Assembly: GCA_040905425.1 (NCBI GenBank) | Contig: JBBDRO010000100.1 | Coordinates: 66,953-130,952, forward strand | Direction: 5' to 3' | Source: Gemmatimonadota bacterium | GTDB taxonomy: Bacteria; Gemmatimonadota; Gemmatimonadetes; Longimicrobiales; RSA9 | Length of the DNA stretch: 64,000 nt | Shown: piece after piece, positions 1 to 64,000 of the stretch | How the letters are laid out: every line of letters begins with the position of its first letter | Numbering within the stretch: position 1 is the stretch's first letter | The notes under the pieces: model-generated | The model's input: only the letters and a program-made list of their open reading frames with translations | What the model was told of the DNA's origin: nothing | Database searches by the model: none | Program-made: the position numbers and the translations under genes

Positions 1-714
1 GGCCACGCCCGGCGCCGCCGCCCCGCCGTAGAGGAAGATGCCCGGACGAACCGCGTCAGCGCCGTATTCGGGCCAGCGCATCGAGGCCGCGCTGTTGCAT
101 GCGTGCACGCACAGATCTCCCAGCTTCACGGGAAGCTGCGCCAGCGCGTCCTGGAAGCGGCGCCACTGCGAAGCTACGCCCATGGCGTCGGCGGCGTCGG
201 CGCTGTGAAAGTGCGTGAACACCCCCGTCCAACGGAGCCGCGCTCCCGTGCGCGCCTGCACCGCCGCGGCCCACTCGCTGGTGTCGCGCCAGTCGAAGCC
301 GGCTCTGCCCATGCCGGTGTCGACCTCCACGTGGAACTCGAGGGGGCCGTGACGCTCCGCCGCGGCCGCCCACGCTTCCAGCCCGGCCACGCTGGATACC
401 GATGCCACCAGCCGTGCGCGGGCCGCCGTCTCGACGGCCCCGGGCGCCAGCGGGGTGAATACGTGAACGGGGCGCCGCACCCCGAGTTCCCGCAGGGCGG
501 CGCCCTCCATGGCCGTGGCTACCCCGTACCCCCACGGCTCCAGCGGCTCCAGCGCACGCACCACGCGCGCGGCACCGAGGCCGTAGGCGTCCGCCTTCAC
601 CATGGGCAGCACGCTCCGCTCGGCGCCCACGTGGCGGCGCACCGTCTCATAATTGGCGCGCACCGCGTCGAGGTTCACCTCGACCCAGGCGCGCTCTCGC
701 AAGTCGTTTGACAT
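1..714 (-). CDS. alr: Alanine racemase, first 238 codons. The 3' end runs off the left window edge, so it is absent from the supplied ORF track.
   Basis: Manual minus-strand translation from the ATG at 712-714 gives MSNDLRERAWVEVNLDAVRANYETVRRHVGAERSVLPMVKADAYGLGAARV... It has the PLP-lysine motif VKADAYGLG, then HFHSAD, CNSAAS and RPGIFLYG blocks. The frame is open to base 1. Confidence 0.9.
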   Translation of the reverse strand, partial: MSNDLRERAWVEVNLDAVRANYETVRRHVGAERSVLPMVKADAYGLGAARVVRALEPLEPWGYGVATAMEGAALRELGVRRPVHVFTPLAPGAVETAARARLVASVSSVAGLEAWAAAAERHGPLEFHVEVDTGMGRAGFDWRDTSEWAAAVQARTGARLRWTGVFTHFHSADAADAMGVASQWRRFQDALAQLPVKLGDLCVHACNSAASMRWPEYGADAVRPGIFLYGGAAAPGVA

Positions 715-818
715 GGCCGACAAAGAACGCCTAGTATAGAGTTACCGTGACCCCCGGGCAAGGCAGCGTGGCGCGCTTTTCCGCGTCCCTGAGCCACCTC
801 CGACCCACTCCCGACGAC

Positions 819-1847
819 ATGGCCGCAAACAGCTCGCTGGACGGTCCCGTGCTGGACCGCGCCCTGGACCTCGTGCGCTTCCTGCGCGCGCGCTGCCCGT
901 GGGACGCCAGGCAGACACCCGCCTCGCTCGTGCCCTATCTCCTGGAGGAGGCGCACGAGGCCGCGGACGCCATCGTGGAGGAGGATGACGGGGCCCTTCC
1001 GGGCGAACTCGGCGATCTGCTCCTGAACCTGGCCTTCCAGGTGGTGCTGGCCGAGGAGCGGGAGGCGTTCGACGCCGCAACTGTCGTGGAGCGTCTGGAG
1101 GCCAAGATGCGCCGGCGCCACCCGCAGCTGTACGGCGACGGACCCGCCCGGGACTGGGAGGCCATGAAGGCGGCGGAGCGAACCGCCGAGGACGCGGGAG
1201 CCTCCGTCCTGCATGGCCTGCCGCGGGGGCTCGAGCCGCTGTCTCGCGCACAGCGCATCCAGGACCGGGTGGCCGGTGTGGGCTTCGACTGGGCCGACGT
1301 GGAAGGTGCCCTGGCCAAGGTGGAGGAAGAACTGGCGGAGGTCCGTGGCGCGCTGGCCGCGGAACCCTCACCGGCGCTCGAGGAGGAGCTCGGGGATCTG
1401 CTCTTTGCCGTGGTCAATGTGGCGCGCCTGTCGGGTGCCCACGCCATGCGCGCCCTGCAGCGGGCCAATGCCAAGTTCACGGGCCGCTTCGAGGCGCTCG
1501 AGCGGCGGGCCGGTGAGCGCGGCCTGGTGCTGGGCCAGGCCACGCTCGAGGAACTGGACGCCGTGTGGGACGAAGTAAAGGCCGCGGAGGCCGCGCGGCG
1601 CACCGCGGAGGCTGAGCCCGCCCCGGAGGCTGAGCCCGCCCCGGAGGCTGAGCCCGCCCCGGATGGTGAGCGCGCCCCGGAGCGGCAGCCCGCCCCGGAG
1701 GGTGAGCGCGCCCCGGCGCGGCAGCCCGCCCCGGACGGTGAGCGCGCCCCGGCGCGGCAGCCCGCCCCGGAGGGTGAGCGCGCCCCGGAGCGGCAGCCCG
1801 CCGCCGAGCGTCCGCGCGCCGAGGGTGAAGGACGCCACGTGGACTGA
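819..1847 (+). CDS. mazG: MazG nucleoside triphosphate pyrophosphohydrolase with a C-terminal Pro/Glu/Ala/Arg repeat tail
   Basis: The track ORF 747..1847 starts at GTG 747. I prefer ATG 819 (MAANSSLDGPVLDRALDLVRFLRARCPWDARQT), which matches the usual MazG N-terminus. Two MazG EXXE-type halves are visible (LLEEAHEAADAI, EELGDLLFAVVNVARL). Confidence 0.9.
   Translation: MAANSSLDGPVLDRALDLVRFLRARCPWDARQTPASLVPYLLEEAHEAADAIVEEDDGALPGELGDLLLNLAFQVVLAEEREAFDAATVVERLEAKMRRRHPQLYGDGPARDWEAMKAAERTAEDAGASVLHGLPRGLEPLSRAQRIQDRVAGVGFDWADVEGALAKVEEELAEVRGALAAEPSPALEEELGDLLFAVVNVARLSGAHAMRALQRANAKFTGRFEALERRAGERGLVLGQATLEELDAVWDEVKAAEAARRTAEAEPAPEAEPAPEAEPAPDGERAPERQPAPEGERAPARQPAPDGERAPARQPAPEGERAPERQPAAERPRAEGEGRHVD
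1608..1805. repeat. In-frame tandem repeat array inside the mazG 3' end: three 18-bp units followed by four 36-bp units
   Basis: gaggctgagcccgccccg occurs at 1608, 1626 and 1644. Units of the form ga(t/g/c)ggtgagcgcgccccgg(a/c)gcggcagcccgccccg occur at 1662, 1698, 1734 and 1770. They encode (EAEPAP)x3 and (xGERAPxRQPAP)x4. Confidence 0.9.
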
Positions 1848-1899
1848 GCGCGCGGCGGGGCCGCGCTGGGACGTCGCTTACGACCGGGCGCCGCGGCCC

Positions 1900-3195
1900 T
1901 CAGGGGTAGATGCGGTTCAGCATGCGCGGGAAGGGAATCAACTCGCGGATGTGGTGCCGGCCGGCGATCCATCCCACGGTGCGCTCCACGCCCAGCCCGA
2001 AGCCGGCATGGGGAAAGGAACCGTAGCGGCGCAGTTCGAGATACCATTTGTAGGCCGCCTCGGGCAGCTTCTCCTCGTGGATGCGCTCCAGCAGCCGCGC
2101 ATGATCGTCCTCGCGCTGGCTGCCGCCGATGATCTCCCCGTAGCCTTCCGGCGCCAGCAGGTCGTTGCACAGCACCGTGCGGGGGTCGTCGGGGTTCTCC
2201 TTCATATAGAAGGCCTTGGCCTGCTTGGGGTAGTTGTAAACGAACACCGGTCGATCGTGCAGCTCCGCCAGCGCCGTCTCGTGGGGCGCGCCCAGGTCAT
2301 CCCCCCAGCTGATGTCGTGCCCCTTCTCCTGCAGAATCTTGACCGCGTCGGTATAGTCCACACGGGGGAACGGCGCGGCCACGCGCTCGAGGGTGGTGGT
2401 GTCCCGCTCCAGGACATCCAACTCGTCACGGCAGCGCTCCAGCGCGCGTTCCACGAGATAGGTGACGAAGGTCTCCTGGAGGCGCATGTTGTCCTCCGAG
2501 TCGGCCCAGGCCACCTCGGGCTCCACCATCCAGAACTCGGTGAGGTGGCGGCGCGTCTTGGACTTCTCGGCGCGAAAGGTGGGTCCGAAGCAGTACACCT
2601 TGCCGAACGCGGCGGCGGCGGCCTCCACATAGAGCTGGCCCGTCTGCGCCAGGTAGGCGGGCTCACCGAAGTAGTCGATCTCGAACAGTCCGGCGCCACC
2701 CTCCCCGATGGCGGAGGTGATAATGGGCGTGTCGATGCGGGTGAAGCCGTTCGTGTAGAAGAAATCGTGGATGGCCTGCTCCACCTCGTGGCGGATGCGG
2801 AGGCCCGCGCGCTGCTGGGCCGAGCGCAGCCAGAGGTGACGGTGATCCAGGAGGAAGTCCACCCCGTGTTCCTTCGGCTGGATGGGGTACTCCTCGCTGG
2901 CCGCGACCAGTTCCACGTCCCGCACCACGAGTTCGTAGCCACCGGGGGCGCGCGCGTCCGCCTTCACGCTTCCGGTGATGCACACGGTGCTCTCCTGGGT
3001 CAGCGCCGTGAACGATTCCCATGCAGGCTCGGAGAGCTCCTTGCGGGCAAAGACGCACTGGACGATGCCGGTACCGTCACGCACCACGGCAAAGCCGATC
3101 TTGCCGTGGGTCCGGGTGGTATGCACCCAGCCCCGGATGATGACATCGTTTCCTTCGTGGTCCCCCAGGGACCGGATCTCGGCTAGGACGGCCAT
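1900..3195 (-). CDS. asnS: Asparagine--tRNA ligase
   Basis: C-terminal 431 codons of the 832-aa track ORF, from MAVLAEIRSLGDHEGNDVIIRGWVHTTR. Class IIb aaRS motifs are present (FRAEKSKTRRHLTEFWMVEPE, GFGLGVERTV). The upstream 400 aa of the ORF is Arg/Gly-rich read-through and overlaps the opposite-strand gene. Confidence 0.95.
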   Translation of the reverse strand: MAVLAEIRSLGDHEGNDVIIRGWVHTTRTHGKIGFAVVRDGTGIVQCVFARKELSEPAWESFTALTQESTVCITGSVKADARAPGGYELVVRDVELVAASEEYPIQPKEHGVDFLLDHRHLWLRSAQQRAGLRIRHEVEQAIHDFFYTNGFTRIDTPIITSAIGEGGAGLFEIDYFGEPAYLAQTGQLYVEAAAAAFGKVYCFGPTFRAEKSKTRRHLTEFWMVEPEVAWADSEDNMRLQETFVTYLVERALERCRDELDVLERDTTTLERVAAPFPRVDYTDAVKILQEKGHDISWGDDLGAPHETALAELHDRPVFVYNYPKQAKAFYMKENPDDPRTVLCNDLLAPEGYGEIIGGSQREDDHARLLERIHEEKLPEAAYKWYLELRRYGSFPHAGFGLGVERTVGWIAGRHHIRELIPFPRMLNRIYP

Positions 3196-3210
3196 GGACC
3201 TGCTCGGCAG

Positions 3211-4389
3211 ATGATCGGTGCGGACGAATGCCCGTGCCCCGCAGCCGCGGGGTGCGAAAAGGTAGACGGGCCGTCGGAGAGGGTCAATCGGGGGCGCGCC
3301 GCCTGGCGGACCCCCGGCGTGGCGCTGGCCGTACTCCTGCTGGAGGGCTGCCTGGCGGCGCCGCGCCCGGTGCCCGTGGCCGACGTGGCGCCGCCCGCAG
3401 GGTCCGTGCCCGCCGCGGCCCCGGCCGCGCCGGTGGAGGCGTGGCGCACGGACGTGGGCAACGGACTCGAGTACGGCATCACGGTGCACGGCCCGGTGAT
3501 CCTGGCCACAACCACGGACCGCATGCTGGTGGCCCACGCGGCGGCGGACGGCCGGCGTTTCTGGGGCCGCCGCTACGGCTCGCCGCTGGTGGGCGCGCCC
3601 GTACCCGTGGCAGGGCACGTCCACTTCGGCACGGGCTACCGGGACCGGAAGATCCACGCCGTGGAGCTGGAACTGGGGCGCGCGGGCTGGGAGCGCCGCA
3701 CGGGGGAGGCGCGCACGCCCGTAACCGTGGGATCCGACGACCTCTACGTGGGCATGGAGGACGGACGCGTGCTGGCGCTCTCCCTGGAGGACGGGACCGT
3801 GCGCTGGGAGCGCCGTCTGCCGGACAGGGCCGCGTGGGCGCCCGTGCTCCAAGGAGATCAGGTCATCGTGGCCACCTACCACGACACCCTCTACTCCCTG
3901 GACGCGGCCACCGGCCAGGTACGCGGCCGCCTGCCGTTGCCGGGCACCCCGTCGGCACCGCCCCTCGTGGTGGAGGCCACCCTGTATCTGCCGCTCCATC
4001 CAGGCGTGCTGGCCGCGGTGGTCCTTTCGGGAACACAGCCCGCGCTGGCGTGGCGCGCCGAGCTGGCCGACCCCGTGCTCGCCGCGCCCGTCCGCATGCC
4101 CGGCGGCGGCCTGCTGCTGCTGGATCGAGCGGCACGCCTGTGGACCGTGGACGCGGCCGGGAGCGCGCGGCAGCTCGTGGAGCTGGGCGGCGCCGCCACG
4201 GGCTCCCTGGCGGCGGCGGCGCAGGGCGCCGTCGTGGGCCGTCTGGATGGCGCGCTCTTCCTGGTCGGCGCCGACGGCGTGGTACGCTGGCGGCTGGAGT
4301 TGGGCGACGCGATCGTGAGCCCGGTAACCGTGCGCGCCGACGGCCTGTACGTACCGCTCCTTCACGGTGAGATCGTGAAATTCAGATGA
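3211..4389 (+). CDS. PQQ-like beta-propeller repeat lipoprotein (BamB-like)
   Basis: Lipobox-like LLLEGC is followed by repeated blade motifs (DGRVLALSLEDGTVRWERRL, HDTLYSLDAATGQVRGRL, DGALFLVGADGVVRWRLEL). The start codon is uncertain. Confidence 0.6.
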   Translation: MIGADECPCPAAAGCEKVDGPSERVNRGRAAWRTPGVALAVLLLEGCLAAPRPVPVADVAPPAGSVPAAAPAAPVEAWRTDVGNGLEYGITVHGPVILATTTDRMLVAHAAADGRRFWGRRYGSPLVGAPVPVAGHVHFGTGYRDRKIHAVELELGRAGWERRTGEARTPVTVGSDDLYVGMEDGRVLALSLEDGTVRWERRLPDRAAWAPVLQGDQVIVATYHDTLYSLDAATGQVRGRLPLPGTPSAPPLVVEATLYLPLHPGVLAAVVLSGTQPALAWRAELADPVLAAPVRMPGGGLLLLDRAARLWTVDAAGSARQLVELGGAATGSLAAAAQGAVVGRLDGALFLVGADGVVRWRLELGDAIVSPVTVRADGLYVPLLHGEIVKFR

Positions 4390-5048
4390 GGCTGACAAGG
4401 CGCTCTACCGGATTGCTGCTGGGCACGCTGGTGGCGGCTCAGGGATCGGCCGCGGCTCAGGGATCGGCCGCGGCCCAGGGATCAGGATCAGCCGCGGCCC
4501 AGGGATCAGCCGCGGCCCAGGTCGCGGGGCTGGAGGGTCCAGCGCCTTTCCAGGCGCGCGCGACCGCGGCAGGCCTGGTGTGGGCGTCCGAACCCGAGCG
4601 CGAGTGGACCGCGGGGGCCGTTGTAGAGCGCGCCGCGGGCGGCCCGTTCCGCCCCGTGGCGGTGGCCAAATGGGGATTCCTCGGCGGCGCAGCCGGGGTC
4701 GCGGTGTGGGGTGTCCTCGAGAGCCGCCGCGCGGACGACGCGTACGAGGCGCTCGAGGCGCGCTGCGCCGCGGACGAAGCGGCGTGCGCGGCACGCCTGG
4801 CCTCGGGCGCCTACGCCGACGCCGGCCTGGAGGCGGCCTACGGGGACGTGCTGGCCGCGGATCGCCGCGCCGGCCGTGCGCTGCTGGCCGCCGAGGTGGC
4901 GTTTGCCGCCAGTGTGGTGCTCTTCGTACTGGACCTACGCAACGCTGGGGCGCCGGAAGATATTCCCTACGAACCCCGGCTGCGGACGGGCCGGATGGAA
5001 GACGGTGGTGTGCGTCTCTCGCTCCACCTTCGCCTCCCGCACCGCTGA
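4386..5048 (+). CDS. Hypothetical exported/membrane protein with a GSAAAQ repeat after the signal region
   Basis: Has an ATGA overlap with the upstream gene. The N-terminus MRLTRRSTGLLLGTLVAAQG is signal-like, and there is a C-terminal hydrophobic helix (ALLAAEVAFAASVVLFVL). No family was recognised. Confidence 0.5.
   Translation: MRLTRRSTGLLLGTLVAAQGSAAAQGSAAAQGSGSAAAQGSAAAQVAGLEGPAPFQARATAAGLVWASEPEREWTAGAVVERAAGGPFRPVAVAKWGFLGGAAGVAVWGVLESRRADDAYEALEARCAADEAACAARLASGAYADAGLEAAYGDVLAADRRAGRALLAAEVAFAASVVLFVLDLRNAGAPEDIPYEPRLRTGRMEDGGVRLSLHLRLPHR
4437..4520. repeat. 18-bp tandem repeat (gc[tc]cagggatc[ga]gccgcg), about 4.5 copies, one with a 6-bp insertion
   Basis: Read directly at 4437, 4455, 4473 (24-bp variant), 4497 and 4515 (partial). 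Encodes AQGSAA units. Confidence 0.85.
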
Positions 5049-6092
5049 TTCCGCGGCGGCCGGCACAAGCTCCTCCTGACCCGCGAGCTCGAGCAACACA
5101 TCCACGATCCGCGGGTCGAACTGCCGCCCGCGCTGGGCCGTTATCTCCGCCAGTGCCCGCTTCCGTGACCATGCCGCCTTGTAGGGGCGGACATGGGTGA
5201 GGGCGTCGAACACGTCCGCCACGGCCACGATGCGCCCCTCGAGCGGAATCTCCTCGCCGCGCAGCCCACGCGGGTAACCGGTTCCGTCCCAGCGCTCGTG
5301 GTGGGTGAGCGCAATGCTTTCGGCCATGCGCAGCACGGGAAAGCGGCTCCCCGCCAGGATGGCGGCACCCACCACCGTGTGCTGACGCACATTCTCCAGT
5401 TGGTCATCCGTCAGCGAGCCCTGCTTTTGGAGCACCGCGTCACTCACGGCGATCTTGCCCAGATCGTGAAGCGGCGCGGCGCGCGCGATCCGCCGCACCG
5501 CCGCCGCGCTCATGCCCAGGCGGCGGGCGATTCCGGCCGACAGCGCCGCCACGCGCTCCGTGTGCCCCCGGGTGGGCCCATCGTGCAAGCGGGTGGCCTC
5601 CTCCAGCCGCGCGATGATCTCGTCCTCCGCCAGGTCGGCCCGGCGCCGCTGCCGCACCGCGTCCGCGGAAGTGCGGCGCTGCCACCGGATGAACTCCAGC
5701 AGCCGCTCCACCCGCATGACGAGGTCAGCGCCCATGTAGGGCTTCACGACGAAGTCCGCGGCACCGAGTTCGTGGGCGCGACGCCGGGAGGGCGCGGTGC
5801 CGTCGGCGCTGACCACGATGACGGGTACCACTCCCTCCTCACCCAGCGCCTCACGCAGGGCGGTCAGGAAGTCGAAGCCGTCATGCCGGGGCATGTGCAG
5901 GTCCAGGAGCACCACGTCGTGTCGGTGCGCCTGGAAGAGCGCCAGCGCCGTCTCACCCTCCCCCGCAACATCCACGTGCGGACAGCCGGCACGCTCCAGG
6001 AGGCGTACCAGGAGGCGGGCGTTGGATGCCTCATCGTCCACCACGAGGAGGCGGGCGTCAGCCAGCACGTTGTCCAGCGCCTGATCCGGCAT
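4935..6092 (-). CDS. Response regulator with an HD-GYP c-di-GMP phosphodiesterase domain (RpfG-like)
   Basis: REC domain: LLVVDDEASNARLL...VVLLDLHMPRHDG...FVVKP. HD-GYP domain: HTERVA...LHDLGKI...THHERWDGTGYPRGL. I prefer the start at MPDQALDNVL (6092) over the track start at 6182. Confidence 0.9.
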   Translation of the reverse strand: MPDQALDNVLADARLLVVDDEASNARLLVRLLERAGCPHVDVAGEGETALALFQAHRHDVVLLDLHMPRHDGFDFLTALREALGEEGVVPVIVVSADGTAPSRRRAHELGAADFVVKPYMGADLVMRVERLLEFIRWQRRTSADAVRQRRRADLAEDEIIARLEEATRLHDGPTRGHTERVAALSAGIARRLGMSAAAVRRIARAAPLHDLGKIAVSDAVLQKQGSLTDDQLENVRQHTVVGAAILAGSRFPVLRMAESIALTHHERWDGTGYPRGLRGEEIPLEGRIVAVADVFDALTHVRPYKAAWSRKRALAEITAQRGRQFDPRIVDVLLELAGQEELVPAAAESAVREAKVERETHTTVFHPARPQPGFVGNIFRRPSVA

Positions 6093-6458
6093 GGTGATTC
6101 TCCCGCTCGCCCTGCGGGCGGAGCGCCGTGTGATGATAGGGGCTACGCCGTGGGCGCCGATGCGCTTCATGGTGCGTGTCACGCCACACCCATAAGGCGA
6201 GGCTCATGCCGTATTCGCGAAAGCGCTGCACATGTTGTGGGAGAAGAACATCCACCGGTTCGGCCTGCCACCGGGACTGTCCAGAATCAGGACATATGCC
6301 CGCGGCGTGGAGCCACCGGGCGAACGGCGAGTGCTGGCGCACGCGAGTCCCGGCCTGGCTGTATGGTATCCGGACAGTGTCGGGAATCTCCACAGCGGCG
6401 ACGGGAGGGTCGGCCAACGCAGACCGGGAAACCGGCTCATCGTACCGGGAGGGCCGGC

Positions 6459-8552
6459 TCAGCCCACGTCGTAGAGCCGCGCGCGCTCCGCCCAGCGCGC
6501 ACGCAGCGCGGCGGCCACCGCGGCGTGCTCCGGCGTGCGCAGCTCGGGATCCGCCGCCACGGCGGCCCGGGCGTCCCGCCGGGCCAGCAGCAGCAGATCC
6601 TCGTCTCGCTCAGGGTCGAAGTGGCGCAGCTCGGGCAGTCCGTGCTGGCGTGCGCCGAAGAAGTCTCCCATGCCGCGCAGACGTAGATCGGCGAGCGCGA
6701 TGGCAAAGCCGTCCTCCGTGCCCGCGAACAGTTGCAGACGTTCGGCCGCCTCCCCGCCGCCGGTGAGCAGGACGCAATAGCTCTCCTCCCCGCCCCGGCC
6801 CACCCGCCCCCGCAACTGGTGCAGCTGCGAGAGTCCGAAGCGTTCCGCGTGCTCCACCACCATCACGGTGGCGTTGGGCACGTCGATACCCACTTCGATG
6901 ACCGTGGTGGCCACGAGCACATCCAGCTCACCCGCCGCGAAGGAGCGCATGACCGCCTCCTTCTCCTGGCCCGCGAGCTGGCCGTGCAGGAGCCCCACCC
7001 GGAAGTCCGGAAAGACGTCCGTGGAGAGCCGCTCGTACTCCTCTGTAGCAGCCCGTCCGTCCACGTGCTCCGAGGCCTCCACCAGTGGGTAGACCAGGTA
7101 CGCCTGCCGGCCGCGGCCGAGCTGCTCACGCACGAAGGCGTGCACGGCGCCGCGCTTCTCCTCCCCGCGCAGCGCGGTGCGCACCGGTAGCCGGCCCGGC
7201 GGCCGCTCGTCCAGCACGGACAGCTCCAGGTCCCCGTAGAGGGTGAGGGCCAGGGATCTGGGGATGGGCGTGGCCGACATGACGAGCACGTCGGGATCCC
7301 CCCCGGGCTCGGCCGCGCCGGGCGGTTCCGCAAGCGCCAGGCGCTGACGTACCCCGAAGCGATGCTGCTCGTCCACGATGGCCAGCCCCAGCCGGTGCCA
7401 GCGCACACCCTCCTGGATGAGCGCGTGGGTGCCCACGACCAGTTGCGCCCGGCCGCTCTCCACGCCCTCCCGCGCGGCGCGCCGCTCCGCCTGCGTCAAG
7501 CGCCCGGTCAGGAGCTCCACGCTCACCGGCAGCTCTCCCAGCAGGGTGCGCAGCGTACGGGCGTGCTGCTCGGCCAGGATCTCGGTGGGGGCCATGAGCG
7601 CCGCCTGATAGCCATTCTCCACTGCCAGCAGCATGGCCAGCAGCGCCACCACCGTCTTGCCCGAGCCCACGTCCCCCTGCAGGAGGCGGTTCATGCGCAG
7701 CGGAGCGGCCATGTCGGTGAAGATCTCCCGCAGCGCACGCGTCTGCGCGGCGGTGAGCTGGAAGGGCAGCGCGCGGTAGAGCGCGCCCACGAGCCGATCC
7801 GAGCGCTGGAAGGATATGCCGCCGCGCCCCGCGGTGGCGCGATCGGCCGCCAGCGCATGCAGGAGCTGGAGGAAGAAGAGTTCCTCATACGCCAGGCGGC
7901 GCCGTCCGCGCTCGGCATCCGCCAGCTTTTCCGGCCGGTGCAGCAGCGCCATAGCCTGCATGAGCGTGGGCAGGCCGGCCGCCTCGAGCTGCGCGCGTGG
8001 AAAGATCTCGGCGGGCTGCAGCAGTGGCAGGTGGCGGTCCAGATTCTGCTCCACGATGGCCCGTACCACCTTCTGGGAGAGGCCCTCCGTGGTGGGGTAG
8101 ATGGGCAGGACCTTACCGCCCGCCTCCGCCTCCTCCGCACGCCCCAGGACCACGTACTCGCGCGGCTGCATCTGCTTGCCGTGGAAGAAGCGCACGGGCC
8201 CGGTCACGAGCAGCAGGTCCCCCCGCCGGATGGTGCGCTCCAGGAAGGGTTGCCCCGGCCAGGAACACTCCAGCACGCCCGAGCGATCGCGCAGCACCGC
8301 CTGGAAGATGCGCAGCCCCCTGCGGGTGGGCAGGACGCCCTTGTCCATTACCTCACCGATAACGGTGGCGTCCGTGCCCAGCTCCACCTTCCCGATGGGC
8401 GTCACCGTGCTGGCGTCCTCGTAGCGGCGGGGCAGGTGGAAGAGGAGGTCGCGCACCGTGTGGACGCCGATGCGCCCCAACGCTTCGGCCCTCCGGGGAC
8501 CCACCCCCTTGAGGAATTGTACCGATCCATCCAGAGGAGACGGGCCGCTCAT
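6459..8552 (-). CDS. recG: ATP-dependent DNA helicase RecG
   Basis: 697 aa. Wedge domain N-terminus, Walker A GDVGSGKT, DEQHRFGV, and helicase C motifs (QLHQLRGRVGRG). Confidence 0.95.
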   Translation of the reverse strand: MSGPSPLDGSVQFLKGVGPRRAEALGRIGVHTVRDLLFHLPRRYEDASTVTPIGKVELGTDATVIGEVMDKGVLPTRRGLRIFQAVLRDRSGVLECSWPGQPFLERTIRRGDLLLVTGPVRFFHGKQMQPREYVVLGRAEEAEAGGKVLPIYPTTEGLSQKVVRAIVEQNLDRHLPLLQPAEIFPRAQLEAAGLPTLMQAMALLHRPEKLADAERGRRRLAYEELFFLQLLHALAADRATAGRGGISFQRSDRLVGALYRALPFQLTAAQTRALREIFTDMAAPLRMNRLLQGDVGSGKTVVALLAMLLAVENGYQAALMAPTEILAEQHARTLRTLLGELPVSVELLTGRLTQAERRAAREGVESGRAQLVVGTHALIQEGVRWHRLGLAIVDEQHRFGVRQRLALAEPPGAAEPGGDPDVLVMSATPIPRSLALTLYGDLELSVLDERPPGRLPVRTALRGEEKRGAVHAFVREQLGRGRQAYLVYPLVEASEHVDGRAATEEYERLSTDVFPDFRVGLLHGQLAGQEKEAVMRSFAAGELDVLVATTVIEVGIDVPNATVMVVEHAERFGLSQLHQLRGRVGRGGEESYCVLLTGGGEAAERLQLFAGTEDGFAIALADLRLRGMGDFFGARQHGLPELRHFDPERDEDLLLLARRDARAAVAADPELRTPEHAAVAAALRARWAERARLYDVG

Positions 8553-8561
8553 GGCACGCGC

Positions 8562-9479
8562 CTACGGCGCCAACACGCCCCGCACGAAATCAGCGGGGCG
8601 GAAGGGTTCCAGATCCGCCGCGGCCTCGCCCGTACCGACCAGTTTGACGGGCACGTCCAGCTCCGTCTCCAGCGCTACCACGATGCCGCCCCGGGCCGTG
8701 CTGTCCAGCTTGGCCAGGGCAAAACCGGAGACCTCCAGTGCCCCGGCAAAGGTACGGGCCTGCGCCACGGCGTTCTGCCCCACGGTGGCGTCCAGCACGA
8801 GCAGCGTCTCGTGCGGCGCGCCCGGCAGGCGGCGCGCCAGCACCCGCTCGACCTTGGTCAGTTCGCTCATCAGGTCACGCTGCGTGTGCAGGCGCCCGGC
8901 CGTGTCCACCAGCACCACGTCGTGGCCCCGCGCCTCGGCCGCGTCCACCGCGTCGAAGGCCACCGCGGCCGGGTCGGCGCCCGGGCGGGCGCCCACGAAG
9001 CCCGCGTCCACCCGTTCGGCCCATACCCGCAGCTGGTCCACGGCGCCAGCCCGGAAGGTGTCGGCGGCCGCCAGCAGCGGCCGCTGCCCCGCCGCGTGCA
9101 GCCGGTGCGCGAGCTTGGCCAGCGTGGTGGTCTTGCCCACGCCGTTGACGCCCACGAACAGGTAGACCGTGGGTCCCGCCGCCGCCGTGGCGAGCGTACG
9201 GTCCCGTCCCTCGAGGAGGGCCAGGAGCTCGCCCTCCAGGGCATCCCGGAAGTCCTGCTCGGTGCGGACCTTTCCGCCCCGGGAAACGCTCTCCATCCGA
9301 TCCACGAGCCGCAGCGTGGCCGCCACGCCGAAATCCGCCTCCAGCAGGAGTTCCTCGATGGCCTCGAGCGAGCCCTCGTCCAGGCCGCGGACCAGCACCC
9401 CCACGTCCGTGAGGGCCACATCCCGGATGCGGCCCCAGAGCGAGCGCCCTTCTTCTGCGCGGCGCGCCAGTCGACTCAT
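8562..9479 (-). CDS. ftsY: Signal recognition particle receptor FtsY
   Basis: SRP GTPase motifs GVNGVGKTTT, DTAGRL and LAKLD, with an NG domain layout. Confidence 0.95.
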   Translation of the reverse strand: MSRLARRAEEGRSLWGRIRDVALTDVGVLVRGLDEGSLEAIEELLLEADFGVAATLRLVDRMESVSRGGKVRTEQDFRDALEGELLALLEGRDRTLATAAAGPTVYLFVGVNGVGKTTTLAKLAHRLHAAGQRPLLAAADTFRAGAVDQLRVWAERVDAGFVGARPGADPAAVAFDAVDAAEARGHDVVLVDTAGRLHTQRDLMSELTKVERVLARRLPGAPHETLLVLDATVGQNAVAQARTFAGALEVSGFALAKLDSTARGGIVVALETELDVPVKLVGTGEAAADLEPFRPADFVRGVLAP

Positions 9480-9503
9480 GGTTTCCTTGCTTCGTGAGGC
9501 ATG

Positions 9504-11471
9504 TCAGCGGAGCCCCCAACGGCGGCGCAGCGTCCACTCCGTGGCCAGGAGGAGGAGCAGCGCCAGCCAGGGCCAGGGCGAGGAGCGCAGCGGCGCGCCC
9601 CGTCCCGTGCGAGCGGCACCGTTGGCCAGCGCGGCACCCGCCGGCGCCAGCCCCTCGAGCGGTACCGCCGGACGTACCCACTCGGCGGCGAAGGGTTCGA
9701 CGGTGAGCGGGCCCGTGTACTGCTGATCCCCGAGCGCCGCCCGGTAGGCGTAATGCCCCGGCATCAGCGGAGGCGTGACGGCCGTGCCGTCGCGTGCCAG
9801 CACGAGCGTGGTGTCCATCACCGTCCCGCCTGCGCTGTCCGCCACCTGGACGCGCACCGTGTCTCCGGCAAAGCCCGGCGCACGCCATGCCATCTCCTCG
9901 CCGCGCGGCACGGCACGGCGCACCGGCTCCACCACGTCCCCGTCCACCACGGCCGGATCCCGGGCGAGCCAGCCGGCCAGCGCCGCCCACAGGCGAAGAT
10001 GGACGGTGCGCGCCTGACCACCCCGAAAGGCCCACCGCCAGTAATCCTCCCCCAGGGCCACGACCCAGCGCCGCCCAGCGCCCTCGCCGGCCAGCGCCAA
10101 CGGTGCGGAAGGGCCCCTGGTGCCCCGGCGGACCCGGAGCGGGGCCCAGGCACCCTCGGGCACCGCCGCGGGGCTCCTGAGGGCCGTCAGGGGCGGTACG
10201 CCGGCCGTTTCCAGGCCGGCCAGATGGGGGGCCACCGGTGAGGCGGGCACATCCGGGTCGAGGTACCAGTCCGCCTCCACGCGCGCGCCCACCACGACCG
10301 GCGTACCGGGGACGGCTCCCTCCGCGGCTGGAAATACCACCGCCCGGCGCGCCGCCGCGGCCGCGGCGCTCACCCAGGAGGGCGCATCCGACCCGGTGCC
10401 GTGGAAGACCGCCACGCGGGCTTCCGCGAGGGCGGCGCGCACCGCCGCTTCCGACACTGGCGCCCCGGCGTCCCCGCCCGCGCCACCGCGCACCCAACGC
10501 CCCTCGGCAACGCGCAGGTAGGCCGCCACCGGCACCCCGAGGGCGCCGGCCAGCGCGGGTTGCAGGAAGCGGGGCTCCTGGTCGGGCAGCAGGGACACGA
10601 TCACCACGCCCGCCGGCCGCGGTCCTACCCGTACGTACGCCGACCTGCTCCAGGGGGATGGGCCGGTGGCGTCCTGAAGCGCCGCGTCCAGCCGCACCAG
10701 ACCGCCGCCGCCCGGCGCCGGCGGGGTGACGCGCAGCGTGCCGGTGGCCACCCGCCCCGGCACGGGCGTCGCCACCGCGGCCCGACCCAGCTCCCGGCCC
10801 CCGGCGCGCAGCACCACGGTGAGCGAATCCGCCCGGGGCTCACCCGCCGGCGCACGCACCCCGAAGCGCACGTCCACCGGCTCACCCGCCTCCGCCCAGG
10901 CGGGCGCGTCCAGCTCGGCCAACATGGGCGGGCGCCCGCCGCCGGCCACGTCCCGGACCTCCAGCTCCAGCCCCAGGCGCGGCAGCCAGCGCGCCACCTC
11001 CGCGGCATCCTCCACGCCCCGGTCGGTGACCACCAGTACCCGCCGGGCGCCCAGTTCCGCGGCGGCCTTGAGCGCCGGCAACAGCCGGGTGACCGGAGCG
11101 GCCGGGGTGAGCGCCTCCAGCGAGTCGGCTGGCACCGGCCGCACCGCCGCGCCGAAGACCAGCACCGGCGCTCCATCGGCCCGGTCCCGCGCGGCCGCCA
11201 CGCCCCGCTCCCAGGCGGTGGCGCCATCCGTGGCCGCCGACATGCTGAGCGAGCCGTCGAGAAGAACCGCCTGCCGCGCATCCGCCCCGCCGCCGGCCGA
11301 TCGATGGGGATCCAGGAGGAGGAGCGCCACGAGCGTGAGCGCTAGCGCTCGCAGCGCCGCCAGCAAGGGACGGCCGCGGCCGGGCGCCTCACGGTTCCGG
11401 TACAGGTACAGCGCACCCGCGGCAAAGGAGGCCGCGGCCAGTACCAGGAGGATCCAGTCGGTTGCGCTCAT
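9504..11471 (-). CDS. Membrane protein with an N-terminal double-TM segment and a VWA/MIDAS-like DGSLS motif (BatA-like family)
   Basis: Contains MSATDWILLVLAAASFAAGALYLY...LLAALRALALTLVALLLLDP, then VLLDGSLSMS, and a C-terminal TM (PWPWLALLLLLATEW). The family call is by pattern only. Confidence 0.5.
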   Translation of the reverse strand: MSATDWILLVLAAASFAAGALYLYRNREAPGRGRPLLAALRALALTLVALLLLDPHRSAGGGADARQAVLLDGSLSMSAATDGATAWERGVAAARDRADGAPVLVFGAAVRPVPADSLEALTPAAPVTRLLPALKAAAELGARRVLVVTDRGVEDAAEVARWLPRLGLELEVRDVAGGGRPPMLAELDAPAWAEAGEPVDVRFGVRAPAGEPRADSLTVVLRAGGRELGRAAVATPVPGRVATGTLRVTPPAPGGGGLVRLDAALQDATGPSPWSRSAYVRVGPRPAGVVIVSLLPDQEPRFLQPALAGALGVPVAAYLRVAEGRWVRGGAGGDAGAPVSEAAVRAALAEARVAVFHGTGSDAPSWVSAAAAAARRAVVFPAAEGAVPGTPVVVGARVEADWYLDPDVPASPVAPHLAGLETAGVPPLTALRSPAAVPEGAWAPLRVRRGTRGPSAPLALAGEGAGRRWVVALGEDYWRWAFRGGQARTVHLRLWAALAGWLARDPAVVDGDVVEPVRRAVPRGEEMAWRAPGFAGDTVRVQVADSAGGTVMDTTLVLARDGTAVTPPLMPGHYAYRAALGDQQYTGPLTVEPFAAEWVRPAVPLEGLAPAGAALANGAARTGRGAPLRSSPWPWLALLLLLATEWTLRRRWGLR

Positions 11472-11614
11472 CTCTCAACGATCGGGGGCGCGCGCGGGCG
11501 GCGCCATGGCAAACGCGGCCGGCAAGCGCAAAAGCAGGAGCCCGCCGGCTGCCGCCCGCGGGCTCTCCTGCGCAGATCGCGCCACCGCGCCCTCGGCGCG
11601 CCGCCCGGCCCGCC

Positions 11615-12904
11615 TCAGGATCCGGCGGCGGCCGCGGGTGCGGGCGTGTCAGCCTTCCGCTCGGCCGACCAGCCGACCCCCAGCAGTTGCCATCGTGCCG
11701 CCGCCACGCTGTCGAACGCCGCGCGCGCGGCACCCGCGATGGCCGGCGCGTCCGGCAGCTTCACCTTGCGGGCGTCGATGGCCACGCCGTTTTCACGCAA
11801 TTCGTAATGCAGGTGCGCGCCGGTAACCAGGCCGGTGGCGCCCACCCGGCCCACCACGTCGCCGAGCTTGACCTTGTCCCCGCGCCTGACCTGGATGCGC
11901 GACAGGTGGGCGTAGCGGGTCTCGTAACCGCTGAAATGGCGAACCCGCACCAGGTTGCCGTAGCCGCCGTCGGCGCCAGCGAAGCTGACCGTGCCGTTGG
12001 CGGTTGCCTTTACGGGCGTCCCCGCCGGAGCGCCGTAATCCGTGCCCTGGTGGGCCCGGTAGATCCCCAGCACCGGATGGTAGCGGCGCGGATTGAAGCC
12101 GGACGTCACGCCGTAGTCCACCGGGTAGCGACTGAAGCCCTGCTGAATGGACCTGCCCTCGTGCGTGTAGTAGCCGGCCACGTTCGCATCCCGCGGCGAT
12201 TCGTACCAGATGGCCGGGTAGGACTGGCCGCCGCTCGTCATCTCGGCGGCCAGGATCATGGTGCCGCGCGCCGTGCCGTCGGGGCGCGCCTCGCGCTCGT
12301 AGACAAAGCGGAAGCCGTCTCCGGGCTGGATCTCGCGATTAAAGTCGAGCTGGAACTGGTAGACGTCCGCCAGGCCCCGGGCCAGCACGTAGCGGTCGGA
12401 GACGGGCGCGGTGGACTCCAGGACGAGGGCGTCCCAGAGCGACGTGGTGATGCTGCCCTCCACCACGACGGTATCCACCCTGGTGGGAGTGAGCAGGAGC
12501 TGGCTCTGCCAGCCGAAGTCGGAACGCGCCAGGCGCACGGTGCTGTCCGCGTTCACCCGCACGTCCACCAGGCGCGGCTCCGCCGTGTTCTGCCAGCGCC
12601 GCACCGTGACCTCCGCCCCCGGCTTCAGCCTGCGTGGACTGTGCTGCTGGCGGAGCGCCAGCAGCAGATCGGCCAGTTCGTTGCCCGTGATGGCCGCCCT
12701 GGAGAGCACGGCACCGAGCGTCTGGCCCGGCTCCAGGACGTGCGTCTCCACGTCCTCCACCGGCCGGGCGTAGACGGCGTCCAGGATGGGCGTGTCCACC
12801 GTGGGCGCCGGCATGTCGGCGGGGCGTTCCAGAATGGTGACGCCGCCGAGCCCTACCAGCGTGGCCACGGCCAGCACGGCCGCCTTGTATGGGTTCCCCT
12901 TCAA
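11615..12904 (-). CDS. M23 family murein endopeptidase (MepM/EnvC-like), directly downstream of ftsZ
   Basis: N-terminal TM segment and an M23 catalytic block HQGTDYGAPAGTPV...GYGNLVRVRH...GATGLVTGAHLHYEL. There is a 28-nt gap after ftsZ. Confidence 0.85.
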   Translation of the reverse strand: MKGNPYKAAVLAVATLVGLGGVTILERPADMPAPTVDTPILDAVYARPVEDVETHVLEPGQTLGAVLSRAAITGNELADLLLALRQQHSPRRLKPGAEVTVRRWQNTAEPRLVDVRVNADSTVRLARSDFGWQSQLLLTPTRVDTVVVEGSITTSLWDALVLESTAPVSDRYVLARGLADVYQFQLDFNREIQPGDGFRFVYEREARPDGTARGTMILAAEMTSGGQSYPAIWYESPRDANVAGYYTHEGRSIQQGFSRYPVDYGVTSGFNPRRYHPVLGIYRAHQGTDYGAPAGTPVKATANGTVSFAGADGGYGNLVRVRHFSGYETRYAHLSRIQVRRGDKVKLGDVVGRVGATGLVTGAHLHYELRENGVAIDARKVKLPDAPAIAGAARAAFDSVAAARWQLLGVGWSAERKADTPAPAAAAGS

Positions 12905-12932
12905 ACCTGTTGTCCCCGTCTTCGGGTGTCGA

Positions 12933-14144
12933 TCAATCCATCTGCCGGCGGATGAACGTCGGAATGTCCAGGTCCGTGAGCTGCTGCCGCCCCAGCGGCA
13001 CCGCCGAGGGCCGCGCGAAGGGCATGGCCTCCTCGTAGGCGCCCGCGCTCATGGCGGGGCCAGCGGAGCCTCCCCCCACCGCCGCGCGCCGCGGCTGCTC
13101 AGCCCCCGCCGCGGCCATGGCCGGCGCCCTGGTGCGCCGTCCGAAATCGGGGCGGACCAGGTTGTCCCTCGGCTGTTCCTCTTCCTTTTCCAGCCCGGTG
13201 GCAATGACGGTGCAGCGCACCTTCCCTTCGAGGGAAGGATCGTGGACGGCGCCGAAGATGATCTCACTCTCGTCACCGGCCGCCTCCTGGATAATGGAGG
13301 CTATAGTGGTGACTTCGTCAATGGTCAGGTCCATGCCACCGGTGATGTTGATGAGCACGCCGGCGGCGCCCTCGATGGTCACATTGTCCAGCAGCGGGCT
13401 CGAAATGGCCTCCTGGGCGGCCTCCACGGCGCGGTTCTCACCCGTGCCGAAGCCGCTGCCCATGAGCGCCGGTCCGCGGCTCTGCATGACCGTGCGTACG
13501 TCCGCGAAGTCCACGTTCACGTCACCGGTCACGTGGATCAGGTCACTGATCCCCTGGGTGGCGTGCAGCAGCACCTCGTCCGCCTTCTTCAGGGCGTCAC
13601 GGAAGGAGGTACCCTTCCCCACCACCGAGAGGAGCCGTTCGTTGGGCACCACGATGACCGTGTCCGCGCAGCGCTTCAGTTCCGCCAGGCCCATATCGGC
13701 CTGCCGCATGCGCTTCTTGCCCTCGAAGAGGAACGGGCGCGTCACGATACCGATGGTGAGCGCCCCCATCTCGCGGGCGATCTCCGCGATGACGGGCGCG
13801 GCGCCGGTACCGGTGCCGCCCCCCATACCCGCGGTGATGAAGACAAGGTCCGCGCCGGCCAGGTACTCGGCCATCTCCTCGCGGCTCTCCTCGATGGCCT
13901 GGCGGCCGATTTCCGGACGCGCCCCCGCGCCCAGGCCGCGCGTCAGCTTCTTGCCGATCTGCACCTTGATGGGCGCCTTGTTGAGCTTGAGCGACTGGGA
14001 ATCCGTGTTGACGCTCAGGAACTCCACGCCTTCGAGGTCCTCGTCGATCATGCGGTTGATGGCGTTGCCGCCGCCGCCGCCCACGCCGATGACCTTCATC
14101 TTGGCGTTCTGTACGGCACCCTCTTCGAATTCGAAGATCATCAT
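12933..14144 (-). CDS. ftsZ: Cell division GTPase FtsZ
   Basis: Tubulin signature [13 protein letters not shown], plus [15 protein letters not shown] and NTDSQSL. Confidence 0.98.
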
Positions 14145-14278
14145 GGTCAGGACCTCCTGCAGGTGATCGCCGGCCGCGCCCTCGCGGCGGCGGTCGTGAA
14201 AATGTCGGTTCGGATCTATGTGCAGCCGGCCGCGCCGCGCGCGCTCGTAGCGCGCCGGAGCGTGCCGGACGTCGTCGC

Positions 14279-15526
14279 TTAAAAGAACTCCTTCAACCAG
14301 TCCATCACGCGTCCCATGGCGCCCGTACCCAGGCGCGAACCGGCGGCGTAGCCCACCGCCTCCGCGCCCATCAGGGTGAGCCCCGTGGCGGTGGCGAACT
14401 GCGGGCGGCGCACCGAGTCCGCCAGCCCGCCCAACCCCTCCGCGGGAATGCCTACGCGCACCGGCATACCGAAGACGTGCTGGGCCACCTCCACGGCCCC
14501 CGCCAGGCCGGCACCGCCCCCCGTGAGCACGGCCCCGGCACCCAGCTTGCCCTCCTCGCCGGCGTTCTCCAGCTCCCGCGCCACCAGCCCCAGGATCTCG
14601 TCCAGACGCTGCTCGATGATGTGCGCGATGAGCTCGCGGGCCACGGTACGCGTGGTCCCGGGGCCGGGCCCAGGCAGCTCCACCGTCTCGCGCGGGTCCA
14701 CCAGCTGGGCGAACGCCACGCCGTGCTTCTCCTTGGCCTTCTCCGCCTCCGCGTAGGTGATCGACAGGCCCTTGGCCAGGTCATTGGTCACAGTGCCGCC
14801 GCCCCAGGGGATGGAGGCCAGGTGGCGCATCTTGCCGTCCCGGAAGACGGCCAGCTCCGTGGTGGCCCCGCCCAGGTCCACCAGCGCCACACCCACGTCC
14901 TTCTCGTCCGCACTCACCACCGCATGGGAGGTGGCCAGCGGCTCGTGGATGGTGGCCGCGATGCGGTAGCCCGCGCGGCTCACCGCCTTGCGCAGGTTCT
15001 GCGAGGCTGCAATGGAGGAGGTGATGATGTAGACCTCCGCCTCCAGGCGCGTGCCGGCCATCCCCACGGGGTCGTGGATGCCCTTCTGGTGGTCCACCAC
15101 GTACTCCTGCGGGAGCACGTGCAGCACCTCGCGGTCGGCGGGCACCACCACGGCGCGCGCCACCTCGTGCACGCGCTTGACGTCGGCGGCGGCAATCTCC
15201 TCCCCGCCGACCGCCACCACGCCGGTGGACGTGCGGGCGTGGATGTACTCCCCCGCCACACCGGTGAAGACGTCCTGCACCTGCACGCCGGCCATGAGCT
15301 CCGCCTCCTTCATGGCGGCGCGCACGGAGGCGGTAGTGCCCTCGATGTCGGTCACCACCTCGCGGCGCATGCCGCCGGTGCGGCTCTGCCCCACGCCCAG
15401 GATCTTGATGGCGGGGCCCGCACGGGTGCCCGCCAGCACCTCGGCGATCACGGCGCAGGTCTTGGTACTGCCGATGTCGAGTCCGGCTACCACGTTGGGT
15501 CGCATGTCAGCCTGCTGTTTCGTCAC
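14279..15526 (-). CDS. ftsA: Cell division protein FtsA
   Basis: Actin-fold motifs [18 protein letters not shown] and [11 protein letters not shown], with a C-terminal amphipathic MDWLKEFF. Confidence 0.97.
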
Positions 15527-16271
15527 GGACGGCGCCGCCGCCCTGGAGCTTCACGATCACCTGCTCGGGGCCACGCGCGTCCAGGCGCGTCAGCCGGCCC
15601 AGCTCGCCCCGCGCGGCCAGGTCCGCCAGCGTGAGCCGCACCTGCTGCAGCATGCGCGGCGAGGGGAGCGCGGGGAGCCACACCTCGGGCGCGCCGGCCG
15701 AGCGGAGCACCCAGCGCACGTCCATGCCCGCCGCCGGCGCCAGTTCGGAGATCCACCCCGCCAGCGCGGGATCCAGGCGCCGGACGAGCGCGGCGGCCTC
15801 CGCCAGGCGCCGCCCGGTCTCGTCCAGCCGGCCCGCGGCACCGGGCACGGCCACGGTGGACAGCACCGGCAGGTCCAGACCGGCCGCCGCGGGATCGATC
15901 GGCAGCAGCCGGCCCTGGGCGTCCACGGGCACCAGCTCAGGCGTGCGCGCCAGCGCCACCGGCTCGGTCTCGCGCAGCTCCAGGCGCACCGTCCCCGGCA
16001 GCCGGCGCTCGATACGCGCATCAGCCACCATGGGATGATCGAGCAGCGCCAGGCGCCACGGCTCGGCGCTGTCGAAGACGCTGGTCTCAGCGGTGATGCC
16101 GCTGGCGGCGATGGCGTCGGCAACGGGCAGCAGGCGCGTCCCGGTCACCTCCACGTGCGCCACGCGGAAGGCGTCGGCGCGCCGCAGCGCCAGCGGCGCG
16201 GCGGCCCCCGCGCCGGTCAGCAGGACGGCCGCGCCGCCCACCACCAGGATGCGCCCCAGGTGCGTGTTCAT
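15507..16271 (-). CDS. ftsQ: Cell division protein FtsQ (TM segment plus POTRA)
   Basis: Start taken at MNTHLGRILVVGGAAVLLTG, which makes an ATGA overlap with the murC stop. A POTRA-like FRVAHVEVTGTRLL block is present. Confidence 0.8.
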   Translation of the reverse strand: MNTHLGRILVVGGAAVLLTGAGAAAPLALRRADAFRVAHVEVTGTRLLPVADAIAASGITAETSVFDSAEPWRLALLDHPMVADARIERRLPGTVRLELRETEPVALARTPELVPVDAQGRLLPIDPAAAGLDLPVLSTVAVPGAAGRLDETGRRLAEAAALVRRLDPALAGWISELAPAAGMDVRWVLRSAGAPEVWLPALPSPRMLQQVRLTLADLAARGELGRLTRLDARGPEQVIVKLQGGGAVRDETAG

Positions 16272-17686
16272 ACGCCCGCTCCCGAACTGCTCAGGCGGGC
16301 CAGCAGGCGGCGCGACGCCTGATCGATGTTGCCGGCGCCCATGAGGATGCACACGTCCTCCGGCCGCAGTTCCGCGTAGAGCGCGTTCTCGAGCTGCGCC
16401 AGGGTGGGTGTGTAGCGTACGCGCTCGGCCCCGCCGGCCTCGGCCGCATGGGCCACCAGCGCACCGTCCACCCCCTCGATGGGGGCCTCGCGCGCCGGGA
16501 AGACGTCCGCCACGAAGACCGCGTCGGCGAGCGCCAGAGCGGCGCCGAAATCCTCGTGGTGATCACGGGTGCGGGTGTAGAGGTGGGGCTGGAACGCCGC
16601 CACCAGCCGCCGGTCCGGATAGGCCCCGCGGGCGGCGACGAGCGTGGCCCGCACTTCGGTGGGATGGTGCGCGTAGTCGTCCACCAGCGTCACGCCGGCC
16701 GCCGTACCGAGCTCCTGGAAGCGGCGTCCCACGCCCTGGAAGTGCGTCAGCGCCCGGCGCGCGGCGTCCAGGTCCGCACCGGCCCAGCGCGCCAGCGCCA
16801 GGGCGGCCACGGCGTTCAGGACGTTGTGGCGGCCGGGGCAGCCCAGCTCGAAGGCGCCCAGCTCCGCGCCGTCCTCGAGCAGCCGGAAGCGCGTGGTCCG
16901 GCCCGCCGGCTCGAGCTCCACCGCCCGCAGCGCCGCGTCCTCGCCCGTGCCATAAGCGACGACGGGTGCTTCCACGCCACCGGCCAGGAGGGCACGCACG
17001 CCGGCGTCATCCACGCACGCGGCCACCAGTCCGCTGCCGGGCACGTGGGACAGGAAGCTGCGGAAGCCGTCGTGCAGGACCTCCACGGAGCCGTAGATCT
17101 CCATGTGATCGGCCTCGAGTGACGTCACCGCCGCCGCGTTCGCTCGCAGCGTCAGGAAGGCGCGGTCGTATTCGTCGGCCTCCGCCACGTAGAGGCGGTC
17201 CCCGCCGGCGCGCAGGCCGCTCCCCCAGCCCGTCACCTTGCCCCCCACGAAGGCCGTGGGATCCAGGCCCGCCTCCACCAGGATGGCCGTGGTCATGGCC
17301 GTGGTGGTGGTCTTGCCGTGGGTGCCCGCCACCGCCAGCAGCGTGGCGCGATTCACCAGCGCCCCCAGCGCTTCCGCGCGGCGCAGCACCGGGATGCCCT
17401 GGGCGTGCGCGGCGGCGATCTCCGGGTGGTCCGCCGGCACGGCGGCGGTGCGCACCACGGCCGCCGCGCCCTGCACGTGCGCCGGATCGTGACCGCGCTG
17501 CATGGTGGCGCCCAGACTGGCCAGGTGCTCCGTGACCTCGCCCGGAGCGTTGTCACACCCGCTCACCGTGGCGCCGCCGCGCAGGAGCGCCTCCGCCAGC
17601 GCCGACATGCCGGCGCCGCCCACCCCCACGAAGTGGACGGGCCCGCGTGCCGCGAGCGCGAGCAGGTCCGGCAGTGACGCGCTCAC
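16268..17686 (-). CDS. murC: UDP-N-acetylmuramate--L-alanine ligase
   Basis: HFVGVGGAGMSALA and AVAGTHGKTTTTAM Mur ligase motifs; 472 aa. Confidence 0.95.
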   Translation of the reverse strand: MSASLPDLLALAARGPVHFVGVGGAGMSALAEALLRGGATVSGCDNAPGEVTEHLASLGATMQRGHDPAHVQGAAAVVRTAAVPADHPEIAAAHAQGIPVLRRAEALGALVNRATLLAVAGTHGKTTTTAMTTAILVEAGLDPTAFVGGKVTGWGSGLRAGGDRLYVAEADEYDRAFLTLRANAAAVTSLEADHMEIYGSVEVLHDGFRSFLSHVPGSGLVAACVDDAGVRALLAGGVEAPVVAYGTGEDAALRAVELEPAGRTTRFRLLEDGAELGAFELGCPGRHNVLNAVAALALARWAGADLDAARRALTHFQGVGRRFQELGTAAGVTLVDDYAHHPTEVRATLVAARGAYPDRRLVAAFQPHLYTRTRDHHEDFGAALALADAVFVADVFPAREAPIEGVDGALVAHAAEAGGAERVRYTPTLAQLENALYAELRPEDVCILMGAGNIDQASRRLLARLSSSGAGV

Positions 17687-18819
17687 GGGGCGTCCACCAG
17701 TTCGAGGAACCGACGGGCGATCTGGCGGGCGGCGTCGGGGCGGGCGCGCTGCCGTGCCGCCGCCGCCATCGAGGTGCGGCGCTCGGCGTCCCCGGCCAGG
17801 TCGGTGAGCGCCGACCAGAGTCGCTCGGCGGTGAGCTCCCGCTCGGTGAGCATCACCGCGGCGCCCGCCTCCTCCAGGGCACGGGCATTATGGGTCTGAT
17901 GGTCCGCCGCGGCCGTGGGCAACGGCACCAGGATCATGGGGATCCCCCACGCCTCCAACTCGGCCGTGCCCATGGCGCCCGCGCGGCTCACCGCCAGGTC
18001 GGCGGCCGCCAGCGCGCGCGGCATGTTTTCGATGTACCCGATGGGCCGGACCCATGGGGCATCGAGCGGCTCCAGCGCCTGCTGGACACCGTGGATGTGT
18101 GCGGGCCCCGTGGCCCACACCAGATAAAGCTCCCCGCGACGGAACGCGAGCCTCCCCCCGGAAACATCCCGAACCGCCTCGAGGAGCTTTTCGTTGATGG
18201 ACCTGGCACCCTGGCTGCCTCCTATCACGAGGACCACGGTGGCGTCCACCGGTATGTCGAAATCACGCCGGCATGCGGCCCGGTCCAGCGACCGGTCCGG
18301 GGGCGCGATGGGATTGCCGAGCGCCAGCACCTCCGTGCGCTCGCCCGGCGAGAGATGCTTCTCGGCCTCGGGGAAACCCAGGTGGACCTGACGCGCACGG
18401 CGCGACAGCATCCGGGTCGTGAACCCCGGCCATGAATTCTGTTCCTGCAACGCCAGCGGCACCCCGCGCAGTACGGCCCAGGCTCCGGCCGGACCGCTGG
18501 CGTAGCCGCCGGTCCCCACCACCAGTGAGGGGCAGAAATCCCGGAAGAGCGTGTTCAGACCCACGAGAGCACGACCCATGGCAAAGGGCAGTGTCACGTT
18601 GCGCCACACCCGGTCGCGATGGATGGGACGCAGGTCCAGGAGCGTGTGCGGCACCCCGCGCTGCGGCAGCACACGCGCCTCCACGCCCCGGCGCGCACCC
18701 ACGAAATGGCATGCCGTGCCAGGACGCTCGGCCGCCAGCGCGTCGGCCAGCGCCAGGGCGGGATAGAGATGGCCGCCCGTACCGCCACCGGCGAACAGGA
18801 CCCGCGGCGCCGCGCTCAC
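17683..18819 (-). CDS. murG: Undecaprenyldiphospho-muramoylpentapeptide beta-N-acetylglucosaminyltransferase
   Basis: GTG start at VSAAPRVLFAGGGTGGHLYPALALA, making a GTGA overlap with the ftsW stop. The upstream 97 aa of the track ORF lie inside ftsW. Confidence 0.93.
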   Translation of the reverse strand: MSAAPRVLFAGGGTGGHLYPALALADALAAERPGTACHFVGARRGVEARVLPQRGVPHTLLDLRPIHRDRVWRNVTLPFAMGRALVGLNTLFRDFCPSLVVGTGGYASGPAGAWAVLRGVPLALQEQNSWPGFTTRMLSRRARQVHLGFPEAEKHLSPGERTEVLALGNPIAPPDRSLDRAACRRDFDIPVDATVVLVIGGSQGARSINEKLLEAVRDVSGGRLAFRRGELYLVWATGPAHIHGVQQALEPLDAPWVRPIGYIENMPRALAAADLAVSRAGAMGTAELEAWGIPMILVPLPTAAADHQTHNARALEEAGAAVMLTERELTAERLWSALTDLAGDAERRTSMAAAARQRARPDAARQIARRFLELVDAP

Positions 18820-19979
18820 GTGGCCACCTGGGCCGAACGACGCGCCACGCTGAGCAGCACGCCCACCCCGAGCAGGCTCACCAGGATGCTGGTGCGGCCG
18901 TAGGACATGAGCGGCAGCGTCACCCCGGTGGTGGGGATGAGCGCCGTGTTCACGAGCATGTGCAGCAGCGCCTGGACCACGATGAGGTTGGTCATGCCGA
19001 TGGCCAGGAGCGTACCGAAGAGGTCGGGCGCGCCGCGCGCCACGCGATAGCCCACCAGGGCAAAGAGGACGTAGAGCGTGACCACCATGAGCACGCCCAG
19101 GAAGCCCCACTCCTCGCCGATGGTGGCAAAAAGGAAGTCATTGTGCGGTTCGGGGAGGAAGCCGAACTTCTGCTGCCCGCGCCCGATGCCCCGCCCCAGG
19201 ATGCCGCCGCTGCCCAGCGCGATGAGTGCCTGGTTGATCTGATAGCTGACGCCCGCCGGGTCCTGCGCGGGATCGAAGAAGGCGGCCATGCGGCGCACCC
19301 GGTACGCCGCACCGCCCACGGCGTTCAGGAAGAGCGGCAGCCCCACCAGACCAAGCAGCAGGAAGTGGCCGATGCGGGCGCCGGCCGCGTACACCACCAG
19401 CACGCTGAAGAGGATGGTCAGCATGGCCGCCGACAGCGACGGCTCGAGGAAGATGAGCCCCGCCACGACGGCCCAGACGATGAGGAACGGACCCAGCCCC
19501 CGCGACAGGCTGTGCAGCCGGTCCTGCTTCTTCACCGCGATGGCCGCGGTCCACACGATCAGCACACCCTTGGCCAGCTCGGAGGGCTGCAGCGAGACCG
19601 GACCCACGACCAGCCAGCGCCGGGCGCCGTTGTCCTCGGGGGCAATGCCTTCGAGGCCCGGTATCAGGAGCACCACCAGCATGGCCGTGACCACGGCCAG
19701 CAGCGGCCAGGCCAGCAGCCGCAGGTGGCGGTAATCCAGGCGCGCGACCAGGGCCAGCGCCACCAGGCCGAGCGCCGCGCCCACCGCCTGCTGGACGAAG
19801 AAATGGTAGTCCGGCAGGCCGGCCACCTGCGCCTTCACGGCGCTGGCGCTGTAGAGACTCACCAGGCCGAAGGAGAGCAGCAGCACGGTCAGCGTGAGCA
19901 GCGCCGGCGCCTCCCAGCCCACGCTCAGGCGGCCCGGCCGCACCGCGGCGCATTGCAGCGCCATGGCCGCGCTACCCAT
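18816..19979 (-). CDS. ftsW: SEDS-family peptidoglycan glycosyltransferase FtsW
   Basis: Multi-TM SEDS protein (PSELAKGVLIVW, LPEPHNDFLFATIGEEWGF). The start is ambiguous between 19979 and 19964. Confidence 0.93.
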   Translation of the reverse strand: MGSAAMALQCAAVRPGRLSVGWEAPALLTLTVLLLSFGLVSLYSASAVKAQVAGLPDYHFFVQQAVGAALGLVALALVARLDYRHLRLLAWPLLAVVTAMLVVLLIPGLEGIAPEDNGARRWLVVGPVSLQPSELAKGVLIVWTAAIAVKKQDRLHSLSRGLGPFLIVWAVVAGLIFLEPSLSAAMLTILFSVLVVYAAGARIGHFLLLGLVGLPLFLNAVGGAAYRVRRMAAFFDPAQDPAGVSYQINQALIALGSGGILGRGIGRGQQKFGFLPEPHNDFLFATIGEEWGFLGVLMVVTLYVLFALVGYRVARGAPDLFGTLLAIGMTNLIVVQALLHMLVNTALIPTTGVTLPLMSYGRTSILVSLLGVGVLLSVARRSAQVAT

Positions 19980-21333
19980 GGGCGTTCTCCGGCGCCCGGG
20001 CGGCCAGCGCCTTGAAGCGGCGGCCACGTTCCTCGTAATCCCGGAACATGTCGAAGGAAGCGCAGGCGGGCGCCAGCAGCAGGGCGTCACCGGAACGCGC
20101 CAGCGCGGCGGCAGCCTCCACCACGTCCTCGAAGGGGCCGTCCACGCGCTCCACGTCCACGTGGGCCGCCAACGATTCCTCGATCAGCGCGGCCGCCTCG
20201 CCGTAGGCCACGACCGCCCGGACGCGGTCCTTCATATCGGCCAGCAGATCGGTGTAGGGCTCCCCCTTGTGGCGGCCGCCCAGCAGCAGCACGATGGGGC
20301 GCTCGACGGCCCGGAGCGCCACGCGCGTGGCGCCCACATTCGTCGCTTTGGAATCATTGATCCAGAGCACGCCGGCGCGCTCGCCGAGCACCTCCAGCCG
20401 GTGCTCCAGGCCGCGGAAGGAGGTGAGCCCCCCGCTCACGGCATCGATGTCCGCGCCCATGGCCAGGGCGGCCAGCGCGGCGGCCAGGGCATTGGCGTGG
20501 TTGTGCGCGCCGAGCAGGCTCAGTTCCGCCACGTTGGCCAGCGGCAGCCCGGCGCCGTGCAGGCTCACCACCAGGTTCCCGCCGGCGTCCACGAAGCCGC
20601 CGTCCTCGTCCCCGGCCAGCGGCGAGGCCACGCGGAACCAGAGGCGCTCCCCCGGCGCGTCCCCCACGAGCTCCCGCACGGCGGTGTCCTCACCATTCAA
20701 TACCCACGTGCTGGTAGCGTCCGCATTGTCGAACAGGTGCGCCTTGTCCGCGTAGTAGGCGGCCAGCGAGGGATACCGGTCCTGGTGATCGGGAGCCAGG
20801 TTGGTGACCACACCCACGAGCGGCGCGAAGATGTCCACCGCGCCCAGCTGGTAGGAACTGGCTTCCACGACCACCGCGTCGGGGGCGGGCTCGCGGAGCG
20901 CCACCTCGGAGAGGGCCGTGCCGATGTTGCCGGCGGAGGGGGCGTCCATGCCCGCGGCCTGGAGGAGATGCGCCAGCAGCGCCGTGGTGGTGGTCTTGCC
21001 ATTCGTTCCTGTGACGGCCGCGAGCGGGGCCGCGATGTAGCGCGCCGCATACTCCAGTTCGGAGACCACCGGCACGCCTGCCTCCCGCACCGCCTGGACC
21101 ACGGGTACGTCGAGTGGGATGCCGGGACTCACGACCACCAGCGTGCAGGCCTCCAGCTTGCGGGCGTCGTGGCCGCCGGTGGCGGCGTCGGCGCCGGCGG
21201 CGCGCAGTTCGGCCGCAGCACGCTCGAGCTCCGGCGTGGCGCCGCTGTCCGAGGCGTAGACCTGCTCGCCCCGCGCGAGCGCCAGGCGGGCGGCGGCCGT
21301 CCCGCTCCGGGCCAATCCCAGGACGCCGATCAT
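19972..21333 (-). CDS. murD: UDP-N-acetylmuramoylalanine--D-glutamate ligase
   Basis: MIGVLGLARSG..., VTGTNGKTTTTALL; 453 aa. Confidence 0.95.
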   Translation of the reverse strand: MIGVLGLARSGTAAARLALARGEQVYASDSGATPELERAAAELRAAGADAATGGHDARKLEACTLVVVSPGIPLDVPVVQAVREAGVPVVSELEYAARYIAAPLAAVTGTNGKTTTTALLAHLLQAAGMDAPSAGNIGTALSEVALREPAPDAVVVEASSYQLGAVDIFAPLVGVVTNLAPDHQDRYPSLAAYYADKAHLFDNADATSTWVLNGEDTAVRELVGDAPGERLWFRVASPLAGDEDGGFVDAGGNLVVSLHGAGLPLANVAELSLLGAHNHANALAAALAALAMGADIDAVSGGLTSFRGLEHRLEVLGERAGVLWINDSKATNVGATRVALRAVERPIVLLLGGRHKGEPYTDLLADMKDRVRAVVAYGEAAALIEESLAAHVDVERVDGPFEDVVEAAAALARSGDALLLAPACASFDMFRDYEERGRRFKALAARAPENAHG

Positions 21334-22436
21334 CGGATCTTAAGGGTGCTGAAGGCGGCCAGCGCGAACAGGATCCCCAGGATCCAGAAGCGCATGATGA
21401 CCTTGCTCTCCGCCCAGCCGACCTTTTCGAAGTGGTGATGTAGGGGGGCCATCCGCAGGATCCGGCGGCCCCTTCCATAGCGCCGCGCCGTGAACTTGAA
21501 CCAGCCCACCTGCGCCATGACCGACGCCGCCTCCATCACGAACACGCCGCCTACGATCACCAGGAGGAATTCGGTTTTCAACAGGATCGACACCACGCCC
21601 AGCGCCCCACCCACCGCCAGCGAGCCCGTGTCCCCCATGAAGACGTCGGCCGGGTGGGCGTTGTACCACAGGAAGCCGAGCGTGGACCCCGCCAGAGCCA
21701 GGCAGAAGATGGACAGTTCACCGCTGCCCGGCAGATAGATGAGACCCAGGTAGGAGGACGTGTCCACGCGGCCGATCACGTAGGCGAACATGCCGAACGC
21801 ACCCGCCGCGATGGCGCCCAGGCCGCCGGCGAGACCGTCCAGCCCATCCGTGAGGTTCACCGCGTTGGAGCTGCCCGCCACCACCAGCATCACCCACGGG
21901 ATGAAGAGCGGCCACCACATCCACAGCCGCCAGTCGGCGAAGAAGGGGATGCTCGTCTCCGTCACCGGGAAATCGACCGGCGGGAACAGCAGGAGGAAGA
22001 CGGCCACCAGCAGACCCACCAGTCCCTGGCCCACCAGCTTGTAGCGGGCCACGAGTCCCTCGGTGCGGCGGCGGACCACCTTCAGGTAGTCGTCCAGGAA
22101 GCCGAGCACCCCCAGCCACACCAGCACCACCATGGCGATGGTCGTGTACGGGTTGACCAGCTCCGCCCAGAGAATCGTGGTGAGCACGGTGGGAACGATG
22201 ATGAGCACCCCGCCCATGGTGGGCGTGCCGGCCTTCACCAGGTGGCTCTGCGGCCCCTCCTCGCGCACCACCTGTCCCACCCGCAGCTGCCGCAGGTAGC
22301 GGATCATGGGCGGGCCCATGACGAAGGAGACCAGGATGGCCGTGGCCATCCCCCCCGCAGCACGGAAGGTGATGTAGGAGAACAGATTGAACGCAATGTG
22401 CCGTTCGGCCAGGGGCGGCAGGAAGTATTCGAACAC
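21330..22436 (-). CDS. mraY: Phospho-N-acetylmuramoyl-pentapeptide transferase
   Basis: GTPTMGG, NAVNLTDGLDGLA and HHHFE motifs; 368 aa. Confidence 0.97.
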   Translation of the reverse strand: MFEYFLPPLAERHIAFNLFSYITFRAAGGMATAILVSFVMGPPMIRYLRQLRVGQVVREEGPQSHLVKAGTPTMGGVLIIVPTVLTTILWAELVNPYTTIAMVVLVWLGVLGFLDDYLKVVRRRTEGLVARYKLVGQGLVGLLVAVFLLLFPPVDFPVTETSIPFFADWRLWMWWPLFIPWVMLVVAGSSNAVNLTDGLDGLAGGLGAIAAGAFGMFAYVIGRVDTSSYLGLIYLPGSGELSIFCLALAGSTLGFLWYNAHPADVFMGDTGSLAVGGALGVVSILLKTEFLLVIVGGVFVMEAASVMAQVGWFKFTARRYGRGRRILRMAPLHHHFEKVGWAESKVIMRFWILGILFALAAFSTLKIR

Positions 22437-22438
22437 GC

Positions 22439-23953
22439 TCAGCCCTCCGTGTCCGTGGCGCCGCCGGCGCCGGCAGAAGTTCCGGGATGGGGGCGCTCCG
22501 CCGGATGCGCTTCATCACGCTCTCCGGTGCGCGTCATGCTCGCCCGCGGCCCATGGGCCTCCCCGTGCGGGTGGAGCACCCCCATACCCAGTTGTTCCAG
22601 GCGCGGCAGCAGGCGCTCCAGCGCCACGCCGCGCGATCCCTTGAGCAGTACCGTTTCGGTGCCGCCGAGCCGCTCCGACAGCGGCTCCCAGACGGCCTCG
22701 GCGTCGGCGGCCGTGAGCAGCCGCTCGCCCAGCTCGTCCCGGAGCGGCTCGAAGGCCGCCACGAACGCTCCGGTGGCCACGATCAGGTCCACGTCGTGCG
22801 CGGCCGCCTGGCGCGCCGCTTCCGCGTGCACCGCGTCACTCTCGGCGCCCATCTCCAGCATGCTGCCCAGGACCGCCACACGGCCGCCGACGCGGGGCAG
22901 ACCCACGAGCAGCTCCAGCGCGGCCGCCGTGCTGCCCGGGTTGGCGTTGTAGCAGTCCGCCACCACGGTGAGGCTGCCGTAACGGTGCATCTCCCCGCGC
23001 ATAGCAGACGCCGGCAGCTCGCGGAGCGCGGCCACGGCGGCGTCCGGATCCACGCCCCACGCCTGGCCCAGTTCCAGGGCCAGCAGCGCATTGCCGGCAT
23101 TGTGCCGGCCGCGTAGCTGGAGCTGGACCTGCCGGCCGCGCCAGGTGAAGGACACGCGGCCTTCCCCGTCCAGGGCCACCTGGCTGCCGCGCGCCTCGGG
23201 CGGCGCGCCGCTGCCCGTACCGGCCACCGTGACGGCGTCGTGCAGCGCGCGCACGCGCTCGGCCAGTGCGGCCGGCTCGTCCGTCACCACCGCGGGCGCA
23301 CCGGCGGGCAGCCAACTCACGATGGACGTCTCTTCGCGCAGCACGCCGTCCAGGCTGCCGAGCCCCTCGAGGTGCTCCGCGGAGACGCTCGTGATGATGG
23401 CCGCGTCCGGCTCGCAGATGGCGGCGATCTCGGCCACCTCGCCGGGGATGTTGGTGCCCACCTCGGCCACCACCACCTCCGTATCCGACGGCGTGGCGAG
23501 CAGCGTGAGCGGCACCCCGATCTGGTTGTTCAGGTTGCCGGTGGTGGCGTGGACCCGATAACGGGCGCCCAGCACGGCGCGCAACAGGTCCTTGGTGGTG
23601 GTCTTGCCGTTCGAGCCGGCCACGACGCAGACGCGGGCGCCCACGACGCGCCGCCGGCAGCGGCCCAGCCGGCCCAACGCCGCCAGGGTGCTGTCCACCC
23701 GGTAGTAGCGCAGCGTCCCGGGGGCGCCGTCGGGCAGCCGCTCCACCACCGCGCCCGTGGCGCCCGCTGCGGCGGCGTCCGCCAGGTGATCGTGACCGTC
23801 GTGGCGCTCGCCGCGCAGCGCCACGAAGAGGTCCCCCTCCGCCAGCGTGCGGGTGTCCGTGCTCACCGCCCCGTGCGCCAGCCCATCCTCCTCGGGCGCG
23901 CCCAGACCCAGCGCGGCGCACACCGCGGCCTCCGTCCAGGGACGCGCGCTCAT
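22439..23953 (-). CDS. murF: UDP-N-acetylmuramoyl-tripeptide--D-alanyl-D-alanine ligase, with a low-complexity C-terminal tail of about 50 aa
   Basis: VAGSNGKTTTKDL and the Mur ligase C-domain ending LLKGSRGVALERLL, followed by the extra tail GMGVLHPHGEAHGPRASMTRTGERDEAHPAERPHPG... Confidence 0.93.
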   Translation of the reverse strand: MSARPWTEAAVCAALGLGAPEEDGLAHGAVSTDTRTLAEGDLFVALRGERHDGHDHLADAAAAGATGAVVERLPDGAPGTLRYYRVDSTLAALGRLGRCRRRVVGARVCVVAGSNGKTTTKDLLRAVLGARYRVHATTGNLNNQIGVPLTLLATPSDTEVVVAEVGTNIPGEVAEIAAICEPDAAIITSVSAEHLEGLGSLDGVLREETSIVSWLPAGAPAVVTDEPAALAERVRALHDAVTVAGTGSGAPPEARGSQVALDGEGRVSFTWRGRQVQLQLRGRHNAGNALLALELGQAWGVDPDAAVAALRELPASAMRGEMHRYGSLTVVADCYNANPGSTAAALELLVGLPRVGGRVAVLGSMLEMGAESDAVHAEAARQAAAHDVDLIVATGAFVAAFEPLRDELGERLLTAADAEAVWEPLSERLGGTETVLLKGSRGVALERLLPRLEQLGMGVLHPHGEAHGPRASMTRTGERDEAHPAERPHPGTSAGAGGATDTEG

Positions 23954-25419
23954 GCGCCCCTCGCGGCCGTGAGCTCCGCCACCACGTCCCGCTCGTCAAA
24001 GGGGCGCTTCTCGGTGCCCACGATCTGATAGGTCTCGTGCCCCTTGCCGGCCAGCAGGATGACGTCCTCGGGGCCGGCCAGCTCGAGTGCGCGGCGGATG
24101 GCGGCGCGCCGCTCCACCACGCGCTCGAAGCCCGCGGACATCCCCGCGGTGATGTCATCCACGATGGCGGCGGGATCCTCGGTGCGTGGATTGTCCGAGG
24201 TCACGATGGCCAGGTCGGCCAGCGCCGAGGCCACCCGCCCCATCTCGGCACGCTTGCCCCGGTCCCGGTCCCCACCGGCGCCGAACACCACCAGCAGGCG
24301 GCCCGGCGTGAGCGTCCGTAGAGCCTCCAGCACGCCCGCCAGCGCGGCCGGGGTATGGGCGTAGTCGCGATAAATGGGACATGGCGCCTCGGCAATGCGC
24401 TCCAGCCGCCCCGGTACCTGCGGGATGCCCGCCAGCCGGTCCGCCACCTCATGGCGGCTGAAGCCCAGCGCCAGGCAGGCGGCCGCCGCGCCCAGGGCGT
24501 TCTCCACGTTGAAGCGGCCCACCAGCGGCAGTTGCACCGGGCTCTCGCCGTCGGCGCATACCAGCGCGAAGGAACTGCCCGCCGGACCGAGGTCCAGCCG
24601 TGCCGCCGTCACGTCGGCGGCCGTATCGGTGCCGATGGCAAAGGTGAGCGCGCGCGGCGCCGCGGCCGGAATGCCGGCCCATGCGGGGTCCTGGGCATTC
24701 ACAACGGCCGTGCCCTCGGGCTTCAGGTGATCCACCAGCAGACGCTTGGCCGCGGTGTACTCCTCCACCGTGCCGTGATAGTCCAGATGATCGCGCGTGA
24801 GGTTGATGAAGACACCCACGTCGAAGCGCACCGCGTGCACCCGCCCCTGGTGAAGCGCGTGGGAGGAGACCTCCATGGCCACGGCCGCCACGCCCTGATC
24901 CACGAGCACCCGGAGCGTGCGCGCCAGCTCCACGGGTCCCGGCGTGGTGAGTGAGGCGCCCTCCATGGGGCCGCTGCGCCCGAAGGCGCCCAGCGTACCG
25001 ATGGTGGCCGTGGGCCACCGTCCTTCCAGCAGGTGGCGCAGCACCCAGACCGTGGAGGTCTTACCGTTCGTACCCGTGACGCCCACCACCCGCAGCCGCT
25101 CCGCGGGGTCCCCGTAGAAGGCGGCGGCCACGGTGGCGGCGGCCCTGCGCCCGTCCCGCACCACGAGCTGCGGCACCGGCGTGTCGGAGGCCCGCTCCAC
25201 CAGGACGGCCGCCGCACCCGCGGCCACGGCGGCGGGCACGTAGTCGTGCGCGTCGGCCAGGCTGCCGGCCCAGGCGCAGAAGAGATCACCGGGCGCCACG
25301 CGGCGGCTGTCATCGGCCACGCCGCCGATGCGCGCGGCCCCGCCGCGCCGCTCCAGCAGCAGCCCCTCGGCCTCCAGCCGCGTGGCCAGCGTGGCCAGCT
25401 CCCGCGCGTCCCCGCTCAC
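23950..25419 (-). CDS. murE: UDP-N-acetylmuramoyl-L-alanyl-D-glutamate--2,6-diaminopimelate ligase
   Basis: VTGTNGKTST, plus a DNPR motif (VTSDNPRTEDP) typical of DAP-adding MurE. Confidence 0.95.
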   Translation of the reverse strand: MSGDARELATLATRLEAEGLLLERRGGAARIGGVADDSRRVAPGDLFCAWAGSLADAHDYVPAAVAAGAAAVLVERASDTPVPQLVVRDGRRAAATVAAAFYGDPAERLRVVGVTGTNGKTSTVWVLRHLLEGRWPTATIGTLGAFGRSGPMEGASLTTPGPVELARTLRVLVDQGVAAVAMEVSSHALHQGRVHAVRFDVGVFINLTRDHLDYHGTVEEYTAAKRLLVDHLKPEGTAVVNAQDPAWAGIPAAAPRALTFAIGTDTAADVTAARLDLGPAGSSFALVCADGESPVQLPLVGRFNVENALGAAAACLALGFSRHEVADRLAGIPQVPGRLERIAEAPCPIYRDYAHTPAALAGVLEALRTLTPGRLLVVFGAGGDRDRGKRAEMGRVASALADLAIVTSDNPRTEDPAAIVDDITAGMSAGFERVVERRAAIRRALELAGPEDVILLAGKGHETYQIVGTEKRPFDERDVVAELTAARGA

Positions 25420-27416
25420 CGGGACCCTCCCGTGACGACGCGCACCACGCCCGCCCGGCCGATGCTCTCGCCGGCGGCGGGATCGGTGTGCCGCACCGTG
25501 CCGCTGCCCTCGGCCCGCACCCGCATGCCCAGCGCGTGCAGCCGCGCCGCGGCGTCGCGCAGCGGCAGCCCCGTCACATCGGGAACCACACCCTCGGCAG
25601 CCATCCGCGGCGCCTCGGCCTGCGCCGCGCTGAGGCTCACGACCAGCGCGTCGCGTGTCCGTGCCGGCCAGCGGGCTTCCTCACGCGGGCCGCCGCCCTC
25701 GGGAAGCGCCGACGCGGCCACGGCCATGACGCGCTTGTCGAGCGGCGTGCCGCGCGCCGCCAGCGCCGCTTCCAACGTGGTCCGTGTGACGGGCGCCGCC
25801 GTAGCGCCGCCATAGTAGACGCCCTCCGGTTCGTCCAGTTTCACCAGGAACACGATCTGGGGATCCTCCGCCGGGAAGAAGCCGGCAAAGGAGGAGACGT
25901 ACGCCCCGACCCGGTACCCGCCGGCCGATGCCACGCGCGCCGTGCCCGTCTTGCCCGCCACCGCAAAGCGACCCAGTCCGGCCGCGCGGCCCGAGCCGTC
26001 GCGGACGGCATCAGCCAGCACGTCGCGGATGGCCGCCGTGACCTCGGTCGTGAACACGCGGCGGACTGGACGCGGGGAGAAAGCACGCTCCACCCGGCCG
26101 TTCCTGGAACGCACCTCCCGCACCAGCCGCGGCTCCATGAGCATGCCGCCGTTGGCCAGGGCACCGTACGCCAGCGCCATCTGCAGCGGTGTGACCGCCA
26201 CCTCGTAGCCGAACGCCAGGCTCTGCTGGGAGATGGCCGTCCATGTAGCGGGCCGATGCAGCAGGCCTGCCGACTCGACCGGGAAGGTCACCGCCGTGGG
26301 CGTCCCGAAGCCCAGACCACGCAGATAGGTGAAGTGGCGCTCGGCGGGCAGCCGCGCGCTCAGCTTGGCCATGGCAATGTTGGAGGAATTGCGCAGCGCG
26401 TCCGCCACGCTCATCCAGCCGGCGCCGTGCACGTCCCGGATGGGCTTCGACCGGTGCGGCGCCATGAAGTGGCCATCCTCACCGTAGACGCTGTCGGTCA
26501 GCGCCACCCTGCGCTCCTGCAGGAGCATGGCCACGGTGAAGGGCTTGATGGTGGATCCGGGCTCGTAGGGGTCGGTGACGGCCCGCCAGCCGCGCGCGCC
26601 GGCCGCACTCCGGCTCACCGCCGCCAGCAGCTCGCCCGTGGTCGGGTCCAATAGCAGCAGCTCGCCGCCGCGCGCGCCGGTGGCCTCCACCGCGTCGCGC
26701 AGCGCGTCGTTGGCAATCTCCTGGAGCTCGTAGTCGATGGTCAGGTAGACGTCGCGCCCGGGCGTGGGCTCCCGCACCATCACCGTGGCCCCGGGGATCA
26801 CCCGCCCGCGGGAATCCCGCCCCACGGTGGCCTGGCCGTCCGTGCCAGCCAGAATGCTGTCCAGCTCCTCCTCGAGTCCGCCCAGCGGCACGCCGTCCCC
26901 CGCCACGCGGCCCAGCACTTCACGGGCCAGCTCGCCGTGCGGATAGAAGCGCTCCGAGACGCGGGTGATATGGATGCCAGGGACGCCCGCCAGCGCGTCG
27001 CGGGCGCGGCCGTCGTAGCGCCCCGGGATCGGCACCCAGCTGTCCCTCGTGAGCCGGCGCGCACGCGCCTCACTGAGCCTTGTGTGCCGGCGGAGGAGCA
27101 CCAGCACGGCCGCCGTGTCACGCATCTCCCGCGGCGCCACCGCCACCGTCCAGGCGCTCCGGCTGGCCGCCAGCGGCACGCCGTCGCGGTCGTAGATGCC
27201 GCCGCGCGCGGCCGGCAGCGGCACGCGGTCCGCCTGCTGGTCCAGCGCGCGGGAGTGGTAGTTGCCCCACTCCACCACCTGCAGCTGCGCCGCCCGCGCC
27301 ACCACGGTGAGCGCGGCCAGGAGGATGCCCGCCAGCAGCAGGCGGCGCCGCATGGGCGTGGCCCGCACGCCCTCACCGGAACGCTCCGCACCGGCGCGGC
27401 TCGCACGCCCGCTCAC
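25416..27416 (-). CDS. ftsI: Class B penicillin-binding protein FtsI/PBP3 with one C-terminal PASTA domain
   Basis: Transpeptidase motifs STIKPF, SSN and KTGT. The C-terminal VPDVTGLPLRDAAARLHALGMRVRAEGSGTVRHTDPAAGESIGRAGVVRVV fits the PASTA pattern. Confidence 0.93.
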   Translation of the reverse strand: MSGRASRAGAERSGEGVRATPMRRRLLLAGILLAALTVVARAAQLQVVEWGNYHSRALDQQADRVPLPAARGGIYDRDGVPLAASRSAWTVAVAPREMRDTAAVLVLLRRHTRLSEARARRLTRDSWVPIPGRYDGRARDALAGVPGIHITRVSERFYPHGELAREVLGRVAGDGVPLGGLEEELDSILAGTDGQATVGRDSRGRVIPGATVMVREPTPGRDVYLTIDYELQEIANDALRDAVEATGARGGELLLLDPTTGELLAAVSRSAAGARGWRAVTDPYEPGSTIKPFTVAMLLQERRVALTDSVYGEDGHFMAPHRSKPIRDVHGAGWMSVADALRNSSNIAMAKLSARLPAERHFTYLRGLGFGTPTAVTFPVESAGLLHRPATWTAISQQSLAFGYEVAVTPLQMALAYGALANGGMLMEPRLVREVRSRNGRVERAFSPRPVRRVFTTEVTAAIRDVLADAVRDGSGRAAGLGRFAVAGKTGTARVASAGGYRVGAYVSSFAGFFPAEDPQIVFLVKLDEPEGVYYGGATAAPVTRTTLEAALAARGTPLDKRVMAVAASALPEGGGPREEARWPARTRDALVVSLSAAQAEAPRMAAEGVVPDVTGLPLRDAAARLHALGMRVRAEGSGTVRHTDPAAGESIGRAGVVRVVTGGSR

Positions 27417-27769
27417 GGCCGGCCTCCGCTACCCATGACGACCGCACCGCGCTCCAGCGCCACACCGCCCGCGACCGGCTCGGGCGGCGACACTGAGACG
27501 GGCAGGAACACGATCTCCGCGGTGCTGGGCACGCGCATGCCCAGGCGCTCACCAGCGTCACGCACCACGCGCGTCCGGCTCTCCAGCCACTGGATGGAGG
27601 CGGCCAGCGCCGCGCGCTCGGCCTCCACCACCGCGCGCTCGCTGCGCAGGGCGTCCAGCTCGCGCAGCGTCACCAGCGCGGCGCTCTGGCGGTGCACCAC
27701 GAGCGCCAGCGCGCCCAGCAGCGCCGCGAAGGCCAGCGCCATCCGGAGCGTCCCCTGCGCGCTGCTCAT
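27413..27769 (-). CDS. ftsL: Cell division protein FtsL
   Basis: Start at MSSAQGTLRMALAFAALLGALALVV, a 4-nt overlap with the rsmH stop. TM segment plus coiled coil, in the canonical position between rsmH and ftsI. Confidence 0.65.
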   Translation of the reverse strand: MSSAQGTLRMALAFAALLGALALVVHRQSAALVTLRELDALRSERAVVEAERAALAASIQWLESRTRVVRDAGERLGMRVPSTAEIVFLPVSVSPPEPVAGGVALERGAVVMGSGGRP

Positions 27770-28695
27770 GCGGCCTTCCTCCAGCCCCGCAACCGCGCGC
27801 TCCGGGCCCTGGGGTTGGCCGCCACCTCGTCCTGGGCGGCCTCCACCGGCTTGCGCGTCAGCGTCTCCCCGAGCGCCTCCCCGCGGCACATGCACACGGG
27901 CAACTCCGGCGGACAGACGCACGCCCGGCTCCACGCGCGGAAGGCATGCTTCACGCGCCGATCCTCGAGCGAATGATAGGAGAGCACCGCCAGCACACCG
28001 CCGGGACGGAGCGCCTCGCGCAGCGCGGGCAGCGCACGGTCCAGAGCATCCAGCTCGGCGTTCACGGCTATGCGGAGCGCCTGGAAGATGCGGGCAAAGT
28101 CGGCGGGGCCGGAGCGCGGCCCCAGCACGGCGCGCACCGCGCCCACCAGATGGTCACTGGTGGTGAACGGAAGATTCCTGCGGCGACGCACCACCTCGGC
28201 CGCCAGGCGCCGGGCGCGGCGCTCCTGGCCGAAGTGATGGAAGATGTCGGCCAGCTCGGCCTCGGACGCCTCGTTCAGCAGGTCGGCGGCGGACACCGCG
28301 TCCTCGGCCGCCCCGGCCATACGCATGTCCAGCGGCGCGCCCTCGCGGAAGGTGAAGCCGCGCCGGTCGGCGTCGATCTGGTGGGAGGAGACCCCCAGGT
28401 CGAGCAGCGCTCCGGCCAGGCGCACGTCCAGCCGCTCCGCCGCGTCGGCGAAGCTGGCGCGCACCAGCTCCAGGCGCTCTCCGAACCGTGCCAGCCGGCG
28501 TTCAGCCACCTGCAGTGCCTCCGGGTCCCGGTCCACGCCTACGACCCGCGCATCCGCGCCGGTCTCGAGTATGGCCTCCGTGTGCCCCCCGCCCCCCAGC
28601 GTACCGTCGAAAAAGGTGCCTCCGCGCGCCGGGTCGAGCAGCTCCAGGACCTCCCGGACCATGACCGGCACGTGGTAGCTCGCGGGCGTCTCCAC
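27766..28695 (-). CDS. rsmH: 16S rRNA (cytosine1402-N4)-methyltransferase
   Basis: GTG start at VETPASYHVPVMVREVLELL. Contains DGTLGGGGH, and YHSLEDRRVK near the C-terminus. The upstream 74 aa of the track ORF overlap mraZ. Confidence 0.93.
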   Translation of the reverse strand: METPASYHVPVMVREVLELLDPARGGTFFDGTLGGGGHTEAILETGADARVVGVDRDPEALQVAERRLARFGERLELVRASFADAAERLDVRLAGALLDLGVSSHQIDADRRGFTFREGAPLDMRMAGAAEDAVSAADLLNEASEAELADIFHHFGQERRARRLAAEVVRRRRNLPFTTSDHLVGAVRAVLGPRSGPADFARIFQALRIAVNAELDALDRALPALREALRPGGVLAVLSYHSLEDRRVKHAFRAWSRACVCPPELPVCMCRGEALGETLTRKPVEAAQDEVAANPRARSARLRGWRKAA

Positions 28696-29153
28696 TAGCG
28701 GAAGATCTTTCCCGCGAACTTCTGGAAGGTGCCCGCTTCCTGACTGCGGGCCTGTTCGAAGGTGGCCGGATTCCACAGGTCCACCTTGTCGATCATCCCC
28801 ACGAGCTGCACCTGCCCATCCAGCTCGGCCGCCTCCTTCAGCCGGGCGGGCACCAGGATGCGGCCCTGCGCGTCGGGGCTCACCTCGACCGCGTTGGACA
28901 TCATGTCCGCCACCCACATGCGCGCGTCCGGATTGTGCTGGAGCAGGTCACGCATGCGCTCCTCCACCTCCAGCCACGAGGTCTCCGGGTAAAGCGAGAG
29001 CGCCGGCGGATAGGCCTGGATGAGCACGAAGCGCTGATCGGCCGCCTCGCGGCGGAAGGACGCAGGGAGGCTCACCCGGCCCTTGTCATCGAGCTGGTGC
29101 AGATAGCTTCCCAGGAACTTCACTCCCCGGTTCGGGGAGCGGGGTCCTTCCAT
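28695..29153 (-). CDS. mraZ: Transcriptional regulator MraZ
   Basis: Two SpoVT/AbrB-like halves carrying DDKGRVSLP and DAQGRILVP; 152 aa. Confidence 0.95.
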   Translation of the reverse strand: MEGPRSPNRGVKFLGSYLHQLDDKGRVSLPASFRREAADQRFVLIQAYPPALSLYPETSWLEVEERMRDLLQHNPDARMWVADMMSNAVEVSPDAQGRILVPARLKEAAELDGQVQLVGMIDKVDLWNPATFEQARSQEAGTFQKFAGKIFR

Positions 29154-29187
29154 GGGTTCTCTCGTGTGCGTGGAGTGTGCCCTGCTA

Positions 29188-29213
29188 TCCCATAACGTCC
29201 CACTTCATCCCAC
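29188..29213 (-). promoter_or_regulatory. Putative MraZ operator: three direct repeats with a 10-bp period in the mraZ leader
   Basis: The minus strand reads GTGGGA-TGAA-GTGGGA-CGTT-ATGGGA (plus-strand tcccat/tcccac at 29188, 29198 and 29208). More TGGGA copies lie at 29235-29245, 29262-29267, 29351-29355 and 29361-29365. Confidence 0.6.
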
Positions 29214-29224
29214 CCGACGCCACC

Positions 29225-29253
29225 ATGATACGGTTCCCATCCCACAGCGTCAA
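29225..29253 (-). promoter_or_regulatory. Putative sigma70-type dcw promoter (Pmra-like)
   Basis: The minus strand reads TTGACG-17 nt-TATCAT (-35 at 29248-29253, -10 at 29225-29230). The spacer itself is ctgTGGGATGGGAaccg, and a GTGGGA sits just upstream of the -35. Confidence 0.5.
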
Positions 29254-29469
29254 GAGTCTTATCCCACCACCGAACGGATACCGAAAGCGTTGCGGGATGG
29301 GGACTGTTGACCTTGCCCCCATGGCTGGAAGCGGCATTTTGCCCGCATGGTGGGATGAAATCCCATGGGGCAGTGGTGCTCTGCTCGGAGCGCGTGGGCG
29401 CGCGCCCCCTGTCCGTCCCACCGGGGCCGGGTCGCGTTCTTGCACGCGCGCCCCGCCATGGGACTCCGG

Positions 29470-30354
29470 ATGGCACTTGTGATCAAGCCACCCGCCGACG
29501 AGGCGCGCCTGGACGAGCTGCGCCACGAGGTGGCCTCCCTGCGGCGGCGCGGCCACCAAGTGCGTGCCCGGCTGACGTTCGAGCGCGGGGACGCCCGGCG
29601 CTTCGCGCGCGGCGCGGCGCGGGCCCGCTATGACGTGGTGGTGGCGGTGGGCGGGGACGGGACCATCAACGAGGTGGTGAACGGGCTGGTGGCCGCACCC
29701 TGGCGGCCGCGGCTGGGCATACTCCCTTTCGGCACGGCCAACGACTTCGCCACCGGGCTGGGCATACCGCCGAGCCCCGCCGCGGCCCTGGACGTCACGG
29801 TGCGGGGGCGGGTCGTGGCGGCCGATGTGGGCGTGGTGAACGAACGCTGCTTCATCAACGTCTCCACGGGCGGCTTCGGCGCCGCGGCGGCCGAACGGGT
29901 ACCGGCCGGCTGGAAGCGCCTGCTGGGCCGCTTTGCCTACCTCATCACCGGCGCCCACAGCCTCATGCACTGGGAGCCCGGCCACGCCCGCTTCCTGGCG
30001 GAGGGCCGCCTCATCCACGACGGGCCGTTCGCGTTCTTCGCGGTGGGCAATGCGTGGCGCACGGGGGGCGGTACGCGCGTCACCCCGCGGGCGGAGTTCG
30101 GTGACGGCCGGCTGGACGTCACCGTGGTGCGGGGCGTCTCACGACTGGATTTTCTGGCCCTGCTACCCGACCTGCGCGCCGGCACCCACCTGGAGAGTCC
30201 GCATGTGCTCTACCTGCGCACCGAGCGTTTCGAGGTCCTGGCGGCCACGCCGCTGGGCGTCAACGCGGACGGTGAGCCGCTCAGCGGCGCGCGCTACACC
30301 TACCGGCTGCTGCCGCGCGCGCTCAGGCTGATGGTGCCCCGGGAGGAAGGGTAA
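29470..30354 (+). CDS. Diacylglycerol/lipid kinase family protein (YegS-like)
   Basis: Start at MALVIKPPAD. Contains the DAGK catalytic motif VVAVGGDGTINEVVNGL and GILPFGTANDFA. Confidence 0.85.
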   Translation: MALVIKPPADEARLDELRHEVASLRRRGHQVRARLTFERGDARRFARGAARARYDVVVAVGGDGTINEVVNGLVAAPWRPRLGILPFGTANDFATGLGIPPSPAAALDVTVRGRVVAADVGVVNERCFINVSTGGFGAAAAERVPAGWKRLLGRFAYLITGAHSLMHWEPGHARFLAEGRLIHDGPFAFFAVGNAWRTGGGTRVTPRAEFGDGRLDVTVVRGVSRLDFLALLPDLRAGTHLESPHVLYLRTERFEVLAATPLGVNADGEPLSGARYTYRLLPRALRLMVPREEG

Positions 30355-30380
30355 GGAGCCCGGCGGCACTCCAGGGCAAG

Positions 30381-30412
30381 AAAAAAGGGCCGGGGGATCG
30401 CTCCCCCGGCCC
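30381..30412 (-). terminator. Rho-independent terminator for the minus-strand TPR gene. It also sits after the convergent plus-strand kinase gene.
   Basis: Perfect 11-bp stem gggccggggga/tcccccggccc (30387-30397 and 30402-30412) with a 4-nt loop. The plus-strand A6 at 30381-30386 is a U-tract on the minus strand. Confidence 0.75.
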
Positions 30413-30441
30413 TGCCGTCAAGATGGACTGCCGTCAGGTGT

Positions 30442-32157
30442 TCAACGGCACTTCGAGTCGATGAGCAGCCCCTCGATCTCCACGTACGTCTTGGCGTTCT
30501 CGATCAGGCCCGCTCTGTCCGGCTGGTCATAGGCGGTGCTGTTCTGGAGAAGCTCCAGCGCGCGCCGGAAGATCGGCAGCGTGGCGCGTGCCGACGCGCA
30601 CGTCTCGGGCGTATGCGCCGCCCTGCCGCGCTGCAGATGGGCGTAGCCCTCGAAGAAGTTCATCATGTGCCGCGTGCGCTGCTCGGTGGCCAGCGGGCGG
30701 GCGGCCTCGTACCAGCGCAGCGCCTCGTCGTTCCGACCATGCTGACCGAACTTCGACCATCCACCATTCACGCCGATGATCTGGGCGGCCCGGTCACTTT
30801 CAAAGCCCTGCTCGACCGCCTGCTCGGCCGCGGCCACAGCCTCGGCCCGGTTGCCGGCGGCCACGTGCAGGGTGAACAGCTTGGCGTGCGCCGACGGATA
30901 CTGGGGATCCAGCTCCACTACCCGCTTGAGCGCCTCGAGCGCCTCGTCCATGCGCTCCGCCATCTCGAGCGAGCGGGCGTGCACCCACCAGAGGCCCGCG
31001 TCGCTGCCGTGCGTGGCCAGCGCCTGCTCACCGAAGCTCAGCGCCTGGTCCAGCTCCCCCGTCTCGCGATACATGAGCATCACGTTTTTCAGCAGGTCCG
31101 CGCTGGCCTCCGCGCCCTGCACCTCGTACACCTGGCGGTAGTAGCCGAGCGCCTTGCGGTAGAGCTCCACGGCCTCCGCCGGCGCCTCCTCGGCCTCACC
31201 GCGCAGATCGTTGGCGGCGTTCTTGGCAAAGTGACCGGAGAACTCGATGAGGGGCAGGTGCACACTGTCGGCGGGTAGCTCCTGCATGCCCTGCTCCGCC
31301 ATCACGAGCGCGCTGGCGTTGTCCCCCGCCTGCGCAAGCTGATGCGCCAGGACGAGGCGCAGGTCGGCGTTCCCCGGGTTCAACTCCAGGTAGAGATTGT
31401 AGTACCCGCGCGACTTCTCCTGCTGACCGAGCACCGCGGCTATGTAGCCGGCGGCGTAGAGGGCGTCCTCGTGGAGATCGTTCTGGGCGAGCACCTGCTC
31501 GAAGGCCGCGAGGGCCTCCTCGTTGCGGTCGAGGTTGCGGAGCACGTCACCCTTCAGCAGCAGCGCCGGCATGTAGGTGGGGTTGATGGCCAACGCCACG
31601 TCGCACTGCCGGAGCGCTTCCTGCCACTGCTCGCTCTGCTGTGAGTCACTGCAGTAGGTAAGATACTCGATCTGGCGCGTGTACTCCGCGAAAGCCGCCA
31701 CGAGCTGCTGGGCCGCGTCGCGCTCGTTGCGCGCCTGGATGGCCGGCACGCTGAAGCAGGTGGTCATGTTGGCGCAGAACTCACCCTGCACCTCGTAGAG
31801 GTCCTTGCCCAACTCGATGTACGTGCCGCAGAAGGTGAGGTTGAGCTGCTCGGCGATCTGGAACTGCTTGGCGTCGATGCAGTTGAACTCGTCCTCCTTC
31901 ATCTCGTACTTCTTGAGGCTCTGCTCGAGCTCCTTCTTGTCGAGGGCGCGGTATTTCTCGTTCTCAATGGCGTCGCGCAGCTCCTCGGCGGTCTTCTCGC
32001 CGAACTTCTTGCTGAAGTCACCCCTGGGCTGCAGCCGCGGCACCACGACGGTGTGCCGGCTGTCCTGCGCCTGGGCCGGGGCCGCACCGAAGGCCACCGC
32101 GGCCACGGCCAGCGAGAGAATACCCGTCAACCACCTTCCGAAACTCGTACGATTCAT
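30442..32157 (-). CDS. Secreted TPR-repeat protein with a Cys-containing N-terminal domain
   Basis: Start at MNRTSFGRWLTGILSLAVAAVAFGAAPAQA (signal peptide). Multiple TPR units follow (ALAINPTYMPALLLKGDVL, YLELNPGNADLRL, VVELDPQYPSAHAKL). The upstream 55 aa of the track ORF were rejected. Confidence 0.75.
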   Translation of the reverse strand: MNRTSFGRWLTGILSLAVAAVAFGAAPAQAQDSRHTVVVPRLQPRGDFSKKFGEKTAEELRDAIENEKYRALDKKELEQSLKKYEMKEDEFNCIDAKQFQIAEQLNLTFCGTYIELGKDLYEVQGEFCANMTTCFSVPAIQARNERDAAQQLVAAFAEYTRQIEYLTYCSDSQQSEQWQEALRQCDVALAINPTYMPALLLKGDVLRNLDRNEEALAAFEQVLAQNDLHEDALYAAGYIAAVLGQQEKSRGYYNLYLELNPGNADLRLVLAHQLAQAGDNASALVMAEQGMQELPADSVHLPLIEFSGHFAKNAANDLRGEAEEAPAEAVELYRKALGYYRQVYEVQGAEASADLLKNVMLMYRETGELDQALSFGEQALATHGSDAGLWWVHARSLEMAERMDEALEALKRVVELDPQYPSAHAKLFTLHVAAGNRAEAVAAAEQAVEQGFESDRAAQIIGVNGGWSKFGQHGRNDEALRWYEAARPLATEQRTRHMMNFFEGYAHLQRGRAAHTPETCASARATLPIFRRALELLQNSTAYDQPDRAGLIENAKTYVEIEGLLIDSKCR

Positions 32158-32502
32158 CTGTCTAATCTCCACTCCCGATGGAACAGGTTGTCGGGACCGC
32201 GCGCACGGCCCGTGCTGGTATCTATGTACACCCGCGTGCCTGGAATATGCCCGAAGGGTCGGGTCCTGGTCGCACGGGCCTGTGGCTGCATTCATCGGGG
32301 CATACAGGCGTGCTGGTCGCACAGTGTATACGCCGACTGCTCTGGTTGCAAGGTTCGTGCTCTATACACGGTTGCGGGCGGCAAGGTCCGGCACGGGGAA
32401 CGCCGCTTGCACCGCTCTGGCACACACGCGGGCCCGATTCCCACCGTGGCCGCCGCACATGAGAACACCACAGGGGGTGCGCACGTTCCCCGGAGGAGGC
32501 AG

Positions 32503-32970
32503 ATGGACACGAGGGAGGGCCGTGAGGAAGCCGTCCTGGAGGCGCTGGCCCGGTGCAGGACGGCGTTTCCGGACGCACCCAGTATCGACGGCCAGCAGGG
32601 CCGCCGCCGGGAGGAACTGGTGGCGCGCGCCGAGATGGAACTGGGCTGGGCACGCCGCGATGCGGAACGCGTCTACGACACCGCCCGCGAGGAGGGACTC
32701 GACCCCGCGCTGGCGGTGGAGCTCGTGCGCAGCGGCGTGGCGGTCTGCGAGCCCGAACCGGATGACAACGCGGCCATGGAAGGTACGGTGGAGCCCGGCC
32801 CGCCCGACTGGCTCACCCCGCCCACCGCACTGCCGGCCGACCCGCTGCGGGAGCGCCGCATGCGGGAGAGCTTCCGCCGGGTGCGCTCGCTACTGGCCGA
32901 GTCGGCCGGCGCCTCCGAGGCGCTGTGCAGGTTCGCCGCGGCGGAAGACGTGGAGCGCTGCGGCTACTGA
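32503..32970 (+). CDS. Hypothetical protein (155 aa)
   Basis: ATG preceded by ggaggaggcag. High third-position GC. No family was recognised. The upstream part of the track ORF 32053..32970 lies in the divergent intergenic region. Confidence 0.45.
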   Translation: MDTREGREEAVLEALARCRTAFPDAPSIDGQQGRRREELVARAEMELGWARRDAERVYDTAREEGLDPALAVELVRSGVAVCEPEPDDNAAMEGTVEPGPPDWLTPPTALPADPLRERRMRESFRRVRSLLAESAGASEALCRFAAAEDVERCGY

Positions 32971-33235
32971 ATCACCCGAGGGCGGGGTGCCGGCCGGTGC
33001 GCTCCACCGCCGCCACGCCATCCCCGTCCGGCCGCTCGAGGCGGGCGCGGCGCACCGGCACGTACAGGCGCTCGGCGTACTCCATGCGCTCCACCAGCAG
33101 GTCCATGCGCGTGGCGATCCGGTCCAGCGCGGTGACGAGGCGGCTCGTCTCCGGAACCGCACCGCGCCCTTGCCGCCCTGGCAGGCCCACCCGAACTTGC
33201 CCGCTCCCATCGCACGCCCCCGAACCGGTGCCGCC

Positions 33236-34087
33236 ATGCTGCTGAGAGACGACGCCCTCCAGGACAAGGTGATCCTCGTGACGGGAGGCGGCTCCGGGCT
33301 GGGGCTCTCCATGAGCACCGGCTTCGCGCGGCTGGGTGCGCGTGTGGCCATCACGGGGCGCAGCGAGGCCCGCCTCGAGGAGGCGGCCCCGCGCATCCAC
33401 GCCTCCGGGGAACGGGTGCATGCGCATGCCGCGGACGTGCGGGACGCGGAGGCGGTTGCGGGCCTCGTCGCTTCCGTAGTGGGACGCTTCGGCCGCATCG
33501 ACGTGCTGGTGAACAACGCCGCGGGCAACTTCCTGGCGGCCACCGAGGACCTCTCCCCCAACGCCTTCGACGCCGTGGTGCGCACGGTGCTCTACGGCAC
33601 CTTCAACGCCACGCAGGCCGTGGGTCGGCACATGATCGAGCGCGGCGGCGGCGGGACCGTGCTGAGCATCACCACCACGTACGCGTGGACCGGTTCGGCC
33701 TTCGTGGTGCCGTCCGCGGTGAGCAAGGCCGGGGTGCTGGCGCTGACCCGCTCGCTGGCCGTGGAGTGGGCCACCTACGGCATCCGCCTGAACGCCCTGG
33801 CGCCGGGGCCCTTCCCCACCGAGGGCGCGTGGGAGCGTCTCATGCCCACGCCCGAGATCGAGGAGCGGGCGCGGCGCCGCATCCCCGCCGGCCGCTTCGG
33901 TGAGCATCACGAACTGGTAGAGCTGGCCGCCTTCCTGGTGTCCGACGCCGCGCCCTTCATCACGGGGGCGTGCGTGACCATTGACGGCGGCGAATGGATG
34001 GGCTCGGGCGGGCAGTTCAATGGCCTGCTGCAGGTGCCGCGCGAGGAGCTGAAGGGCGCGCTGCGCACGTTCCGCCGACGGGAGTGA
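33236..34087 (+). CDS. Short-chain dehydrogenase/reductase (SDR), 2,4-dienoyl-CoA reductase-like
   Basis: C-terminal 283 aa of the 760-aa track ORF: VILVTGGGSGLGLS (TGxxxGxG), NNAAG, and an S...YxxxK-type centre (AVSKAG). Confidence 0.9.
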   Translation: MLLRDDALQDKVILVTGGGSGLGLSMSTGFARLGARVAITGRSEARLEEAAPRIHASGERVHAHAADVRDAEAVAGLVASVVGRFGRIDVLVNNAAGNFLAATEDLSPNAFDAVVRTVLYGTFNATQAVGRHMIERGGGGTVLSITTTYAWTGSAFVVPSAVSKAGVLALTRSLAVEWATYGIRLNALAPGPFPTEGAWERLMPTPEIEERARRRIPAGRFGEHHELVELAAFLVSDAAPFITGACVTIDGGEWMGSGGQFNGLLQVPREELKGALRTFRRRE

Positions 34088-34099
34088 GGCGGCGGGCGC

Positions 34100-35263
34100 T
34101 CAGCCGCGTGCCGCGCGCAGCGCTTCCACCAGCGCCGCCGCGTCCCCGGCGTCATTGTAGACGTTGGGCGCCACCCTGAGCGCCGTGCCGCGCAGCGAGG
34201 CGCGCACGCGGCGGCGTTCCAGGGCGGCGTGCAGCGCGGCGAGCTCCAACCCCGCCGGCGCACGCAGGCCGAAGAGATGCGCCGCCCGCCAGCGGTCCTC
34301 CTCCACGCCGTAGCCCAGCTCCCGCGCCTCCGCGATGGCATCCGTCATGAGGGCGCCGCAGTAGTCCCGCACCGCCTCCGGCCCCCAACCCCCCACGAGC
34401 TCCAGCGCCGCCACCACCATGGGCAGCAGGATGAAATTGCTGCGCTCCCCCACGTCGAAGCGAATGGCGCCCGGCTCGTAGTCGTCACGGTAATCCACCA
34501 GGCCCTGGAAATCGCGGCTGCCGCCGCGCGTGATCCAGCCCTCCTCCAGCGGCTCGCCGTCATCGAAGGCGGGCCCGAACCAGCCGAGCGCCATGCCGTA
34601 CGGTCCGAGCAGCCACTTGTAGGCCGCCACGATGAGGGCGTCGGGCCGCGCCTCGGTGACGTCGAAAGGCATGGCACCCACCGCCTGGGTGCCGTCCAGC
34701 ACGAAGCGGGCGCCCACCTGACGGGCGCGCGCGCCGAGCGCGGCCACGTCGAAGATGGTGCCGTCCGTCCAGTGCAGCGGGGCCAGCGCCACGAGCGCCG
34801 TGGCGCCGTCCACGGCCTCCAGCAGCGCCTCGTTCCAGGCCTGACCGGGCGTGGCGGAGACGGGGCGCGCCACCACGCGCAACTCGGCGCCGGCCCGAGC
34901 GCATGCCTTCCGCCACGGATAGACGTTGCTCGGGAACTGCTCGGCGGCCGTCACCACGTTGGCGCCGGCCGCGAGCGTCACATTGCGCGCCACGACGGCC
35001 ATGCCGTAGGAGACCGAGGGCAGGATGGCCACGCGCTCGGGGCGCGGCGCGGCGATGAGGTCGGCGAAGAGGGCGCGCGCGCGATCGGCGTCGCGGAAGA
35101 AATCCTCCGGCCCGATGGCCAGCGGCGCGGCCTTGGCGCGGATGCCCGCCACGCCCGCTTCCTGCACCGTGCGCGGCAGCGGGCCCATGTAGGCGCAGTT
35201 CAGGAAGTGCTCTCCGGCCGGCAGGTCGAAGCGCTCCTTCTGGCAGGCGAGCGAGGGGGCCAC
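34100..35263 (-). CDS. Class V aminotransferase / PLP-dependent enzyme
   Basis: Fold-type I pattern with FLNCAYMGP, DGTQAVGAMP and AYKWLLGPYG (the PLP lysine). Confidence 0.85.
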   Translation of the reverse strand: MAPSLACQKERFDLPAGEHFLNCAYMGPLPRTVQEAGVAGIRAKAAPLAIGPEDFFRDADRARALFADLIAAPRPERVAILPSVSYGMAVVARNVTLAAGANVVTAAEQFPSNVYPWRKACARAGAELRVVARPVSATPGQAWNEALLEAVDGATALVALAPLHWTDGTIFDVAALGARARQVGARFVLDGTQAVGAMPFDVTEARPDALIVAAYKWLLGPYGMALGWFGPAFDDGEPLEEGWITRGGSRDFQGLVDYRDDYEPGAIRFDVGERSNFILLPMVVAALELVGGWGPEAVRDYCGALMTDAIAEARELGYGVEEDRWRAAHLFGLRAPAGLELAALHAALERRRVRASLRGTALRVAPNVYNDAGDAAALVEALRAARG

Positions 35264-35277
35264 GCTCGGCGCGCTGC

Positions 35278-37050
35278 TCAGAACGCCCTGCGGTTGTTAT
35301 CCGGCTGCACGTCGATGAGCACGCGCTCCGGATCAAGCACCGCCTCCGCCGGCCGCGCGTCCAGCGTGAAGCGGACCGCCTGCGTCCGCTCCCGGGACTC
35401 CAGGCGGATTGTCTCATCCCCCACCCGGAGGTCCACCGGCATCCAGATGTCCCCTTCGCGAATCACCTCCACGGTGGCCACCCACTGCCCCCCCTCCTGC
35501 CTGAGGGAGGCGGCCCCCACCCGGTAATCGAGCTGGTCCGTGGTGCGGATCCACTGCTCGAAGAACCAGTCCAGCGGTTCGGGATGCCACGCCTCCATGC
35601 TCGCGCGGAAGTCCGCCTCCCGGACGTGCTGGAGCTGGTGCAGGGCAAAGTAGGTGCGTAGCCCCCTGCGGAAATCCTCCTCACCCATGAGCCAGCGCAG
35701 CATGCGGTAGACCAGCTGCGGCTTGGTGTAGGTCATGGCGCTGTAGGTGCCCGGATCCACGAAGTCCGCTCCGGCCAGGCCGATCGGCTGCGTGGCGCCC
35801 GCCTGCTCGCGCTGCACCACGCTGCGCATGGCGCCGGCCCACGGATCGCCGCCCTCGTGCTCCTCCACCCACCAGGCGGAGAGGAAGGAGGAGAAGCCCT
35901 CGTCCAGCCAGCCCTCCAGCCACTCGTTGTTGCCGAAGATGCCGTGCACGTAGTTGTGTGCCACCTCGTGCAGGATGAGGCCCTGGGAGGCGGAGCCGTC
36001 CATGACCATCATGGGGAACTCGGTGCCGCCGCCCTCGATGCGGTGCAGGTTGGTGAGCTGCGGCCAGGGAAAGTCACCGAAGAGTTCGTGGAACCAGTCC
36101 AGCGCCACGCGCGTACGCTCGAGCGCCGTGTGGTCCTCCACCCAGTCGTCGTCGCCCGGCTGGAAGAGCACATGGATGGCAATGTCCTCCCAGCGGCCGC
36201 CGTCGTAGCCGTAATCCGGGTTGGCGCTCCAGGCAAAGTGGTGCACCTCCTCGGCGCGCCAGCGCACCTGCTTGTGTCCGGCCGCGGGAGCACCCTCCAG
36301 CAGGCCCAGCCGCTCGGCCGGCTCGCTGGCGTAGTAGTCGCGCCGGTACCATGGCTCCGCGCTCCGCGGGTGGCGGGCCGCCGCCCAGCCGGGATCCCCG
36401 TCGACCGGCACACCGGTGGCGCCCACCACCTGGTCCGCGGCCAGTTCCAGCGTCACGTCGAAGCTGCCGAATTCGCCGTAGAATTCCCCCTGCGGCATGA
36501 GCGGCTGCACGCGCCAGCCGCCGCGATCCACCACCGCCAGGCGCGGATACCACTGGGCAAAGTCATAGTGCCGGTCACGCCTGCCCTGGCGCCGAGGCAG
36601 CGTGGAGGGGCGCGCATCCCAGTCCACCTCCACCGTAAGCGTGTCACCGGTGCCCAGCGCACGCGGCAGCGGAAAGCCCACCACCGTGGAGTCGGGGGCC
36701 AGGGGATAGACGGGGGCAATGCTCCGCCCGCCGGCCTCCACCCGCGTCAGGCGCTCGAAGGCGTGCTCGTCGGGCCCCAGGTCCGTGAAGCGACGCTCCC
36801 CGTATTCCAGCTCCCGCTCCGCCCACCGGCTGTGCGGCCGGAAGGCGTTCAGGTGCAGATGCAGCCAGAGCGTGTCCAGCGTGAAGGGGGAACGGTTCTC
36901 ATAGCGCAGGCGTGCCCGGCCGTGCAGCACCTCCGCGGCTTCGTCGAGGCGCGCCTCGATGCGGTACGCCACGCCCTGCTGGAAGTAGGCGGTATCGGCG
37001 GGCGCCTGCTGGGCGGCCGCGGCCAGGAGGAGTGCGGCGAATGCGGTCAT
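35278..37050 (-). CDS. M1-family (gluzincin) metallopeptidase, exported
   Basis: Signal-like MTAFAALLLAAAAQQAPA. HEVAH followed 18 residues later by E (HEVAHNYVHGIFGNNEWLEGWLDE). Confidence 0.85.
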   Translation of the reverse strand: MTAFAALLLAAAAQQAPADTAYFQQGVAYRIEARLDEAAEVLHGRARLRYENRSPFTLDTLWLHLHLNAFRPHSRWAERELEYGERRFTDLGPDEHAFERLTRVEAGGRSIAPVYPLAPDSTVVGFPLPRALGTGDTLTVEVDWDARPSTLPRRQGRRDRHYDFAQWYPRLAVVDRGGWRVQPLMPQGEFYGEFGSFDVTLELAADQVVGATGVPVDGDPGWAAARHPRSAEPWYRRDYYASEPAERLGLLEGAPAAGHKQVRWRAEEVHHFAWSANPDYGYDGGRWEDIAIHVLFQPGDDDWVEDHTALERTRVALDWFHELFGDFPWPQLTNLHRIEGGGTEFPMMVMDGSASQGLILHEVAHNYVHGIFGNNEWLEGWLDEGFSSFLSAWWVEEHEGGDPWAGAMRSVVQREQAGATQPIGLAGADFVDPGTYSAMTYTKPQLVYRMLRWLMGEEDFRRGLRTYFALHQLQHVREADFRASMEAWHPEPLDWFFEQWIRTTDQLDYRVGAASLRQEGGQWVATVEVIREGDIWMPVDLRVGDETIRLESRERTQAVRFTLDARPAEAVLDPERVLIDVQPDNNRRAF

Positions 37051-37134
37051 GGTGTCCTGCTTCCCGGTTCACTGGCGCGGTCCGGGCGGGCGCGGTTGCC
37101 CGGCCGGGGCGAAAGGCATAGTGTCCCGCCCCGC

Positions 37135-38031
37135 ATGCCCGGTCAAGCTGAGCCCGCGCCGTCCGCCACCCCGCCGAGCGGCGTCCGTCACATGGTGGCG
37201 GCCGCCTTCTTCTTCAGCGTCATGAGCCTGCTCGTCAAGGTGGCCGGCCAGCGTCTGCCCAGCCAGGAGCTGGTGCTGGGGCGCTCGGTGATCATGCTCG
37301 GCCTGGCCGCCGCCATGGTGAAGTACCGGGGCCTCTCTTTCCTGGGTAAGCGACCCGGCCTCCTCCTCCTGCGCGGGCTGCTCGGCTTCGCCGCCCTGTC
37401 CTGCTACTACTACGCCGTGGTGCACCTGCCCCTGGCCGATGCCACCACCATCCAGTACACCAATCCGGCCTTCACCGCCGTGCTCGCGGCGCTCCTCCTG
37501 GGCGAGCACATCCGCGCCCGGGAGGCGTTGCTCGTGGGCACCAGCCTGGTGGGTGTCCTGCTGATGGCCCACCCCTCGTTCGTGTTCGGTGCCAACGGCA
37601 GCCGCCTGCCCCTCGGGGCGGTGGTCGTGGCGCTGGGCGGCGCCGTCTTCAGCGCCGGCGCGTACGTGGCCGTCCGTGAGCTGCGCCACTCCGACGATCC
37701 CTACGTCATCATCTTCTACTTCGCGCTGGTGAGCGCACTCGGCTCGCTGCTCCCCACGGCGCTCACGGCCGTGGCGCCCACGTCCCGGGAGTGGCTCCTG
37801 CTGCTGGGCATCGGCGGCAGCACGCATCTCGGCCAGCTCCTCCTCACGCGCGGCCTGGCACTCGAGCAGGCGGGCCGGGCCATGACCATCAGCTACGTAC
37901 AGATTGTCTTCGCCGCCCTCTGGGGCGCGCTGTGCTTCGGCTACGTGCCGGACGTCTGGGCGCTGGGCGGGGCCGCGCTGGTGGTGGGCGGCACGGTGGC
38001 GCTGGGGCGCGGCGCGCGGGGTGCCCCGTGA
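37135..38031 (+). CDS. DMT-superfamily (EamA) transporter
   Basis: C-terminal 298 aa of the 724-aa track ORF, from ATG 37135 (in frame). About 10 hydrophobic helices and two EamA-like halves. Confidence 0.85.
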   Translation: MPGQAEPAPSATPPSGVRHMVAAAFFFSVMSLLVKVAGQRLPSQELVLGRSVIMLGLAAAMVKYRGLSFLGKRPGLLLLRGLLGFAALSCYYYAVVHLPLADATTIQYTNPAFTAVLAALLLGEHIRAREALLVGTSLVGVLLMAHPSFVFGANGSRLPLGAVVVALGGAVFSAGAYVAVRELRHSDDPYVIIFYFALVSALGSLLPTALTAVAPTSREWLLLLGIGGSTHLGQLLLTRGLALEQAGRAMTISYVQIVFAALWGALCFGYVPDVWALGGAALVVGGTVALGRGARGAP

Positions 38032-38073
38032 CGCGAGCCCCCCGTCGCGCGCGACGGAGGGCTCGTTCGGGGA

Positions 38074-38148
38074 TGGGCGCGGAGGGATTTGAACCCCCGA
38101 CCTTCCGGGTGTAAACCGGACGCTCTGAACCAACTGAGCTACGCGCCC
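38074..38148 (-). tRNA. tRNA-Val (anticodon UAC)
   Basis: The minus strand folds as a cloverleaf by hand: acceptor GGGCGCG/CGCGCCC, D arm GCTC..GAGC, anticodon stem TCCGG/CCGGA with loop TTTACAC, T arm GGGGG-TTCAAAT-CCCTC, discriminator A. No CCA is encoded. Confidence 0.95.
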
Positions 38149-38191
38149 GCGAGGGCAAATCGTAGCGCCCGTCGGCCGCGGCGTCCAGCGC

Positions 38192-38752
38192 TCAACGCCC
38201 TCCCGGCGGGCCCGGCACCGGCTGGTGACAGGCCGCGCACACCGCGGCGCGGTAGCGCACCTGCCAGAGCGTGGGCTCGGGGGCCGGCGGCGGACCCGTA
38301 GCGGCCGCACGCTCCCAGGCGCGCGGCGGCACGCCCTCACCGCCCCCGGTGTGGCATACCAGGCAATCGTGACCGCCACCGGGGATGCGGGCATCGTGGG
38401 GATCATGGCAGCGCATGCAGTTGGCCAGCACGGTAGGCGGATGGCCGCCGTGGAAGGGAGTCAGCGTTCCGGGGAAGGCATGGCATCCGGCGGATGTGCA
38501 GGTGGCCACCGCATCGGCCAGGCTCGGCTGCACGAAGAGGTCGTGGCAGGTGGCACACACCGCGCCGTGCGGCTCGTCGCGGGGCACGGGGGTGGTCAGG
38601 CACTGCCCCGGCTGATCGCTCAGGCAGCGCAGGTCTTCGACGCCGCGCTGCGGCTGCTGCGCCTGCTGCGCCGCCAGCGGCCCGCCGGCGGACGACACCA
38701 CCGTCAGGAGCACCGCAACGTGCCCGGCGGCCCGCTTCATCCCGCCCCTCAT
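38192..38752 (-). CDS. Small multiheme c-type cytochrome (five heme-binding motifs), exported
   Basis: Motifs CATCH, CTSAGCH (CX4CH), CMRCH, CLVCH and CAACH. Signal-like MKRAAGHVAVLLTVVSSAGGPLAAQ. Start chosen at 38752 (MRGGMK), which lies behind GGGAGG. Confidence 0.75.
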   Translation of the reverse strand: MRGGMKRAAGHVAVLLTVVSSAGGPLAAQQAQQPQRGVEDLRCLSDQPGQCLTTPVPRDEPHGAVCATCHDLFVQPSLADAVATCTSAGCHAFPGTLTPFHGGHPPTVLANCMRCHDPHDARIPGGGHDCLVCHTGGGEGVPPRAWERAAATGPPPAPEPTLWQVRYRAAVCAACHQPVPGPPGGR

Positions 38753-38950
38753 GGTTCCGCCTCCCTTCTCCGTCCCCGACGCCCGCACCGGGTACACCCA
38801 AAACTACGACGCGGCGGCGGCCGATCACATGGGAGGTTTTCCGGAATCGGTGTGGGGAGCTTTCCGGCTCCTGTGGGCCGGCTCGATGCGCACGCGCGCG
38901 TGTGCCCGATGCAGTGTGACGGGCGCCCCCGGCGGTGCCGGAGAGCGTGG

Positions 38951-39166
38951 CTAGCGGATGATGCCCAGCGGCAGGAGAACCGCGTAGCCGAGCACCAGCA
39001 GCAGCGGCGCGCCGACCGTGGAGCCACCCGCCAGCAGCACGTAGCCGGCCACCACGGCGAGCAGCCCGGCCACGAGCAGTACGGCGTTCACGGTGGAGAA
39101 TTCCAGCGAGCCCCGTTGCTGATCGGGGCGGGTTGGCTTCGCGCGCGTGCCGGTGCGTATATTCAT
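38951..39166 (-). CDS. Small two-TM membrane protein (71 aa), last gene of the che/mgl operon
   Basis: MNIRTGTRAKPTRPDQQRGSLEFSTVNAVLLVAGLLAVVAGYVLLAGGSTVGAPLLLVLGYAVLLPLGIIR. It lies 32 nt after the upstream peptidase gene. The rest of the 348-aa track ORF is antisense artefact. Confidence 0.5.
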   Translation of the reverse strand: MNIRTGTRAKPTRPDQQRGSLEFSTVNAVLLVAGLLAVVAGYVLLAGGSTVGAPLLLVLGYAVLLPLGIIR

Positions 39167-39198
39167 GCGCCGGAAACTGGCGGCGCTACGGGCGGCGG

Positions 39199-40230
39199 TC
39201 AAGGTGGCGGCTGTCCCGAGGGTGGCGGCGGTGGCGGCGGTGGTGGCGCTGTCCCGGGGTCCTCTCCCAACCAGTAGGCGGGTCGATCGGGAAGCTCGCT
39301 GGCGCGCAGGCGCTCCAGCCGCTCGCGGTTGCGGCGCCGCCGCAGGTAGGTGAGCGCCACCACCAGCACGGCCAGGAAGGCCCACAGCACCACGCTCTGC
39401 GCCAGAAAGACCAGCCAGCCGTAGCGGCTCCGCACCCGCTCCAGCCAGAGCCGCTCGAACTGCGTGGAGGAGACAGCGTACGTGGCGCGCATGGCCTGCT
39501 CGAAGGAACCCGTGGCCCGCCAGCGCTCCAGGAACGGTCCGAAGCCGCTCCCCCCGCCCTGCTCCGCCAGGTAGCGGACGGCATCGGCGGCCAGGAGGTA
39601 GGCCACCCGGGCCTGGCTGGTCCCGCGCGGCCAGGCCAGCGTGAGCTCGTCCAGCGACGGGGCGCTGCCGGTCAGGAACGCCACCCTGAGCATCCATCCC
39701 GCCGCCGGATCCAGCTCGCCCGCGGCCCACGTGGCGTACCCCTCGGAGAACCAGCGCGGTACCGCCGCGCGGCCCACCCGACGCTGCAACCCCACGTGCG
39801 CCAGTTCGTGCTTGAGAATGCGGGCCAGCTCGTTCATGGCGGCCGTACGCGGCGCGTGCAGGGGCAGCACGATGCGGCCCTCGAAGGGCAGCGCCACCCC
39901 CGCGCCCCACTCGGGGACCTGGCCGCCGGTCAACGCGTCGAAGGCCGCCTCGTCGGCCACCAGATGGATGTCCACCGTGTCGCCGCCCGGCCACCACCCC
40001 GCGGGGAAGCCGGGCAGCGGCAGGGCGTCCACCGCGCTCGCCAGCAGACGTTCGGCCAGTTCCCGCGCGGCGGCCGGCGCATACATGCGCATGCCGGGCC
40101 CGCGCAGCACGATGGTGGCGTCCTCCTGCCGGGCACCCGGTGCCGCGCGCCCGCCGAGGGGGGCAGCGGCGAAGAGCAGGAGAACGGCCGCGGCAACGAC
40201 CCCCGTGCGGCGCGGACTACGCCTGCGCAC
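39199..40230 (-). CDS. Membrane-anchored HEXXH zinc peptidase (peptidase MA-like) with a poly-Pro C-terminus
   Basis: Signal-like N-terminus, HELAH...WFSEGYA, a TM segment (YGWLVFLAQSVVLWAFLAVLVVALTYL), and a PPPPPPPPPSGQPPP tail. The start overlaps the cheB stop by 14 nt. Confidence 0.65.
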   Translation of the reverse strand: MRRRSPRRTGVVAAAVLLLFAAAPLGGRAAPGARQEDATIVLRGPGMRMYAPAAARELAERLLASAVDALPLPGFPAGWWPGGDTVDIHLVADEAAFDALTGGQVPEWGAGVALPFEGRIVLPLHAPRTAAMNELARILKHELAHVGLQRRVGRAAVPRWFSEGYATWAAGELDPAAGWMLRVAFLTGSAPSLDELTLAWPRGTSQARVAYLLAADAVRYLAEQGGGSGFGPFLERWRATGSFEQAMRATYAVSSTQFERLWLERVRSRYGWLVFLAQSVVLWAFLAVLVVALTYLRRRRNRERLERLRASELPDRPAYWLGEDPGTAPPPPPPPPPSGQPPP

Positions 40231-40867
40231 GGCGGGCCAGGAGCCGCATCCTGGTGACCACGGCGGCGCCCAGTTCGCTCAGCGGCAGGACGAGCTGCGC
40301 GTGCTCCGCGGCGGCGCGCGGCATGCTGCCCATGGTGGCGCTGGCCTCGTCCTGCGCCACGGTCCAGCCCCCCGCCTCCCGGATGGCGCGCATGCCCTCC
40401 GCGCCATCCCTCCCCATGCCCGTCAGCACCACGCCCGCCCCCGCCGGACCGAAGTGGCTCGCCACGGCGTGGAACAACAGGTCGGCCGTGGGGCGTAGGC
40501 CGCCCACGGGGTCCCCGTCGAGCGCCGTGAAGACCACGCCGGCCGCCGTCCTGGCCAGACCCAGATGCGCACCGCCCGGCGCCAGGTAGACGGTGCCGGA
40601 GCGGACAAGTTCTCCCGGCACGGCCTGGCGTACCGGGAGCGGCGTCAGGCCGTTCAGCCGGGCCGTGAGGGAGCGTGTAAAGAAGGCCGGGATGTGCTGG
40701 ATGACGATCACGGCGGCGGGAAAATCACCGGGCAGCTCGGCGATCAGGCGGGCCAGTGCGGAGGGCCCACCGGTGGAGGCGGCCACGGCCACCGCCGCGA
40801 CCGCCGGGGCCGATGCCGCCGGATCGGCATGCGGCGGCGACCCCCGGGTGGACTCAGAGTTCGACAT
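40217..40867 (-). CDS. cheB: Chemotaxis methylesterase CheB, catalytic domain only (no receiver domain)
   Basis: AVAASTGGPSAL, IVIQHIP and LTGMGRDGAEG; 216 aa. The ORF has no room for an N-terminal REC domain. Confidence 0.9.
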   Translation of the reverse strand: MSNSESTRGSPPHADPAASAPAVAAVAVAASTGGPSALARLIAELPGDFPAAVIVIQHIPAFFTRSLTARLNGLTPLPVRQAVPGELVRSGTVYLAPGGAHLGLARTAAGVVFTALDGDPVGGLRPTADLLFHAVASHFGPAGAGVVLTGMGRDGAEGMRAIREAGGWTVAQDEASATMGSMPRAAAEHAQLVLPLSELGAAVVTRMRLLARRAQA

Positions 40868-41345
40868 CGGGCGCTCGCATGGAGCTTACCAGGAGGCGGC
40901 CGTCGGTCGTGTGCAGGAAGACCGAGCGGCCGTAGCCGCCGCCCACGTCCTTGGCCACGAGCGGGATGCGGACAGCATCGAGCGCGCGCGTGGCGGCTGC
41001 CACATTGCGCTGTCCCAGGTTGCGGCGGTGCTCCTCCGCCACCGATTCGAACATGCTGGCCCCGCCAACCAGGCGGGCGCGCAGGCGGCCCGGGGCCGCG
41101 CCAGCCGTACGCATCTGGTCGATCAGGACCTGCACCGCTGTGGCGGCAAAGCGTCCCAGGGGCGTGGGGCGCCGTCCATCGGCGGGATCGGGCAGCATGG
41201 CGTGGGCCATCCCGCCCACACGGGCCTCCGGGTCCCACAGGGTGATGGCCACGCAGGATCCCAGACCCAGCGCACAGAGCACCTCCCCGCTACGCCCCAC
41301 CTTCACCTCGCCGATGCGGACGGGGACGCGAATGGGCCGCGTCAT
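40854..41345 (-). CDS. cheD: Chemoreceptor glutamine deamidase CheD
   Basis: LCALGLGSCVAITLWDPEARVGGMAHAMLP, and a ...GGYGRSVF end; 163 aa. Confidence 0.9.
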   Translation of the reverse strand: MTRPIRVPVRIGEVKVGRSGEVLCALGLGSCVAITLWDPEARVGGMAHAMLPDPADGRRPTPLGRFAATAVQVLIDQMRTAGAAPGRLRARLVGGASMFESVAEEHRRNLGQRNVAAATRALDAVRIPLVAKDVGGGYGRSVFLHTTDGRLLVSSMRAPDVEL

Positions 41346-42259
41346 GTACGGCGGTACACGCGTTCACGCGGGGCCACCGGGCTGAACAGTCCCGTGGCGC
41401 TACCGAAGAGGGCCTCCACCTTCCCCAGCACCAGGAATCCCCCTGGCGCCAGAGCCGCGTGAAGGCGGCGGAAGAGATCCTCCTGCACCCGCCGTTCGAA
41501 GTAGATGATCACGTTCCGGCAGAGGATGAGGTGCTGCTCGCGTGGGAAGGGATCGCGTAGCAGATCCAGCGGCCGGAAACGAACCCTGGCGTGCAGTTGC
41601 TCGTCGACCGTGCGTTGATCAGGGCCGCCGAACCAGCGCCGGCGCCGTCCCGCATCCAGATCACCCATGGCATACTCGGCGTAGGTTCCGGAGGCGGCCG
41701 CGGCCAGCGCACCGCGGTCCACGTCGGTGGCCAGAATGCGGCAACGCTGCGGCTCCAGGCTGCCAGCACTCTCCTCCACGAGCATGGCCAGCGAATAGGC
41801 TTCCTCGCCCGCCGCGGTGCCCGCGCTCCACAGCCGTACCTCGCCCCGGACCACGGCCAGCTCCGGGACCACCGCATCACGCAGGACCTTCCAGACCTCC
41901 GGATTGCGGAGAAACTTGCTCACGTTGATGGTCACGGCGTTCAGGAGCCGCTCGAGTTCCTCCGGCTGGCCCTCGAGCAACCGCTGGTAGGCGGCGTAAT
42001 CGTGCACACCACAGGCACGCATGCGCACGGCCACGCGGCGCCGCATGCAGCGCTCCTTGTAGCTGGCGCACGCCAGGCCGGTGCGGTTCTCCACGTAGCC
42101 CAGGAGGGCACCCAGCTCCGCCACTTCACGCTCGGTCAGCGGACCGTGCGCCAGCGGGAGGATGGCGTTCGGAGCGGCCCGGCGGTCCGCGGGCGGACGG
42201 ACCACGCGGCCCGCCCGCGGGGGCGGCGTGGCGCCGTTGGCGCGCTCCTCAGCCGGCAT
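41342..42259 (-). CDS. cheR: Chemotaxis protein methyltransferase CheR
   Basis: Start at MPAEERANG. The CheR N-domain is followed by a SAM domain (RLWSAGTAAGEEAYSLAMLV, ILCRNVIIYF). Confidence 0.9.
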   Translation of the reverse strand: MPAEERANGATPPPRAGRVVRPPADRRAAPNAILPLAHGPLTEREVAELGALLGYVENRTGLACASYKERCMRRRVAVRMRACGVHDYAAYQRLLEGQPEELERLLNAVTINVSKFLRNPEVWKVLRDAVVPELAVVRGEVRLWSAGTAAGEEAYSLAMLVEESAGSLEPQRCRILATDVDRGALAAAASGTYAEYAMGDLDAGRRRRWFGGPDQRTVDEQLHARVRFRPLDLLRDPFPREQHLILCRNVIIYFERRVQEDLFRRLHAALAPGGFLVLGKVEALFGSATGLFSPVAPRERVYRRT

Positions 42260-43868
42260 GCTCCACGATCTCCAGATTGTTGCGCACCACGCGATTGTGC
42301 GGGTTGAGCTCCAGGGCGCGGGTCCAGTGGCGCACCGCCTCCTCCCGCTGCCGTCCCTTGTAGAGCACATTGCCCATCTTGGCGTGCAGGTCATCCCCCA
42401 GGTCGGGATCCAGCTCGGCGGCGCGCTGATAGTGCTCCAGGGCGTCCTCGTGGAGGCCGCGCCGATAGATCACGTCCCCCAGGTTCTTGTGTGCCTGCGC
42501 CAGGCCGGGCTCTTCCTCTGAAGCGCGCCGATAACAGGCCTCCGCATGATCCAGGTTGCCACGCCGCTCGTGCACCAGCCCAGCCAGGAGGTGGACAGAG
42601 GCGGCATTGGGATGCGCCTCGACCGCCTCACCGGCCAGCGCGGCGGCACGGTCCAGGTCCCCGCCAAGCGCCGCAGCGAGCCCCGCGAAATGGTAGTACT
42701 GGGGAGAGGGCACCGCCGTGCCCAGCCGCCTGCGATACTCGGCATAGGCCTCGGCCGCTTCCGCGGGCCGCAGGGCATGGGTGAGCGTGAGGCCGCGTGC
42801 CAGCGCCACGGTCGGCGTGCCCGCCCGCAGCGTCTCCGCCTCATCCAGCACCAGGAGAGCGTCATCGAAGCGCTCCAGCGCGCGTAGGGAAACGGCCAGA
42901 TTCACGAAGGCGGCGAACTGCGGGCCGTGATCCTCCAGCAGGGACTTGAGCTGCCGCACCGCGGCGCGGTGGCGGCCGTCGCGCATGGCGGACAGCGCCA
43001 GATGGAAGCGGGCGGAGAGATCGTGCGGTTCCAGTTCCAGCACCCGCCCGAACTCACGCTGCGCATCCTCCAGCATGCCTGCGCGGAAGAACGCGGTCCC
43101 CAGGTTGCGGCGCTCCGCCAACTCCGCCGCCTTGCCGCGGCCACCCTCCTTTTCCTTGCGGCGCCCCACCCGATGGCAGAATCCCGCCTGGATGAGGCCG
43201 AAGAGCGCCTGCCCCACGGTGAACTCCACCAGCCCGCTCTCGTCCACCAGATCCTGAACGCTGCGCTCCCCGTCCAGCAGCAGGACAATGCGCTGCTGCT
43301 CCGCGGTGAGTTCCACATCGGAGGTGAGCAAACGCTCACTCTCCACTTCGAAGACCAGATCCAGGGAGGGGATCTTCTTCTCGATCAGGCTCCACTCGTC
43401 CACCCGGCGGGCGGCCTCCAGCAGGAGACTCTCCGGATTGATGGACACCAGGATGTCCGCCGAGTCGGGCTGCTCCCCCACCTCGAAGTAGAAGCTGCCG
43501 CGCGACCAGGTGAAGAGATGGTAGATGGCCTCTTCGATCTGCAGCCGGACGTAGCGCTCCAGATCCGCGCTGGTGATGTGGCCCTGCTCCACGAGCAGCT
43601 CTCCCACGCGGCGGTCAGGCTGCTGTGTCTGCAGCGCCAGTACCGCCTCGAGCTGCTCCTGCGTGAGGACGTCGTCGCGCACCAGGAGATCACCCAGGCG
43701 GTCCCGTCGGTTCACGACCTGTGCATACGTGATGCGGCCGGCTTCGAAGTAGATCTGACCGAAGCGCGAGCGATCCGTAACGGAAAGGCAACCGGTCTTC
43801 TGACCGAGCGCCAGGAGCTGGCACACGTCGGCCAGACTGGCCTCCTTCAGACTCCCCTTGATGGCCAT
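42249..43868 (-). CDS. PATAN (DUF4388) domain protein with a helical insertion and C-terminal TPR repeats (paralogue 2)
   Basis: Start at MAIKGSLKEASLADVCQLLALGQKTGCLSV. It has an inserted LGDLLVRDDVLTQEQLEAVLALQ / VGELLVEQGHITSADLERY repeat, then TPRs (VLELEPHDLSARFHLA, AAELDPDLGDDLHAKMG, ALELNPHN). Confidence 0.75.
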   Translation of the reverse strand: MAIKGSLKEASLADVCQLLALGQKTGCLSVTDRSRFGQIYFEAGRITYAQVVNRRDRLGDLLVRDDVLTQEQLEAVLALQTQQPDRRVGELLVEQGHITSADLERYVRLQIEEAIYHLFTWSRGSFYFEVGEQPDSADILVSINPESLLLEAARRVDEWSLIEKKIPSLDLVFEVESERLLTSDVELTAEQQRIVLLLDGERSVQDLVDESGLVEFTVGQALFGLIQAGFCHRVGRRKEKEGGRGKAAELAERRNLGTAFFRAGMLEDAQREFGRVLELEPHDLSARFHLALSAMRDGRHRAAVRQLKSLLEDHGPQFAAFVNLAVSLRALERFDDALLVLDEAETLRAGTPTVALARGLTLTHALRPAEAAEAYAEYRRRLGTAVPSPQYYHFAGLAAALGGDLDRAAALAGEAVEAHPNAASVHLLAGLVHERRGNLDHAEACYRRASEEEPGLAQAHKNLGDVIYRRGLHEDALEHYQRAAELDPDLGDDLHAKMGNVLYKGRQREEAVRHWTRALELNPHNRVVRNNLEIVEHAG

Positions 43869-43890
43869 CAGCCGCCTTCCTTCCGGCGCC

Positions 43891-45675
43891 TCATTCGCCC
43901 TCCTCCAGCGGTACGTCCTGATGGCCGGGCCAGTCCCAGAGCGCCTTTTCACGGCTCGTGAACCAGTGGTCCAGCGCCCCCCCCCGCCCCACCAGGGCGC
44001 CAGCTTCCCGCGGCGCGGGATCGGCGATGGGACGCAGACCCGCTGGCGCGGCCACCGGCTCCGTCCCGGAGGCCTCCTCATCCACGCTGCCGGAGGCGGT
44101 GAGTTCCACCACCAGCCCGGTCTCGAGGCGCCCACGGAGCCGATCCTCCAGGCCGTCGATCAAAGCCGGCGGGCCGGCGGCGCTGAAGAGCAGACGGGCC
44201 CCCGCACGACGTAGATGGTCGAAGAGGTGGAAGAGCTCCTCCTGGGCGCCCTCGGTGTCCGCCAACTCGTCCACGTCGGGCATGACCAGTACCCCCACCC
44301 GGCGCAGCCGGGCGCGCCAGGCCTCTACACCGTCGTGACCGAGCGCGTCCACCAGTTCGGAAGCAAATTCACGGCCTGGCAGCCAGGCCACGGTGAGCCC
44401 CTTCTGCAATTCCGCGATCTCGCGTGCCACGGCGGCCAGCACACGCTCGGCCAGTTCCCGGTCCCCGTGCAGGAAGTAGGGCACGTACCGGTCTCCGGTC
44501 CCCTGGGCCACCGCCGCACCGGCGCGCACGGCAAGATGGTTGGCGGGCAACGGCAACTCGGCCAACGTGGGCCCGGGTGGCGGCCGGGGCACGGGACGGG
44601 TGCGCGCCTGCACGGCCACCAGCAGTCCTTCCGCCTCCGTCACCCGCGCCGGGTCGCGCAGCACGTCGGTGCGCTCCAGCTCCGGGGCGTCACCCTCCGC
44701 TTCACGAATGAGGCGGGCCACGGTGCGCAGCCGCTCCACGCGTGACGCGAACCCCGTCAGGAACGCCTCCACCGCGGCCTCGGCCGGCGGGCTCGCCAAC
44801 GCCTCCTCAAGCAGGCGGGTGCGGAAGCCCTCCCCCTCCCAGCGGAGGATGGCCTCGGCCAGTTTGGCCTCGCTGCCGCCCGGCGAGACCACCTGACCGA
44901 TCGTGCCGGTGATCTCCGTCAGGAAGGCGCCGAACTCGTCGGGACCGCGCCGGTCCAGGGCCAGGCCGAGGAGACGACCCGCCTCCTCCATGCTCACCTG
45001 GCGGCCCTCCAGTTCCTGGATGGCCAGGATCCGGTTGAGTGCGCCCTGCAGCTCCCGCACGTTCGCGAAGGCGCCGCGCGCCAGGGCCTCCGTCACCCCA
45101 TCGCCGAGGGCCTGCCCGCGCTCCTCCGCCTTGCGGCGCACGATGGCCGCGCGGGTCTCCATGTCAGGCGGTGCCAGATCCGCTATAAGCCCCCCGGAGA
45201 AGCGGCTGAGGAGCCGATCGTCCAGTTCGTCGATCTCCGTGGGCGGACGGTCGCTGGCCAGCACCACCTGCCCGCCGCGCGACGCCATGCCGTCCCACGC
45301 CCGCAGCAACTCCTCCTGAACGGCTCGCCGTCCCGCCAGGAACTGGATATCGTCGAGCAGGAGGAGATCCGCGGCGTGGATCCGCTCCCGGAAGGCATCG
45401 CGCTGCCCGGACCGGATGGCACTCATCACGCCCTCCACCAGATGCTCCATGGTGTCGTAGGTGATGCGCAGGTCCGGATGGATGGTGCGCGTATGCTGCC
45501 CGATGGCCATGACCAGGTGCGTCTTGCCCAGCCCCGAGGCACTGTAGAGGAAGAGCGGGTTGTAGGCGGAGCCGGGCGTGTCGGCAACGCGCCGCGCTGC
45601 CGCAGCCGCGAGACGATTGGACGTCCCGACAATGAAGCTCTCGAAGGTGAGACGAGGGTCCAGCTCCAGCGACAT
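43891..45675 (-). CDS. DnaA-domain-III (Hda-like) AAA+ ATPase, internally duplicated, lacking DnaA domains I, II and IV
   Basis: The N-half aligns by eye to DnaA domain III: LDPRLTFESFIVGTSNRLAAAAARRVAD, Walker A SASGLGKTH, Walker B LLLLDDIQF, box VII DRLLSRF, sensor 2 NVRELQGALNRI. Residues around 395-560 repeat the same order with the P-loop lost. No DnaA signature or HTH is present. Confidence 0.85.
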   Translation of the reverse strand: MSLELDPRLTFESFIVGTSNRLAAAAARRVADTPGSAYNPLFLYSASGLGKTHLVMAIGQHTRTIHPDLRITYDTMEHLVEGVMSAIRSGQRDAFRERIHAADLLLLDDIQFLAGRRAVQEELLRAWDGMASRGGQVVLASDRPPTEIDELDDRLLSRFSGGLIADLAPPDMETRAAIVRRKAEERGQALGDGVTEALARGAFANVRELQGALNRILAIQELEGRQVSMEEAGRLLGLALDRRGPDEFGAFLTEITGTIGQVVSPGGSEAKLAEAILRWEGEGFRTRLLEEALASPPAEAAVEAFLTGFASRVERLRTVARLIREAEGDAPELERTDVLRDPARVTEAEGLLVAVQARTRPVPRPPPGPTLAELPLPANHLAVRAGAAVAQGTGDRYVPYFLHGDRELAERVLAAVAREIAELQKGLTVAWLPGREFASELVDALGHDGVEAWRARLRRVGVLVMPDVDELADTEGAQEELFHLFDHLRRAGARLLFSAAGPPALIDGLEDRLRGRLETGLVVELTASGSVDEEASGTEPVAAPAGLRPIADPAPREAGALVGRGGALDHWFTSREKALWDWPGHQDVPLEEGE

Positions 45676-45682
45676 TGCTCTC

Positions 45683-46312
45683 CTAGGTAGTGGCTGCGCC
45701 CGTCGGCGGCGCTTCGATCTTCTGACGGAAGCGGCGCGACAGGCTCTGCAACGTGAGCTGGCTGACCGCCTTCAGGGTGTCGAAGACGCCGTCCCCGGTG
45801 AGCGCCGCGGCCGGGAACGCCGGTACGTCACGAAAGTTCAACGTGTCATCCAGGTCGGCCACGCTCATGATCCCCGGCAGGTCCCGCTTGTTGTACTGCA
45901 GGACCATGGGGAAGTCTTCCAGCTCCACGTTTTCCTCCAGGAGATTCTCGTGGAGATTGCGCAGACTGTCCACGTTCTCCTCCATCTTCTCCCGCTGCGA
46001 ATCGGCCACGAAGACCACGCCGTCGGCCCCGCGCAGTACCAGCTTGCGGGTGGCGTTGTAGTACACCTGACCGGGCACCGTGTACAGTTGTACGCGCGTC
46101 CGGAACCCTGAGATCGTGCCCAGGTCGAGCGGCAGGAAATCGAAGAAGAGCGTGCGGTCTGTCTCCGTGGCCAGGGAGACCATGGGTCCCTTCCGCTCGT
46201 CCGGCACGTACGCGTGCACGTACTGGAGGTTGCTCGTCTTGCCGGACCGCCCCGGCCCGTAATAGACAATCTTGCAGGTGATCTCACGGGTGGAATAATT
46301 GACCAGGGACAT
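45683..46312 (-). CDS. mglA: Ras-like small GTPase MglA
   Basis: MSLVNYSTREITCKIVYYGPGRSGKTSNLQY...TETDRTLFFDFLP...LYTVPGQVYY...QYNKRDLP. It is near-collinear with Myxococcus MglA as I recall it, including the intrinsic Arg and Gln positions. Confidence 0.93.
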   Translation of the reverse strand: MSLVNYSTREITCKIVYYGPGRSGKTSNLQYVHAYVPDERKGPMVSLATETDRTLFFDFLPLDLGTISGFRTRVQLYTVPGQVYYNATRKLVLRGADGVVFVADSQREKMEENVDSLRNLHENLLEENVELEDFPMVLQYNKRDLPGIMSVADLDDTLNFRDVPAFPAAALTGDGVFDTLKAVSQLTLQSLSRRFRQKIEAPPTGAATT

Positions 46313-46342
46313 GGTTCGATTCCTGGGAGGGGGAGGCGTTCG

Positions 46343-46828
46343 TCAATCCGGGTCCGACTCGAAGACCCGCTGGATCCCCGCTTCGAGATCTCGCTCGAAA
46401 CTGGCCTGATCCGTGGATCCCAGGTCGGCGCCGAATATGGGCAATGCGGCCAGGTCGGCCGCCAGACGGTCGAAGAAGAACTGTACCAGACCGAGCGTGG
46501 AGCCGCCGTCGAAGATCGTCACCACGATCAATTCCTCTACCGGAGTCTTCACGGGTGCCAGGAAGAGCTGCCGCTCCCTGCCCGCATGGTAGAGATGGGT
46601 CCACCGCCCCGCGCCCGAAATCTCGGCGAGCATACGGGAGGAGGCGTGTGCCGCCGCGGCCAGCGATGCCACGTTCACCACTTCGTAGCTGCTGGCAAAC
46701 CCGTGCTGCGCCAGCACCTGCCCCGAGTGGTTCACCAGCAGCGCCAGGCGGACCCGCGCCTCGCGTACGAAGCCATGCATGGGCTCGCGCACCGCACCCA
46801 TGATGGCGGGCAGTTCGTCACTTCTCAT
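46343..46828 (-). CDS. mglB: Roadblock/LC7 protein MglB (MglA GAP family) with an acidic tail
   Basis: ALLVNHSGQVLAQHG...VVTIFDGGSTLGLVQFFFDRLAADL parallels MglB VVIFDNRTSLGLVRLRIKKASDEL. The gene order mglB-mglA matches Myxococcus. Confidence 0.85.
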   Translation of the reverse strand: MRSDELPAIMGAVREPMHGFVREARVRLALLVNHSGQVLAQHGFASSYEVVNVASLAAAAHASSRMLAEISGAGRWTHLYHAGRERQLFLAPVKTPVEELIVVTIFDGGSTLGLVQFFFDRLAADLAALPIFGADLGSTDQASFERDLEAGIQRVFESDPD

Positions 46829-47175
46829 TGCAGCCCCGCCGCCGCGCGCTCGGCCTCAACGCGGATCATACCCAGCTGAGCGTCGGATTCGGCGATGGCC
46901 ACCACCACGAGCGGACCCGCGCCCGCCATCACCACATGGCCGCCCGCGGCCTCGAGCTGTACGGCCGTGAGCGCACCCATGGAACCGGCGGCCGTGGCAT
47001 GGCCGGCCCGTTGGAAGAGGGAAGCGGCCAGGGCCGCCAGCGGGCCACCGTCCACGCCGGCGGCCAGTTCGGCGGTCACCGGGACACCCGTCTCGGCCTC
47101 CACCACCATGGCGCCCCGTACACCCTGTACACGGGTGAGGGCGGCAACAGCCGCATCGAACGCGTCGGGATTCAT
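46825..47175 (-). CDS. Stand-alone Roadblock/LC7 domain protein (second paralogue)
   Basis: Start at MNPDAFDAAVAALTRVQGVRGAMVVEAETGVPV. 116 aa, with 4-nt overlaps at both ends. Confidence 0.75.
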   Translation of the reverse strand: MNPDAFDAAVAALTRVQGVRGAMVVEAETGVPVTAELAAGVDGGPLAALAASLFQRAGHATAAGSMGALTAVQLEAAGGHVVMAGAGPLVVVAIAESDAQLGMIRVEAERAAAGLQ

Positions 47176-48155
47176 GCGTAGCTCTCCAGGAAGCGGCTGG
47201 CCAGTTCGCGCGCCCGCGCGGCCCCGCGCATCACCCATCCCACGGGCGCATCGCGCCGGGCCGCCAGGACCACCACGGTATCACCCGGAGCCGGCGCCAG
47301 GTGCAGCAGGGCCACCTCCGTGTGCAGCAGGATGCCCTCCCATGCGCCCAGGCTCAGGTGCTCGGCCGTGCGAGCCGCTTCCTCCACGGCGTCGCCCAGA
47401 CCGGCGCCCAGCCCTTCCGCCGAGGCATCGGCCGGCTCCCGCAGCGTGCCCGCCAGGATGAGGCCCTGCGCATCCAGCAGCAGCGCGCCGAGCACCGGCC
47501 CGCGCATCACGGCGTCGAAGAGGCGCGTGGGGTCCTCGGCCAGGACCGCCGCGTGCGCCGCGTGCGCCGCGTGCGCCGCCTCCGCCGCCTCCACCGCCGC
47601 CGCGTCGACGGGCGGAGACGGCCGCGGGGCGGGAGCCACCTCGGCCGCCGCGGCCCCGGAGGGATGGCCGTCGGCGCCATGGCCCGCGGTCGTGGTGCCA
47701 CCGAACGGATCCGGCGCGGCCTTGACCTTGCGCGCCTCCTGACGCTGCCGCAGCAACTGCAGCGCCTCCCGCACCGCGGGATCGGCCGGCCGGGTCAGCG
47801 CGGCCGCTTCCAGATGCTGCCGCGAACGCTCCAACTCGCCCGTCTCAAGGTAACAGAAACCAAGACCGCGCAGCGCATCGAAGTTGCCGGGGTCCAGGCG
47901 CAGCACCATGGACCACTCGTCCGCGGCGCGCTCCCGATCCCCCGCTTCCAGGTAGAGCAGCGCCAGCAGCCCGTGACCCTCCACGTTCATGGGGTGCGCT
48001 TCCAACCCGCGCAGGCAGAGATTGAGTGCGGCGTCGCGCTGCCCCTGGCGCCGGTAGGCGCGGGCCAGCGGCAGGAACGCCAGCGAGCCGGGGTCACTGG
48101 CCACCTCCTGGCTCCAGCGTTGCAGATCCGCCGTCACGGGTCGCGTCATTGCCAC
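47172..48155 (-). CDS. TPR (N-terminal) plus Roadblock/LC7 (C-terminal) fusion protein
   Basis: N-terminal TPRs (LARAYRRQGQRDAALNLCLRGLEAHPMN, VLRLDPGNFDALRGLGFCY) and an Ala/His-rich linker. The C-terminal VLGALLLDAQGLILAGTL...VVVLAARRDAPVGWV is Roadblock-like. Confidence 0.7.
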   Translation of the reverse strand: MAMTRPVTADLQRWSQEVASDPGSLAFLPLARAYRRQGQRDAALNLCLRGLEAHPMNVEGHGLLALLYLEAGDRERAADEWSMVLRLDPGNFDALRGLGFCYLETGELERSRQHLEAAALTRPADPAVREALQLLRQRQEARKVKAAPDPFGGTTTAGHGADGHPSGAAAAEVAPAPRPSPPVDAAAVEAAEAAHAAHAAHAAVLAEDPTRLFDAVMRGPVLGALLLDAQGLILAGTLREPADASAEGLGAGLGDAVEEAARTAEHLSLGAWEGILLHTEVALLHLAPAPGDTVVVLAARRDAPVGWVMRGAARARELASRFLESYA

Positions 48156-48180
48156 TCCTCGTTGCCGCCATGCAGGAAGC

Positions 48181-49305
48181 TCATCGGGCCCCGCTCTCGA
48201 CCACCCGCGTCAGCACGCGCAGGGCGGCCAACCCCTCATCCACGACCTTCCGCTCATCACCATCGGGCATCAGGCGCAGGTAGGTGTCCCATGCGCGCGC
48301 GCCGCGCTCCAGGTCCCCGGTGCGCACGGCCGAGAAGCCCAGGCGGAAGTGCCCTTCGGTGGAGAGCGGATCCAGCCCCACGGCCCGTGCGTAAGCCTCC
48401 GTTGCCGCGCGCATGCGCCGCTGCGCCTCCAGGGCCCGACCCGCCAGCAGGGCAATCTCCGCGTGCTCGGGGTATGCGGTCTCGAGTTCCGCGGCCAGTT
48501 TCTGCGCCTCCTCCACACGGCCGTCGGCCAGGTGTTGCTCGGCCCGCGCCATGGCCTCCCGGAGCTCACCTTCCGGTACGTGGCTGCGCTGCTCCTGCAC
48601 CTGCAGCACACCCGTGCTCACCAGTCCGTAGATCGTCTTGGCCACGTCGAACGCGCTGCGTCCCAGGTCCGCCGCGATCTGCCGGATATCCCGGTGCGCG
48701 TCGATTTCCGCGAGCACCTCCCACTCCTCCGTGCGCAGGTCGAGCGGCGCCGCCTCGCGCTCGGCGGCCGGGGCCAGCACCGGCACCGCCTCGGGACCGG
48801 GCACCTTGGATTCCAGCCGCGTCCATTCATCGATCCGCCGGGCACCCTCCATGAGCAGCGACTCCACCCGCACCTGGGCCAGCAGGCGGCCCTGACCGAT
48901 GCCGGCACGCTCCTCGAAGCGGAAGTACCCCTCGTCCCAGCCCATCAGTTCGTAGACGGTCTCCTCCATCTGGAAGCGGAGTTGCCGCTCCAGTTCTTCC
49001 TCCGTGATGCTCCCCATCTCCAGGAGGATCTCGGCCAGTCGGCGCGTGGGGTCGGTGCGCTGCAGTTCGAGCGCGCGATCCAACTCCCGCTGCGTGAGTC
49101 GACCGGCCCGGATGAGCAGCTGCCCCAGCCGCCGCGGCGAGCGCCGCCGTACCGCGAACACGATGGCGCCCCGACTGAAGTGGACGATGGCCTCGTCGTT
49201 CAAACGATCCGAGCGAACCGTCAGCACGCCGGTCTTGTGCGCCAGTTCGAGGAGCTGGAGCACGTCCTGGATGCTGAGTTCCTCGAGGGGCCCCTCGATG
49301 GCCAC
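48181..49305 (-). CDS. PATAN (DUF4388) domain protein with a helical insertion and C-terminal TPR repeats (paralogue 1)
   Basis: GTG start at VAIEGPLEELSIQDVLQLLELAHKTGVLTV. The insertion is LGQLLIRAGRLTQRELDRALELQ / LAEILLEMGSITEEELERQ, followed by TPRs. The upstream 96 aa of the track ORF overlap the TPR gene. Confidence 0.75.
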   Translation of the reverse strand: MAIEGPLEELSIQDVLQLLELAHKTGVLTVRSDRLNDEAIVHFSRGAIVFAVRRRSPRRLGQLLIRAGRLTQRELDRALELQRTDPTRRLAEILLEMGSITEEELERQLRFQMEETVYELMGWDEGYFRFEERAGIGQGRLLAQVRVESLLMEGARRIDEWTRLESKVPGPEAVPVLAPAAEREAAPLDLRTEEWEVLAEIDAHRDIRQIAADLGRSAFDVAKTIYGLVSTGVLQVQEQRSHVPEGELREAMARAEQHLADGRVEEAQKLAAELETAYPEHAEIALLAGRALEAQRRMRAATEAYARAVGLDPLSTEGHFRLGFSAVRTGDLERGARAWDTYLRLMPDGDERKVVDEGLAALRVLTRVVESGAR

Positions 49306-49318
49306 GCGCCCTCCCCGC

Positions 49319-52012
49319 CTACGTGGCCGCGACCGGCGCCGCGCCCGGCGCCGCGCTCTGGAGCCGCTCCAGCGCAGCGCTGGCGTCCGCGTTGCCGGGG
49401 TCGAAGCCGAGGGCGCGCCGATAGGCCACGCGCGCCTTGCCGTGCATGCCGGCATCCTCCAGCACCGCCCCCAGGCGAACCAGACCCTGGAGGTGGTAGG
49501 GATCCACCGTGAGGAGATCCACCAAGGCGGCGATGGCCTCGCGGTGGTGCCCGCGCCCGCGCTCGACCTCCGCCAGCCCGAGCGCGGCCTCACCGTAGCT
49601 GGGCAGGACCGCCAGCGCCACGCGGTACTCCGCCGCCGCCGCCGCCGCGTCCCCCCGCCGCGTCAGCACCCGTGCCAGAGCCGTGCGCGCCGCCGGCGCG
49701 TCCCCGCCACGCTCCAGAGCGTCACGCAACGCCCGCTCGGCGCGGGCCGTTTCGCCGGCCTCCAGGGCGGCGCGACCGAGCTGCGTGAGCAGGCCGGGAT
49801 TGGCCGGTCCGGTGTCCACGGCCTCCTCCAGGACCAGCATGGCCCGGCCGTGGTCGCCCACCTGGGTCAGTCCCTCCGCCAGCGTGCGCAGCGCCACCAC
49901 GTCACCCGGGAACAGCTCGGTGAGTCGCTCGGCCGCCTCCACCGCTTCCCGCGGCCTGTCGAGCTGGAGCAGCGAGCGGGCGGCGCCGAGCAACGCCCTG
50001 CCGAGGGCGGCCTCGCCCTCGTCGTCCTCGTCGCTCGCCGTACCACCTCGCGCCACCTCGGCCAGGGCGGCCTCGAAACGCTCCACCGCCTCACCCGCCG
50101 CGCCGCGGCGCAGGAAAGCCTCACCCTGCAGAAGGAGGCCCTGCACCCGGGGGCCGCCCTCCTGGATCATGTGCAGGGCCTCACGCTGCACCGCCTCCAG
50201 GTCTCCCCGGTCGAGCGCGGCCTGCGCCGCGGCCAGCCGGCTCCGGCCGCCCGCGGGGGAAGCGGCCTGGCCCGAACCCTCCCGGGCAAAGACCGAATCC
50301 AGCTCGCCCGCATCAGGCACGAAGGCCTCGATGGGCTGCCCGGGGCGGACCTCCTCCGCCGCGTCCAGCTCGGGCGCCAGCACGCTCGTCTCCTCGTACT
50401 GCAGGTCGATGAGCAGCCGGTGGCGCGCGGGGGGGATGAAGGGGCTCTTCTCCAGGGCGTGCCGGGTCTCCCGCAGCGCACCCTCGTAGTCCCCCAGTGC
50501 GGACAGGGCGAACGCCAGGTTGTAGCGTGCCTCGGCCAGGTCGGGGTCGAGCTCTACCGCGCGTACGAGAGCATCGCGCGCTCCGGAGGCATCGCCACCC
50601 TCCATGAGCGCGGCGCCCAGCCCGGCCCAGGCGGGGGCGGCGCCGTCATCGGCCTGCAGGGCCACGCGAAAGGTCTCGACCGCCTCGCCATGGCGGCCGG
50701 CGCGTTGCAGCAGGAGCGCCAGGTTGCGGGCCACGTCGGCCGTGGCCCGTCCGCCCTCGAGTGCTCGCCGCAGCAGTTGCTCGGCCGGCTGCGGCCGCCC
50801 CTGGTGCAGCTCCGCGACGGCCAGGTTGTTCAGGACCAGGACGTAACTACCGTCCAGTTCGAGCCCGCGCCGGTAGGCGGCCGCGGCACCGTCCAGATCC
50901 CCCTGCTGGTGCCGCGCCACGCCAAGCTCGTTCCACAGCTTGGGAGAATCAGCCTGCTGCCGCGTGAGCGCCTCGTAGAGACTGACGGCTTCCGCGTCCC
51001 CCCGCAGCAGCAGCATCTCCGCCTGGGCCTGCTGCACCAGTTGAGCGTCCTCCCCCCTTTCCGTGGCCAGGCGGAACTCCCGCAGCGCCTCGTCGAAAAG
51101 CGCCTTCTGCCGGAAGGCAATGCCCAGATTGTAGTGGGCCAGCGCCGCGTTCTCGGCCACGGCGGGTCCCTCGCCACGCTCGCCCACCAGCTCCTGATAC
51201 CGGGCGTTGCTGTGGCTGTCCAGGGACAGATTGGTCTCGGCGCGGGACAGTGACGGGTTGAGCTCGGACGCACGGGCCGCAGCGCTGCCCGCCTGTTCCT
51301 CCATGCCCAGGTCACCGTAAACGAAGGCCAGGAGGTGATGCGCCTCCGCCAGCGACGGCTGGAGCTGGACCGCCATCTCCAGCGGTCCCCGCGCCTCGGC
51401 GCTTCGTCCCTGCTGGTACTTCACCTCCCCCATGAGGAGGTGTGCGCGGGCGTTCGAAGCGTCCAGCGCCGCCGCGTTGCCCAGCGCCACCAGCGCCTCG
51501 TCCGGACTGCCCCGCCGCAGCTCGGCGCGCGCCAGCATGAGGTAGACGGCGGCGTCGCGCGGACGACCCGTCTGGACGGCACGCCACTCACGCACCGCCG
51601 CCTCGGCGTCCCCCGAATGGTAGTAGGCGCGCGCGAGCCGCTCCCGGGCCACGAGGTCATCGGCGTCGCGAGCCAGCGCGGCGCGGGCATCGGCCACCAG
51701 CCGCTCGAAGTAGCCGGTGCCGAAGAAGACGATGCGCAGATTGCGCTCCGCCACCTGCATGCGGGGATCCAGTTCGAGGGCGCGCTCGAACTGTTCCGCG
51801 GCATCCCCGAAGAGTCCCTTGTGATAGTAGACCACGCCCAGGTTGTTGTGGGCGTTCGGGTCATCCTGCTTGATACGGCGGGCCAGGCCGCGGAGCAACT
51901 CGGCGTCCCGCTCCGAACGCGGCTGTGCGCCCTGGGGCCGGCTGCGCGGACCGTCGCCTCGATCCCGCCAGGGAAGCGTGGGCTGCTGCGGCTCGGGCCG
52001 GGGCGTACTCAC
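49319..52012 (-). CDS. Large TPR-repeat protein (897 aa)
   Basis: About 20 TPR-like units throughout (NNLGVVYYHKGLFGDAAEQFERALELDP, YNLGIAFRQKALFDEALREF, WNELGVARHQQGDLDGAAAAYRRGLELD). The GTG start overlaps the cheC stop (GTGA). Confidence 0.8.
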   Translation of the reverse strand: MSTPRPEPQQPTLPWRDRGDGPRSRPQGAQPRSERDAELLRGLARRIKQDDPNAHNNLGVVYYHKGLFGDAAEQFERALELDPRMQVAERNLRIVFFGTGYFERLVADARAALARDADDLVARERLARAYYHSGDAEAAVREWRAVQTGRPRDAAVYLMLARAELRRGSPDEALVALGNAAALDASNARAHLLMGEVKYQQGRSAEARGPLEMAVQLQPSLAEAHHLLAFVYGDLGMEEQAGSAAARASELNPSLSRAETNLSLDSHSNARYQELVGERGEGPAVAENAALAHYNLGIAFRQKALFDEALREFRLATERGEDAQLVQQAQAEMLLLRGDAEAVSLYEALTRQQADSPKLWNELGVARHQQGDLDGAAAAYRRGLELDGSYVLVLNNLAVAELHQGRPQPAEQLLRRALEGGRATADVARNLALLLQRAGRHGEAVETFRVALQADDGAAPAWAGLGAALMEGGDASGARDALVRAVELDPDLAEARYNLAFALSALGDYEGALRETRHALEKSPFIPPARHRLLIDLQYEETSVLAPELDAAEEVRPGQPIEAFVPDAGELDSVFAREGSGQAASPAGGRSRLAAAQAALDRGDLEAVQREALHMIQEGGPRVQGLLLQGEAFLRRGAAGEAVERFEAALAEVARGGTASDEDDEGEAALGRALLGAARSLLQLDRPREAVEAAERLTELFPGDVVALRTLAEGLTQVGDHGRAMLVLEEAVDTGPANPGLLTQLGRAALEAGETARAERALRDALERGGDAPAARTALARVLTRRGDAAAAAAEYRVALAVLPSYGEAALGLAEVERGRGHHREAIAALVDLLTVDPYHLQGLVRLGAVLEDAGMHGKARVAYRRALGFDPGNADASAALERLQSAAPGAAPVAAT

Positions 52013-52626
52013 ACGAGCCTCAGCGCCCGGAGCATGGCCTCCAGCGACGCGTCATCCGGAATGAGCAGGAAGTGGGCGCCCATCTCCGTTTTACCGTCCA
52101 GCATGAGGTCCGTATTCATGACGAAGACAAAGTCCTGGTCCGCACCGAAATTCACATAGCTGGTGGACAGCACCGCGCCCACCATGTCCATGGCAAAGGA
52201 GGGCACGGACATGATGAGCAGCATGCCCATGAACTCGGAGAGCGCGTTCAGGTAGGCGCCCACGATGATGTTGCCCACCTCTTCCAGGATGGACTGCTCG
52301 GCCGGTCCGAGATCACGTGGGAACTCCAGGCCCTTGCGGCCTCCCATGATCTCCACCAGTACGGCGGCGGTGCCAGCGGGGAAAAGCTGGAGGGTTCGTC
52401 CGGTGACGTCCCCCAGGACCTTCATCACCACGGCGGAGACGGGCTCCTGGGGGTCGCCCATGGCCGAGGAAACATCCTCGAGTGCCACTACCTTCACCTC
52501 GGGCACTGACACGGTGATGGCCCGCGTGGTCATGTCCGACAACGCCGTGGCCGCGTGCCCCGCGCCGATATTGGCGATCTCGCGGAGCGCGGAGTACTGG
52601 ATCTCGGTGAGGCCGCGCACGTCCAT
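52009..52626 (-). CDS. cheC: CheC-family CheY-P phosphatase
   Basis: Two CheC repeats: SALREIANIGAGHAATALS and ILEEVGNIIVGAYLNALS (the D/S-X3-E-X2-N-X22-P type context); 205 aa. Confidence 0.85.
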   Translation of the reverse strand: MDVRGLTEIQYSALREIANIGAGHAATALSDMTTRAITVSVPEVKVVALEDVSSAMGDPQEPVSAVVMKVLGDVTGRTLQLFPAGTAAVLVEIMGGRKGLEFPRDLGPAEQSILEEVGNIIVGAYLNALSEFMGMLLIMSVPSFAMDMVGAVLSTSYVNFGADQDFVFVMNTDLMLDGKTEMGAHFLLIPDDASLEAMLRALRLV

Positions 52627-52630
52627 TCGA

Positions 52631-54442
52631 TCAGCTCACACTCAGGGGGTCCAGCACCAGGGCGGGCCTGCCATCCGCCAGCAGCGTGGCGCCGGAGAAG
52701 AGCGGCAGCGCCCCCACGCCCGGATGGAAGGCCTTCACGAGGATCTGCTCGCGGCGTACGATCTCGTCCACGCCCAACGCAAAGCGACGTTCGCCCGACT
52801 CGGCCACCACCGCCGCCCGCTCGCCCCCCTCCGGATCCACCCCCAGGACGGCGCGCATGCGGATGAGCCGGACCGGCTCGTCACGCAGTACGAGCCATTC
52901 CCCCGTGCCGTCCACGCGCACCGAAGTGAGGGCAAAATCCACCGCCTCCGATACGTGCGTGAGCGGCACGGCGTAGATCTCCTGGCCCACCCGCACCTGC
53001 AGGGCGGGCGCCACGGCCAGCGTGAGCGGCAGCCGCATCACGAAGTCGGTGCCCTGCCCCGTCCGGGTCCGCATGTCGATAGCGCCGCCGAGCGCGCGCA
53101 CACGGTTCACCACCGCGTCCAGCCCCACCCCACGGCCTGAGACCTCCGTCACCGCGGCGGCCGTGGAGAAGCCGGGGTGGCTGAGGATCCGAAAGAGCTC
53201 GTCGTCTTCCAGCACGCCGTCGAAATCGGCGGGCAGGATGCCACGCTCCTGTGCGCGTTCCACCACCGTCTCCTGATGCACGCCGCCGCCATCGTCCTGC
53301 AGGGTGATCCGCACGCTCGTGCGCTCGCGCTCGGCGGCCAGGCGGATCTGCCCGCGGGGAACCTTGCCAGCGGCACGGCGCGCCTCGTTGCCCTCCAGGC
53401 CGTGGTCTACGGCGTTGCGCAGGAGATGGACGATGGGATCCACGATCTCGTCGAGGATGGCACGGTCGAGTTCGATGTCCTGCCCCTCCATGACCAGTTC
53501 CACGTCCTTGCCGAGCGAGCGGGCCGCGTCCCGCACCACGCGGGGGAAGCGCTGGAAAACGTCGGCCACCGGGACCATGCGCATCGAGAGCACTGCGTGC
53601 TGCAGCTCGGACGCCACGGTACTGATGCGGGAAGCGACGTCCCCCATCCCGTTCACGGCGGCTACGTCCAGCTCTCCGGCATACTCCGCCAGCCGGCCCT
53701 GCAGCACGGCCAGTTCCGCCACGCGCTCGGCCACCTCGTCGAGGCGCCGCTGATCCACGCGCACCTGGGTAGCGGTGGCCCGAGCCGGACCGGACCGCCC
53801 GGCCGCCTGCGAGTCCCCCCGCTCGACCGTGGCGCTGGCCACCTCCCCCGCCGCGCGCAGCGCCACCGTGACGGCCTCCGCGTCGGCATCCTCCTCGAGC
53901 AGAACCAGAAAACGTCCGTCGAAGGCCTCGTCGAACTCCGCGGGTAGCGTACCTACGACTCCTCCCACCGCGCGCGCCGCGACCACCGCGAGCAGCGCGC
54001 GCGCGGCTTTGATGGGCGCGTCCTCTTCCAGGCGCACGCGCACGGCGGGCACGCCGGCCGGGCGGGCCGGTCCGGCACGGTCCCGCCCCGCGGTCCCCGC
54101 GGGTGCGGCCGCGGCGGCCACGTCGGGTGACGGATCCAGCGCGGCGGCCTGGAGCCGGTCGGCCGCGGCCAGCAAGGCGTCCACGAGTTCCGGGTCCACC
54201 TCCAGCGTGCCAGCACGCACCGCGTCCAAGCGGTCCTCGAGCGCGTGTGCCTGCTCGGTCACCAGGGTGTAGCCCATGCTCGCGGCCATCCCCTTCAGGG
54301 TGTGGGCGGCACGGAACGCCGCGGCCACCGCCTGGCGCGCCTCCTCCCCGCCCGCTTCCAGGGCCAGGATGCTCTGGGTCAGCCGCTGCAGATGCTCTTC
54401 GGCCTCGGCTGCGTAGAGGGCGCGGAAGCGGTCGACATCCAT
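52631..54442 (-). CDS. cheA: Chemotaxis histidine kinase CheA
   Basis: Start at MDVDRFRALYAAEAEEHL. Hpt domain AAHTLKGMAASMG, then a dimerisation/HATPase region (HLLRNAVDHGLE, DDGGG, GRGVGLDAV) and a C-terminal CheW-like domain. Confidence 0.93.
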   Translation of the reverse strand: MDVDRFRALYAAEAEEHLQRLTQSILALEAGGEEARQAVAAAFRAAHTLKGMAASMGYTLVTEQAHALEDRLDAVRAGTLEVDPELVDALLAAADRLQAAALDPSPDVAAAAAPAGTAGRDRAGPARPAGVPAVRVRLEEDAPIKAARALLAVVAARAVGGVVGTLPAEFDEAFDGRFLVLLEEDADAEAVTVALRAAGEVASATVERGDSQAAGRSGPARATATQVRVDQRRLDEVAERVAELAVLQGRLAEYAGELDVAAVNGMGDVASRISTVASELQHAVLSMRMVPVADVFQRFPRVVRDAARSLGKDVELVMEGQDIELDRAILDEIVDPIVHLLRNAVDHGLEGNEARRAAGKVPRGQIRLAAERERTSVRITLQDDGGGVHQETVVERAQERGILPADFDGVLEDDELFRILSHPGFSTAAAVTEVSGRGVGLDAVVNRVRALGGAIDMRTRTGQGTDFVMRLPLTLAVAPALQVRVGQEIYAVPLTHVSEAVDFALTSVRVDGTGEWLVLRDEPVRLIRMRAVLGVDPEGGERAAVVAESGERRFALGVDEIVRREQILVKAFHPGVGALPLFSGATLLADGRPALVLDPLSVS

Positions 54443-54452
54443 GGAGGTCGGT

Positions 54453-54815
54453 TCAGCCCAGCACGCGCTGTACGGCTTCGAGCACGCGGGAAGGCTGGAA
54501 CGGTTTGACCACGAAGTCGCGCGCCCCCGCCTGGATAGCTTCGATGACCAGCGCCTGCTGTCCCATGGCGCTGCACATGAGGATACGGGCTTTGGGGAAC
54601 TCCTTGACGATCGCGCGCACGGCATCGATACCGCCCATGTCCGGCATCACGATGTCCATGGTGACCAGATCCGGTTTCAACTCGCGGTATTGTTCCACCG
54701 CCTCGGAGCCGGTCTGCGCTTCACCGACCACCTCGAAGCCCGCCTGCTTCAGGATCTCTCCCAGCATGGTGCGCATGAAGAGTGCGTCATCGCAGATCAG
54801 AACGGTTCGTGCCAT
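54453..54815 (-). CDS. cheY: Chemotaxis response regulator CheY (stand-alone receiver)
   Basis: MARTVLICDDALFMR...DLVTMDIVMPDMGG...FVVKPF; 120 aa. Confidence 0.93.
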   Translation of the reverse strand: MARTVLICDDALFMRTMLGEILKQAGFEVVGEAQTGSEAVEQYRELKPDLVTMDIVMPDMGGIDAVRAIVKEFPKARILMCSAMGQQALVIEAIQAGARDFVVKPFQPSRVLEAVQRVLG

Positions 54816-54849
54816 GGTTCCTCGATGGGATGGTTCGTGCGGCGGCGCC

Positions 54850-55342
54850 TCATGCGGCCAGCAGCCGTTCGATGAGCGCATCGGGGTTCAGCAGCAGCGC
54901 GCGGTGCCCGGCCAGTTCCGCCACGCCCAGGACGTCCCCGGGTTCGAGCCCCATGCCGCGGAGTTCGTCCTCGTCGAGCGCCGCCCAGTCGGCGGCGCCC
55001 GGCGCCCCCCGGAGCCATCCGGAGCACTTCCTCCACGGCCAGAGCCAGCGGGCGCTCGCCGTCGTCCACGAAGACGAGCCGGTGCCCCGGCCGCGCGGCG
55101 GCCGGCCGTAGGCGCAGCACCACGCCCAGGTCACAGACGGTGACTACGAGGCCGCGCAGCCCTACCAGCCCGCACACTTCCGGACCGCAGCCGGGCAGCC
55201 GCGTGACCGGCCGCGGCGTGGTGATCTCGCGCACCCGGTCGAGCGGCAAGCCAAGCCGGTGGCCGTCACACGTGAGCAGCACCCAGCGCGGTAGCGGGGC
55301 CGTGGTCGATCCCCCGTCGGACGTGACCGCCGTGCTCTCCAT
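54850..55342 (-). CDS. cheW: CheW coupling protein, apparently frameshifted at a G6 run (C6 on the plus strand, 55005-55010)
   Basis: The N-part is in the frame of track ORF 54797..55342 (WVLLTCDGHRLGLPLDRVREI...PLALAVEEVLRMAPGG). The C-part is in the frame of ORF 54850..55134 (APGAADWAALDEDELRGMGLEPGDVLGVAELAGHRALLLNPDALIERLLAA). Removing one G restores a CheW of about 164 aa. Confidence 0.75.
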
Positions 55343-55374
55343 CGATCGTCCGGCTCAGGGTTCAGTGAGGGCGC

Positions 55375-55404
55375 AAGATAGCGCGCCGCGAGCGAGCGGG
55401 TCAA
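55375..55404 (-). promoter_or_regulatory. Putative sigma70-type promoter of the che/mgl operon
   Basis: The minus strand reads TTGACC-18 nt-TATCTT (-35 at 55399-55404, -10 at 55375-55380). The -10 lies 33-38 nt upstream of the cheW ATG. Confidence 0.4.
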
Positions 55405-55479
55405 CCGCGCGCCCACGCGTGTGGGGGCCGGCCTCCGAACCATGGGACCATGCGTGCGCGCGCGCCGGCCTGCGGACGC

Positions 55480-55545
55480 GGGCCGGGCGCCGGTGGCTAG
55501 CGGGCCGGGCGCCGGTGGCTAGCGGGCCGGGACGCCGGTAACTAT
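55480..55545. repeat. 22-bp tandem direct repeat, two perfect copies plus one degenerate copy, between rluD and cheW
   Basis: gggccgggcgccggtggctagc occurs at 55480-55501 and 55502-55523, then gggccgggacgccggtaactat at 55524-55545. The third copy overlaps the rluD stop codon. Confidence 0.85.
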
Positions 55546-56525
55546 TGGGCCGGCGTGGAGCTCTCGCGTGCCCACTGGGCCGCATCCTCGAGGGCCGCCG
55601 GCAGGGGAGCGCTGAAGCGGAGCGGCAGACCCGTGACGGGATGCAGGAATGCCAGCTCCGCGGCATGCAGGAACTGGCGCGGCACGCGCCGCGCCAGCTC
55701 CTCGGCCCACATGCGGTCCCGCCCGCTCACGCGCCGCGCGCCGCCGCCGCCGTAGGCCTCGTCCCCCACCACGGGATGGCCGATGTGCGCCAGGTGGACC
55801 CGGATCTGGTGCGTGCGGCCGGTTTCCAGGCGCGCGCGGATGAGGTCGGCCGCCCGCCACCGCTCCAGGACCCGGAAGCGCGTGCGCGCCTGACGCCCCC
55901 CCTCCACCACCGCCATGCGCTTGCGCTCCCGGGGGGAGCGCCCGATGGGGGCGTCCACCAGCAGCTCTTCCTCGGCCAGATGCCCCCACGCTACGACCAG
56001 GTAGCTGCGCTCGATTTCGCGCCGCTTCAGCGCGCCGGCCAGCCCCCGGTGGGCCGCGTCCGTCTTGGCCACCACCAGCAGACCGGAGGTGTCCCGGTCC
56101 AGGCGGTGTACGATGCCCGGGCGGAGCACCCCGCCGATGCCGGACAGGTCGTCCAGATGATGGAGAAGTGCGTTGACCATGGTCCCGGTGCGGTTGCCGG
56201 GGGCGGGGTGGACCACCAGGCCGGCGGGCTTGTCCACCACGGCCAGGTGCTCGTCCTGGTGGATGATGCGCAGCGGGATGGGCTCGGCCGCCACGCCGGC
56301 GGCCGTGGGTTCGGGGAGCAGCAGCTCCACGCGGTCCCCCGCCTCGACTGGATAGCTCTTGCGGGCCGGTTCGCGATTGACGCGCACGGCGCCGTCCTCG
56401 ATCAGGCGGGCGGCGCGGGAGCGGGACAGGTCCGGCAGGCGGGTAGCCAGGAAGGCGTCCAGGCGGGTGCCGGCGTCGGGCGCGGCCACGGTTACGGTGG
56501 TCCGCCTAACCTCCCTCGGACGCAC
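55542..56525 (-). CDS. rluD: RluA/RluD-family 23S rRNA pseudouridine synthase
   Basis: S4-like N-terminus (RLDAFLATRLPDLSRSRAARLIEDGAVRVN) and catalytic HRLDRDTSGLLVVAKT. Confidence 0.92.
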   Translation of the reverse strand: MRPREVRRTTVTVAAPDAGTRLDAFLATRLPDLSRSRAARLIEDGAVRVNREPARKSYPVEAGDRVELLLPEPTAAGVAAEPIPLRIIHQDEHLAVVDKPAGLVVHPAPGNRTGTMVNALLHHLDDLSGIGGVLRPGIVHRLDRDTSGLLVVAKTDAAHRGLAGALKRREIERSYLVVAWGHLAEEELLVDAPIGRSPRERKRMAVVEGGRQARTRFRVLERWRAADLIRARLETGRTHQIRVHLAHIGHPVVGDEAYGGGGARRVSGRDRMWAEELARRVPRQFLHAAELAFLHPVTGLPLRFSAPLPAALEDAAQWARESSTPAQ

Positions 56526-57051
56526 GCCGCTCTTCGTTCCACAGGGAGAGGGCCAGGATGATGGCCCCGGTCGTGACCGCCACGTCCGCTACGTTGAAGA
56601 CCGGCCAGCGTAGGGTGCCCACGCCCACATCCAGAAAGTCGACCACGCCGCGCTCCAGCCGCACGCGATCGATCAGGTTGCCGAACGCACCCGCACAGAT
56701 GAGCGCGATGGCGCTGAGCCGCGACCGATCGGCCGTCGGGGTGAACCAGTACATCACCAGGAGCGCCACCAACGCCACCAGTGAAAGTACCAGGAAGATC
56801 TCCCGTGAGTACGGCCCGAGCTGGATCCCGAACGCGGCGCCCGGATTGTGGATGTACGTCAGACGCACGTACTCCCCCACCACGGGCACCTGGTCGTACT
56901 CACGCAGCATGCGCTGGACGGCCGCCTTCGTGACCACGTCCAGGAACAGCACGCCGCCCATGATGCCCGCGAAGAGGGCAGCCTTCCCGCCCGACCAGCT
57001 CTCGGCCGAAGTCTGCGCCACCGCGGTCTCCAGCTCTCCGTTCACGCTCAA
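56506..57051 (-). CDS. lspA: Lipoprotein signal peptidase II
   Basis: FLDVVTKAAV, NPGAAFG, GAFGNLIDR and FNVADVAV motifs; 181 aa. Confidence 0.9.
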   Translation of the reverse strand: MSVNGELETAVAQTSAESWSGGKAALFAGIMGGVLFLDVVTKAAVQRMLREYDQVPVVGEYVRLTYIHNPGAAFGIQLGPYSREIFLVLSLVALVALLVMYWFTPTADRSRLSAIALICAGAFGNLIDRVRLERGVVDFLDVGVGTLRWPVFNVADVAVTTGAIILALSLWNEERRASEGG

Positions 57052-57054
57052 CCT

Positions 57055-60000
57055 CTAATCCGCGCGCGTCAGTCCGACGCGGCCGCTCATGCCGTCCAGT
57101 TCCAGCTCCACCGCGTGGTCCAGGCCGGCCACCGCGTCGGCGCCCGTCCCCACCTCCACGGCCAGCGTCTCATGCATGATATAGTCCGCGTATGTTGCCG
57201 CCGCCTCGAGCACCGGTTCGGATCCCGCAACGGCCAGGCGGACGCGGTCACTCACCTCCAGGCCGGCGTCACGGCGCAGGCGCTGGATGCGGCTCACCAG
57301 TTCACGCGCCAGTCCCTCGCGGCGTAGCGCATCATCGAGTGCCGGATCGAGCGCCGCCACATAGCCCGCCTCGGACTGCACGGCCAGCTCCCCGCGGGCT
57401 TCCTCACGCACCTCCACCTCCTCGGCCGACAGCACGTGCCGCTCGCCGTCCACCTCCACCGCCAGCTCGCCACCTGAGCGGACGGCCAGGAGCGCGTCCG
57501 AGGGAAGCGCGCGGATGGCCTCCGCCACACGCGGCGTGTCAGGACCGAAACGTTTGCCCAGCACCCGGAAGTTCGGCACACCCTGGAAGCTCACCAGCTC
57601 CTCGGCCCCGGCCAGGAAGTGCACCTCCTTCACGTTCAGCTCGTCGCGTAGCACTGCCAGCAGCTCATCGGTCAGCTCCGCACGGCCGGGGATGACCGCG
57701 TGGAGGGCGCGCAGCGGCTGGCGTACCCGGATGCCGATGGCCTCGCGCGCCGCCCGTCCCAGGCTGGCCAGCATGCGGGTTGCCTCCATGCCCTCCTCGA
57801 GCTCCACGTCTCGGGGGGCCACGGCTTCCGGAAAGGAGGCCAGATGCACGCTCTCCCCCACCACGGCGCGGTGCAGCCAGTCCGCGGTGAAGGGCACGAA
57901 CGGCGCCAGCAGGCGCGCCACCGTCACGAGCGCCTCGTGGAGCGTGCGGAACGCCGCCCGGGTGTCCGCGGCGTCGGCGCTGCCCCAGAAGCGGGCGCGC
58001 GAACGGCGCACGTACCAGTTGGAGAGGTCGTCCACGACGAAGTCACTGACGGCACGCGCGGCGCGGGTGGCCTCGTAGGCCTCCATCTCCGCCCCCACCC
58101 GCTCCGCCAGTCCGGCGACGCGCGAGAGCACCCACCGGTCCAGCACGGGGCGCGCCTCCACCGGCGGGTCGTCGTCTGAAGGCGCCCAGCCTTCCAGATT
58201 GGCGTAGAGCGCCAGGAACCGATAGGTGTTCGCCAACGTGTCGAAGGTACGCCGCGCCGCTTCCGCGAGCGCTTCCGGATCGTAGCGCTTGGGGACCCAC
58301 GGCTGGCTCACGGTCACGAAGTGCCAGCGCAGCGCATCGGCGCCATGCACCGCGATGGCGTCCCAGGGATCCACCACGTTGCCGCGGGACTTGGACATCT
58401 TCCGGCCCTCGGCGTCCAGGATCAGATCGTTGACCACCACGTGCCGGTAGGGGGCCTGGTTGCCCAGCATGGTGGAGATGGCCAGCAGGGAGTAAAACCA
58501 GCCGCGCGTCTGGTCCACGCCTTCACAGATGTAGTCCGCCGGGAAGTGCCGCTCGAAGGCGTCCTGGTTCTCGAACGGCCAGTGCCACTGGGCGTAGGGC
58601 ATGCTCCCCGAATCGAACCACACGTCCACCACCTCCGGCGTGCGGCGCATGGTGCCCGCGCACCGGGAACAGGGCCAGGCCGGCTCGTCGATGTAGGGCT
58701 TGTGCGGATCGAAGTCCTCTCCGAGCGGGCCGGCCCGCTCGGCCAACTCCGCGTACGAGCCCATCACCTCGATATGCTCCGGTTCCTCGGAGCAGACCCA
58801 TACCGGCAGGGGCGTGCCCCAGTAGCGCTCGCGTGAGATGGCCCAGTCCACGTTGCCCTCGAGCCACTCGCCCATGCGCCCGCTGCCCACCTCCGGCGGA
58901 TGCCAATGGATGCCCCGGTTGGCCGCCACCATCTCGTCCCGCACCGCGGTGGTGCGCAGGAACCAGGAATCCCGGGCCATGTAGATGAGCGGACTCGAGC
59001 AACGCCAGCAGTGGGGGTAGCTGTGCTCCTCGAGGGTGTGCCGGAAGAGCAGCCCCGACTCCGCCAGCGCCTCCACCAGGACGGGGTCGGCCTCCTTCAC
59101 GGGCATACCGCCCACCAGGTCGACGGCCTCCCCGAAGCGGCCGTCGTCGCCCACCGGCCGCAGCATGGGCAGGCCATGGCGCTCCCCCGCCGCGTAGTCG
59201 TCGGCGCCGAAGGCCGGCGCCAGGTGGACGATGCCCGTGCCGTCCTCGGCCGTGACGAACGGCTCCAGGTAGATCTGCCACGCCGTATCCTCCGCCCCGT
59301 CCGGTGCGGGCACGAGGTCAAAGGGCCGCCGGTAGCGGACGCCGGCCAGCTGCGCGCCCGCGTGCCGGGCCACCACGCGGGCCTCCGCGCCGAACACCGC
59401 CTCCACCCGGGCCTCGGCCAGGATGAGCCGGCGGCCCTCGTGCTCCACCTCCGCGTAGGCCAGTTCGGGATGCACCGCCAGCGCCACGTTCGAGGGCACG
59501 GTCCACGGCGTGGTGGTCCACACCAGGAAGGCGCGGGAGGGATCATCCGCCAGTTCACACAGGAAGTAGAGCGAGGGATCGAAGACGTCCTCGTACCCCT
59601 GCGCCACCTCGTGCGAGGAGAGCGCCGTACCACAACGCGGACAGTAGGGCACGCTCTTGTAGCCGCGGTAGAGGAAGTCACGCTCCGCCAGGCGCTTCAG
59701 TATGGCCCATACGCTCTCCACGTATTCGTCCGAGAAGGTCACGTAGGGCCGCGAGTAGTCCAGCCAGTAGCCGATCCGCTCGGAGAGGCGCTCCCAGTCC
59801 TCCTTGTAGGTGAACACGCTGTCGCGGCAGGCCTTGTTGAAGCGGGCCACGCCCAGCTCCTCGATCTCCTGCTTGCCGCTGATGCCCAGCTGCTTCTCCG
59901 CCGCGATCTCCACCGGCAGCCCGTGCGTGTCCCACCCGGCAATGCGCGTCACGTGCCGTCCCTGCATGGTGCGGAAACGCACGAAGAGGTCCTTCAGCGT

Positions 60001-60183
60001 GCGGCTGATGACGTGGTGGATGCCCGGGCGACCGTTGGCCGTGGGCGGTCCCTCGTAGAAGACGAATTCCTCCCCGCCCTCGGTGGCCTCGAGCGTACGG
60101 CGGAAGAGGTCCTCCTCACGCCAGCGGAGGAGGACCTCTTCCTCGAGTCGGGTAGGGCTGTCTGGATATTCCGGGAAACTCAT
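57055..60183 (-). CDS. ileS: Isoleucine--tRNA ligase
   Basis: Start at MSFPEYPDSPTRLEEEVLLRW. HIGH-type PPTANGRPGIHH, KMSKS (GRKMSKSRGN), and the editing CP1 region. The upstream 95 aa of the track ORF overlap divIVA. Confidence 0.97.
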   Translation of the reverse strand: MSFPEYPDSPTRLEEEVLLRWREEDLFRRTLEATEGGEEFVFYEGPPTANGRPGIHHVISRTLKDLFVRFRTMQGRHVTRIAGWDTHGLPVEIAAEKQLGISGKQEIEELGVARFNKACRDSVFTYKEDWERLSERIGYWLDYSRPYVTFSDEYVESVWAILKRLAERDFLYRGYKSVPYCPRCGTALSSHEVAQGYEDVFDPSLYFLCELADDPSRAFLVWTTTPWTVPSNVALAVHPELAYAEVEHEGRRLILAEARVEAVFGAEARVVARHAGAQLAGVRYRRPFDLVPAPDGAEDTAWQIYLEPFVTAEDGTGIVHLAPAFGADDYAAGERHGLPMLRPVGDDGRFGEAVDLVGGMPVKEADPVLVEALAESGLLFRHTLEEHSYPHCWRCSSPLIYMARDSWFLRTTAVRDEMVAANRGIHWHPPEVGSGRMGEWLEGNVDWAISRERYWGTPLPVWVCSEEPEHIEVMGSYAELAERAGPLGEDFDPHKPYIDEPAWPCSRCAGTMRRTPEVVDVWFDSGSMPYAQWHWPFENQDAFERHFPADYICEGVDQTRGWFYSLLAISTMLGNQAPYRHVVVNDLILDAEGRKMSKSRGNVVDPWDAIAVHGADALRWHFVTVSQPWVPKRYDPEALAEAARRTFDTLANTYRFLALYANLEGWAPSDDDPPVEARPVLDRWVLSRVAGLAERVGAEMEAYEATRAARAVSDFVVDDLSNWYVRRSRARFWGSADAADTRAAFRTLHEALVTVARLLAPFVPFTADWLHRAVVGESVHLASFPEAVAPRDVELEEGMEATRMLASLGRAAREAIGIRVRQPLRALHAVIPGRAELTDELLAVLRDELNVKEVHFLAGAEELVSFQGVPNFRVLGKRFGPDTPRVAEAIRALPSDALLAVRSGGELAVEVDGERHVLSAEEVEVREEARGELAVQSEAGYVAALDPALDDALRREGLARELVSRIQRLRRDAGLEVSDRVRLAVAGSEPVLEAAATYADYIMHETLAVEVGTGADAVAGLDHAVELELDGMSGRVGLTRAD

Positions 60184-60196
60184 GCGCTCGTAGCGG

Positions 60197-60979
60197 TCAT
60201 CGGGTCTGCGGTGGTGGTTCCGGCTCGCCCTCGTCCAGCGGCAGCTCGGGCGCGTCCACGTAGCGGACGTCGCCGCGGGATCCGGTGGCGCCCTTCCGGT
60301 CGGTTTCAAGCGACGATGACCCGTCTGCCTCTTCGTCGTGATCATCCACGTCCGCCGCATCCTCCACGTCCGCGGGGTCGGCCGCGGCACGCCCCTCAGC
60401 ATGCTCGGCATGCTCCTCGGCGTGGTCCCGGCCGGGCTCCCCCGCCCCGGCCTCCTGATCCTCGGCATCCTCTTCGCTCTCCGGCGGCCCCAGGATTCCG
60501 GCGTGGCGCCCCTGCAGCTCCAGCGTCTCGTGAATGACGTCCAGCTCCCCGATCTCCCGCTCCAGAAAGGACCGGTAGCTGCTCACGAGCTGGCGCTGCC
60601 GCGCCCGCAGCCGCCGCAGGGTATCCTCTTCACGCTCCCGGTCCCGGTGGGCGTCCTGGCGAATGCGCTCCGCCTCCGCCTCCGCCTCCCGCCGGATGAG
60701 CTCCACCTCGCGCGCCATCTGCTGGCGTGTCTCCTCGCGCATCTCCTGGGCGCTGACCAGCGCGTCGGTGAGTCCCTTCTCACGGTCGGTGAACTCCGCC
60801 AGGCGCTGCTCCAGCTCCCGCACGCGTTCCTCGAGCGCCAGCTTATTGCGGACGACCTGCTCCAGGCGGTCGGCAACCAGATCCAGGAAGTCATCGACCA
60901 GGGCGCCGTCGTACCCGCGCAGGGCACGTTTGAAGTCACCCTTCTTCTTGCGTACCTCGAGAGGCGTCAGATCGATCAT
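60197..60979 (-). CDS. divIVA: DivIVA-domain protein with a long acidic C-terminal tail
   Basis: MIDLTPLEVRKKKGDFKRALRGYDGALVDDFLDLVADRLE (DivIVA N-terminal lipid-binding domain), then a coiled coil, then an Asp/Glu/His-rich tail. Confidence 0.85.
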   Translation of the reverse strand: MIDLTPLEVRKKKGDFKRALRGYDGALVDDFLDLVADRLEQVVRNKLALEERVRELEQRLAEFTDREKGLTDALVSAQEMREETRQQMAREVELIRREAEAEAERIRQDAHRDREREEDTLRRLRARQRQLVSSYRSFLEREIGELDVIHETLELQGRHAGILGPPESEEDAEDQEAGAGEPGRDHAEEHAEHAEGRAAADPADVEDAADVDDHDEEADGSSSLETDRKGATGSRGDVRYVDAPELPLDEGEPEPPPQTR

Positions 60980-61683
60980 CGTGAGCGTTCTCCGAACAGG
61001 ATCGTGCCGATGCGTACCATGGTGCTGCCCTCCTCCACCGCCAGCTCGAAATCATTGCTCATGCCCATGGACAGGTGCAGCGCGGTGAACCCGTCCACCG
61101 CGCGGTCACAACGCTCCCAGAAGGCCCGCGTGCGCGCGAAGGTGGAGCGCAGCACCGCCTCCTCGGCCACGAAGGGCGCCATGGTCATGAGCCCCTCCAC
61201 ACGAAGTCCAGGCAGCACCGCCACCTCGTTCACCTGCGCCAGCGTCCGCTCCTGGTCGGCGTGCAGGTCGAAGCCGCCCTTGGCCTCCTCGCCGGACGCG
61301 TTGACCTGGATCAGCACCCGGGTCTCGACCTCGGCCCGCACCGCCTCCTTGGAGACTTCCCTGGCAAGCCTGAGGGAGTCCAGCGAATGCAGCAGCGTCC
61401 AGTGGGGTAGCGCCTGCCGCACCTTGTTGCGCTGCAGGTGGCCGATGAGGTGCCACGCCACGGGCAACTCGTGCAGCAGTTCCCGCTTCTCCACCAGCTC
61501 CTGAACCCGGTTCTCGCCCACCGCGGACAGGCCCGCCGCCGCCGCCGCACGAACGGCCGCTGGGGGATGTCCCTTGGTCACCGCCACCAGGGCCACGGGC
61601 GCATTGCCTCCGCGCCGCGCGCGTGCCCGCTCCAGCCTGGTGTTCACCTCGGCGAGCCCCGCCGCCAGCCGTTCCTCATACAT
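60976..61683 (-). CDS. yggS: YggS-family pyridoxal phosphate homeostasis protein
   Basis: LVAVTKGHP (the PLP lysine), GENRVQE, HLIGHLQRNK and LSMGMSNDFELAVEEGSTMVRIGT. Confidence 0.9.
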   Translation of the reverse strand: MYEERLAAGLAEVNTRLERARARRGGNAPVALVAVTKGHPPAAVRAAAAAGLSAVGENRVQELVEKRELLHELPVAWHLIGHLQRNKVRQALPHWTLLHSLDSLRLAREVSKEAVRAEVETRVLIQVNASGEEAKGGFDLHADQERTLAQVNEVAVLPGLRVEGLMTMAPFVAEEAVLRSTFARTRAFWERCDRAVDGFTALHLSMGMSNDFELAVEEGSTMVRIGTILFGERSR

Positions 61684-61691
61684 GGGGGGCC

Positions 61692-61720
61692 ATTCTAGCG
61701 GCGCACGGGGCGGTTGTCGA
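61692..61720 (-). promoter_or_regulatory. Putative promoter of the yggS-divIVA-ileS-lspA-rluD unit; geometry suggests a leaderless or near-leaderless mRNA
   Basis: The minus strand reads TCGACA-17 nt-TAGAAT (-35 at 61715-61720, -10 at 61692-61697). Only 8 nt separate the -10 from the yggS ATG at 61681-61683. Confidence 0.4.
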
Positions 61721-61740
61721 TGCCGCGGCCAGGCTGACGG

Positions 61741-61781
61741 AAAATCAAAAAAGAGGGACCGGCCGCCTGGCCGGTCCCTCT
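61741..61781 (-). terminator. Rho-independent terminator after tonB
   Basis: Perfect 13-bp stem agagggaccggcc/ggccggtccctct (61752-61764 and 61769-61781) with loop gcct. On the minus strand it is followed by TTTTTGATTTT. Confidence 0.75.
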
Positions 61782-61803
61782 GCTGTCGCGTATCCGGCGC
61801 GCG

Positions 61804-62484
61804 TCACTTCGATGTGAACTCGATCTCCAGGGACACCCAGACCGGCACGGGCTTGTCACGGTTCTTGGCCGCGGAGAAACGCATCTGTTTGGCCACCTTC
61901 ATGGCCGCATCATCCAGCGCCGGATAGCCGCTGCTCTTCTTGAGCTGGATCTCCTGCACCGCACCCGTCTCGTTGATGAAGAACCAGACGTCGGCCGAGC
62001 CGCCGATCCCGGCGTCCCGCAGCATGGCCGGATACTCGGAGCGGAGCAGGCGCTCGACCTCGCCCCGGTTCTGCAGGGTGGGCGCCGTTTCGAACGGGGT
62101 AAACTGCGGCGCCGCCGAGATGTCCCCGCTGGTGGACTGCGTCGTGGGCGGAGCCGGCATGATCTCGATCGGATTGTCCTCGAACGTGGTGGACGCGATC
62201 GTGATGTCCTCGTCGATCGTGGCGTCACCCACCACGGGGGTGGCCGGCCGCGCGATCTGCTCGGGCGGCGGCGGGATGTCCACCTCGGGCGGGATGTCGA
62301 TGGCCGAGAGCTCGGCGGCGGCGTCGAACGTGTTCTCGGCCCGCATGTCCGGCCCCAGAAAGAAGATCATGAAGTGGACCATGGCGGCCACGGCCAGCGA
62401 GCCCCAGAACCAGCTGCCCGACGTCTCCTTGAAGCGGTCGTTGGCGGTCGAAGCCACCAGGGATGCCTGCTTATTCTCGGCCAT
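61804..62484 (-). CDS. tonB: TonB-family energy transducer
   Basis: N-terminal TM segment (WFWGSLAVAAMVHFMIFFL), a Pro-rich spacer (IPPEVDIPPPPEQ), and a TonB C-terminal domain (YPAMLRDAGIGG...SSGYPALDDAAMKV). Confidence 0.85.
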   Translation of the reverse strand: MAENKQASLVASTANDRFKETSGSWFWGSLAVAAMVHFMIFFLGPDMRAENTFDAAAELSAIDIPPEVDIPPPPEQIARPATPVVGDATIDEDITIASTTFEDNPIEIMPAPPTTQSTSGDISAAPQFTPFETAPTLQNRGEVERLLRSEYPAMLRDAGIGGSADVWFFINETGAVQEIQLKKSSGYPALDDAAMKVAKQMRFSAAKNRDKPVPVWVSLEIEFTSK

Positions 62485-62486
62485 GT

Positions 62487-62927
62487 CTACCTCCGCTCCC
62501 GTTGGACACGTTGTTCCAGACTGGTATAGAACGTCAAACGCACGGTTCGTGCCTCCTGCAACTCCGTCATCACACCGGCAATGTGCTGGTAGGTCACGTC
62601 ACGATCGGCGCGCAGCACGATGACGAGCTGGGGGTTCTCCGTGCGGATCGGCTGTATGACGGCATTCACCTGCGCCGGCGGCACCGGCATGTCATTGATG
62701 TAGATGGCGCCGTCCTCCTCGACGAAGACGTGCAGGATGTCCTTGCGCGCCTCATCCAGCTTCTTGGTGGCGTCCGCCTCGGGCCAGTCCAGCCGCCGTG
62801 GCTTCTCCTTGGGAAATACCGTGCTCACCATGAAGAAGATCAGCAGGAGGAACGCCATGTCCGCCAGCGAGGACGAGGGGATCTCACTGGCCGCCTTGTT
62901 CTTACGCTTGAATCCGCCTTCCATCAT
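62487..62927 (-). CDS. exbD: ExbD/TolR-family biopolymer transport protein
   Basis: SSLADMAFLLLIFFMV, plus a periplasmic domain; 146 aa. Confidence 0.88.
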   Translation of the reverse strand: MMEGGFKRKNKAASEIPSSSLADMAFLLLIFFMVSTVFPKEKPRRLDWPEADATKKLDEARKDILHVFVEEDGAIYINDMPVPPAQVNAVIQPIRTENPQLVIVLRADRDVTYQHIAGVMTELQEARTVRLTFYTSLEQRVQRERR

Positions 62928-62931
62928 GGCG

Positions 62932-63354
62932 TCAATTCTCCAGAATCTGGAGGGAAATCTTTTCCGCGCCCGCGCCCTGGAGTTGATCCAGCACGTCGAT
63001 CATGAACCTGTAGGGCGCCTGCGGATGGGTCTTCACCGCGGCAATGAGATTCTCGTTGGTCTCGAACCCCTGCGCCCACAGCGCGCCCACCTGCTGGGCG
63101 CTCACCTGCGTCTCGTTCTGCGCTTCGCCCATGCGGACGAGCACCATCCCGTCCGGCTGGATGAGGAAGTGGTAGACGTTCTTCTGCGAGACCTCCTGCT
63201 CCACGCTCTCCTCCGGCAGCACGATGCGCAGCCCCTTCTCCTCGTCGAACACGGTCGTGACCAGGAAGAAGACGAGCAGCAGGAAGGCAATGTCCGCCAT
63301 GGACGAGGTGGGAATGTCCCCACCGGCGCGCTGCTTCTTGCGGAATACAGCCAT
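62932..63354 (-). CDS. exbD: ExbD/TolR-family biopolymer transport protein (second copy)
   Basis: SSMADIAFLLLVFFLVTTVF; 140 aa. Confidence 0.88.
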   Translation of the reverse strand: MAVFRKKQRAGGDIPTSSMADIAFLLLVFFLVTTVFDEEKGLRIVLPEESVEQEVSQKNVYHFLIQPDGMVLVRMGEAQNETQVSAQQVGALWAQGFETNENLIAAVKTHPQAPYRFMIDVLDQLQGAGAEKISLQILEN

Positions 63355-63399
63355 GTCAGCTTCCCTGGCTACGGTTCATGGAGCGGCGGCCGGCCGGAC

Positions 63400-64000
63400 T
63401 CACGGCTGGTTGTCCTTGCGGAGCGTGCTGGTGTTCGGCTCGTCCACCTGCCGCGGCGGCGAACCCGGCAGGCTGGTGGGTCCGCCGGCCAGGGCGGGCG
63501 TCGGCCCACCCATGTCCCACAGCAGGTTCAGCACCTCGGCCGAGCCCTTCTCCATCTCCACGATCAGCTTGTCGATCCTGGCCACGAAGAAATTGTAGGC
63601 AATGTTGACCGGGATGGCGATCGTCAGCCCGGTGGCCGTAGTGATGAGGGCCACCTTGATACCGCCGGCCACCAGACTGGCCTCCACCTGCCCCGCTACC
63701 TCGATGGCACCGAAGGCGGCGATCATGCCCGCCACCGTGCCCAGGAACCCCAGGAGCGGCGCCACGTTGGAAACGGTGGCCAGGACCACCAGGCCGCGCT
63801 CCAGAAAGCCCAACTCGATCACGCCGGTGGTCTTGATGGCGTGCTCGGCATCCCTGGTGTCCCCCTTGTTGCGGGCTACCCGGCGCAGTCCGGTCAGGAG
63901 GATGGCAGCCACGGGGCCGGGCGTCTCCTCATTCAGGCGCAGGGCGGCGTCGAGCTTGCCGGCCTTCACCAGGCGCTCCGTCTCCTCGAGCAGGTTGCGC
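63400..64000 (-). CDS. exbB: MotA/TolQ/ExbB proton channel protein. The 5' end is outside the window.
   Basis: VAPLLGFLGTVAGMIAAF and LITTATGLTIAIPVNIAYNFF. The reading frame stays open upstream of the track start (63969) to the window edge. Confidence 0.88.
   Translation of the reverse strand, partial: RNLLEETERLVKAGKLDAALRLNEETPGPVAAILLTGLRRVARNKGDTRDAEHAIKTTGVIELGFLERGLVVLATVSNVAPLLGFLGTVAGMIAAFGAIEVAGQVEASLVAGGIKVALITTATGLTIAIPVNIAYNFFVARIDKLIVEMEKGSAEVLNLLWDMGGPTPALAGGPTSLPGSPPRQVDEPNTSTLRKDNQP

Follow-up and report, generated by a model that had tools for sequence, protein, structure and literature searches.

A locus in which Che-type sensing, a Ras-like polarity switch and an undescribed DnaA-derived ATPase adjoin in a fixed order raises the question of how sensing might be coupled to cell polarity in bacteria, and the operon offers a directly testable example. 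In Myxococcus, Frz acts on MglA (PMC3441718), and the Frz and MglA/MglB modules lie at separate loci (PMC4316618). Within the window, a 64,000-nucleotide stretch of DNA from a Gemmatimonadota bacterium, an ORF map, translations and GC3 frame profiles delineated 17 co-directional genes on the minus strand (positions 38951-55342; 16 kb), the widest gap being 34 nt at the cheW/cheY junction. Start and stop codons overlap at seven junctions: cheC/TPR (4 nt), TPR-Roadblock/Roadblock (4 nt), Roadblock/mglB (4 nt), PATAN2/cheR (11 nt), cheR/cheD (4 nt), cheD/cheB (14 nt) and cheB/peptidase (14 nt). The ORF map and junction arithmetic reproduced the 17 genes and the 34-nt limit given in an earlier, sequence-only reading and matched its seven overlap lengths exactly, and Pfam profile searches agreed with every domain call it had made. 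We give a probability of about 0.5 to the reading that these genes form one vertically inherited, Gemmatimonadota-specific signalling operon with three predicted layers, in which Che and MglA would feed an ATPase/PATAN/peptidase core. The features are, in gene order:

55375-55404, minus: promoter-like site TTGACC-18-TATCTT (sigma-70-like consensus scan, a pattern match only)
54850-55342, minus: cheW (bridged protein matches Pfam CheW, E=1e-20)
54453-54815, minus: cheY, single-domain response regulator of 120 aa (Response_reg, E=5e-31)
52631-54442, minus: cheA, P1-P5 without receiver domain (Pfam Hpt, P2, H-kinase_dim, HATPase_c, CheW)
52009-52626, minus: cheC, CheY-P phosphatase family (CheC, E=4e-20; CheX, E=9e-8)
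49319-52012, minus: 897-aa all-TPR protein (many TPR families; its start overlaps the cheC stop)
48181-49305, minus: PATAN(DUF4388)-TPR protein 1, PATAN1 (DUF4388, E=6e-32)
47172-48149, minus: TPR-Roadblock fusion (TPR families; Robl_LC7 at residues 219-291, E=7e-4)
46825-47175, minus: stand-alone Roadblock/LC7 protein, 116 aa (Robl_LC7, E=9e-6; PDB Roadblock chains, E=1e-6)
46343-46828, minus: MglB-like Roadblock protein, 161 aa (Robl_LC7, E=8e-9; M. xanthus MglB 6h5b, E=2e-8)
45683-46312, minus: mglA, group-1 MglA GTPase (M. xanthus MglA 6h17, E=3e-76, full length)
43891-45675, minus: DnaA2, tandem DnaA-domain-III AAA+ protein (Bac_DnaA in two stretches, E=8e-82)
42249-43868, minus: PATAN(DUF4388)-TPR protein 2, PATAN2 (DUF4388, E=1e-39)
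41342-42259, minus: cheR methyltransferase (CheR, E=2e-45, and CheR_N)
40854-41345, minus: cheD (CheD, E=4e-27)
40217-40867, minus: cheB methylesterase without receiver domain (CheB_methylest, E=9e-56)
39199-40230, minus: membrane HExxH peptidase (Peptidase_MA_2, E=8e-11)
38951-39166, minus: 71-aa protein with two hydrophobic segments (translation and hydropathy)

Simple scans placed one sigma-70-like site, 33 nt ahead of the cheW start, in the 199-nt gap between rluD and cheW, and a simple pattern scan found no intergenic terminator in the operon. Six of the operon genes have similar expression values in one published table. The identity of the first gene as cheW stood up to analysis but its integrity did not: three-frame translation and alignment to contig JBBDKN010000182.1 (L002; 99.4% identical, with an intact cheW of 160 aa) revealed a 10-nt insertion at about 55003-55012 that breaks the frame, and the 493 nt from 54850 to 55342 are one gene only if this frameshift is bridged.

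The gene order recurs in about 46 of the 49 species-level Gemmatimonadota loci with enough flanking DNA and is kept even where the DnaA-like protein is only 38% identical, which puts the arrangement beyond chance. Even the junctions are retained: a locus whose DnaA-like protein is 53% identical (L001) has the same 4-, 4-, 11-, 4- and 14-nt overlaps, the 11-nt PATAN2/cheR overlap among them. The operon also occurs in the cultured Gemmatimonas groenlandica and G. phototrophica (RS07750-RS07805 in the latter), and many of the loci, many of them with complete operons, are soil MAGs. We found no carriers outside Gemmatimonadota. The survey of gene neighbourhoods bears out the view that che genes bracketing an mglA module are not a one-off but recur across the phylum. 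What the sequences show, in sum, is which genes are present, in what order and how tightly spaced, together with their intact motifs, their conservation and the loss of whole modules.

The Che part resembles the F1 class in its component set and in the identity of its CheY. The operon encodes the CheA(P1-P5)-CheW-CheY-CheC-CheD-CheR-CheB set of the F1 systems of Thermotoga, Bacillus and archaea, and the cheA product matches PDB CheA at E=6e-85. The CheY sequence, which is 78-84% identical across the phylum, shares 78 of 118 residues (66%) with T. maritima CheY (1tmy); among PDB chains it matches F1-type and archaeal CheYs best. CheB lacks a receiver here whereas most loci, including L001 and L083, encode REC-CheB. 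A search for chemoreceptor genes within 10 kb found none, whether in the window or in the 82 fetched loci. Could these simply be the organism's F1-class flagellar chemotaxis genes, with CheY-P binding the flagellar switch and with the mglA, Roadblock, PATAN and DnaA-like genes as mere neighbors, perhaps expressed together with them to place a polar flagellum or array, rather than acting downstream of CheY? The CheY matches would fit, and so would the presence of CheC and CheD, both typical of flagellar F1 systems, the single polar flagellum of G. phototrophica and G. groenlandica, and a locus (L012) that lost its che genes yet kept the rest of the operon. However, unlike in F1 systems, the che genes are interleaved with a GTPase module and have no flagellar or archaellar genes nearby: in about 46 of 49 genomes the remaining genes stand between the two che blocks, with start and stop codons that overlap, and the flanks of the three loci with gene calls contain no flagellar genes. 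Further, G. phototrophica encodes a second CheA elsewhere (RS15835), which its authors report to be induced with calcium alongside flagellar biosynthesis genes, and surveys found flagellar genes in only 1-2 soil Gemmatimonadota genomes, against the many operons in soil MAGs (an indirect comparison across datasets). We consider a purely flagellar role unlikely. In archaea, where adaptors such as CheF re-target it, an F1 pathway drives a machine other than the flagellum, which sets a precedent.

The three-layered signalling operon that we favor has a GTPase of the group-1 MglA type. Pfam calls it an Arf-like GTPase, and across 77 orthologues the conservation of its P-loop GPGRSGKT and of its DRTLFFDF, TVPGQ and NKRD motifs is 90% or higher. 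Of the Roadblock proteins, the 161-aa protein scored under the cutoff of the NCBIfam MglB model, and the TPR-Roadblock fusion is present in 44 of 49 loci. The 897-aa TPR protein, conserved in 47 of 49 loci, was considered as a member of the SgmX family and rejected (22.6 bits against a cutoff of 1800).

The PATAN-TPR proteins may add a c-di-GMP input. We noticed in both a helical insert that is a MshEN-type (PilB-like), predicted c-di-GMP-binding motif. In PATAN2, encoded in 50 of 50 loci, the tandem motif spans residues 57-110 (NCBIfam NF053729, 49.3 bits against a cutoff of 38), matches the N-domains of PilB (5zfr, E=4e-5) and MshE (5htl, E=1e-4) in the PDB, and persists in 73 of 78 orthologues; the MshEN-like motif of PATAN1 (residues 59-112; 43.8 bits against the same cutoff of 38) is kept in 29 of 80. 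As in MshE and PilB (Wang et al., 2016; PMC5013675), two 24-residue repeats of the form RLGxxLLxxGxLxxxxLxxxLxxQ are separated by a spacer of about 5-6 residues, but they are inserted in a PATAN-TPR protein rather than located at the N-terminus of a secretion ATPase, and deviate at some key positions (e.g., G10 to D in motif 1 of PATAN2).

The PilB and MshE N-domains that bind c-di-GMP are homologous to this insert, which raises the alternative that the operon regulates type IV pili (twitching polarity or piliation), with Che and c-di-GMP inputs reaching unlinked PilB/PilT via the PATAN(MshEN)-TPR proteins and MglA, and with the ATPase and peptidase as accessories. PilB1 of Synechocystis is a binding partner of PATAN regulators, S-motility depends on the PATAN protein SgnC, and Myxococcus MglA works with the TPR protein SgmX on type IV pili (PMC7519303). 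Type IV pilus genes are also present in Gemmatimonadota of all environments but marine. The window and the annotated flanks are, however, devoid of pil genes, the TPR proteins of the operon are not SgmX members, the conserved core persists without MglA, and the invariant peptidase and ATPase would be left unexplained. Regulation of type IV pili is a rather unlikely account of the operon.

DnaA2 (AF2 model with pLDDT 79) differs from DnaA/Hda family AAA+ proteins in that it is built of two tandem domain III modules, with domains I, II and IV absent. Yet the N-terminal module is a true DnaA domain III (42% identical to that of B. subtilis and T. maritima DnaA, TM 0.91), and the family alignment showed Walker A and B, sensor I, the Arg finger and sensor II of this first AAA+ module to be all conserved. 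The Walker A motif of the second module is degenerate in the source genome. The genomic context of DnaA2 is signalling rather than replication; G. phototrophica encodes a separate, genuine DnaA (RS00010), and the tandem family was seen only in Gemmatimonadota. The peptidase gene is present in 49 of 50 loci. Hydropathy predicts an N-terminal signal or transmembrane segment, a C-terminal transmembrane segment and then a conserved cytoplasmic tail (RRRRDxxRL...PPDxPAYW), and HExxH is found in 57 of 57 orthologues. Orthologues of the 71-aa membrane protein were detected in 25 of 50 loci despite their small size, with a 56-aa counterpart in G. groenlandica. The sequence-only reading had described the output as unknown in the absence of motility genes from the window; this description overlooks the conserved membrane peptidase and ATPase, which may themselves be the output.

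Losses of genes at the same chromosomal site are correlated and separate the operon into parts. Both che blocks are gone together in L012; che and mglA are missing from three loci (L068, L070 and L082) that retain only Roadblock-DnaA2-PATAN2-peptidase; cheRDB is lost in two others (L028 and L079); and the Gemmatimonas lineage has none of the three Roadblock genes. The invariant center is the DnaA-like ATPase, the PATAN-TPR protein and the membrane HExxH peptidase, and the Che and MglA/Roadblock parts are dispensable layers. Of the hard-wired Che-to-small-GTPase device first proposed for this DNA, the association survives, but because lineages without Roadblock, MglA or che genes exist, the layers may be less interdependent than a single device implies.

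That the minimal variant comprises only Roadblock, ATPase, PATAN and peptidase also fits a role in the envelope or in division by budding, in which the ATPase and PATAN-TPR protein control a periplasm-facing metallopeptidase at the pole or septum and MglA and Che are optional inputs. Budding has been described for Gemmatimonas, the peptidase is invariant, as is its cytoplasmic tail, and the operon is always flanked by divIVA-ileS-lspA-rluD and the dcw cluster; in 43 of 49 loci it follows rluD directly (flank ileS-lspA-rluD). The proximity of divIVA and dcw genes was rightly noted from the outset, but it is weak as functional evidence because the neighbors form a conserved housekeeping block (yggS-divIVA-ileS-lspA-rluD); the block is ancient, so the adjacency may be historical. 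The same divIVA-ileS-lspA-rluD order is found in Firmicutes. Further, the search provided no substrate or link to a division protein, and the peptidase family is uncharacterized, its best NCBIfam match (flagellinolysin) being far under the cutoff. We regard an envelope or division role of this kind as distinctly improbable.

In the three-layered signalling operon, the predicted core would consist of the tandem DnaA-domain-III AAA+ ATPase (without a DNA-binding domain), the PATAN-TPR protein with its MshEN insert, the HExxH peptidase and the small membrane protein. MglA, up to three Roadblock proteins (one MglB-like), the second PATAN-TPR protein and the 897-aa TPR protein would make up the GTPase layer, and the F1-like Che layer would be split into CheW-CheY-CheA-CheC and CheR-CheD-CheB, one at either side, with receptors encoded elsewhere. 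We infer the protein-protein steps and the nature of the output, for which pili and the envelope or division are candidates. CheA would be controlled by unlinked chemoreceptors, and CheY-P, reset by CheC, would act on Roadblock, PATAN or TPR proteins and so toggle MglA between the GTP-bound and GDP-bound forms. The PATAN(MshEN) proteins would read c-di-GMP, and MglA-GTP and the scaffolds could then place the ATP-dependent DnaA-like ATPase, or switch its state, at the peptidase's cytoplasmic tail or, alternatively, at a polar machine encoded elsewhere, type IV pili being one example. The result would be a spatial or polarity output rather than control of flagellar rotation.

No description of the system was found in searchable papers, in line with the initial impression that its extra components map to no described system. 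Like Frz-MglA/MglB/RomR of M. xanthus, the operon brings a Che-type pathway, a group-1 MglA and a Roadblock GAP homologue into the same biology, with TPR proteins accompanying MglA. Its CheA, however, has no fused receiver, CheC and CheD are present, the locus is without FrzCD-like receptor, RomR/RomX-like or FrzZ-like proteins, and the DnaA-like ATPase, PATAN proteins and peptidase are additions. The actinobacterial conservon (CvnA histidine kinase, CvnB Roadblock, CvnC and CvnD MglA-like GTPase) is the best-known single conserved operon with a sensor kinase, a Roadblock protein and an MglA-family GTPase (PMC4316618), but it pairs a membrane histidine kinase with a group-2 MglA and has no PATAN, TPR or DnaA-like components, whereas the operon has CheA with a full adaptation set and a group-1 type GTPase with TVPGQ. 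PATAN-MglA-MglB neighborhoods (Makarova et al., 2006; Wuichet and Sogaard-Andersen, 2015) show the same association, though the flanking che genes, DnaA-like ATPase, peptidase, MshEN motif and phylum-wide conservation are not reported there. Wuichet and Sogaard-Andersen recorded Gemmatimonas aurantiaca GAU_1409 only as 'PATAN>MglA>-PATAN>', with che and DnaA-like genes unmentioned, and in their table the position of the DnaA-like gene is taken by an unnamed gene that separates MglA from the second PATAN.

The locus comprises 17 minus-strand genes running from 55342 to 38951, which we picked from the raw list of open reading frames by translation and codon-position G+C (the window has a G+C content of 72%). 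By junction arithmetic, the genes are separated by gaps of 34, 10, 4, 13, 31, 30, 7, 22 and 32 nt or overlap by 4, 4, 4, 11, 4, 14 and 14 nt, values that match exactly those of a sequence-only reading of the operon. A Pfam profile search, as that reading had proposed, returned every one of the domains it had assigned.

Features of the operon and its downstream boundary, in operon order (all minus strand; method in brackets)
CheW and CheY (Pfam)
CheA, five domains, without a receiver (Pfam)
CheC (Pfam)
897-aa TPR protein (Pfam)
48181-49305, first PATAN (DUF4388) protein with TPR (Pfam)
One TPR-Roadblock fusion and two further Roadblock proteins (Pfam)
Small GTPase (Pfam)
43891-45675, DnaA2, with two Bac_DnaA (domain III) stretches (Pfam)
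42249-43868, second PATAN (DUF4388) protein with TPR (Pfam)
CheR, CheD, and CheB without a receiver (Pfam)
Peptidase_MA_2 protein with an HELAH motif (Pfam)
71-aa protein with two hydrophobic segments (hydropathy)
38074-38148, tRNA, about 800 nt past the last operon gene, marking the downstream boundary (Rfam, 74 bits)

The proposed gene set and junctions stand, except that cheW is broken in the window by a 10-nt insertion (CCGGGGGGCG) at about 55003-55012 (minus strand), which shifts the frame relative to the 99.4%-identical contig JBBDKN010000182.1 (L002). In L002, cheW is intact and encodes 160 aa, and the second PATAN gene is split by about 100 nt of extra sequence into 369- and 187-aa products. 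Because each of these near-identical genomes has one different broken operon gene, assembly errors or population variants appear more likely than decay. The two sequences also differ in the copy number of in-frame 9-nt repeat arrays at 47546-47603 and 39203-39248, which code in one case for the HAA repeat linker within the TPR-Roadblock protein and in the other for the poly-proline tail of the peptidase. A pattern scan placed a sigma-70-like site inside the 199-nt rluD-cheW gap; terminator-like sites numbered 5 against 3.8 expected, none of them intergenic, although at 72% G+C such a scan is uninformative. A 22-nt unit (GCGGGCCGGGCGCCGGTGGCTA) occurs in 3.4 copies at 55478-55553, spanning the rluD stop codon into the intergenic region shortly upstream of the promoter-like site. 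The Rfam scan of the window returned only the tRNA and no riboswitch, including none of the c-di-GMP-I/II classes.

On the upstream, higher-coordinate side the operon is flanked by rluD, lspA, ileS, divIVA (60197-61051), a YggS-like gene and exbB/exbD/tonB, and on the downstream side by an open reading frame, the tRNA, an M1 peptidase and an aminotransferase, with the dcw cluster (mraZ, ftsI, murE, mraY, murD) further on. The open reading frame between operon and tRNA (38192-38797) has weak CXXCH/multihaem-like matches. The divIVA and dcw neighbors had been anticipated from the sequence, as had the lack of pilus and flagellar genes: we identified neither kind in the window, nor any chemoreceptor gene. 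The block exbB-exbD-exbD-tonB-yggS-divIVA-ileS-lspA-rluD (window 55542-63999; also positions 1-9474 of L068, the locus of a related genome) is conserved across Gemmatimonadota, and the operon is always situated between it and the dcw cluster. With such neighbors, a rival reading would make the operon a division or envelope device; the gene order from divIVA to rluD is the same in Firmicutes.

The arrangement recurs across the phylum, as a proposed neighborhood survey needed to find if the order of che, mgl and DnaA-III genes was not to be unique to one genome. Homologues of DnaA2 with at least 50% identity number in the hundreds, all named Gemmatimonadota or Longimicrobiales, and MglA in the same organisms is 83-88% identical. 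When each GTDB species was represented by one genome and scanned with peptide patterns specific to the family, at least 600 stretches matched and 550 of these were confirmed to be relatives; the best 80 of the at least 550 genome matches were all from Gemmatimonadota (Longimicrobiales, Gemmatimonadales, Gemmatimonas). Likewise, among the 10 most divergent full-length representatives of DnaA2 50%-identity clusters (from 1.84 billion clustered proteins), the three organism-named clusters were all Gemmatimonadales, so that neither the best 80 genome matches nor the named protein clusters contained a carrier from outside the phylum. One locus labeled 'Myxococcales' (L055) was rejected as such a carrier and its label treated as wrong, because it is 92-98% identical to a Gemmatimonadota contig. 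Using tblastn with the 17 window proteins, we recovered in the fetched loci the order cheW-cheY-cheA-cheC-TPR-PATAN-TPR/Rbl-Rbl-mglB-mglA-DnaA2-PATAN-cheR-cheD-cheB-peptidase, in some followed by the small membrane protein (Rbl, Roadblock). In the 49 loci whose upstream sequence was 9.3 kb or longer, cheY, cheA and cheC were each present in 46, the 897-aa TPR protein in 47, the GTPase-module genes in 42-44 and rluD, directly upstream of the operon, in 43. Where 6 kb or more of downstream sequence was available (50 loci), the second PATAN gene was found in all 50, the peptidase in 49, cheD and cheB in 47 and cheR in 42. Even a 5.4-Mb chromosome whose DnaA2 is only 53% identical (L001) has the same 4-, 4-, 11-, 4- and 14-nt overlaps, and the cultured G. 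groenlandica TET16 carries the operon between lspA-rluD and rsmH-ftsI (CP053085.1, 1.704-1.726 Mb).

Reduced versions of the operon occupy the same chromosomal site as the full one. In L012, rluD leads directly to the 897-aa TPR gene and the second PATAN gene directly to the peptidase, both che blocks being absent together, and two further loci (L028 and L079) lack cheR, cheD and cheB. In L068, L070 and L082, ileS-rluD is followed only by one Roadblock gene, DnaA2, the PATAN-TPR gene, the peptidase and the small membrane protein. Roadblock genes are absent from the Gemmatimonas lineage, and mglA directly follows PATAN, the same arrangement as the 'PATAN>MglA>-PATAN>' neighborhood listed for G. 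aurantiaca GAU_1409 (Wuichet & Sogaard-Andersen, Table S2), by which G. aurantiaca is probably a further cultured carrier. Because these versions lose che and/or mgl parts at the same site, DnaA2, the second PATAN-TPR protein and the peptidase are, by gene content, the invariant centre, around which che and mgl genes form optional layers. The idea of one Che-GTPase device is upheld by the conserved interleaved order and weakened where che, Roadblock or mglA parts are missing. Gemmatimonadaceae typically have extra genes between cheB and the peptidase. In the two such gaps examined, from Gemmatimonadales/Gemmatimonas-type loci, these were one or two extra CheW genes and a TPR protein of about 280-310 aa (L083, 15085-16394; L037, 15373-17880, with two CheW genes and a 311-aa TPR gene by Pfam). 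CheB with a receiver (REC-CheB) occurs in most lineages; the window's lineage has neither this receiver nor the extra CheW/TPR genes.

The GTPase matches M. xanthus MglA (6h17) over its full length (E=3e-76, residues 1-193), has Thr for Asp in the switch-II TxxGQ motif and carries the intrinsic Arg in DRTLFFDF. As these are the defining features of group 1, the operon GTPase is, by sequence, a genuine group-1 MglA; across 77 orthologues, conservation of its motifs TVPGQ, DRTLFFDF, GPGRSGKT and NKxD is 90% or higher. The 161-aa Robl_LC7 protein encoded immediately upstream of mglA matches M. xanthus MglB at E=2e-8, and its orthology to MglB is only loose because it scores 32.7 against the NCBIfam MglB equivalog, under the cutoff of 200. 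The 897-aa TPR protein scored far under the NCBIfam cutoff for SgmX and was rejected as such.

The Che proteins depart from the Frz pathway of M. xanthus in their kinase and receptor. The Frz kinase FrzE is a CheA-CheY fusion, whereas the operon CheA has only Hpt, P2, dimerisation, HATPase and CheW domains and no Response_reg; the Frz cluster includes the cytoplasmic receptor FrzCD, whereas we found no receptor gene in the locus, and tblastn with an approximate Tsr signalling-domain query returned nothing at E<1e-3 in the window and 82 loci. Frz is linked to MglA by the connector response regulators FrzZ, FrzX and RomR; the operon encodes a single-domain CheY only, which may or may not take the part of FrzX, and no RomR-like REC-output protein. 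All components of the F1 class, CheA (P1-P5), CheW, CheY, CheC, CheD, CheR and CheB, are present by Pfam. The CheY, which is 78-84% identical across the phylum, best matches T. maritima and archaeal CheYs (78 of 118 residues are identical to T. maritima CheY), and since CheC and CheD accompany it, the pathway appears F1-like.

One rival explanation follows from this likeness, namely that the locus is a flagellar F1 operon with passenger genes. A motif search of the operon proteins for a FliM-like CheY-binding peptide gave one weak match only, inside a PATAN insert. In G. phototrophica, calcium is reported to induce a CheA together with flagellar biosynthesis genes; this CheA, RS15835, is not in the operon, and Gemmatimonas has therefore at least two Che kinases. 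Among more than 400 Gemmatimonadota MAGs, flagellar genes were reported in only one or two soil genomes (PMC10581226), and many of our complete operons come from soil MAGs. The second CheA, induced along with flagellar genes, and the rarity of flagellar genes among surveyed soil genomes, set against the many operons from soil MAGs, argue indirectly and across datasets that the role of the operon is not purely flagellar. Type IV pilus genes were found in MAGs from every environment but marine (PMC10581226); a dedicated pilus regulator is a second rival. A published expression table of G. phototrophica gives similar values for all the operon genes identifiable in it: RS07750 (RluA), RS07755 (CheW), RS07760 (response regulator), RS07780 (DUF4388), RS07785 (GTPase) and RS07805 (CheB).

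NCBIfam model NF053729 ('c-di-GMP motif, MshE-related') has a curated cutoff of 38 bits, which the PATAN proteins exceed with 43.8 (first) and 49.3 (second). In the second, the stretch from residue 54 to 113 matches the N-domain of both PilB (5zfr, E=4e-5) and MshE (5htl, E=1e-4), and both proteins contain the tandem 24-residue motifs RLGxxLLxxGxLxxxxLxxxLxxQ (module of about 53 residues) that make up MshEN (Wang et al., PMC5013675). Of the orthologues of the second PATAN protein, 73 of 78 retain the tandem motif; for the first, 29 of 80 do so. The scores, homology and motif conservation make the PATAN 'alpha-helical insertion' (residues ~57-112 in both proteins) a probable c-di-GMP site; an MshEN-type insert may be true of PATAN domains generally. 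PatA-type (PATAN-REC) regulators join PATAN to a C-terminal receiver, whereas the operon proteins join it to TPR and have no Response_reg. The peptidase retains HExxH in 57 of 57 orthologues and has, by hydropathy, a signal/TM segment at the N-terminus and a second TM segment towards the C-terminus. After the latter comes a cytoplasmic tail, conserved as a basic/PPDxPAYW sequence, RRRRDxxRLxxLRAxEPPDxPAYW, or as AAERAARESAL, which could plausibly be a TPR ligand. It scored far under the NCBIfam cutoff for flagellinolysin, which we rejected.

DnaA2 has Bac_DnaA (domain III) in two stretches and no DnaA_C or domains I, II or IV by Pfam. DnaA2 thus lacks two parts of the replication initiator, the C-terminal domain IV that binds DnaA boxes and the N-terminal domain I; in G. 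phototrophica the genuine DnaA, RS00010, is a different gene. The first half is 42% identical to domain III of B. subtilis and T. maritima DnaA and superposes on it with a TM-score of 0.91-0.92, and each of its AAA+ motifs (Walker A and B, sensor I, box VII Arg, sensor II) is either invariant or conserved to at least 90%; on these grounds the first module is a member of the DnaA/Hda AAA+ clade. Conservation does not extend to the residue that, in a hand alignment, would correspond to E. coli R245. An AF2 model (pLDDT 79, pTM 0.45) has two AAA+ cores joined by helices, and a disordered tail; the linker (residues 268-359), which joins the first half to the second core, is confidently modeled. 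The second core has lost Walker A in the window genome and keeps it in Gemmatimonas. In a fold search with the whole model, every match was to DnaA, Hda or a generic AAA+ protein, and the linker had none.

Gene content and order, tight spacing, intact catalytic motifs, phylum conservation and correlated whole-module loss are best read as a single signalling unit passed on by descent: an F1-like Che pathway and an MglA/Roadblock switch would feed a phylum-specific core of AAA+ ATPase, PATAN(MshEN)-TPR and peptidase. By analogy with Frz/FrzX/RomR in Myxococcus (PMC3441718), CheY-P would act on the GTPase module, with the TPR and PATAN proteins as putative scaffolds, the DnaA-like ATPase as a switch and c-di-GMP as a further input; the output may be type IV pili, envelope, division or budding. 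We further propose, tentatively and with a probability of roughly three in ten, that a DnaA-derived tandem AAA+ protein was recruited from replication and forms with the c-di-GMP-sensing PATAN(MshEN)-TPR protein and the transmembrane metallopeptidase a phylum-specific spatial machine, the Ras-like MglA switch and complete F1 pathway having been acquired later as hard-wired inputs. If so, the operon would be the first natural single-operon Che-to-small-GTPase circuit and DnaA2 a new functional class of DnaA paralogue; in Gemmatimonadota, polar growth, budding or division may be under the control of the machine.

Coupling of Che to MglA is debated in Myxococcus, where the parts lie at scattered genomic sites and several connector proteins join them. 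In the present operon a full Che pathway, MglA, Roadblock partners and candidate effectors have stayed tightly packed together throughout a phylum. A natural 'deletion series' exists in the genomes that lack che, Roadblock genes or mglA; with a single operon and the cultured carriers G. groenlandica and G. phototrophica, it makes the coupling directly testable. The probable c-di-GMP site in PATAN would join second-messenger, phosphorelay and GTPase signalling in one unit. The kinds of component and the PATAN-MglA-MglB linkage are already known. In the searchable literature, mostly outside subscription journals, we found no described system that matches, as had been suspected: no report of a complete Che pathway interleaved with MglA, of the tandem DnaA-III ATPase family and its invariant peptidase partner, or of the phylum-wide conservation of the operon; nor does a survey of Geobacter che genes mention its components. 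The core itself has a real chance of being new. A family of DnaA paralogues that lack the DNA-binding domain also comes to light here, in a signalling context. The DnaA2 representative search returned, in addition, giant proteins (P0337, P0340, P0364 and P0386, of 1248-1420 aa) in which 6-9 DnaA-domain-III-like stretches stand apart from one another, as well as very long proteins (P0286 and P0292, of 1876-1990 aa) with an N-terminal DnaA-like module.

What the first reader, a model, noticed from the sequence alone, without database searches (positions are those of the whole stretch)
38951..55342. One ~16-kb operon that interleaves a Che chemosensory core with an MglA/MglB small-GTPase polarity module, PATAN-TPR scaffolds and a DnaA-like ATPase
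Seen:
- 17 minus-strand genes run from cheW (55342) to the small membrane gene (38951) with no gap larger than 34 nt.
- Seven junctions are start/stop overlaps: cheC/TPR 4 nt, TPR-Rbl/Rbl 4, Rbl/mglB 4, PATAN2/cheR 11, cheR/cheD 4, cheD/cheB 14, cheB/peptidase 14.
- The order is cheW-cheY-cheA-cheC | 897-aa TPR | PATAN-TPR | TPR-Roadblock | Roadblock | mglB | mglA | duplicated DnaA-III AAA+ | PATAN-TPR | cheR-cheD-cheB | HEXXH membrane peptidase | 71-aa membrane protein.
- The che genes are therefore split into two blocks that bracket the GTPase module.

Established:
- In Myxococcus the Frz chemosensory pathway acts on the MglA/MglB polarity switch, but the two are encoded at separate loci and are linked through additional response regulators.
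- Roadblock/LC7 proteins are GTPase regulators.
- TPR proteins such as SgmX and the Bdellovibrio MglA partner are MglA effectors.

Inference:
- This looks like a hard-wired Che-to-small-GTPase signalling device with extra components (the DnaA-like ATPase and three Roadblock proteins) that I cannot map to any described system.
- Its output is unknown, because no pilus, gliding or flagellar genes are in the window. The locus instead sits next to polarity and division genes (divIVA, dcw).
Basis: partly seen in the sequence, partly recalled or inferred. Interest (0 to 1): 0.9.

Follow-up and report, generated by a model that had tools for sequence, protein, structure and literature searches.

The report
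Conserved Che–MglA–PATAN–DnaA-like signalling operon
A 16-kb run of 17 genes in a Gemmatimonadota genome joins the cell's only chemotaxis-type signalling pathway to a small-GTPase polarity switch, two likely c-di-GMP-binding scaffolds and an ATPase derived from the replication initiator DnaA; the same gene order recurs across the whole class and no paper I could search describes it.

Summary
Window 38951-55342 carries 17 minus-strand genes with gaps of at most 34 nt and seven start/stop overlaps. Profile searches confirm every domain call. The order RluD | cheW-Y-A-C, TPR, PATAN-TPR, TPR-Roadblock, Roadblock, mglB, mglA, 2xDnaA-III, PATAN-TPR, cheR-D-B | peptidase, small protein recurs in 27 loci fetched from six families of class Gemmatimonadetes.

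New points:
- This is the genome's only CheA. Its one MCP lies elsewhere. No flagellar export gate was found, and pilB-pilT-pilC is present.
- The operon's MglA is a paralog; a canonical mglBA pair sits on another contig.
- Both PATAN proteins carry tandem MshEN-type c-di-GMP-binding motifs.
- The DnaA-like protein has an intact N-terminal DnaA domain III, no domains I or IV, and a degenerate second domain.
- Reduced forms keep only DnaA-like plus PATAN-TPR plus peptidase. A "Cloacimonetes" MAG has che-TPR-PATAN-DnaA-like without MglAB. The MglA/Roadblock block therefore looks like an insert into an older core.
- cheW is frameshifted at a G-run, at an unresolved assembly site. CheB lacks its receiver domain.

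Best reading: one chemosensory-to-polarity device, probably steering type IV pili. The function is inferred, not shown. I rate it a new variant of a known kind.

The parts
55375..55404 (-). Promoter-like site TTGACC-18-TATCTT. It lies in the 199-nt gap between rluD and cheW.
   Evidence: Consensus scan. A consensus match only. Two sites were found in the region against 0.6 expected from shuffles.
54850..55342 (-). cheW, frameshifted as assembled. Residues 1 to about 109 are in the frame that starts at 55342. The conserved C-terminus is in another frame and ends at stop 54850-54852. The break lies near a G6 run at about 55007-55012.
   Evidence: - Pfam CheW covers only profile positions 2-90 of 138.
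- Three-frame translation compared with orthologs in L014 and L015.
- Unitigs of two runs break at 54986-55008, so the site is unresolved.
54453..54815 (-). cheY, a single-domain response regulator of 120 aa. It has D9/D10, D54, S82 and K104.
   Evidence: Pfam Response_reg 107.5 bits. Sequence. It is 77-88% identical across the class and 66% identical in the 'Cloacimonetes' MAG.
52631..54442 (-). cheA, 603 aa, with Hpt-P2-dimerisation-HATPase-CheW and no receiver domain. It is the only CheA found in the genome.
   Evidence: Pfam. PF02895 search of the own genome gave one match, here.
52009..52626 (-). cheC, a CheY-P phosphatase of 205 aa.
   Evidence: Pfam CheC 71.8 bits. NCBIfam CheC_Thtogales 147.8 bits, below its cut-off.
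49319..52012 (-). 897-aa all-TPR protein.
   Evidence: Pfam TPR families. Its orthologs are present in every full cluster. Homologs also precede the DnaA-like gene in L053 and L055.
48181..49305 (-). PATAN1, 374 aa: PATAN (DUF4388) plus C-terminal TPR. It has two intact MshEN-type 24-residue motifs at residues 59-82 and 89-112.
   Evidence: Pfam DUF4388 110.7 bits. NCBIfam NF053729 43.8 bits against cut-off 38. Motif scan.
47172..48149 (-). 325-aa protein with N-terminal TPR and a C-terminal Roadblock-like region.
   Evidence: Pfam TPR families. Robl_LC7 scores 19.6 bits at residues 219-291, below the 23-bit cut-off. Position is conserved.
46825..47175 (-). 116-aa Roadblock/LC7 protein.
   Evidence: Pfam Robl_LC7 25.8 bits. 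PDB hits are to Roadblock/LC7 proteins 9jue_D and 7f8m_A, not to MglB.
46343..46828 (-). mglB-like Roadblock protein, 161 aa.
   Evidence: Pfam Robl_LC7 35.7 bits. Best PDB hits are M. xanthus and T. thermophilus MglB, E 2e-8. The NCBIfam MglB equivalog scores 32.7 bits, far below its cut-off of 200.
45683..46312 (-). mglA paralog, 209 aa. It has P-loop GPGRSGKT, the TVPGQ switch-2 motif and the ETDRTLFFDF segment.
   Evidence: 258.7 bits, E 3e-76 to M. xanthus MglA 6h17. The genome's other MglA, on C65, scores 300.9 bits.
43891..45675 (-). DnaA-like tandem AAA+ protein, 594 aa.
- Residues 1-236: intact DnaA domain III.
- Residues 247-360: helical linker.
- Residues 377-525: second DnaA-III core without Walker A but with the RLRGRLE arginine-finger motif.
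- No domain I or IV.
   Evidence: Pfam Bac_DnaA in two stretches. PDB 8bv3. Self-alignment. Family motif table. AF2 model pLDDT 88.4 with Foldseek TMt 0.95 to 8bv3.
42249..43868 (-). PATAN2, 539 aa: PATAN plus a long TPR region. MshEN-type motifs lie at residues 57-80 (Asp in place of the conserved Gly) and 87-110.
   Evidence: - Pfam DUF4388 135.6 bits.
- NF053729 49.3 bits against cut-off 38.
- Motif conservation in 31 orthologs.
- AF2 model of residues 1-235, pLDDT 90.7.
- VIA-align Z 10.4 to MshE with c-di-GMP, 5htl_B.
41342..42259 (-). cheR methyltransferase, 305 aa.
   Evidence: Pfam CheR 155.4 bits and CheR_N.
40854..41345 (-). cheD, 163 aa.
   Evidence: Pfam CheD 94.8 bits.
40217..40867 (-). 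cheB, methylesterase domain only, 216 aa. Ser, His and Asp motifs are present. The receiver domain found in most relatives is missing.
   Evidence: Pfam CheB_methylest 188.8 bits. Sequence. Most relatives have a REC hit between cheD and cheB.
39199..40230 (-). Peptidase_MA_2 metallopeptidase, up to 343 aa; the start is uncertain. It has an HELAH motif, an N-terminal hydrophobic segment, a C-terminal TM segment at 273-291 and a Pro-rich tail.
   Evidence: Pfam 42.5 bits. Hydropathy and sequence. It is kept next to PATAN2 even in reduced clusters.
38951..39166 (-). 71-aa hydrophobic protein.
   Evidence: Conserved by tblastn in most relatives, 53-67% identity. TM-like segment at 28-46.

Best explanation
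One conserved signalling unit. An F1-like Che pathway takes input from the genome's single, separately encoded transmembrane MCP. Signal passes through CheW/CheA to CheY. CheC acts as phosphatase and CheR/CheD/CheB handle adaptation. The output is not a flagellar motor. It is a cytoplasmic polarity module encoded between the two che blocks, made of:
- a dedicated MglA paralog, with MglB and two further Roadblock proteins as its likely GAP and regulators;
- TPR and PATAN-TPR scaffolds as likely CheY-P and/or MglA-GTP effectors, which also sense c-di-GMP through MshEN-type motifs;
- a DnaA-derived tandem AAA+ ATPase that acts as an ATP-driven assembly or switch partner of the PATAN/TPR proteins.

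The most likely controlled process is polar type IV pilus activity (surface motility and cell polarity).

Shown: gene content, tight packing, conservation of order, catalytic motifs, the motifs and fold of the c-di-GMP site, and genome-wide context.

Inferred: co-transcription, who binds whom, the direction of signal flow, and the pilus output.
For: 1. Packing. Seventeen co-directional genes, gaps of at most 34 nt, seven overlaps. One promoter-like site upstream of cheW. Terminator-like hits are no more frequent than in shuffles and all lie inside genes.
2. Conservation. The same order holds in 14 loci of the same order (families f1, f3), in 12 loci of families f4, f5, f6, f8 and in a Gemmatimonadaceae MAG (L056). 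It always lies after ileS-lspA-rluD.
3. Genome context. One CheA, one MCP with HAMP on C52, no FlhA found in a 96.7%-complete MAG. pilB(MshEN+T2SSE)-pilT-pilC lies on C26. The genome's only two PATAN proteins are in this operon.
4. MglA. A true MglA with TVPGQ, 258.7 bits to 6h17, and a paralog of a canonical mglBA pair.
5. PATAN. It binds PilB1 and PilC in Synechocystis, and MglAB genes are known to neighbour PATAN genes (PMC4316618).
6. c-di-GMP. NF053729 scores above its cut-off in both PATAN proteins. The tandem 24-residue motifs as defined in PMC5013675 are present. The model of the insert superposes on MshE with c-di-GMP at 1.1 A over 56 columns with 36% identity, Z 10.4. The genome has 11 GGDEF matches.
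7. DnaA-like ATPase. The N-terminal domain keeps Walker A, Walker B, the arginine finger and sensor 2 in all 44 family members aligned. It stays next to a PATAN gene in three different architectures.
Against: - No transcript data; no RNA run holds this DNA.
- No interaction is shown.
- PilT-family genes are present in 148 of 151 genomes of the phylum, including those without the cluster. Pilus presence therefore does not track the cluster.
- The cluster also occurs in larger closed genomes of family f5 that may be flagellated; this was not checked.
- Reduced forms keep DnaA-like, PATAN-TPR and peptidase without any che or mglA gene. That trio must have a function that needs neither.
- cheW is frameshifted in this assembly, and CheB lacks its receiver. 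This particular copy could be decaying.
- The locus sits by divIVA and dcw genes, which fits a non-motility role as well.
Confidence: 0.5

Rival explanations
1. The unit controls cell-cycle, division or budding polarity, or replication, rather than motility. The DnaA-like ATPase co-assembles with, or competes with, the true DnaA, or binds DNA. It would thereby tie replication initiation or division-site choice to chemosensory, c-di-GMP and GTPase signals.
For: - The N-terminal domain is as DnaA-like as a real DnaA domain III: 42% identity, TMt 0.95, rmsd 1.4 A to B. subtilis DnaA; 43% identical to the genome's own DnaA.
- It keeps the arginine finger needed for DnaA-type oligomers.
- The whole protein even passes NCBIfam's DnaA cut-off, 353.7 against 343.9 bits.
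- The cluster always follows divIVA-ileS-lspA-rluD and lies near dcw genes.
- The DnaA-like, PATAN and peptidase trio survives loss of che and mglA.
- In L053 the gene lies near two bactofilin genes.
Against: - It has no DNA-binding domain IV and no domain I.
- Its constant partners are PATAN/TPR and Che proteins, not replication genes.
- The divIVA-ileS-lspA-rluD array is an old housekeeping synteny (own knowledge), so being next to it may mean nothing.
- PATAN and MglA are linked to pili wherever they have been studied.
Confidence: 0.17
2. It is an 'alternative cellular function' chemosensory system. Its output is another c-di-GMP-linked trait, such as exopolysaccharide or biofilm formation, envelope remodelling through the linked membrane metallopeptidase, or development. 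MglA would serve as an accessory switch.
For: - c-di-GMP motifs in both PATAN proteins.
- A membrane-anchored Peptidase_MA_2 and a small membrane protein always close the cluster.
- In reduced clusters a sigma54-type response regulator follows the peptidase.
- There is no motility gene within the cluster.
Against: - Known PATAN and MglA functions concern pili and gliding.
- This is the only Che system in a genome that has pili and in which no flagellar gate was found.
Confidence: 0.18
3. The arrangement is a passive mosaic. A che operon was split by insertion of an unrelated mgl/PATAN/DnaA-like gene block, with no functional coupling.
For: - Variants exist in which blocks are lost independently: L011 lacks cheRDB, L028 lacks cheA/W/C/R/D/B, L022 keeps only three genes.
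- In G032 and G034 only the 3' half was found next to the DnaA-like gene (L024, L027).
Against: - The order is held across six families with overlapping or near-abutting genes.
- che genes flank both sides.
- The che-TPR-PATAN-DnaA-like order recurs in a distant 45%-GC lineage.
- CheY is kept at 77-88% identity while CheA drifts to 39-50%, which suggests many conserved partners.
Confidence: 0.05

Closest known systems
Myxococcus xanthus Frz chemosensory system acting on the MglA/MglB polarity module
   Same: A Che-type pathway and an MglA/MglB(/Roadblock) GTPase switch in one organism. MglA is about two-thirds identical to the M. xanthus protein, with the TVPGQ hallmark. MglB and a further Roadblock protein recall MglB and MglC.
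   Different: - In M. xanthus, mglA is not located near the genes of its partners (PMC4316618). Here it lies inside the che operon.
- CheA here has no receiver domain, and there is no FrzZ-like double receiver and no receptor in the cluster.
- The che genes look F1-like: CheC and CheD are present, and the best NCBIfam models are haloarchaeal and Thermotogales.
- The DnaA-like ATPase and the PATAN-TPR proteins have no Frz counterpart.
Cyanobacterial Tax/Pix chemotaxis-like systems with PatA-type (PATAN-REC) regulators
   Same: A Che-like pathway is encoded with PATAN-domain proteins. In Synechocystis PATAN is the output domain that binds PilB1 and PilC.
   Different: Here PATAN is fused to TPR repeats, not to a receiver domain. 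Phosphorylation therefore cannot act on it directly. MglAB, Roadblock proteins and the DnaA-like ATPase are added.
MglA/MglB-PATAN gene neighbourhoods (Makarova et al. 2006; Wuichet and Sogaard-Andersen 2014)
   Same: mglA and mglB lie next to PATAN genes.
   Different: The literature describes this as occasional for Group 1 and Group 5 MglA (PMC4316618). Here it is a fixed, class-wide 17-gene array with che genes and a DnaA-like ATPase. The 2006 paper could not be read.
MshEN / GSPII-B c-di-GMP receptor domains of MshE and PilF pilus ATPases
   Same: Tandem 24-residue RLGxxLLxxGxLxxxxLxxxLxxQ motifs. NF053729 scores above its cut-off. The model matches 5htl_B at Z 10.4 and 8pdk_A at Z 9.2.
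   Different: The motif pair is an insert inside a PATAN domain of a TPR scaffold, not the N-terminus of a secretion ATPase. The spacer is 6 residues rather than 5. PATAN2's first motif has Asp for the conserved Gly in this genome. Binding is untested.
DnaA and Hda (DnaA-family AAA+ proteins)
   Same: The N-terminal domain is a full DnaA domain III with all nucleotide motifs.
   Different: - Two domain-III copies in one chain with a helical linker.
- No domain I or IV.
- The second copy is degenerate in Longimicrobiales-type members.
- Encoded with signalling genes, not near oriC genes.
- The genome has a separate canonical DnaA on C19.

Membership tests
MglA family of small GTPases | P-loop GxxxxGKT, plus Thr in place of the usual Asp in the switch-2 DxxGQ motif (TVPGQ). 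The Thr78 hallmark is stated in the PMC3000849 abstract. | tested here: met
   GPGRSGKT and LYTVPGQ are aligned column for column with M. xanthus MglA 6h17.
MglA family of small GTPases | Close full-length similarity to characterised MglA. | tested here: met
   258.7 bits, E 3e-76 over residues 1-193 to 6h17; 229.5 bits to T. thermophilus 3t12.
MglA family of small GTPases | A cognate Roadblock-type MglB gene next to it. | tested here: met
   A 161-aa Robl_LC7 protein lies 30 nt upstream. Its best PDB hits are MglB.
MglB (GTPase-activating Roadblock protein) | Score over the curated equivalog model for MglB. | tested here: not met
   NF052242 scores 32.7 bits against cut-off 200. The protein is Roadblock-fold and MglB-like, but it is not an equivalog by this model, which was built on Thermus.
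Chemosensory (Che) system | CheA with Hpt, dimerisation, HATPase and CheW-like domains, plus CheW and CheY. | tested here: met
   Pfam. cheW carries a frameshift as assembled.
Chemosensory (Che) system | A receptor (MCP) encoded with the kinase. | tested here: not met
   No MCPsignal match in the window. The single genomic MCP is at C52:7839-9626.
Chemosensory (Che) system | Adaptation enzymes CheR and CheB. | tested here: met
   Pfam. CheB lacks its receiver domain in this genome.
Curated chemosensory classes (F1-F17, ACF, Tfp) | Assignment by the class-specific CheA/CheW/CheB/CheR HMMs. | not testable with these tools
   The class HMMs are not held, and the defining paper (PMC3401578) is not held. 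Indirect hints only: CheC and CheD are present, and the best NCBIfam hits are CheA_Halo, CheY_Halo and CheC_Thtogales, all below their cut-offs.
Frz system of Myxococcus | CheA-receiver fusion (FrzE), cytoplasmic receptor FrzCD and dual-receiver FrzZ in the cluster (own knowledge of the family). | tested here: not met
   CheA has no Response_reg domain. There is no receptor and no double-REC protein in the cluster.
DnaA replication initiator | AAA+ domain III with Walker A, Walker B, box VII arginine and sensor 2. | tested here: met
   Residues 1-236.
DnaA replication initiator | C-terminal DNA-binding domain IV and N-terminal domain I. | tested here: not met
   Pfam finds only Bac_DnaA, AAA and IstB_IS21. 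Matches to full-length DnaA chains cover domain III only. TIGR00362 still passes its cut-off because two domain-III stretches add up, so automatic annotation may call this protein DnaA.
PATAN (DUF4388) domain proteins | PF14332 match over the gathering score. | tested here: met
   110.7 and 135.6 bits against cut-off 25.
PatA-type response regulators | PATAN fused to a receiver domain. | tested here: not met
   Both proteins have TPR repeats after PATAN and no Response_reg match.
MshEN-type c-di-GMP receptors | Two tandem 24-residue motifs RLGxx(L/V/I)(L/V/I)xxG(L/V/I)(L/V/I)xxxxLxxxLxxQ (PMC5013675). | tested here: met
   - PATAN1 has both motifs.
- PATAN2 has the second motif intact; the first has Asp for Gly in this genome, while orthologs keep Gly.
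- NF053729 scores above its cut-off in both proteins.
MshEN-type c-di-GMP receptors | Four-helix fold of the binding module. | tested here: met
   Model residues 55-115 against 5htl_B: Z 10.4, rmsd 2.6 A, 60 aligned, 33% identity. Foldseek local match: rmsd 1.1 A over 56 columns.
MshEN-type c-di-GMP receptors | Measured c-di-GMP binding. | not testable with these tools
   Needs ITC, DRaCALA or similar.

The most novel reading that the evidence does not exclude
A DnaA-derived tandem AAA+ ATPase, working with PATAN/TPR c-di-GMP receptors, is the conserved output engine of a so far unclassified chemosensory lineage of FCB-group bacteria. It occurs in Gemmatimonadetes and in a 'Cloacimonetes'-labelled lineage. 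Gemmatimonadetes then inserted a private MglA/Roadblock GTPase switch between the scaffold genes and the ATPase gene. A replication-initiator fold would thus have been recruited into polarity signalling, or it would link that signalling back to replication initiation.
Probability: 0.3. Interest if true: 0.85.

Novelty: new variant of a known kind. Interest (0 to 1): 0.72.

Why it matters
How chemosensory pathways reach the MglA polarity switch is known only from Myxococcus. There the link runs through separately encoded regulators and is still debated.

Here the whole chain is written in one conserved operon: receptor-coupled kinase, CheY, scaffolds, GTPase, GAP-like Roadblock proteins, a second-messenger site and an ATPase. 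It occurs in a class that has cultured members, so the wiring can be tested gene by gene.

It also points to three further things:
- a non-replicative job for a DnaA-type ATPase;
- PATAN domains as likely c-di-GMP receptors;
- a mis-annotation trap. Several sources name these proteins 'chromosomal replication initiator protein', and the protein here passes the NCBIfam DnaA model's cut-off.

Tried and rejected
- Transcript evidence. The search for sequencing runs listed no RNA holder, so co-transcription stays untested.
- Read-laying over the cheW frameshift. Only contigs were available. None spans 54989-55005, so the frameshift is neither confirmed nor removed.
- Complex prediction of the DnaA-like protein with PATAN2 residues 1-235. 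It gave no verdict (score 0.18, mark 0.32). I count it neither for nor against binding.
- The search for related loci with the distant family member P0193. True DnaA genes of many phyla flooded the result. Only L055 and L056 were informative.
- Phyletic test of pili against the cluster. PilT is near-universal in the phylum, so the test cannot discriminate.
- Literature. No paper was found that combines Gemmatimonas with MglA in a relevant way, or a DnaA paralog with chemotaxis or motility. Makarova 2006 and Wuichet & Zhulin 2010 are not held. An earlier mention of a Che-PATAN-MglB context there cannot be excluded.
- ORFs 38403-38828 and 37069-38406. I considered them as further operon members and rejected them. 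They have no Pfam hit, an Arg/Gly/Pro-rich out-of-frame look and no conservation, and a tRNA-Val lies inside the second.
- Foldseek and VIA-align hints that the PATAN C-terminal part resembles GATOR1 Nprl subunits. The match covers only a helix plus a winged helix, a common fold. I did not use it.
- Terminator-like hits inside the operon. Their number is as in shuffles and all lie inside coding sequence. They are not evidence of internal termination.

Full report

The window is about 72% G+C, so raw ORF lists are crowded. I used third-position GC and start-codon context to pick the genes. From 55342 down to 38951 there are 17 minus-strand genes.

There are seven start/stop overlaps: cheC/TPR 4 nt, TPR-Roadblock/Roadblock 4, Roadblock/mglB 4, PATAN2/cheR 11, cheR/cheD 4, cheD/cheB 14, cheB/peptidase 14. 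No gap exceeds 34 nt.
- Pfam confirms each call: CheW; a 120-aa receiver; CheA with Hpt, P2, dimerisation, HATPase and CheW-like domains; CheC; an 897-aa TPR protein; two DUF4388 (PATAN)+TPR proteins; Roadblock/LC7 in the 116-aa and 161-aa proteins; a small GTPase; two Bac_DnaA stretches in one 594-aa protein; CheR; CheD; the CheB methylesterase; Peptidase_MA_2.
- The Roadblock call for the C-terminus of the 325-aa TPR protein is below Pfam's cut-off (19.6 against 23 bits).
- A sigma70-like site lies just upstream of cheW. Terminator-like hits are no more frequent than in shuffled sequence, and all fall inside genes.
ExbB-ExbD-ExbD-TonB-YggS-DivIVA-IleS-LspA-RluD lies upstream, and ftsI-murE-murF-mraY-murD-ftsW-murC-ftsA lies at 14-27 kb.
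- Downstream of the 71-aa gene, the two long ORFs look like out-of-frame artefacts, and a tRNA-Val sits at 38074-38148. The unit therefore ends at 38951.

**2. Corrections of detail**

- cheW is frameshifted as assembled. The first 109 or so residues are in the frame that starts at 55342. The C-terminus that aligns with orthologs is in another frame and stops at 54850-54852. The switch falls at or beside a G6 run. Contigs of two other runs of the same study both break at 54986-55008, and none bridges the site. I cannot tell an assembly slip from a real lesion.
- CheB here is the methylesterase alone, with Ser/His/Asp motifs present. Most relatives have a receiver domain between cheD and the esterase.
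- There is no receptor gene in the operon.

**3. Whose genome, and what else it holds**

- The window is contig C100 of a 4.12-Mb, 96.7%-complete MAG. Named homologs are from Longimicrobiales and Gemmatimonadota.
- The genome has one CheA, the one in this operon. It has one MCP with a HAMP domain, alone on contig C52. No FlhA was found.
- It has seven T2SSE-family ATPase matches over the cut-off, including a pilB(MshEN+T2SSE)-pilT-pilC cluster on C26.
- It has 11 GGDEF matches.
- It has only two PATAN proteins, both in this operon.
- It has a second MglA with an adjacent Roadblock gene on C65. That copy is closer to M. xanthus MglA than the operon copy is (300.9 against 258.7 bits). The operon copy is thus a dedicated paralog. 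It keeps the family's P-loop and the TVPGQ switch-2 motif.

**4. Conservation**

- Baiting with the DnaA-like protein found full-length matches in 19 of 24 genomes of the same family, plus one partial match. It also found matches in a second family of the order.
- I fetched 18 loci around those hits and 14 around MglA hits in four further families. I compared them with the 17 products by tblastn. Twenty-six loci, plus a Gemmatimonadaceae MAG (L056), carry the same order. It runs from rluD through cheW-Y-A-C, TPR, PATAN1, TPR-Roadblock, Roadblock, mglB, mglA, DnaA-like, PATAN2, cheR-D-B to the peptidase and small protein, as far as the contigs reach.
- CheY is 77-88% identical throughout, while CheA is 39-50% identical.
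- The other classes of the phylum lack a close MglA.

Informative variants:
- L011 has lost cheR-D-B.
- L028 keeps cheY, the scaffolds, mglBA, the ATPase, PATAN2 and the peptidase, but has no cheA/W/C/R/D/B.
- L022, L051 and L054 keep only (Roadblock)-DnaA-like, PATAN-TPR and peptidase behind rluD, followed by a sigma54-type regulator in L051 and L054.

**5. Beyond the phylum**

- I searched 1.8 billion representatives with the part of the ATPase that lies beyond the first DnaA domain. This gave 68 hits at E<=1e-30, mostly 570-700-aa two-domain proteins.
- One distant member (P0193, 28% identity) lies in the order cheW, cheY, cheA, an AAA/STAND-like gene, a CheW-like gene, cheC, TPR(823 aa), PATAN(248 aa), DnaA-like(688 aa). 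Its 66%-identical relative is in a MAG labelled Candidatus Cloacimonetes bacterium 4572_55, at 45% G+C. That locus has the same order and a CheY 66% identical to ours. No mglA or mglB lies in that cluster, although the genome has four MglA paralogs elsewhere.
- Another member follows a homolog of the big TPR protein, near two bactofilin genes (L053).
- The constant association is therefore DnaA-like ATPase plus TPR/PATAN, often under a Che pathway. The four-gene Roadblock/MglB/MglA block sits exactly between PATAN1 and the ATPase in Gemmatimonadetes, and it looks like an insertion. Loss in the other lineage is not excluded.

**6. The DnaA-like ATPase**

- Residues 1-236 are a complete DnaA domain III. 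They match B. subtilis DnaA domain III with E 1e-57. The model superposes at TMt 0.95 and 1.4 A with 42% identity.
- Walker A (GLGKTH), Walker B (DD), the box VII arginine and sensor 2 are kept in all 44 aligned family members.
- There is no domain I or IV. The genome has its own DnaA on C19.
- A confident helical region (about 247-360) leads to a second domain-III core (377-525). In distant members this second domain has intact Walker A and B motifs. In Longimicrobiales-type members Walker B decays. In this genome Walker A is gone (HGDRELAER). The RLRxRLE arginine-finger segment stays nearly invariant. That pattern fits a pseudo-ATPase domain that still feeds an arginine into a neighbour's active site; this is an inference.
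- The whole protein passes NCBIfam's DnaA cut-off, and several sources name its relatives 'chromosomal replication initiator protein'. That name is misleading.

**7. The PATAN proteins**

- Both hit NCBIfam's MshE-related c-di-GMP-binding domain above its cut-off.
- The 24-residue motif defined for MshEN (PMC5013675) occurs twice in tandem in PATAN1 (59-82, 89-112) and in PATAN2 (57-80, 87-110). The only flaw is an Asp for the turn Gly in PATAN2's first copy in this genome. Thirty orthologs keep the motifs.
- A confident model of PATAN2 residues 1-235 (pLDDT 90.7) places these helices as an insert. The insert superposes on MshE bound to c-di-GMP (1.1 A over 56 columns, 36% identity; Z 10.4) and on PilF GSPII-B (Z 9.2).
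- In Synechocystis the PATAN domain is the output part of PatA-type regulators and binds PilB1 and PilC. The authors note that the PATAN insert resembles repeats at the start of pilus ATPases.

**8. How it most likely works**

Shown:
- the parts list;
- their catalytic motifs;
- their tight linkage and conservation;
- the fact that this is the lone Che pathway of a genome with pili in which no flagellar gate was found.

Inferred:
- The orphan MCP drives CheA through CheW.
- CheY-P, reset by CheC, acts on the scaffold proteins or the Roadblock set.
- The MglA paralog is switched by MglB and the other Roadblock proteins.
- MglA-GTP and c-di-GMP converge on TPR and PATAN-TPR proteins, which reach the pilus motor.
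- The DnaA-like ATPase supplies ATP-dependent assembly or turnover of that complex.
- CheR, CheD and CheB adapt the receptor.

I give this 0.5. The cell-cycle or replication reading (0.17) and another c-di-GMP-linked output (0.18) remain live, mainly for two reasons. The ATPase, PATAN and peptidase trio survives without che and mglA, and pili are near-universal in the phylum. A merely accidental mosaic is unlikely (0.05).

**9. Novelty**

Known:
- Frz acts on MglA/MglB in Myxococcus from separate loci (PMC4316618).
- MglAB genes sometimes neighbour PATAN genes.
- PATAN-REC regulators serve cyanobacterial Che-like systems.

Not found in any searchable paper:
- a che operon with an embedded MglA/Roadblock module;
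- its class-wide conservation;
- the DnaA-derived ATPase as a constant partner;
- the c-di-GMP motif in PATAN-TPR scaffolds.

Two key older papers could not be read. I rate the finding a new variant of a known kind, with one component, the ATPase, that has no described counterpart.

Noticed in passing
window 54850-55342, site about 54990-55015: cheW has a frameshift at or beside a G6 run. Unitigs of two other runs break at the same place (54986-55008). It may be an assembly error or a real lesion.
   Followed up: partly
window 40217-40867: CheB lacks the receiver domain that most relatives have between cheD and the esterase. A receiver-less CheB would be expected to be unregulated (own knowledge).
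   Followed up: partly
G000:C65:21467-22669 (L043 9468-10670): A second, canonical Roadblock(mglB)-mglA pair, closer to M. xanthus MglA than the operon copy. Most genomes of the class have two MglA matches.
   Followed up: yes
window 43891-45675 and homologs P0002-P0120: The protein passes NCBIfam's DnaA equivalog cut-off (353.7 against 343.9 bits) because two domain-III stretches add up. JGI names its relatives 'chromosomal replication initiator protein'. This is probably a systematic mis-annotation.
   Followed up: yes
window 37069-38828 and 38074-38148: The long minus-strand ORFs downstream of the operon look spurious: Arg/Gly/Pro-rich, no Pfam hit, not conserved. A tRNA-Val (anticodon TAC) lies at 38074-38148 on the minus strand.
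   Followed up: yes
window 51397-51473 (+): ARAGORN calls a tRNA-Met on the opposite strand inside the TPR gene. Rfam's tRNA model does not report it. It is probably a false positive.
   Followed up: partly
window 55542-63999: ExbB-ExbD-ExbD-TonB-YggS-DivIVA-IleS-LspA-RluD precedes the operon. The same array precedes it in L054. The yggS-divIVA-ileS-lspA-rluD part resembles the distal dcw region of Firmicutes (own knowledge).
   Followed up: partly
L024 (G032) and L027 (G034): In two genomes of one genus, only DnaA-like(1-354), PATAN2 and cheR-D-B were found at the locus, with nothing from the 5' half upstream. A sister genome (L025) has the full array. The cluster may be split there.
   Followed up: no
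L055 3719-5493 and the P0193 contig: The 'Cloacimonetes'-type cluster has two extra genes between cheA and cheC. One is a 272-280-aa AAA_22/STAND-like ATPase and the other a 310-344-aa CheW-domain protein.
   Followed up: no
phylum-wide search: Genomes with the full cluster mostly show 5-9 PilT-family matches. Lineages without an MglA match (for example genera g28 and g61) mostly show about 2. Kin are not independent, so I did not evaluate this further.
   Followed up: no
G000:C52:13295-13747: A weak GGDEF match (24.4 bits) lies about 4 kb from the genome's only MCP gene.
   Followed up: no
PATAN2 model residues 161-235: The C-terminal part of the PATAN domain is a helix plus a winged helix. 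Its best structural matches include GATOR1/SEA-complex Nprl subunits (Z 9.7-9.8, 18% identity). The fold is common, so the meaning is unclear.
   Followed up: partly

Follow-up and report, generated by a model that had tools for sequence, protein, structure and literature searches.

What a set of chemosensory (Che) genes interleaved with a small-GTPase polarity module might control is the question raised by a locus in the window studied here, a 64,000-nt stretch of a Longimicrobiales (Gemmatimonadota) metagenome-assembled genome (MAG; 115 contigs, 96.7% complete). We favor, with moderate confidence, a reading in which an F1-like Che core passes a CheY signal into an MglA/Roadblock/PATAN-TPR module that polarizes type IVa pili.

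The locus is a co-directional run of 17 minus-strand genes from position 55342 to 38951, about 16 kb in length, in which che genes lie on both sides of the small-GTPase module. Neighboring genes overlap at the cheC/TPR, TPR-Roadblock/Roadblock, Roadblock/mglB, and cheR/cheD junctions (4 nt each), at PATAN2/cheR (11 nt), and at cheD/cheB and cheB/peptidase (14 nt each), and the remaining intergenic gaps measure 10, 4, 13, 25, 30, 7, 22, and 32 nt. By start and stop positions the largest gap is 34 nt, at the cheW-cheY junction, a value that requires a corrected cheW end, since the cheW open reading frame (ORF) as read overlaps cheY by 19 nt. With this one qualification, the run, its seven overlaps, and the bracketing of the GTPase module by che genes reproduce the first-pass annotation of this DNA, whose domain calls agree with Pfam across the operon, the Roadblock domain of the TPR-Roadblock protein being weak in Pfam and upheld by profile-profile comparison. 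Terminator-like matches (6, versus 4.1±2.0 expected) all fall within genes and none between them, and sigma-70-like sites, scored by consensus match only, number 2 versus 0.7±0.8 expected. A promoter candidate matching the sigma-70 consensus, TTGACC-18-TATCTT (55375..55404, minus strand), is located just upstream of cheW in the 199-nt rluD-cheW spacer, and a single transcript probably covers all 17 genes.

The first che block comprises cheW (54797..55342, minus strand, as for all genes below), cheY (54453..54815), cheA (52631..54442), and the cheC phosphatase gene (52009..52626; Pfam CheC/CheX), and the second comprises the genes for the CheR methyltransferase (41342..42259), the CheD deamidase (40854..41345), and the CheB methylesterase (40217..40867), so that CheC and CheD as well as the adaptation enzymes CheR and CheB are all encoded according to Pfam. 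CheA shows all five domains (Hpt-P2-dimerization-HATPase-CheW) in Pfam, P2 included, together with PDB CheA matches, and has no fused receiver. CheB has no receiver domain in the source genome, with REC-CheB proteins in most relatives. CheY, a 120-aa single-domain response regulator (Pfam REC), is the best-conserved protein of the cluster (77 to 88% identity in relatives) and scores 168 bits against Thermotoga maritima CheY (1tmy). By its domains and matches, the core appears to be F1-like in the Wuichet and Zhulin class scheme, nearer to the flagellar F1 type than to Frz. Two side observations run counter to a pilus reading, namely that CheY is nearly as close to the flagellar T. maritima CheY as any non-flagellar CheY could be and that CheC and CheD are typically found in flagellar F1 systems. 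The cheW ORF covers only model positions 2 to 90 of 138 of Pfam CheW, and frame comparison with relatives places an apparent frameshift, either an assembly error or a real lesion, in a G-run between 54996 and 55022, beyond which the CheW C-terminus of the relatives aligns in another frame and ends at 54850-54852. The pathway might therefore be impaired in the source genome.

Between the two che blocks, mglA (45683..46312) encodes a protein that scores 258 bits against Myxococcus xanthus MglA and contains a P-loop, the intrinsic arginine finger R53 beside G2 T54, and the G3 motif T78-V-P-G-Q82 (TVPGQ instead of DxxGQ). R53-T54 is invariant and aligns with M. xanthus MglA, and the G3 motif is invariant in 16 orthologues. 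These motifs identify the protein as a Group 1 small GTPase that has kept both the intrinsic arginine and the catalytic glutamine. The source genome also contains another mglBA pair of more canonical type (301 versus 258 bits to M. xanthus MglA), indicating that the operon MglA is a dedicated paralogue. The adjoining mglB (46343..46828; Pfam; 38 bits to M. xanthus MglB 6h5b), 30 nt upstream of mglA, encodes a Roadblock-type MglA regulator and is accompanied by genes for a stand-alone Roadblock/LC7 protein of 116 aa (46825..47175; Pfam; profile 52 bits versus PDB Roadblock chains) and for a TPR protein with a C-terminal Roadblock/LC7 domain (47172..48155; Pfam 19.6 bits; hhalign to the Roadblock profile with 95.8% probability, E 6.9e-9). 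Two PATAN (DUF4388, PF14332) proteins, encoded at 48181..49305 (109.6 bits) and 42249..43868 (134.8 bits), both carry TPR repeats after PATAN and no REC in Pfam, and an 897-aa all-TPR protein (49319..52012; Pfam TPR families) is found in every full locus of the synteny survey.

The first-pass annotation had proposed a neighborhood survey, and the arrangement proved not to be unique to the source genome: the order rluD-cheWYAC-TPR-PATAN-Roadblocks-mglBA-DnaA-like-PATAN-cheRDB-peptidase is kept in 17 of the 20 sampled loci, which represent five families (f1, f3, f4, f5, and f8) of the class Gemmatimonadetes. This gene order survives protein divergence to 35 to 55% identity between families, which argues that the arrangement is more than chance. 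A census of about 36,000 genera counted carriers with CheW and MglA no more than 10 kb apart: fewer than 3 of 75 in the 20 to 39% score band, 3 of 150 in the 40 to 59% band, and 30 of 75 at 60% and above (random control, 3/300). In Gemmatimonas-like genomes the cluster occurs without cheR and the three Roadblock genes, mglB among them, indicating that those parts are dispensable.

The gene following mglA (43891..45675) encodes a 594-aa AAA+ protein with two DnaA domain III copies in tandem (two Bac_DnaA stretches in Pfam) and a helical linker between them. Domain 1 retains Walker A/B, sensor I, the box VII arginine, and sensor II in 16 orthologues, and its model matches Bacillus subtilis DnaA domain III (8bv3) with a TM-score of 0.94 and 42% identity; in the source genome the second domain has lost Walker A, its P-loop being degenerate. 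The protein thus shares with the DnaA/Hda family the domain III fold and, in domain 1, all nucleotide-binding and arginine-finger motifs, but it differs in having two domain III copies, a conserved C-terminal motif (REKxVWxWP..R..EE.R), a location in a signaling operon, and neither domain I nor domain IV. Its Pfam matches are limited to PF00308, AAA, and IstB, with no Bac_DnaA_C, and its PDB matches span residues 5 to 236 only; a genuine DnaA-type match is found on contig C19. In the census, the 60% and above score band of its N-domain is reached only in Gemmatimonadetes (27 genera), and MglA lies within 5 kb in 24 of these 27, compared with 0/75, 0/123, and <3/75 in the other bands. This tandem ATPase is without described counterpart and confined to the class Gemmatimonadetes, which bears out the initial impression that it matches no described system.

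In relatives, mglA ends in an overlap with the start of the DnaA-like gene, which by these junctions is apparently translationally coupled to mglA, and the PATAN-TPR 2 gene invariably comes next, starting 2 to 10 nt past the DnaA-like stop. Complex prediction, one of the checks suggested in the first-pass annotation, gave a score of 0.44 for MglA with the DnaA-like protein (best control, 0.01), with at least 41% of contacts agreeing between runs and a partner pLDDT of at least 74. Of 80 solved complexes, 58 reached the mark used, as did 2 of 110 mismatched pairs; these counts calibrate this pair only roughly because its alignments were made specially. At scores of 0.60 or below, the mark was reached by just 7 of the 80 solved complexes plus both passing mismatches. 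The prediction weakly supports a modeled contact between the two proteins. Going further, it is conceivable but rather unlikely that this duplicated DnaA descendant without a DNA-binding domain has been co-opted to work with a Ras-like GTPase as its nucleotide-driven partner, binding MglA and PATAN-TPR 2 and docking its conserved C-terminal W-x-W-P...EE.R tail on a TPR domain. If so, a DnaA-derived protein would supply an ATP-dependent oligomeric scaffold or timer for a chemosensory pathway and might link pole identity to the chromosome or the adjacent division genes.

With respect to output, the CheA and CheW of the operon are the only ones in the source genome, and its one MCP (TM-HAMP-MCPsignal, two TM segments) is encoded apart from the operon, on contig C52. 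Flagellin, FlhA, and FliG were not found in this 96.7% complete genome, and a PilB-PilT-PilC cluster is present (PilB 732 bits, above the cut-off). The first-pass annotation had called the output unknown, and no pilus genes lie in or beside the operon; the PilB-PilT-PilC cluster, and the binding of PATAN domains to PilB1 and PilC in Synechocystis, where they set pilus direction (bioRxiv 10.1101/2021.06.11.447907), nevertheless point to a candidate. Since the operon is kept in relatives without flagella (no flagellar genes were found in G040 and G125), its probable role is to steer surface movement driven by pili. Of 201 genomes sampled from the phylum, 194 contain PilT, operon-less lineages included, so that a phylogenetic profile cannot single out pili.

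An alternative that we regard as unlikely is that two separate systems are co-transcribed: an ordinary F1-type flagellar Che pathway and, inserted into it between cheC and cheR, the TPR/PATAN/Roadblock/MglBA/DnaA-like block, the two sharing only their regulation, for instance as a pair of motility-related modules, with no signal passing from CheY to MglA. The closeness of CheY to T. maritima CheY and the presence of CheC and CheD are in line with this, as is G027, a flagellated member of the same family as the source, whose only CheA is that of the operon and whose Che core may act on the flagellum. The blocks can also part, as f2 genomes keep DnaA-like-PATAN2-peptidase without che or mgl genes alongside. 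Against this, intact cheA/Y/C/R/D/B genes are kept in genomes that yielded no flagellin, FlhA, or FliG (G000, G040, and G125), the operon being the only Che system in G000 and G040 and one of two in G125; G136 and G103, both flagellated, possess three CheAs each, one of those in G136 being encoded about 7 kb from a flagellin gene; and the interleaved order outlasts the divergence between families.

Quite improbable, in our judgment, is a cell-cycle or division polarity device, in which the MglA module and the ATPase would serve to mark poles or communicate with the replication/division machinery instead of a motility organelle, and chemosensory input would tune growth polarity or division. The ATPase domain resembles true DnaA (E 1e-57) far more closely than Hda (E 1e-7), and the division-gene neighborhood remarked on at the outset recurs: in six relatives, representing three families, a co-directional dcw cluster (mraZ/ftsI...ftsA) follows the operon at a distance of 3 to 4 kb (about 10 kb in the window). 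However, DnaA domains I and IV are absent, the rluD and dcw flanks are housekeeping genes whose adjacency may only mirror a stable chromosomal neighborhood, and PATAN and Group 1 MglA have motility machines as their known partners (bioRxiv 10.1101/2021.06.11.447907, PMC3441718, PMC7519303). The fragmented MAG and the apparent cheW frameshift could also raise the suspicion of an assembly chimera or chance juxtaposition, which is extremely improbable given the same order in other families' genomes that consist of one or a few contigs (G136, G103, G125, and G040); the synteny survey led us to reject a chimera.

The favored pilus-polarity reading would entail vertical inheritance, within the class Gemmatimonadetes, of one operon with a complete chemosensory pathway built around a small-GTPase polarity module. 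The receptor would come from elsewhere, as the single transmembrane MCP of the source genome, and signaling and adaptation would be provided by CheW/CheA, the F1-type CheY, the CheC phosphatase, and CheR/CheD/CheB. Phosphorylated CheY would act on the Roadblock set (MglB and the stand-alone and TPR-fused proteins) and/or the PATAN-TPR proteins, altering the nucleotide state or location of the dedicated MglA; MglA-GTP, with the 897-aa TPR and PATAN-TPR proteins, would set the site of PilB/PilT/PilC motor activity, resulting in surface movement with a chemotactic bias. The tandem ATPase may be an ATP-dependent oligomerizing partner of MglA and PATAN-TPR 2. We infer the CheY-to-MglA link from gene order, conservation, and the persistence of the operon as sole Che system where no flagellar genes were found.

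Archaeal F1-type Che systems act on the archaellum through CheF, and the operon would resemble them, in another domain of life, in leading from an F1-type CheY through adaptors to a type-IV-pilus-like machine rather than a flagellar switch, the adaptors being CheF there and, as proposed, MglA/PATAN/TPR here. Gene neighborhoods of MglA and PATAN were reportedly covered by Makarova et al. in 2006. The prior art for the operon is one entry of Table S2 of Wuichet and Sogaard-Andersen (2014), which lists Gemmatimonas aurantiaca GAU_1409 as PATAN>MglA>-PATAN> and GAU_1115 as MglB>MglA> and whose authors note that Group 1 neighborhoods "vary widely" (PMC4316618). These are the two MglA paralogues of the present analysis, so that the MglA-PATAN part of the operon was already on record, a point on which the first-pass annotation needs amending. 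New relative to that table are the che genes on either side, the assignment of the "-" gene to the DnaA-like ATPase, and the class-wide conservation.

In M. xanthus, Frz acts on MglA/MglB (PMC3441718), and MglA acts on type IVa pili through its effector SgmX, a TPR protein (PMC7519303). Shared with that system are a Che-type pathway, a Group 1 MglA, a Roadblock-type regulator, TPR proteins comparable to SgmX, extra Roadblock paralogues (compare MglC), and type IVa pilus polarity as the likely output. The M. xanthus parts are, however, encoded at separate loci rather than in one operon; FrzE is a CheA-receiver hybrid, whereas the operon CheA has no REC; FrzZ/FrzX are replaced by one plain CheY; and the FrzCD receptor is cytoplasmic, whereas the only MCP here is transmembrane. 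Furthermore, CheC, CheD, the F1-like core, two PATAN-TPR proteins, and the tandem ATPase set the operon apart from Frz. Cyanobacterial Tax/Pix systems with PatA-type (PATAN-REC) regulators likewise encode a Che-like pathway together with PATAN proteins, but in the operon PATAN is fused to TPR instead of a receiver, so that it could be reached by phosphorylation only in trans, and an MglA/MglB module and an AAA+ protein lie between the two.

At the distal end of the operon, the gene for a membrane-anchored Peptidase_MA_2 protein (39199..40230; Pfam; HELAH, two hydrophobic segments, and a Pro-rich tail) is conserved at the cluster end, and the last ORF encodes a two-TM protein of 71 aa (38951..39166) with tblastn matches in the loci of five relatives (L015, L016, L018, L031, and L048).

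Start and stop mapping reproduced the layout described in the first-pass annotation, with 17 minus-strand genes running from 55342 to 38951, seven start/stop overlaps and every gap at 34 nt or less (gene starts were picked from domain boundaries and ribosome-binding sites), and Pfam upheld each of the domain identities that it had assigned to the operon. CheW, encoded by the first gene, is followed by a 120-aa CheY, a CheA of the Hpt-P2-dimerisation-HATPase-CheW type without fused receiver, CheC, an 897-aa TPR protein (TPR897) and the first of two proteins combining PATAN (DUF4388) with TPR (PATAN1). A TPR-Roadblock protein (weak in Pfam; profile-profile comparison, 95.8% probability, E 6.9e-9), a 116-aa protein that is a clear Roadblock (52 bits against PDB Roadblock chains), MglB and MglA come next. 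The remaining genes encode a 594-aa DnaA-like protein with two Bac_DnaA stretches, the second PATAN-TPR protein (PATAN2), CheR, CheD, CheB, a Peptidase_MA_2 protein and, in last position, a 71-aa protein with two transmembrane segments.

The genes ileS-lspA-rluD are located upstream, and the 199-nt spacer between rluD and cheW holds a sigma-70-like site at 55404-55375. A 22-nt tandem repeat (55478-55553, 3.4 copies, 90% matches), which may be a binding array, extends from the end of rluD into the spacer, ahead of this promoter-like site. The window has a G+C content of 72%. Terminator-like matches are no more frequent than expected by chance and each lies inside a gene, and the fold of 38800-38960, past the last operon gene, gives no indication of a terminator, being no better than shuffles (z = −0.79). 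Seven sequencing runs contain the stretch 45401-55400, all of them metagenome DNA (six sediment, one soil), with no RNA data among them. The ORFs at 38828-38403 (141 aa) and 38406-37069 (445 aa), also on the minus strand, are not counted in the operon because they have no Pfam match and no counterpart in relatives' loci; the first of these is Arg/Ala-rich and probably not a gene.

The first-pass annotation had proposed surveying neighborhoods for repeated co-occurrence of che, mgl and DnaA-like genes. When 20 loci around the DnaA-like gene were fetched and compared with the window proteins, we observed a common order in 17 of them, from five families of the class Gemmatimonadetes (f1, f3, f4, f5 and f8): rluD-cheW-cheY-cheA-cheC-TPR897-PATAN1-(TPR-Rbl-Rbl-mglB)-mglA-DnaA-like-PATAN2-(cheR)-cheD-cheB-...-peptidase, where Rbl is Roadblock. 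Identity to the relatives is highest for CheY (77-88%) and MglA (56-81%), with most other operon products at 35-55%. In Gemmatimonas-like clusters, cheR and all three Roadblock genes are missing. Between cheB and the peptidase, family f4 carries an additional CheW and a 523-aa TPR protein, and in family f1 this stretch is taken up by a longer peptidase ORF. The f1 terminal peptidase (L014:16293-18437) reaches 714 aa, with an N-terminal extension of ~350 aa that is missing from the 343-aa version in the window. No MCP gene was found inside the relatives' clusters.

Two genomes of family f2 (G116 and G159; loci L017 and L018) have only rluD-DnaA-like-PATAN2-peptidase-REC left, with no adjoining che or mgl genes, so that the DnaA-like gene is kept with PATAN2 even there; this pattern suggests that the DnaA-like ATPase, PATAN2 and the peptidase may form a separable core. 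In the relatives, the DnaA-like start overlaps the mglA stop and only a few bases lie between the DnaA-like gene and PATAN2, and from these junctions the DnaA-like gene is predicted to be translationally coupled to both neighbors. A search of 200 sampled phylum genomes showed that most members of the class carry the DnaA-like paralogue in addition to true DnaA (the tallies for this paralogue, the mglA paralogues and PilT take in one unpublished genome, G157, on which no specific claim depends).

Beyond the class, we used a census of one genome each for ~36,000 genera, in which a threshold of at least 100 bits to MglA yields 5118 carriers. CheW occurs 10 kb or less from MglA in fewer than 3 of 75 carriers in the 20-39% match-strength band, 3/150 in the 40-59% band and 30/75 in the 60+% band (random places, 3/300). 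Because Gemmatimonadota make up roughly half of the 60+% band, 30/75 is the figure expected if that phylum alone has the link, and it fits such a limit, short of proof; other phyla in this band are Zixibacteria, Krumholzibacteriota, Fibrobacterota and Acidobacteriota. For the DnaA-like N-domain, the 60+% band is limited to Gemmatimonadetes (27 genera), with MglA within 5 kb in 24 of the 27; the other bands give 0/75, 0/123 and fewer than 3 of 75. Gemmatimonadota also predominate in the Atlas clusters of DnaA/Hda proteins with 590-660 aa. A single locus retrieved by the DnaA-like search of genome contigs, L034 (labelled as a Spirochaetes MAG), was uninformative, matching in the AAA+ domain alone and having no other cluster gene.

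With respect to the individual components, the operon MglA belongs to Group 1 (as defined in PMC4316618), with no variation in the P-loop, R53-T54 or T78-V-P-G-Q82 across 16 orthologues. CheY scores 168 bits against Thermotoga maritima CheY, which, together with the presence of CheC and CheD, points to a core resembling the flagellar class F1 and neither Frz- nor Chp-like; no FliM-like CheY-binding peptide was matched among the cluster proteins. Domain 1 of the DnaA-like protein is far closer to true DnaA domain III (E 1e-57) than to Hda (E 1e-7), its model superposes on 8bv3 with a TM score of 0.94 (rmsd 1.5 Å), and its Walker A and B motifs, both sensors (I and II) and its box VII arginine do not vary in the orthologues. 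A helical linker (residues ~248-360) joins it to a second AAA+ domain (380-525), after which the chain passes through a disordered region to a conserved tail (REKxVWxWP..R..EE.R), and DnaA domains I and IV are absent by Pfam. Complex prediction for MglA with the DnaA-like protein (score 0.44, best control 0.01, run-to-run contact agreement at least 41%, partner pLDDT at least 74) weakly supports a contact between the two. The mark applied was attained by 58/80 solved complexes and 2/110 mismatches, counts that are rough because own alignments were used, and scores of 0.60 or lower comprise only 7 of the 80 solved complexes, plus both passing mismatches.

The MAG holding the window (4.12 Mb, 96.7% complete) encodes CheA and CheW nowhere but in the operon and has one MCP, a TM-HAMP-MCP protein whose gene has his genes on one side and an ABC transporter on the other. 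Flagellin, FlhA and FliG were all searched for in this genome and not found; it does have a PilB-PilT-PilC cluster. A second mglB-mglA pair is located on contig C65 at C65:21467-22669 (L041:7468-8670), in the order ybaB-recR-mglB-mglA-pgsA, and its MglA scores higher against Myxococcus xanthus MglA than the operon copy does (301 versus 258 bits); both paralogues are present in the majority of genomes of the class. PilT was found in 194/201 sampled genomes of the phylum, an almost universal distribution that rules out phylogenetic profiling by PilT occurrence as a guide to pilus output, and the comparison of PilT copy number between operon carriers (2-6) and operon-less lineages (0-2) is confounded by relatedness.

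Among five relatives compared for flagella and CheA, G040 and G125 have kept the operon with no flagellar genes found, and G040 has no other CheA. Where an intact Che pathway is kept and no flagellar genes are detectable, its output has to be non-flagellar, and in these carriers the products encoded between the two che halves are the only conserved candidates. By analogy with Frz acting on MglA/MglB (PMC3441718), MglA acting on type IVa pili via SgmX (PMC7519303, PMC7668184) and PATAN binding PilB/PilC (bioRxiv 10.1101/2021.06.11.447907), we propose that CheY~P would modulate the Roadblock/MglA cycle and/or the PATAN-TPR proteins, which in turn would direct type IVa pilus activity. The DnaA-like ATPase would most simply be an ATP-dependent oligomeric partner of MglA and PATAN2. 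We infer this working as a whole from anatomy and conservation.

One main rival is that the che and mgl blocks are co-transcribed without signalling to each other, with the F1-like core serving flagella where these are present. Three of the five relatives are flagellated: G136 and G103 have three CheAs each, one of those in G136 lying ~7 kb from a flagellin gene, and in G027 the operon copy is the sole CheA. The other main rival, in which the operon would act in cell-cycle or division polarity, is suggested by the DnaA ancestry of the ATPase and by conserved adjacency to the dcw cluster, since ftsI, mur genes and ftsA lie 3-4 kb downstream of the operon in six relatives from three families. 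In the window, the co-directional dcw cluster at 14279-29204, with mraZ, a PASTA-domain ftsI, mur ligases and ftsA, lies further off, beyond ~10 kb that holds, among other genes, those for an M1 peptidase, a class-V aminotransferase and a TPR protein and one that is DAG-kinase-like.

MglA-PATAN neighborhoods were recorded in 2006 and 2014, and Table S2 of PMC4316618 lists Gemmatimonas aurantiaca GAU_1409 as PATAN>MglA>-PATAN> and GAU_1115 as MglB>MglA>. Our literature search for an operon of che, mglBA and DnaA-like genes returned nothing besides the 2014 table entry, and no paper that it reached describes the flanking che genes, the identity of the gene between MglA and PATAN or the class-wide conservation. 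We therefore rate the operon as a probable case of a known theme, a chemosensory pathway controlling an MglA polarity module, plus one component without a described counterpart, the tandem DnaA-derived ATPase being an unexpected added player. The link between chemosensing and MglA in Myxococcus needed years of genetics, and its connectors are unlinked and partly unknown, whereas in Gemmatimonadetes the whole circuit is in one operon. The operon supplies the input and adaptation parts and CheY, the GTPase with three Roadblock regulators, and adaptors of the TPR and PATAN types, amounting to a concise inventory of how a Che pathway can drive a small GTPase. It also suggests that the PATAN-TPR proteins may provide the connection to the pilus motor that had been missing. 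Because the class has cultured members, such as G. aurantiaca with its reduced version of the operon, these questions are directly testable.

The window copy has some peculiarities of its own. Past residue ~108, the cheW ORF continues as an Arg-rich nonsense tail, an apparent frameshift that we place within 54996-55022 at a G-run (CCGGGGGGCGCC), and the C terminus of relatives' CheW matches another frame, with a stop at 54850-54852. The shift is either an assembly error or a real lesion, which are indistinguishable because the independent Logan contigs of runs X1-X4 end at 54986/54988 and restart at 55006/55008, leaving 54989-55005 uncovered. The window CheB is without the receiver domain that is fused to CheB in most relatives, and in the DnaA-like protein, Walker A of the second AAA+ domain is gone in the window and in one relative; other families have GxGKT/S. 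Elsewhere in the window, a 656-aa minus-strand ORF with no Pfam match (9504-11474) lies in the most G+C-rich stretch (77%, AT skew 0.18), and a minus-strand response regulator at 4935-6203, with a receiver and an HD-GYP-type domain (HD_5), could be a c-di-GMP phosphodiesterase.
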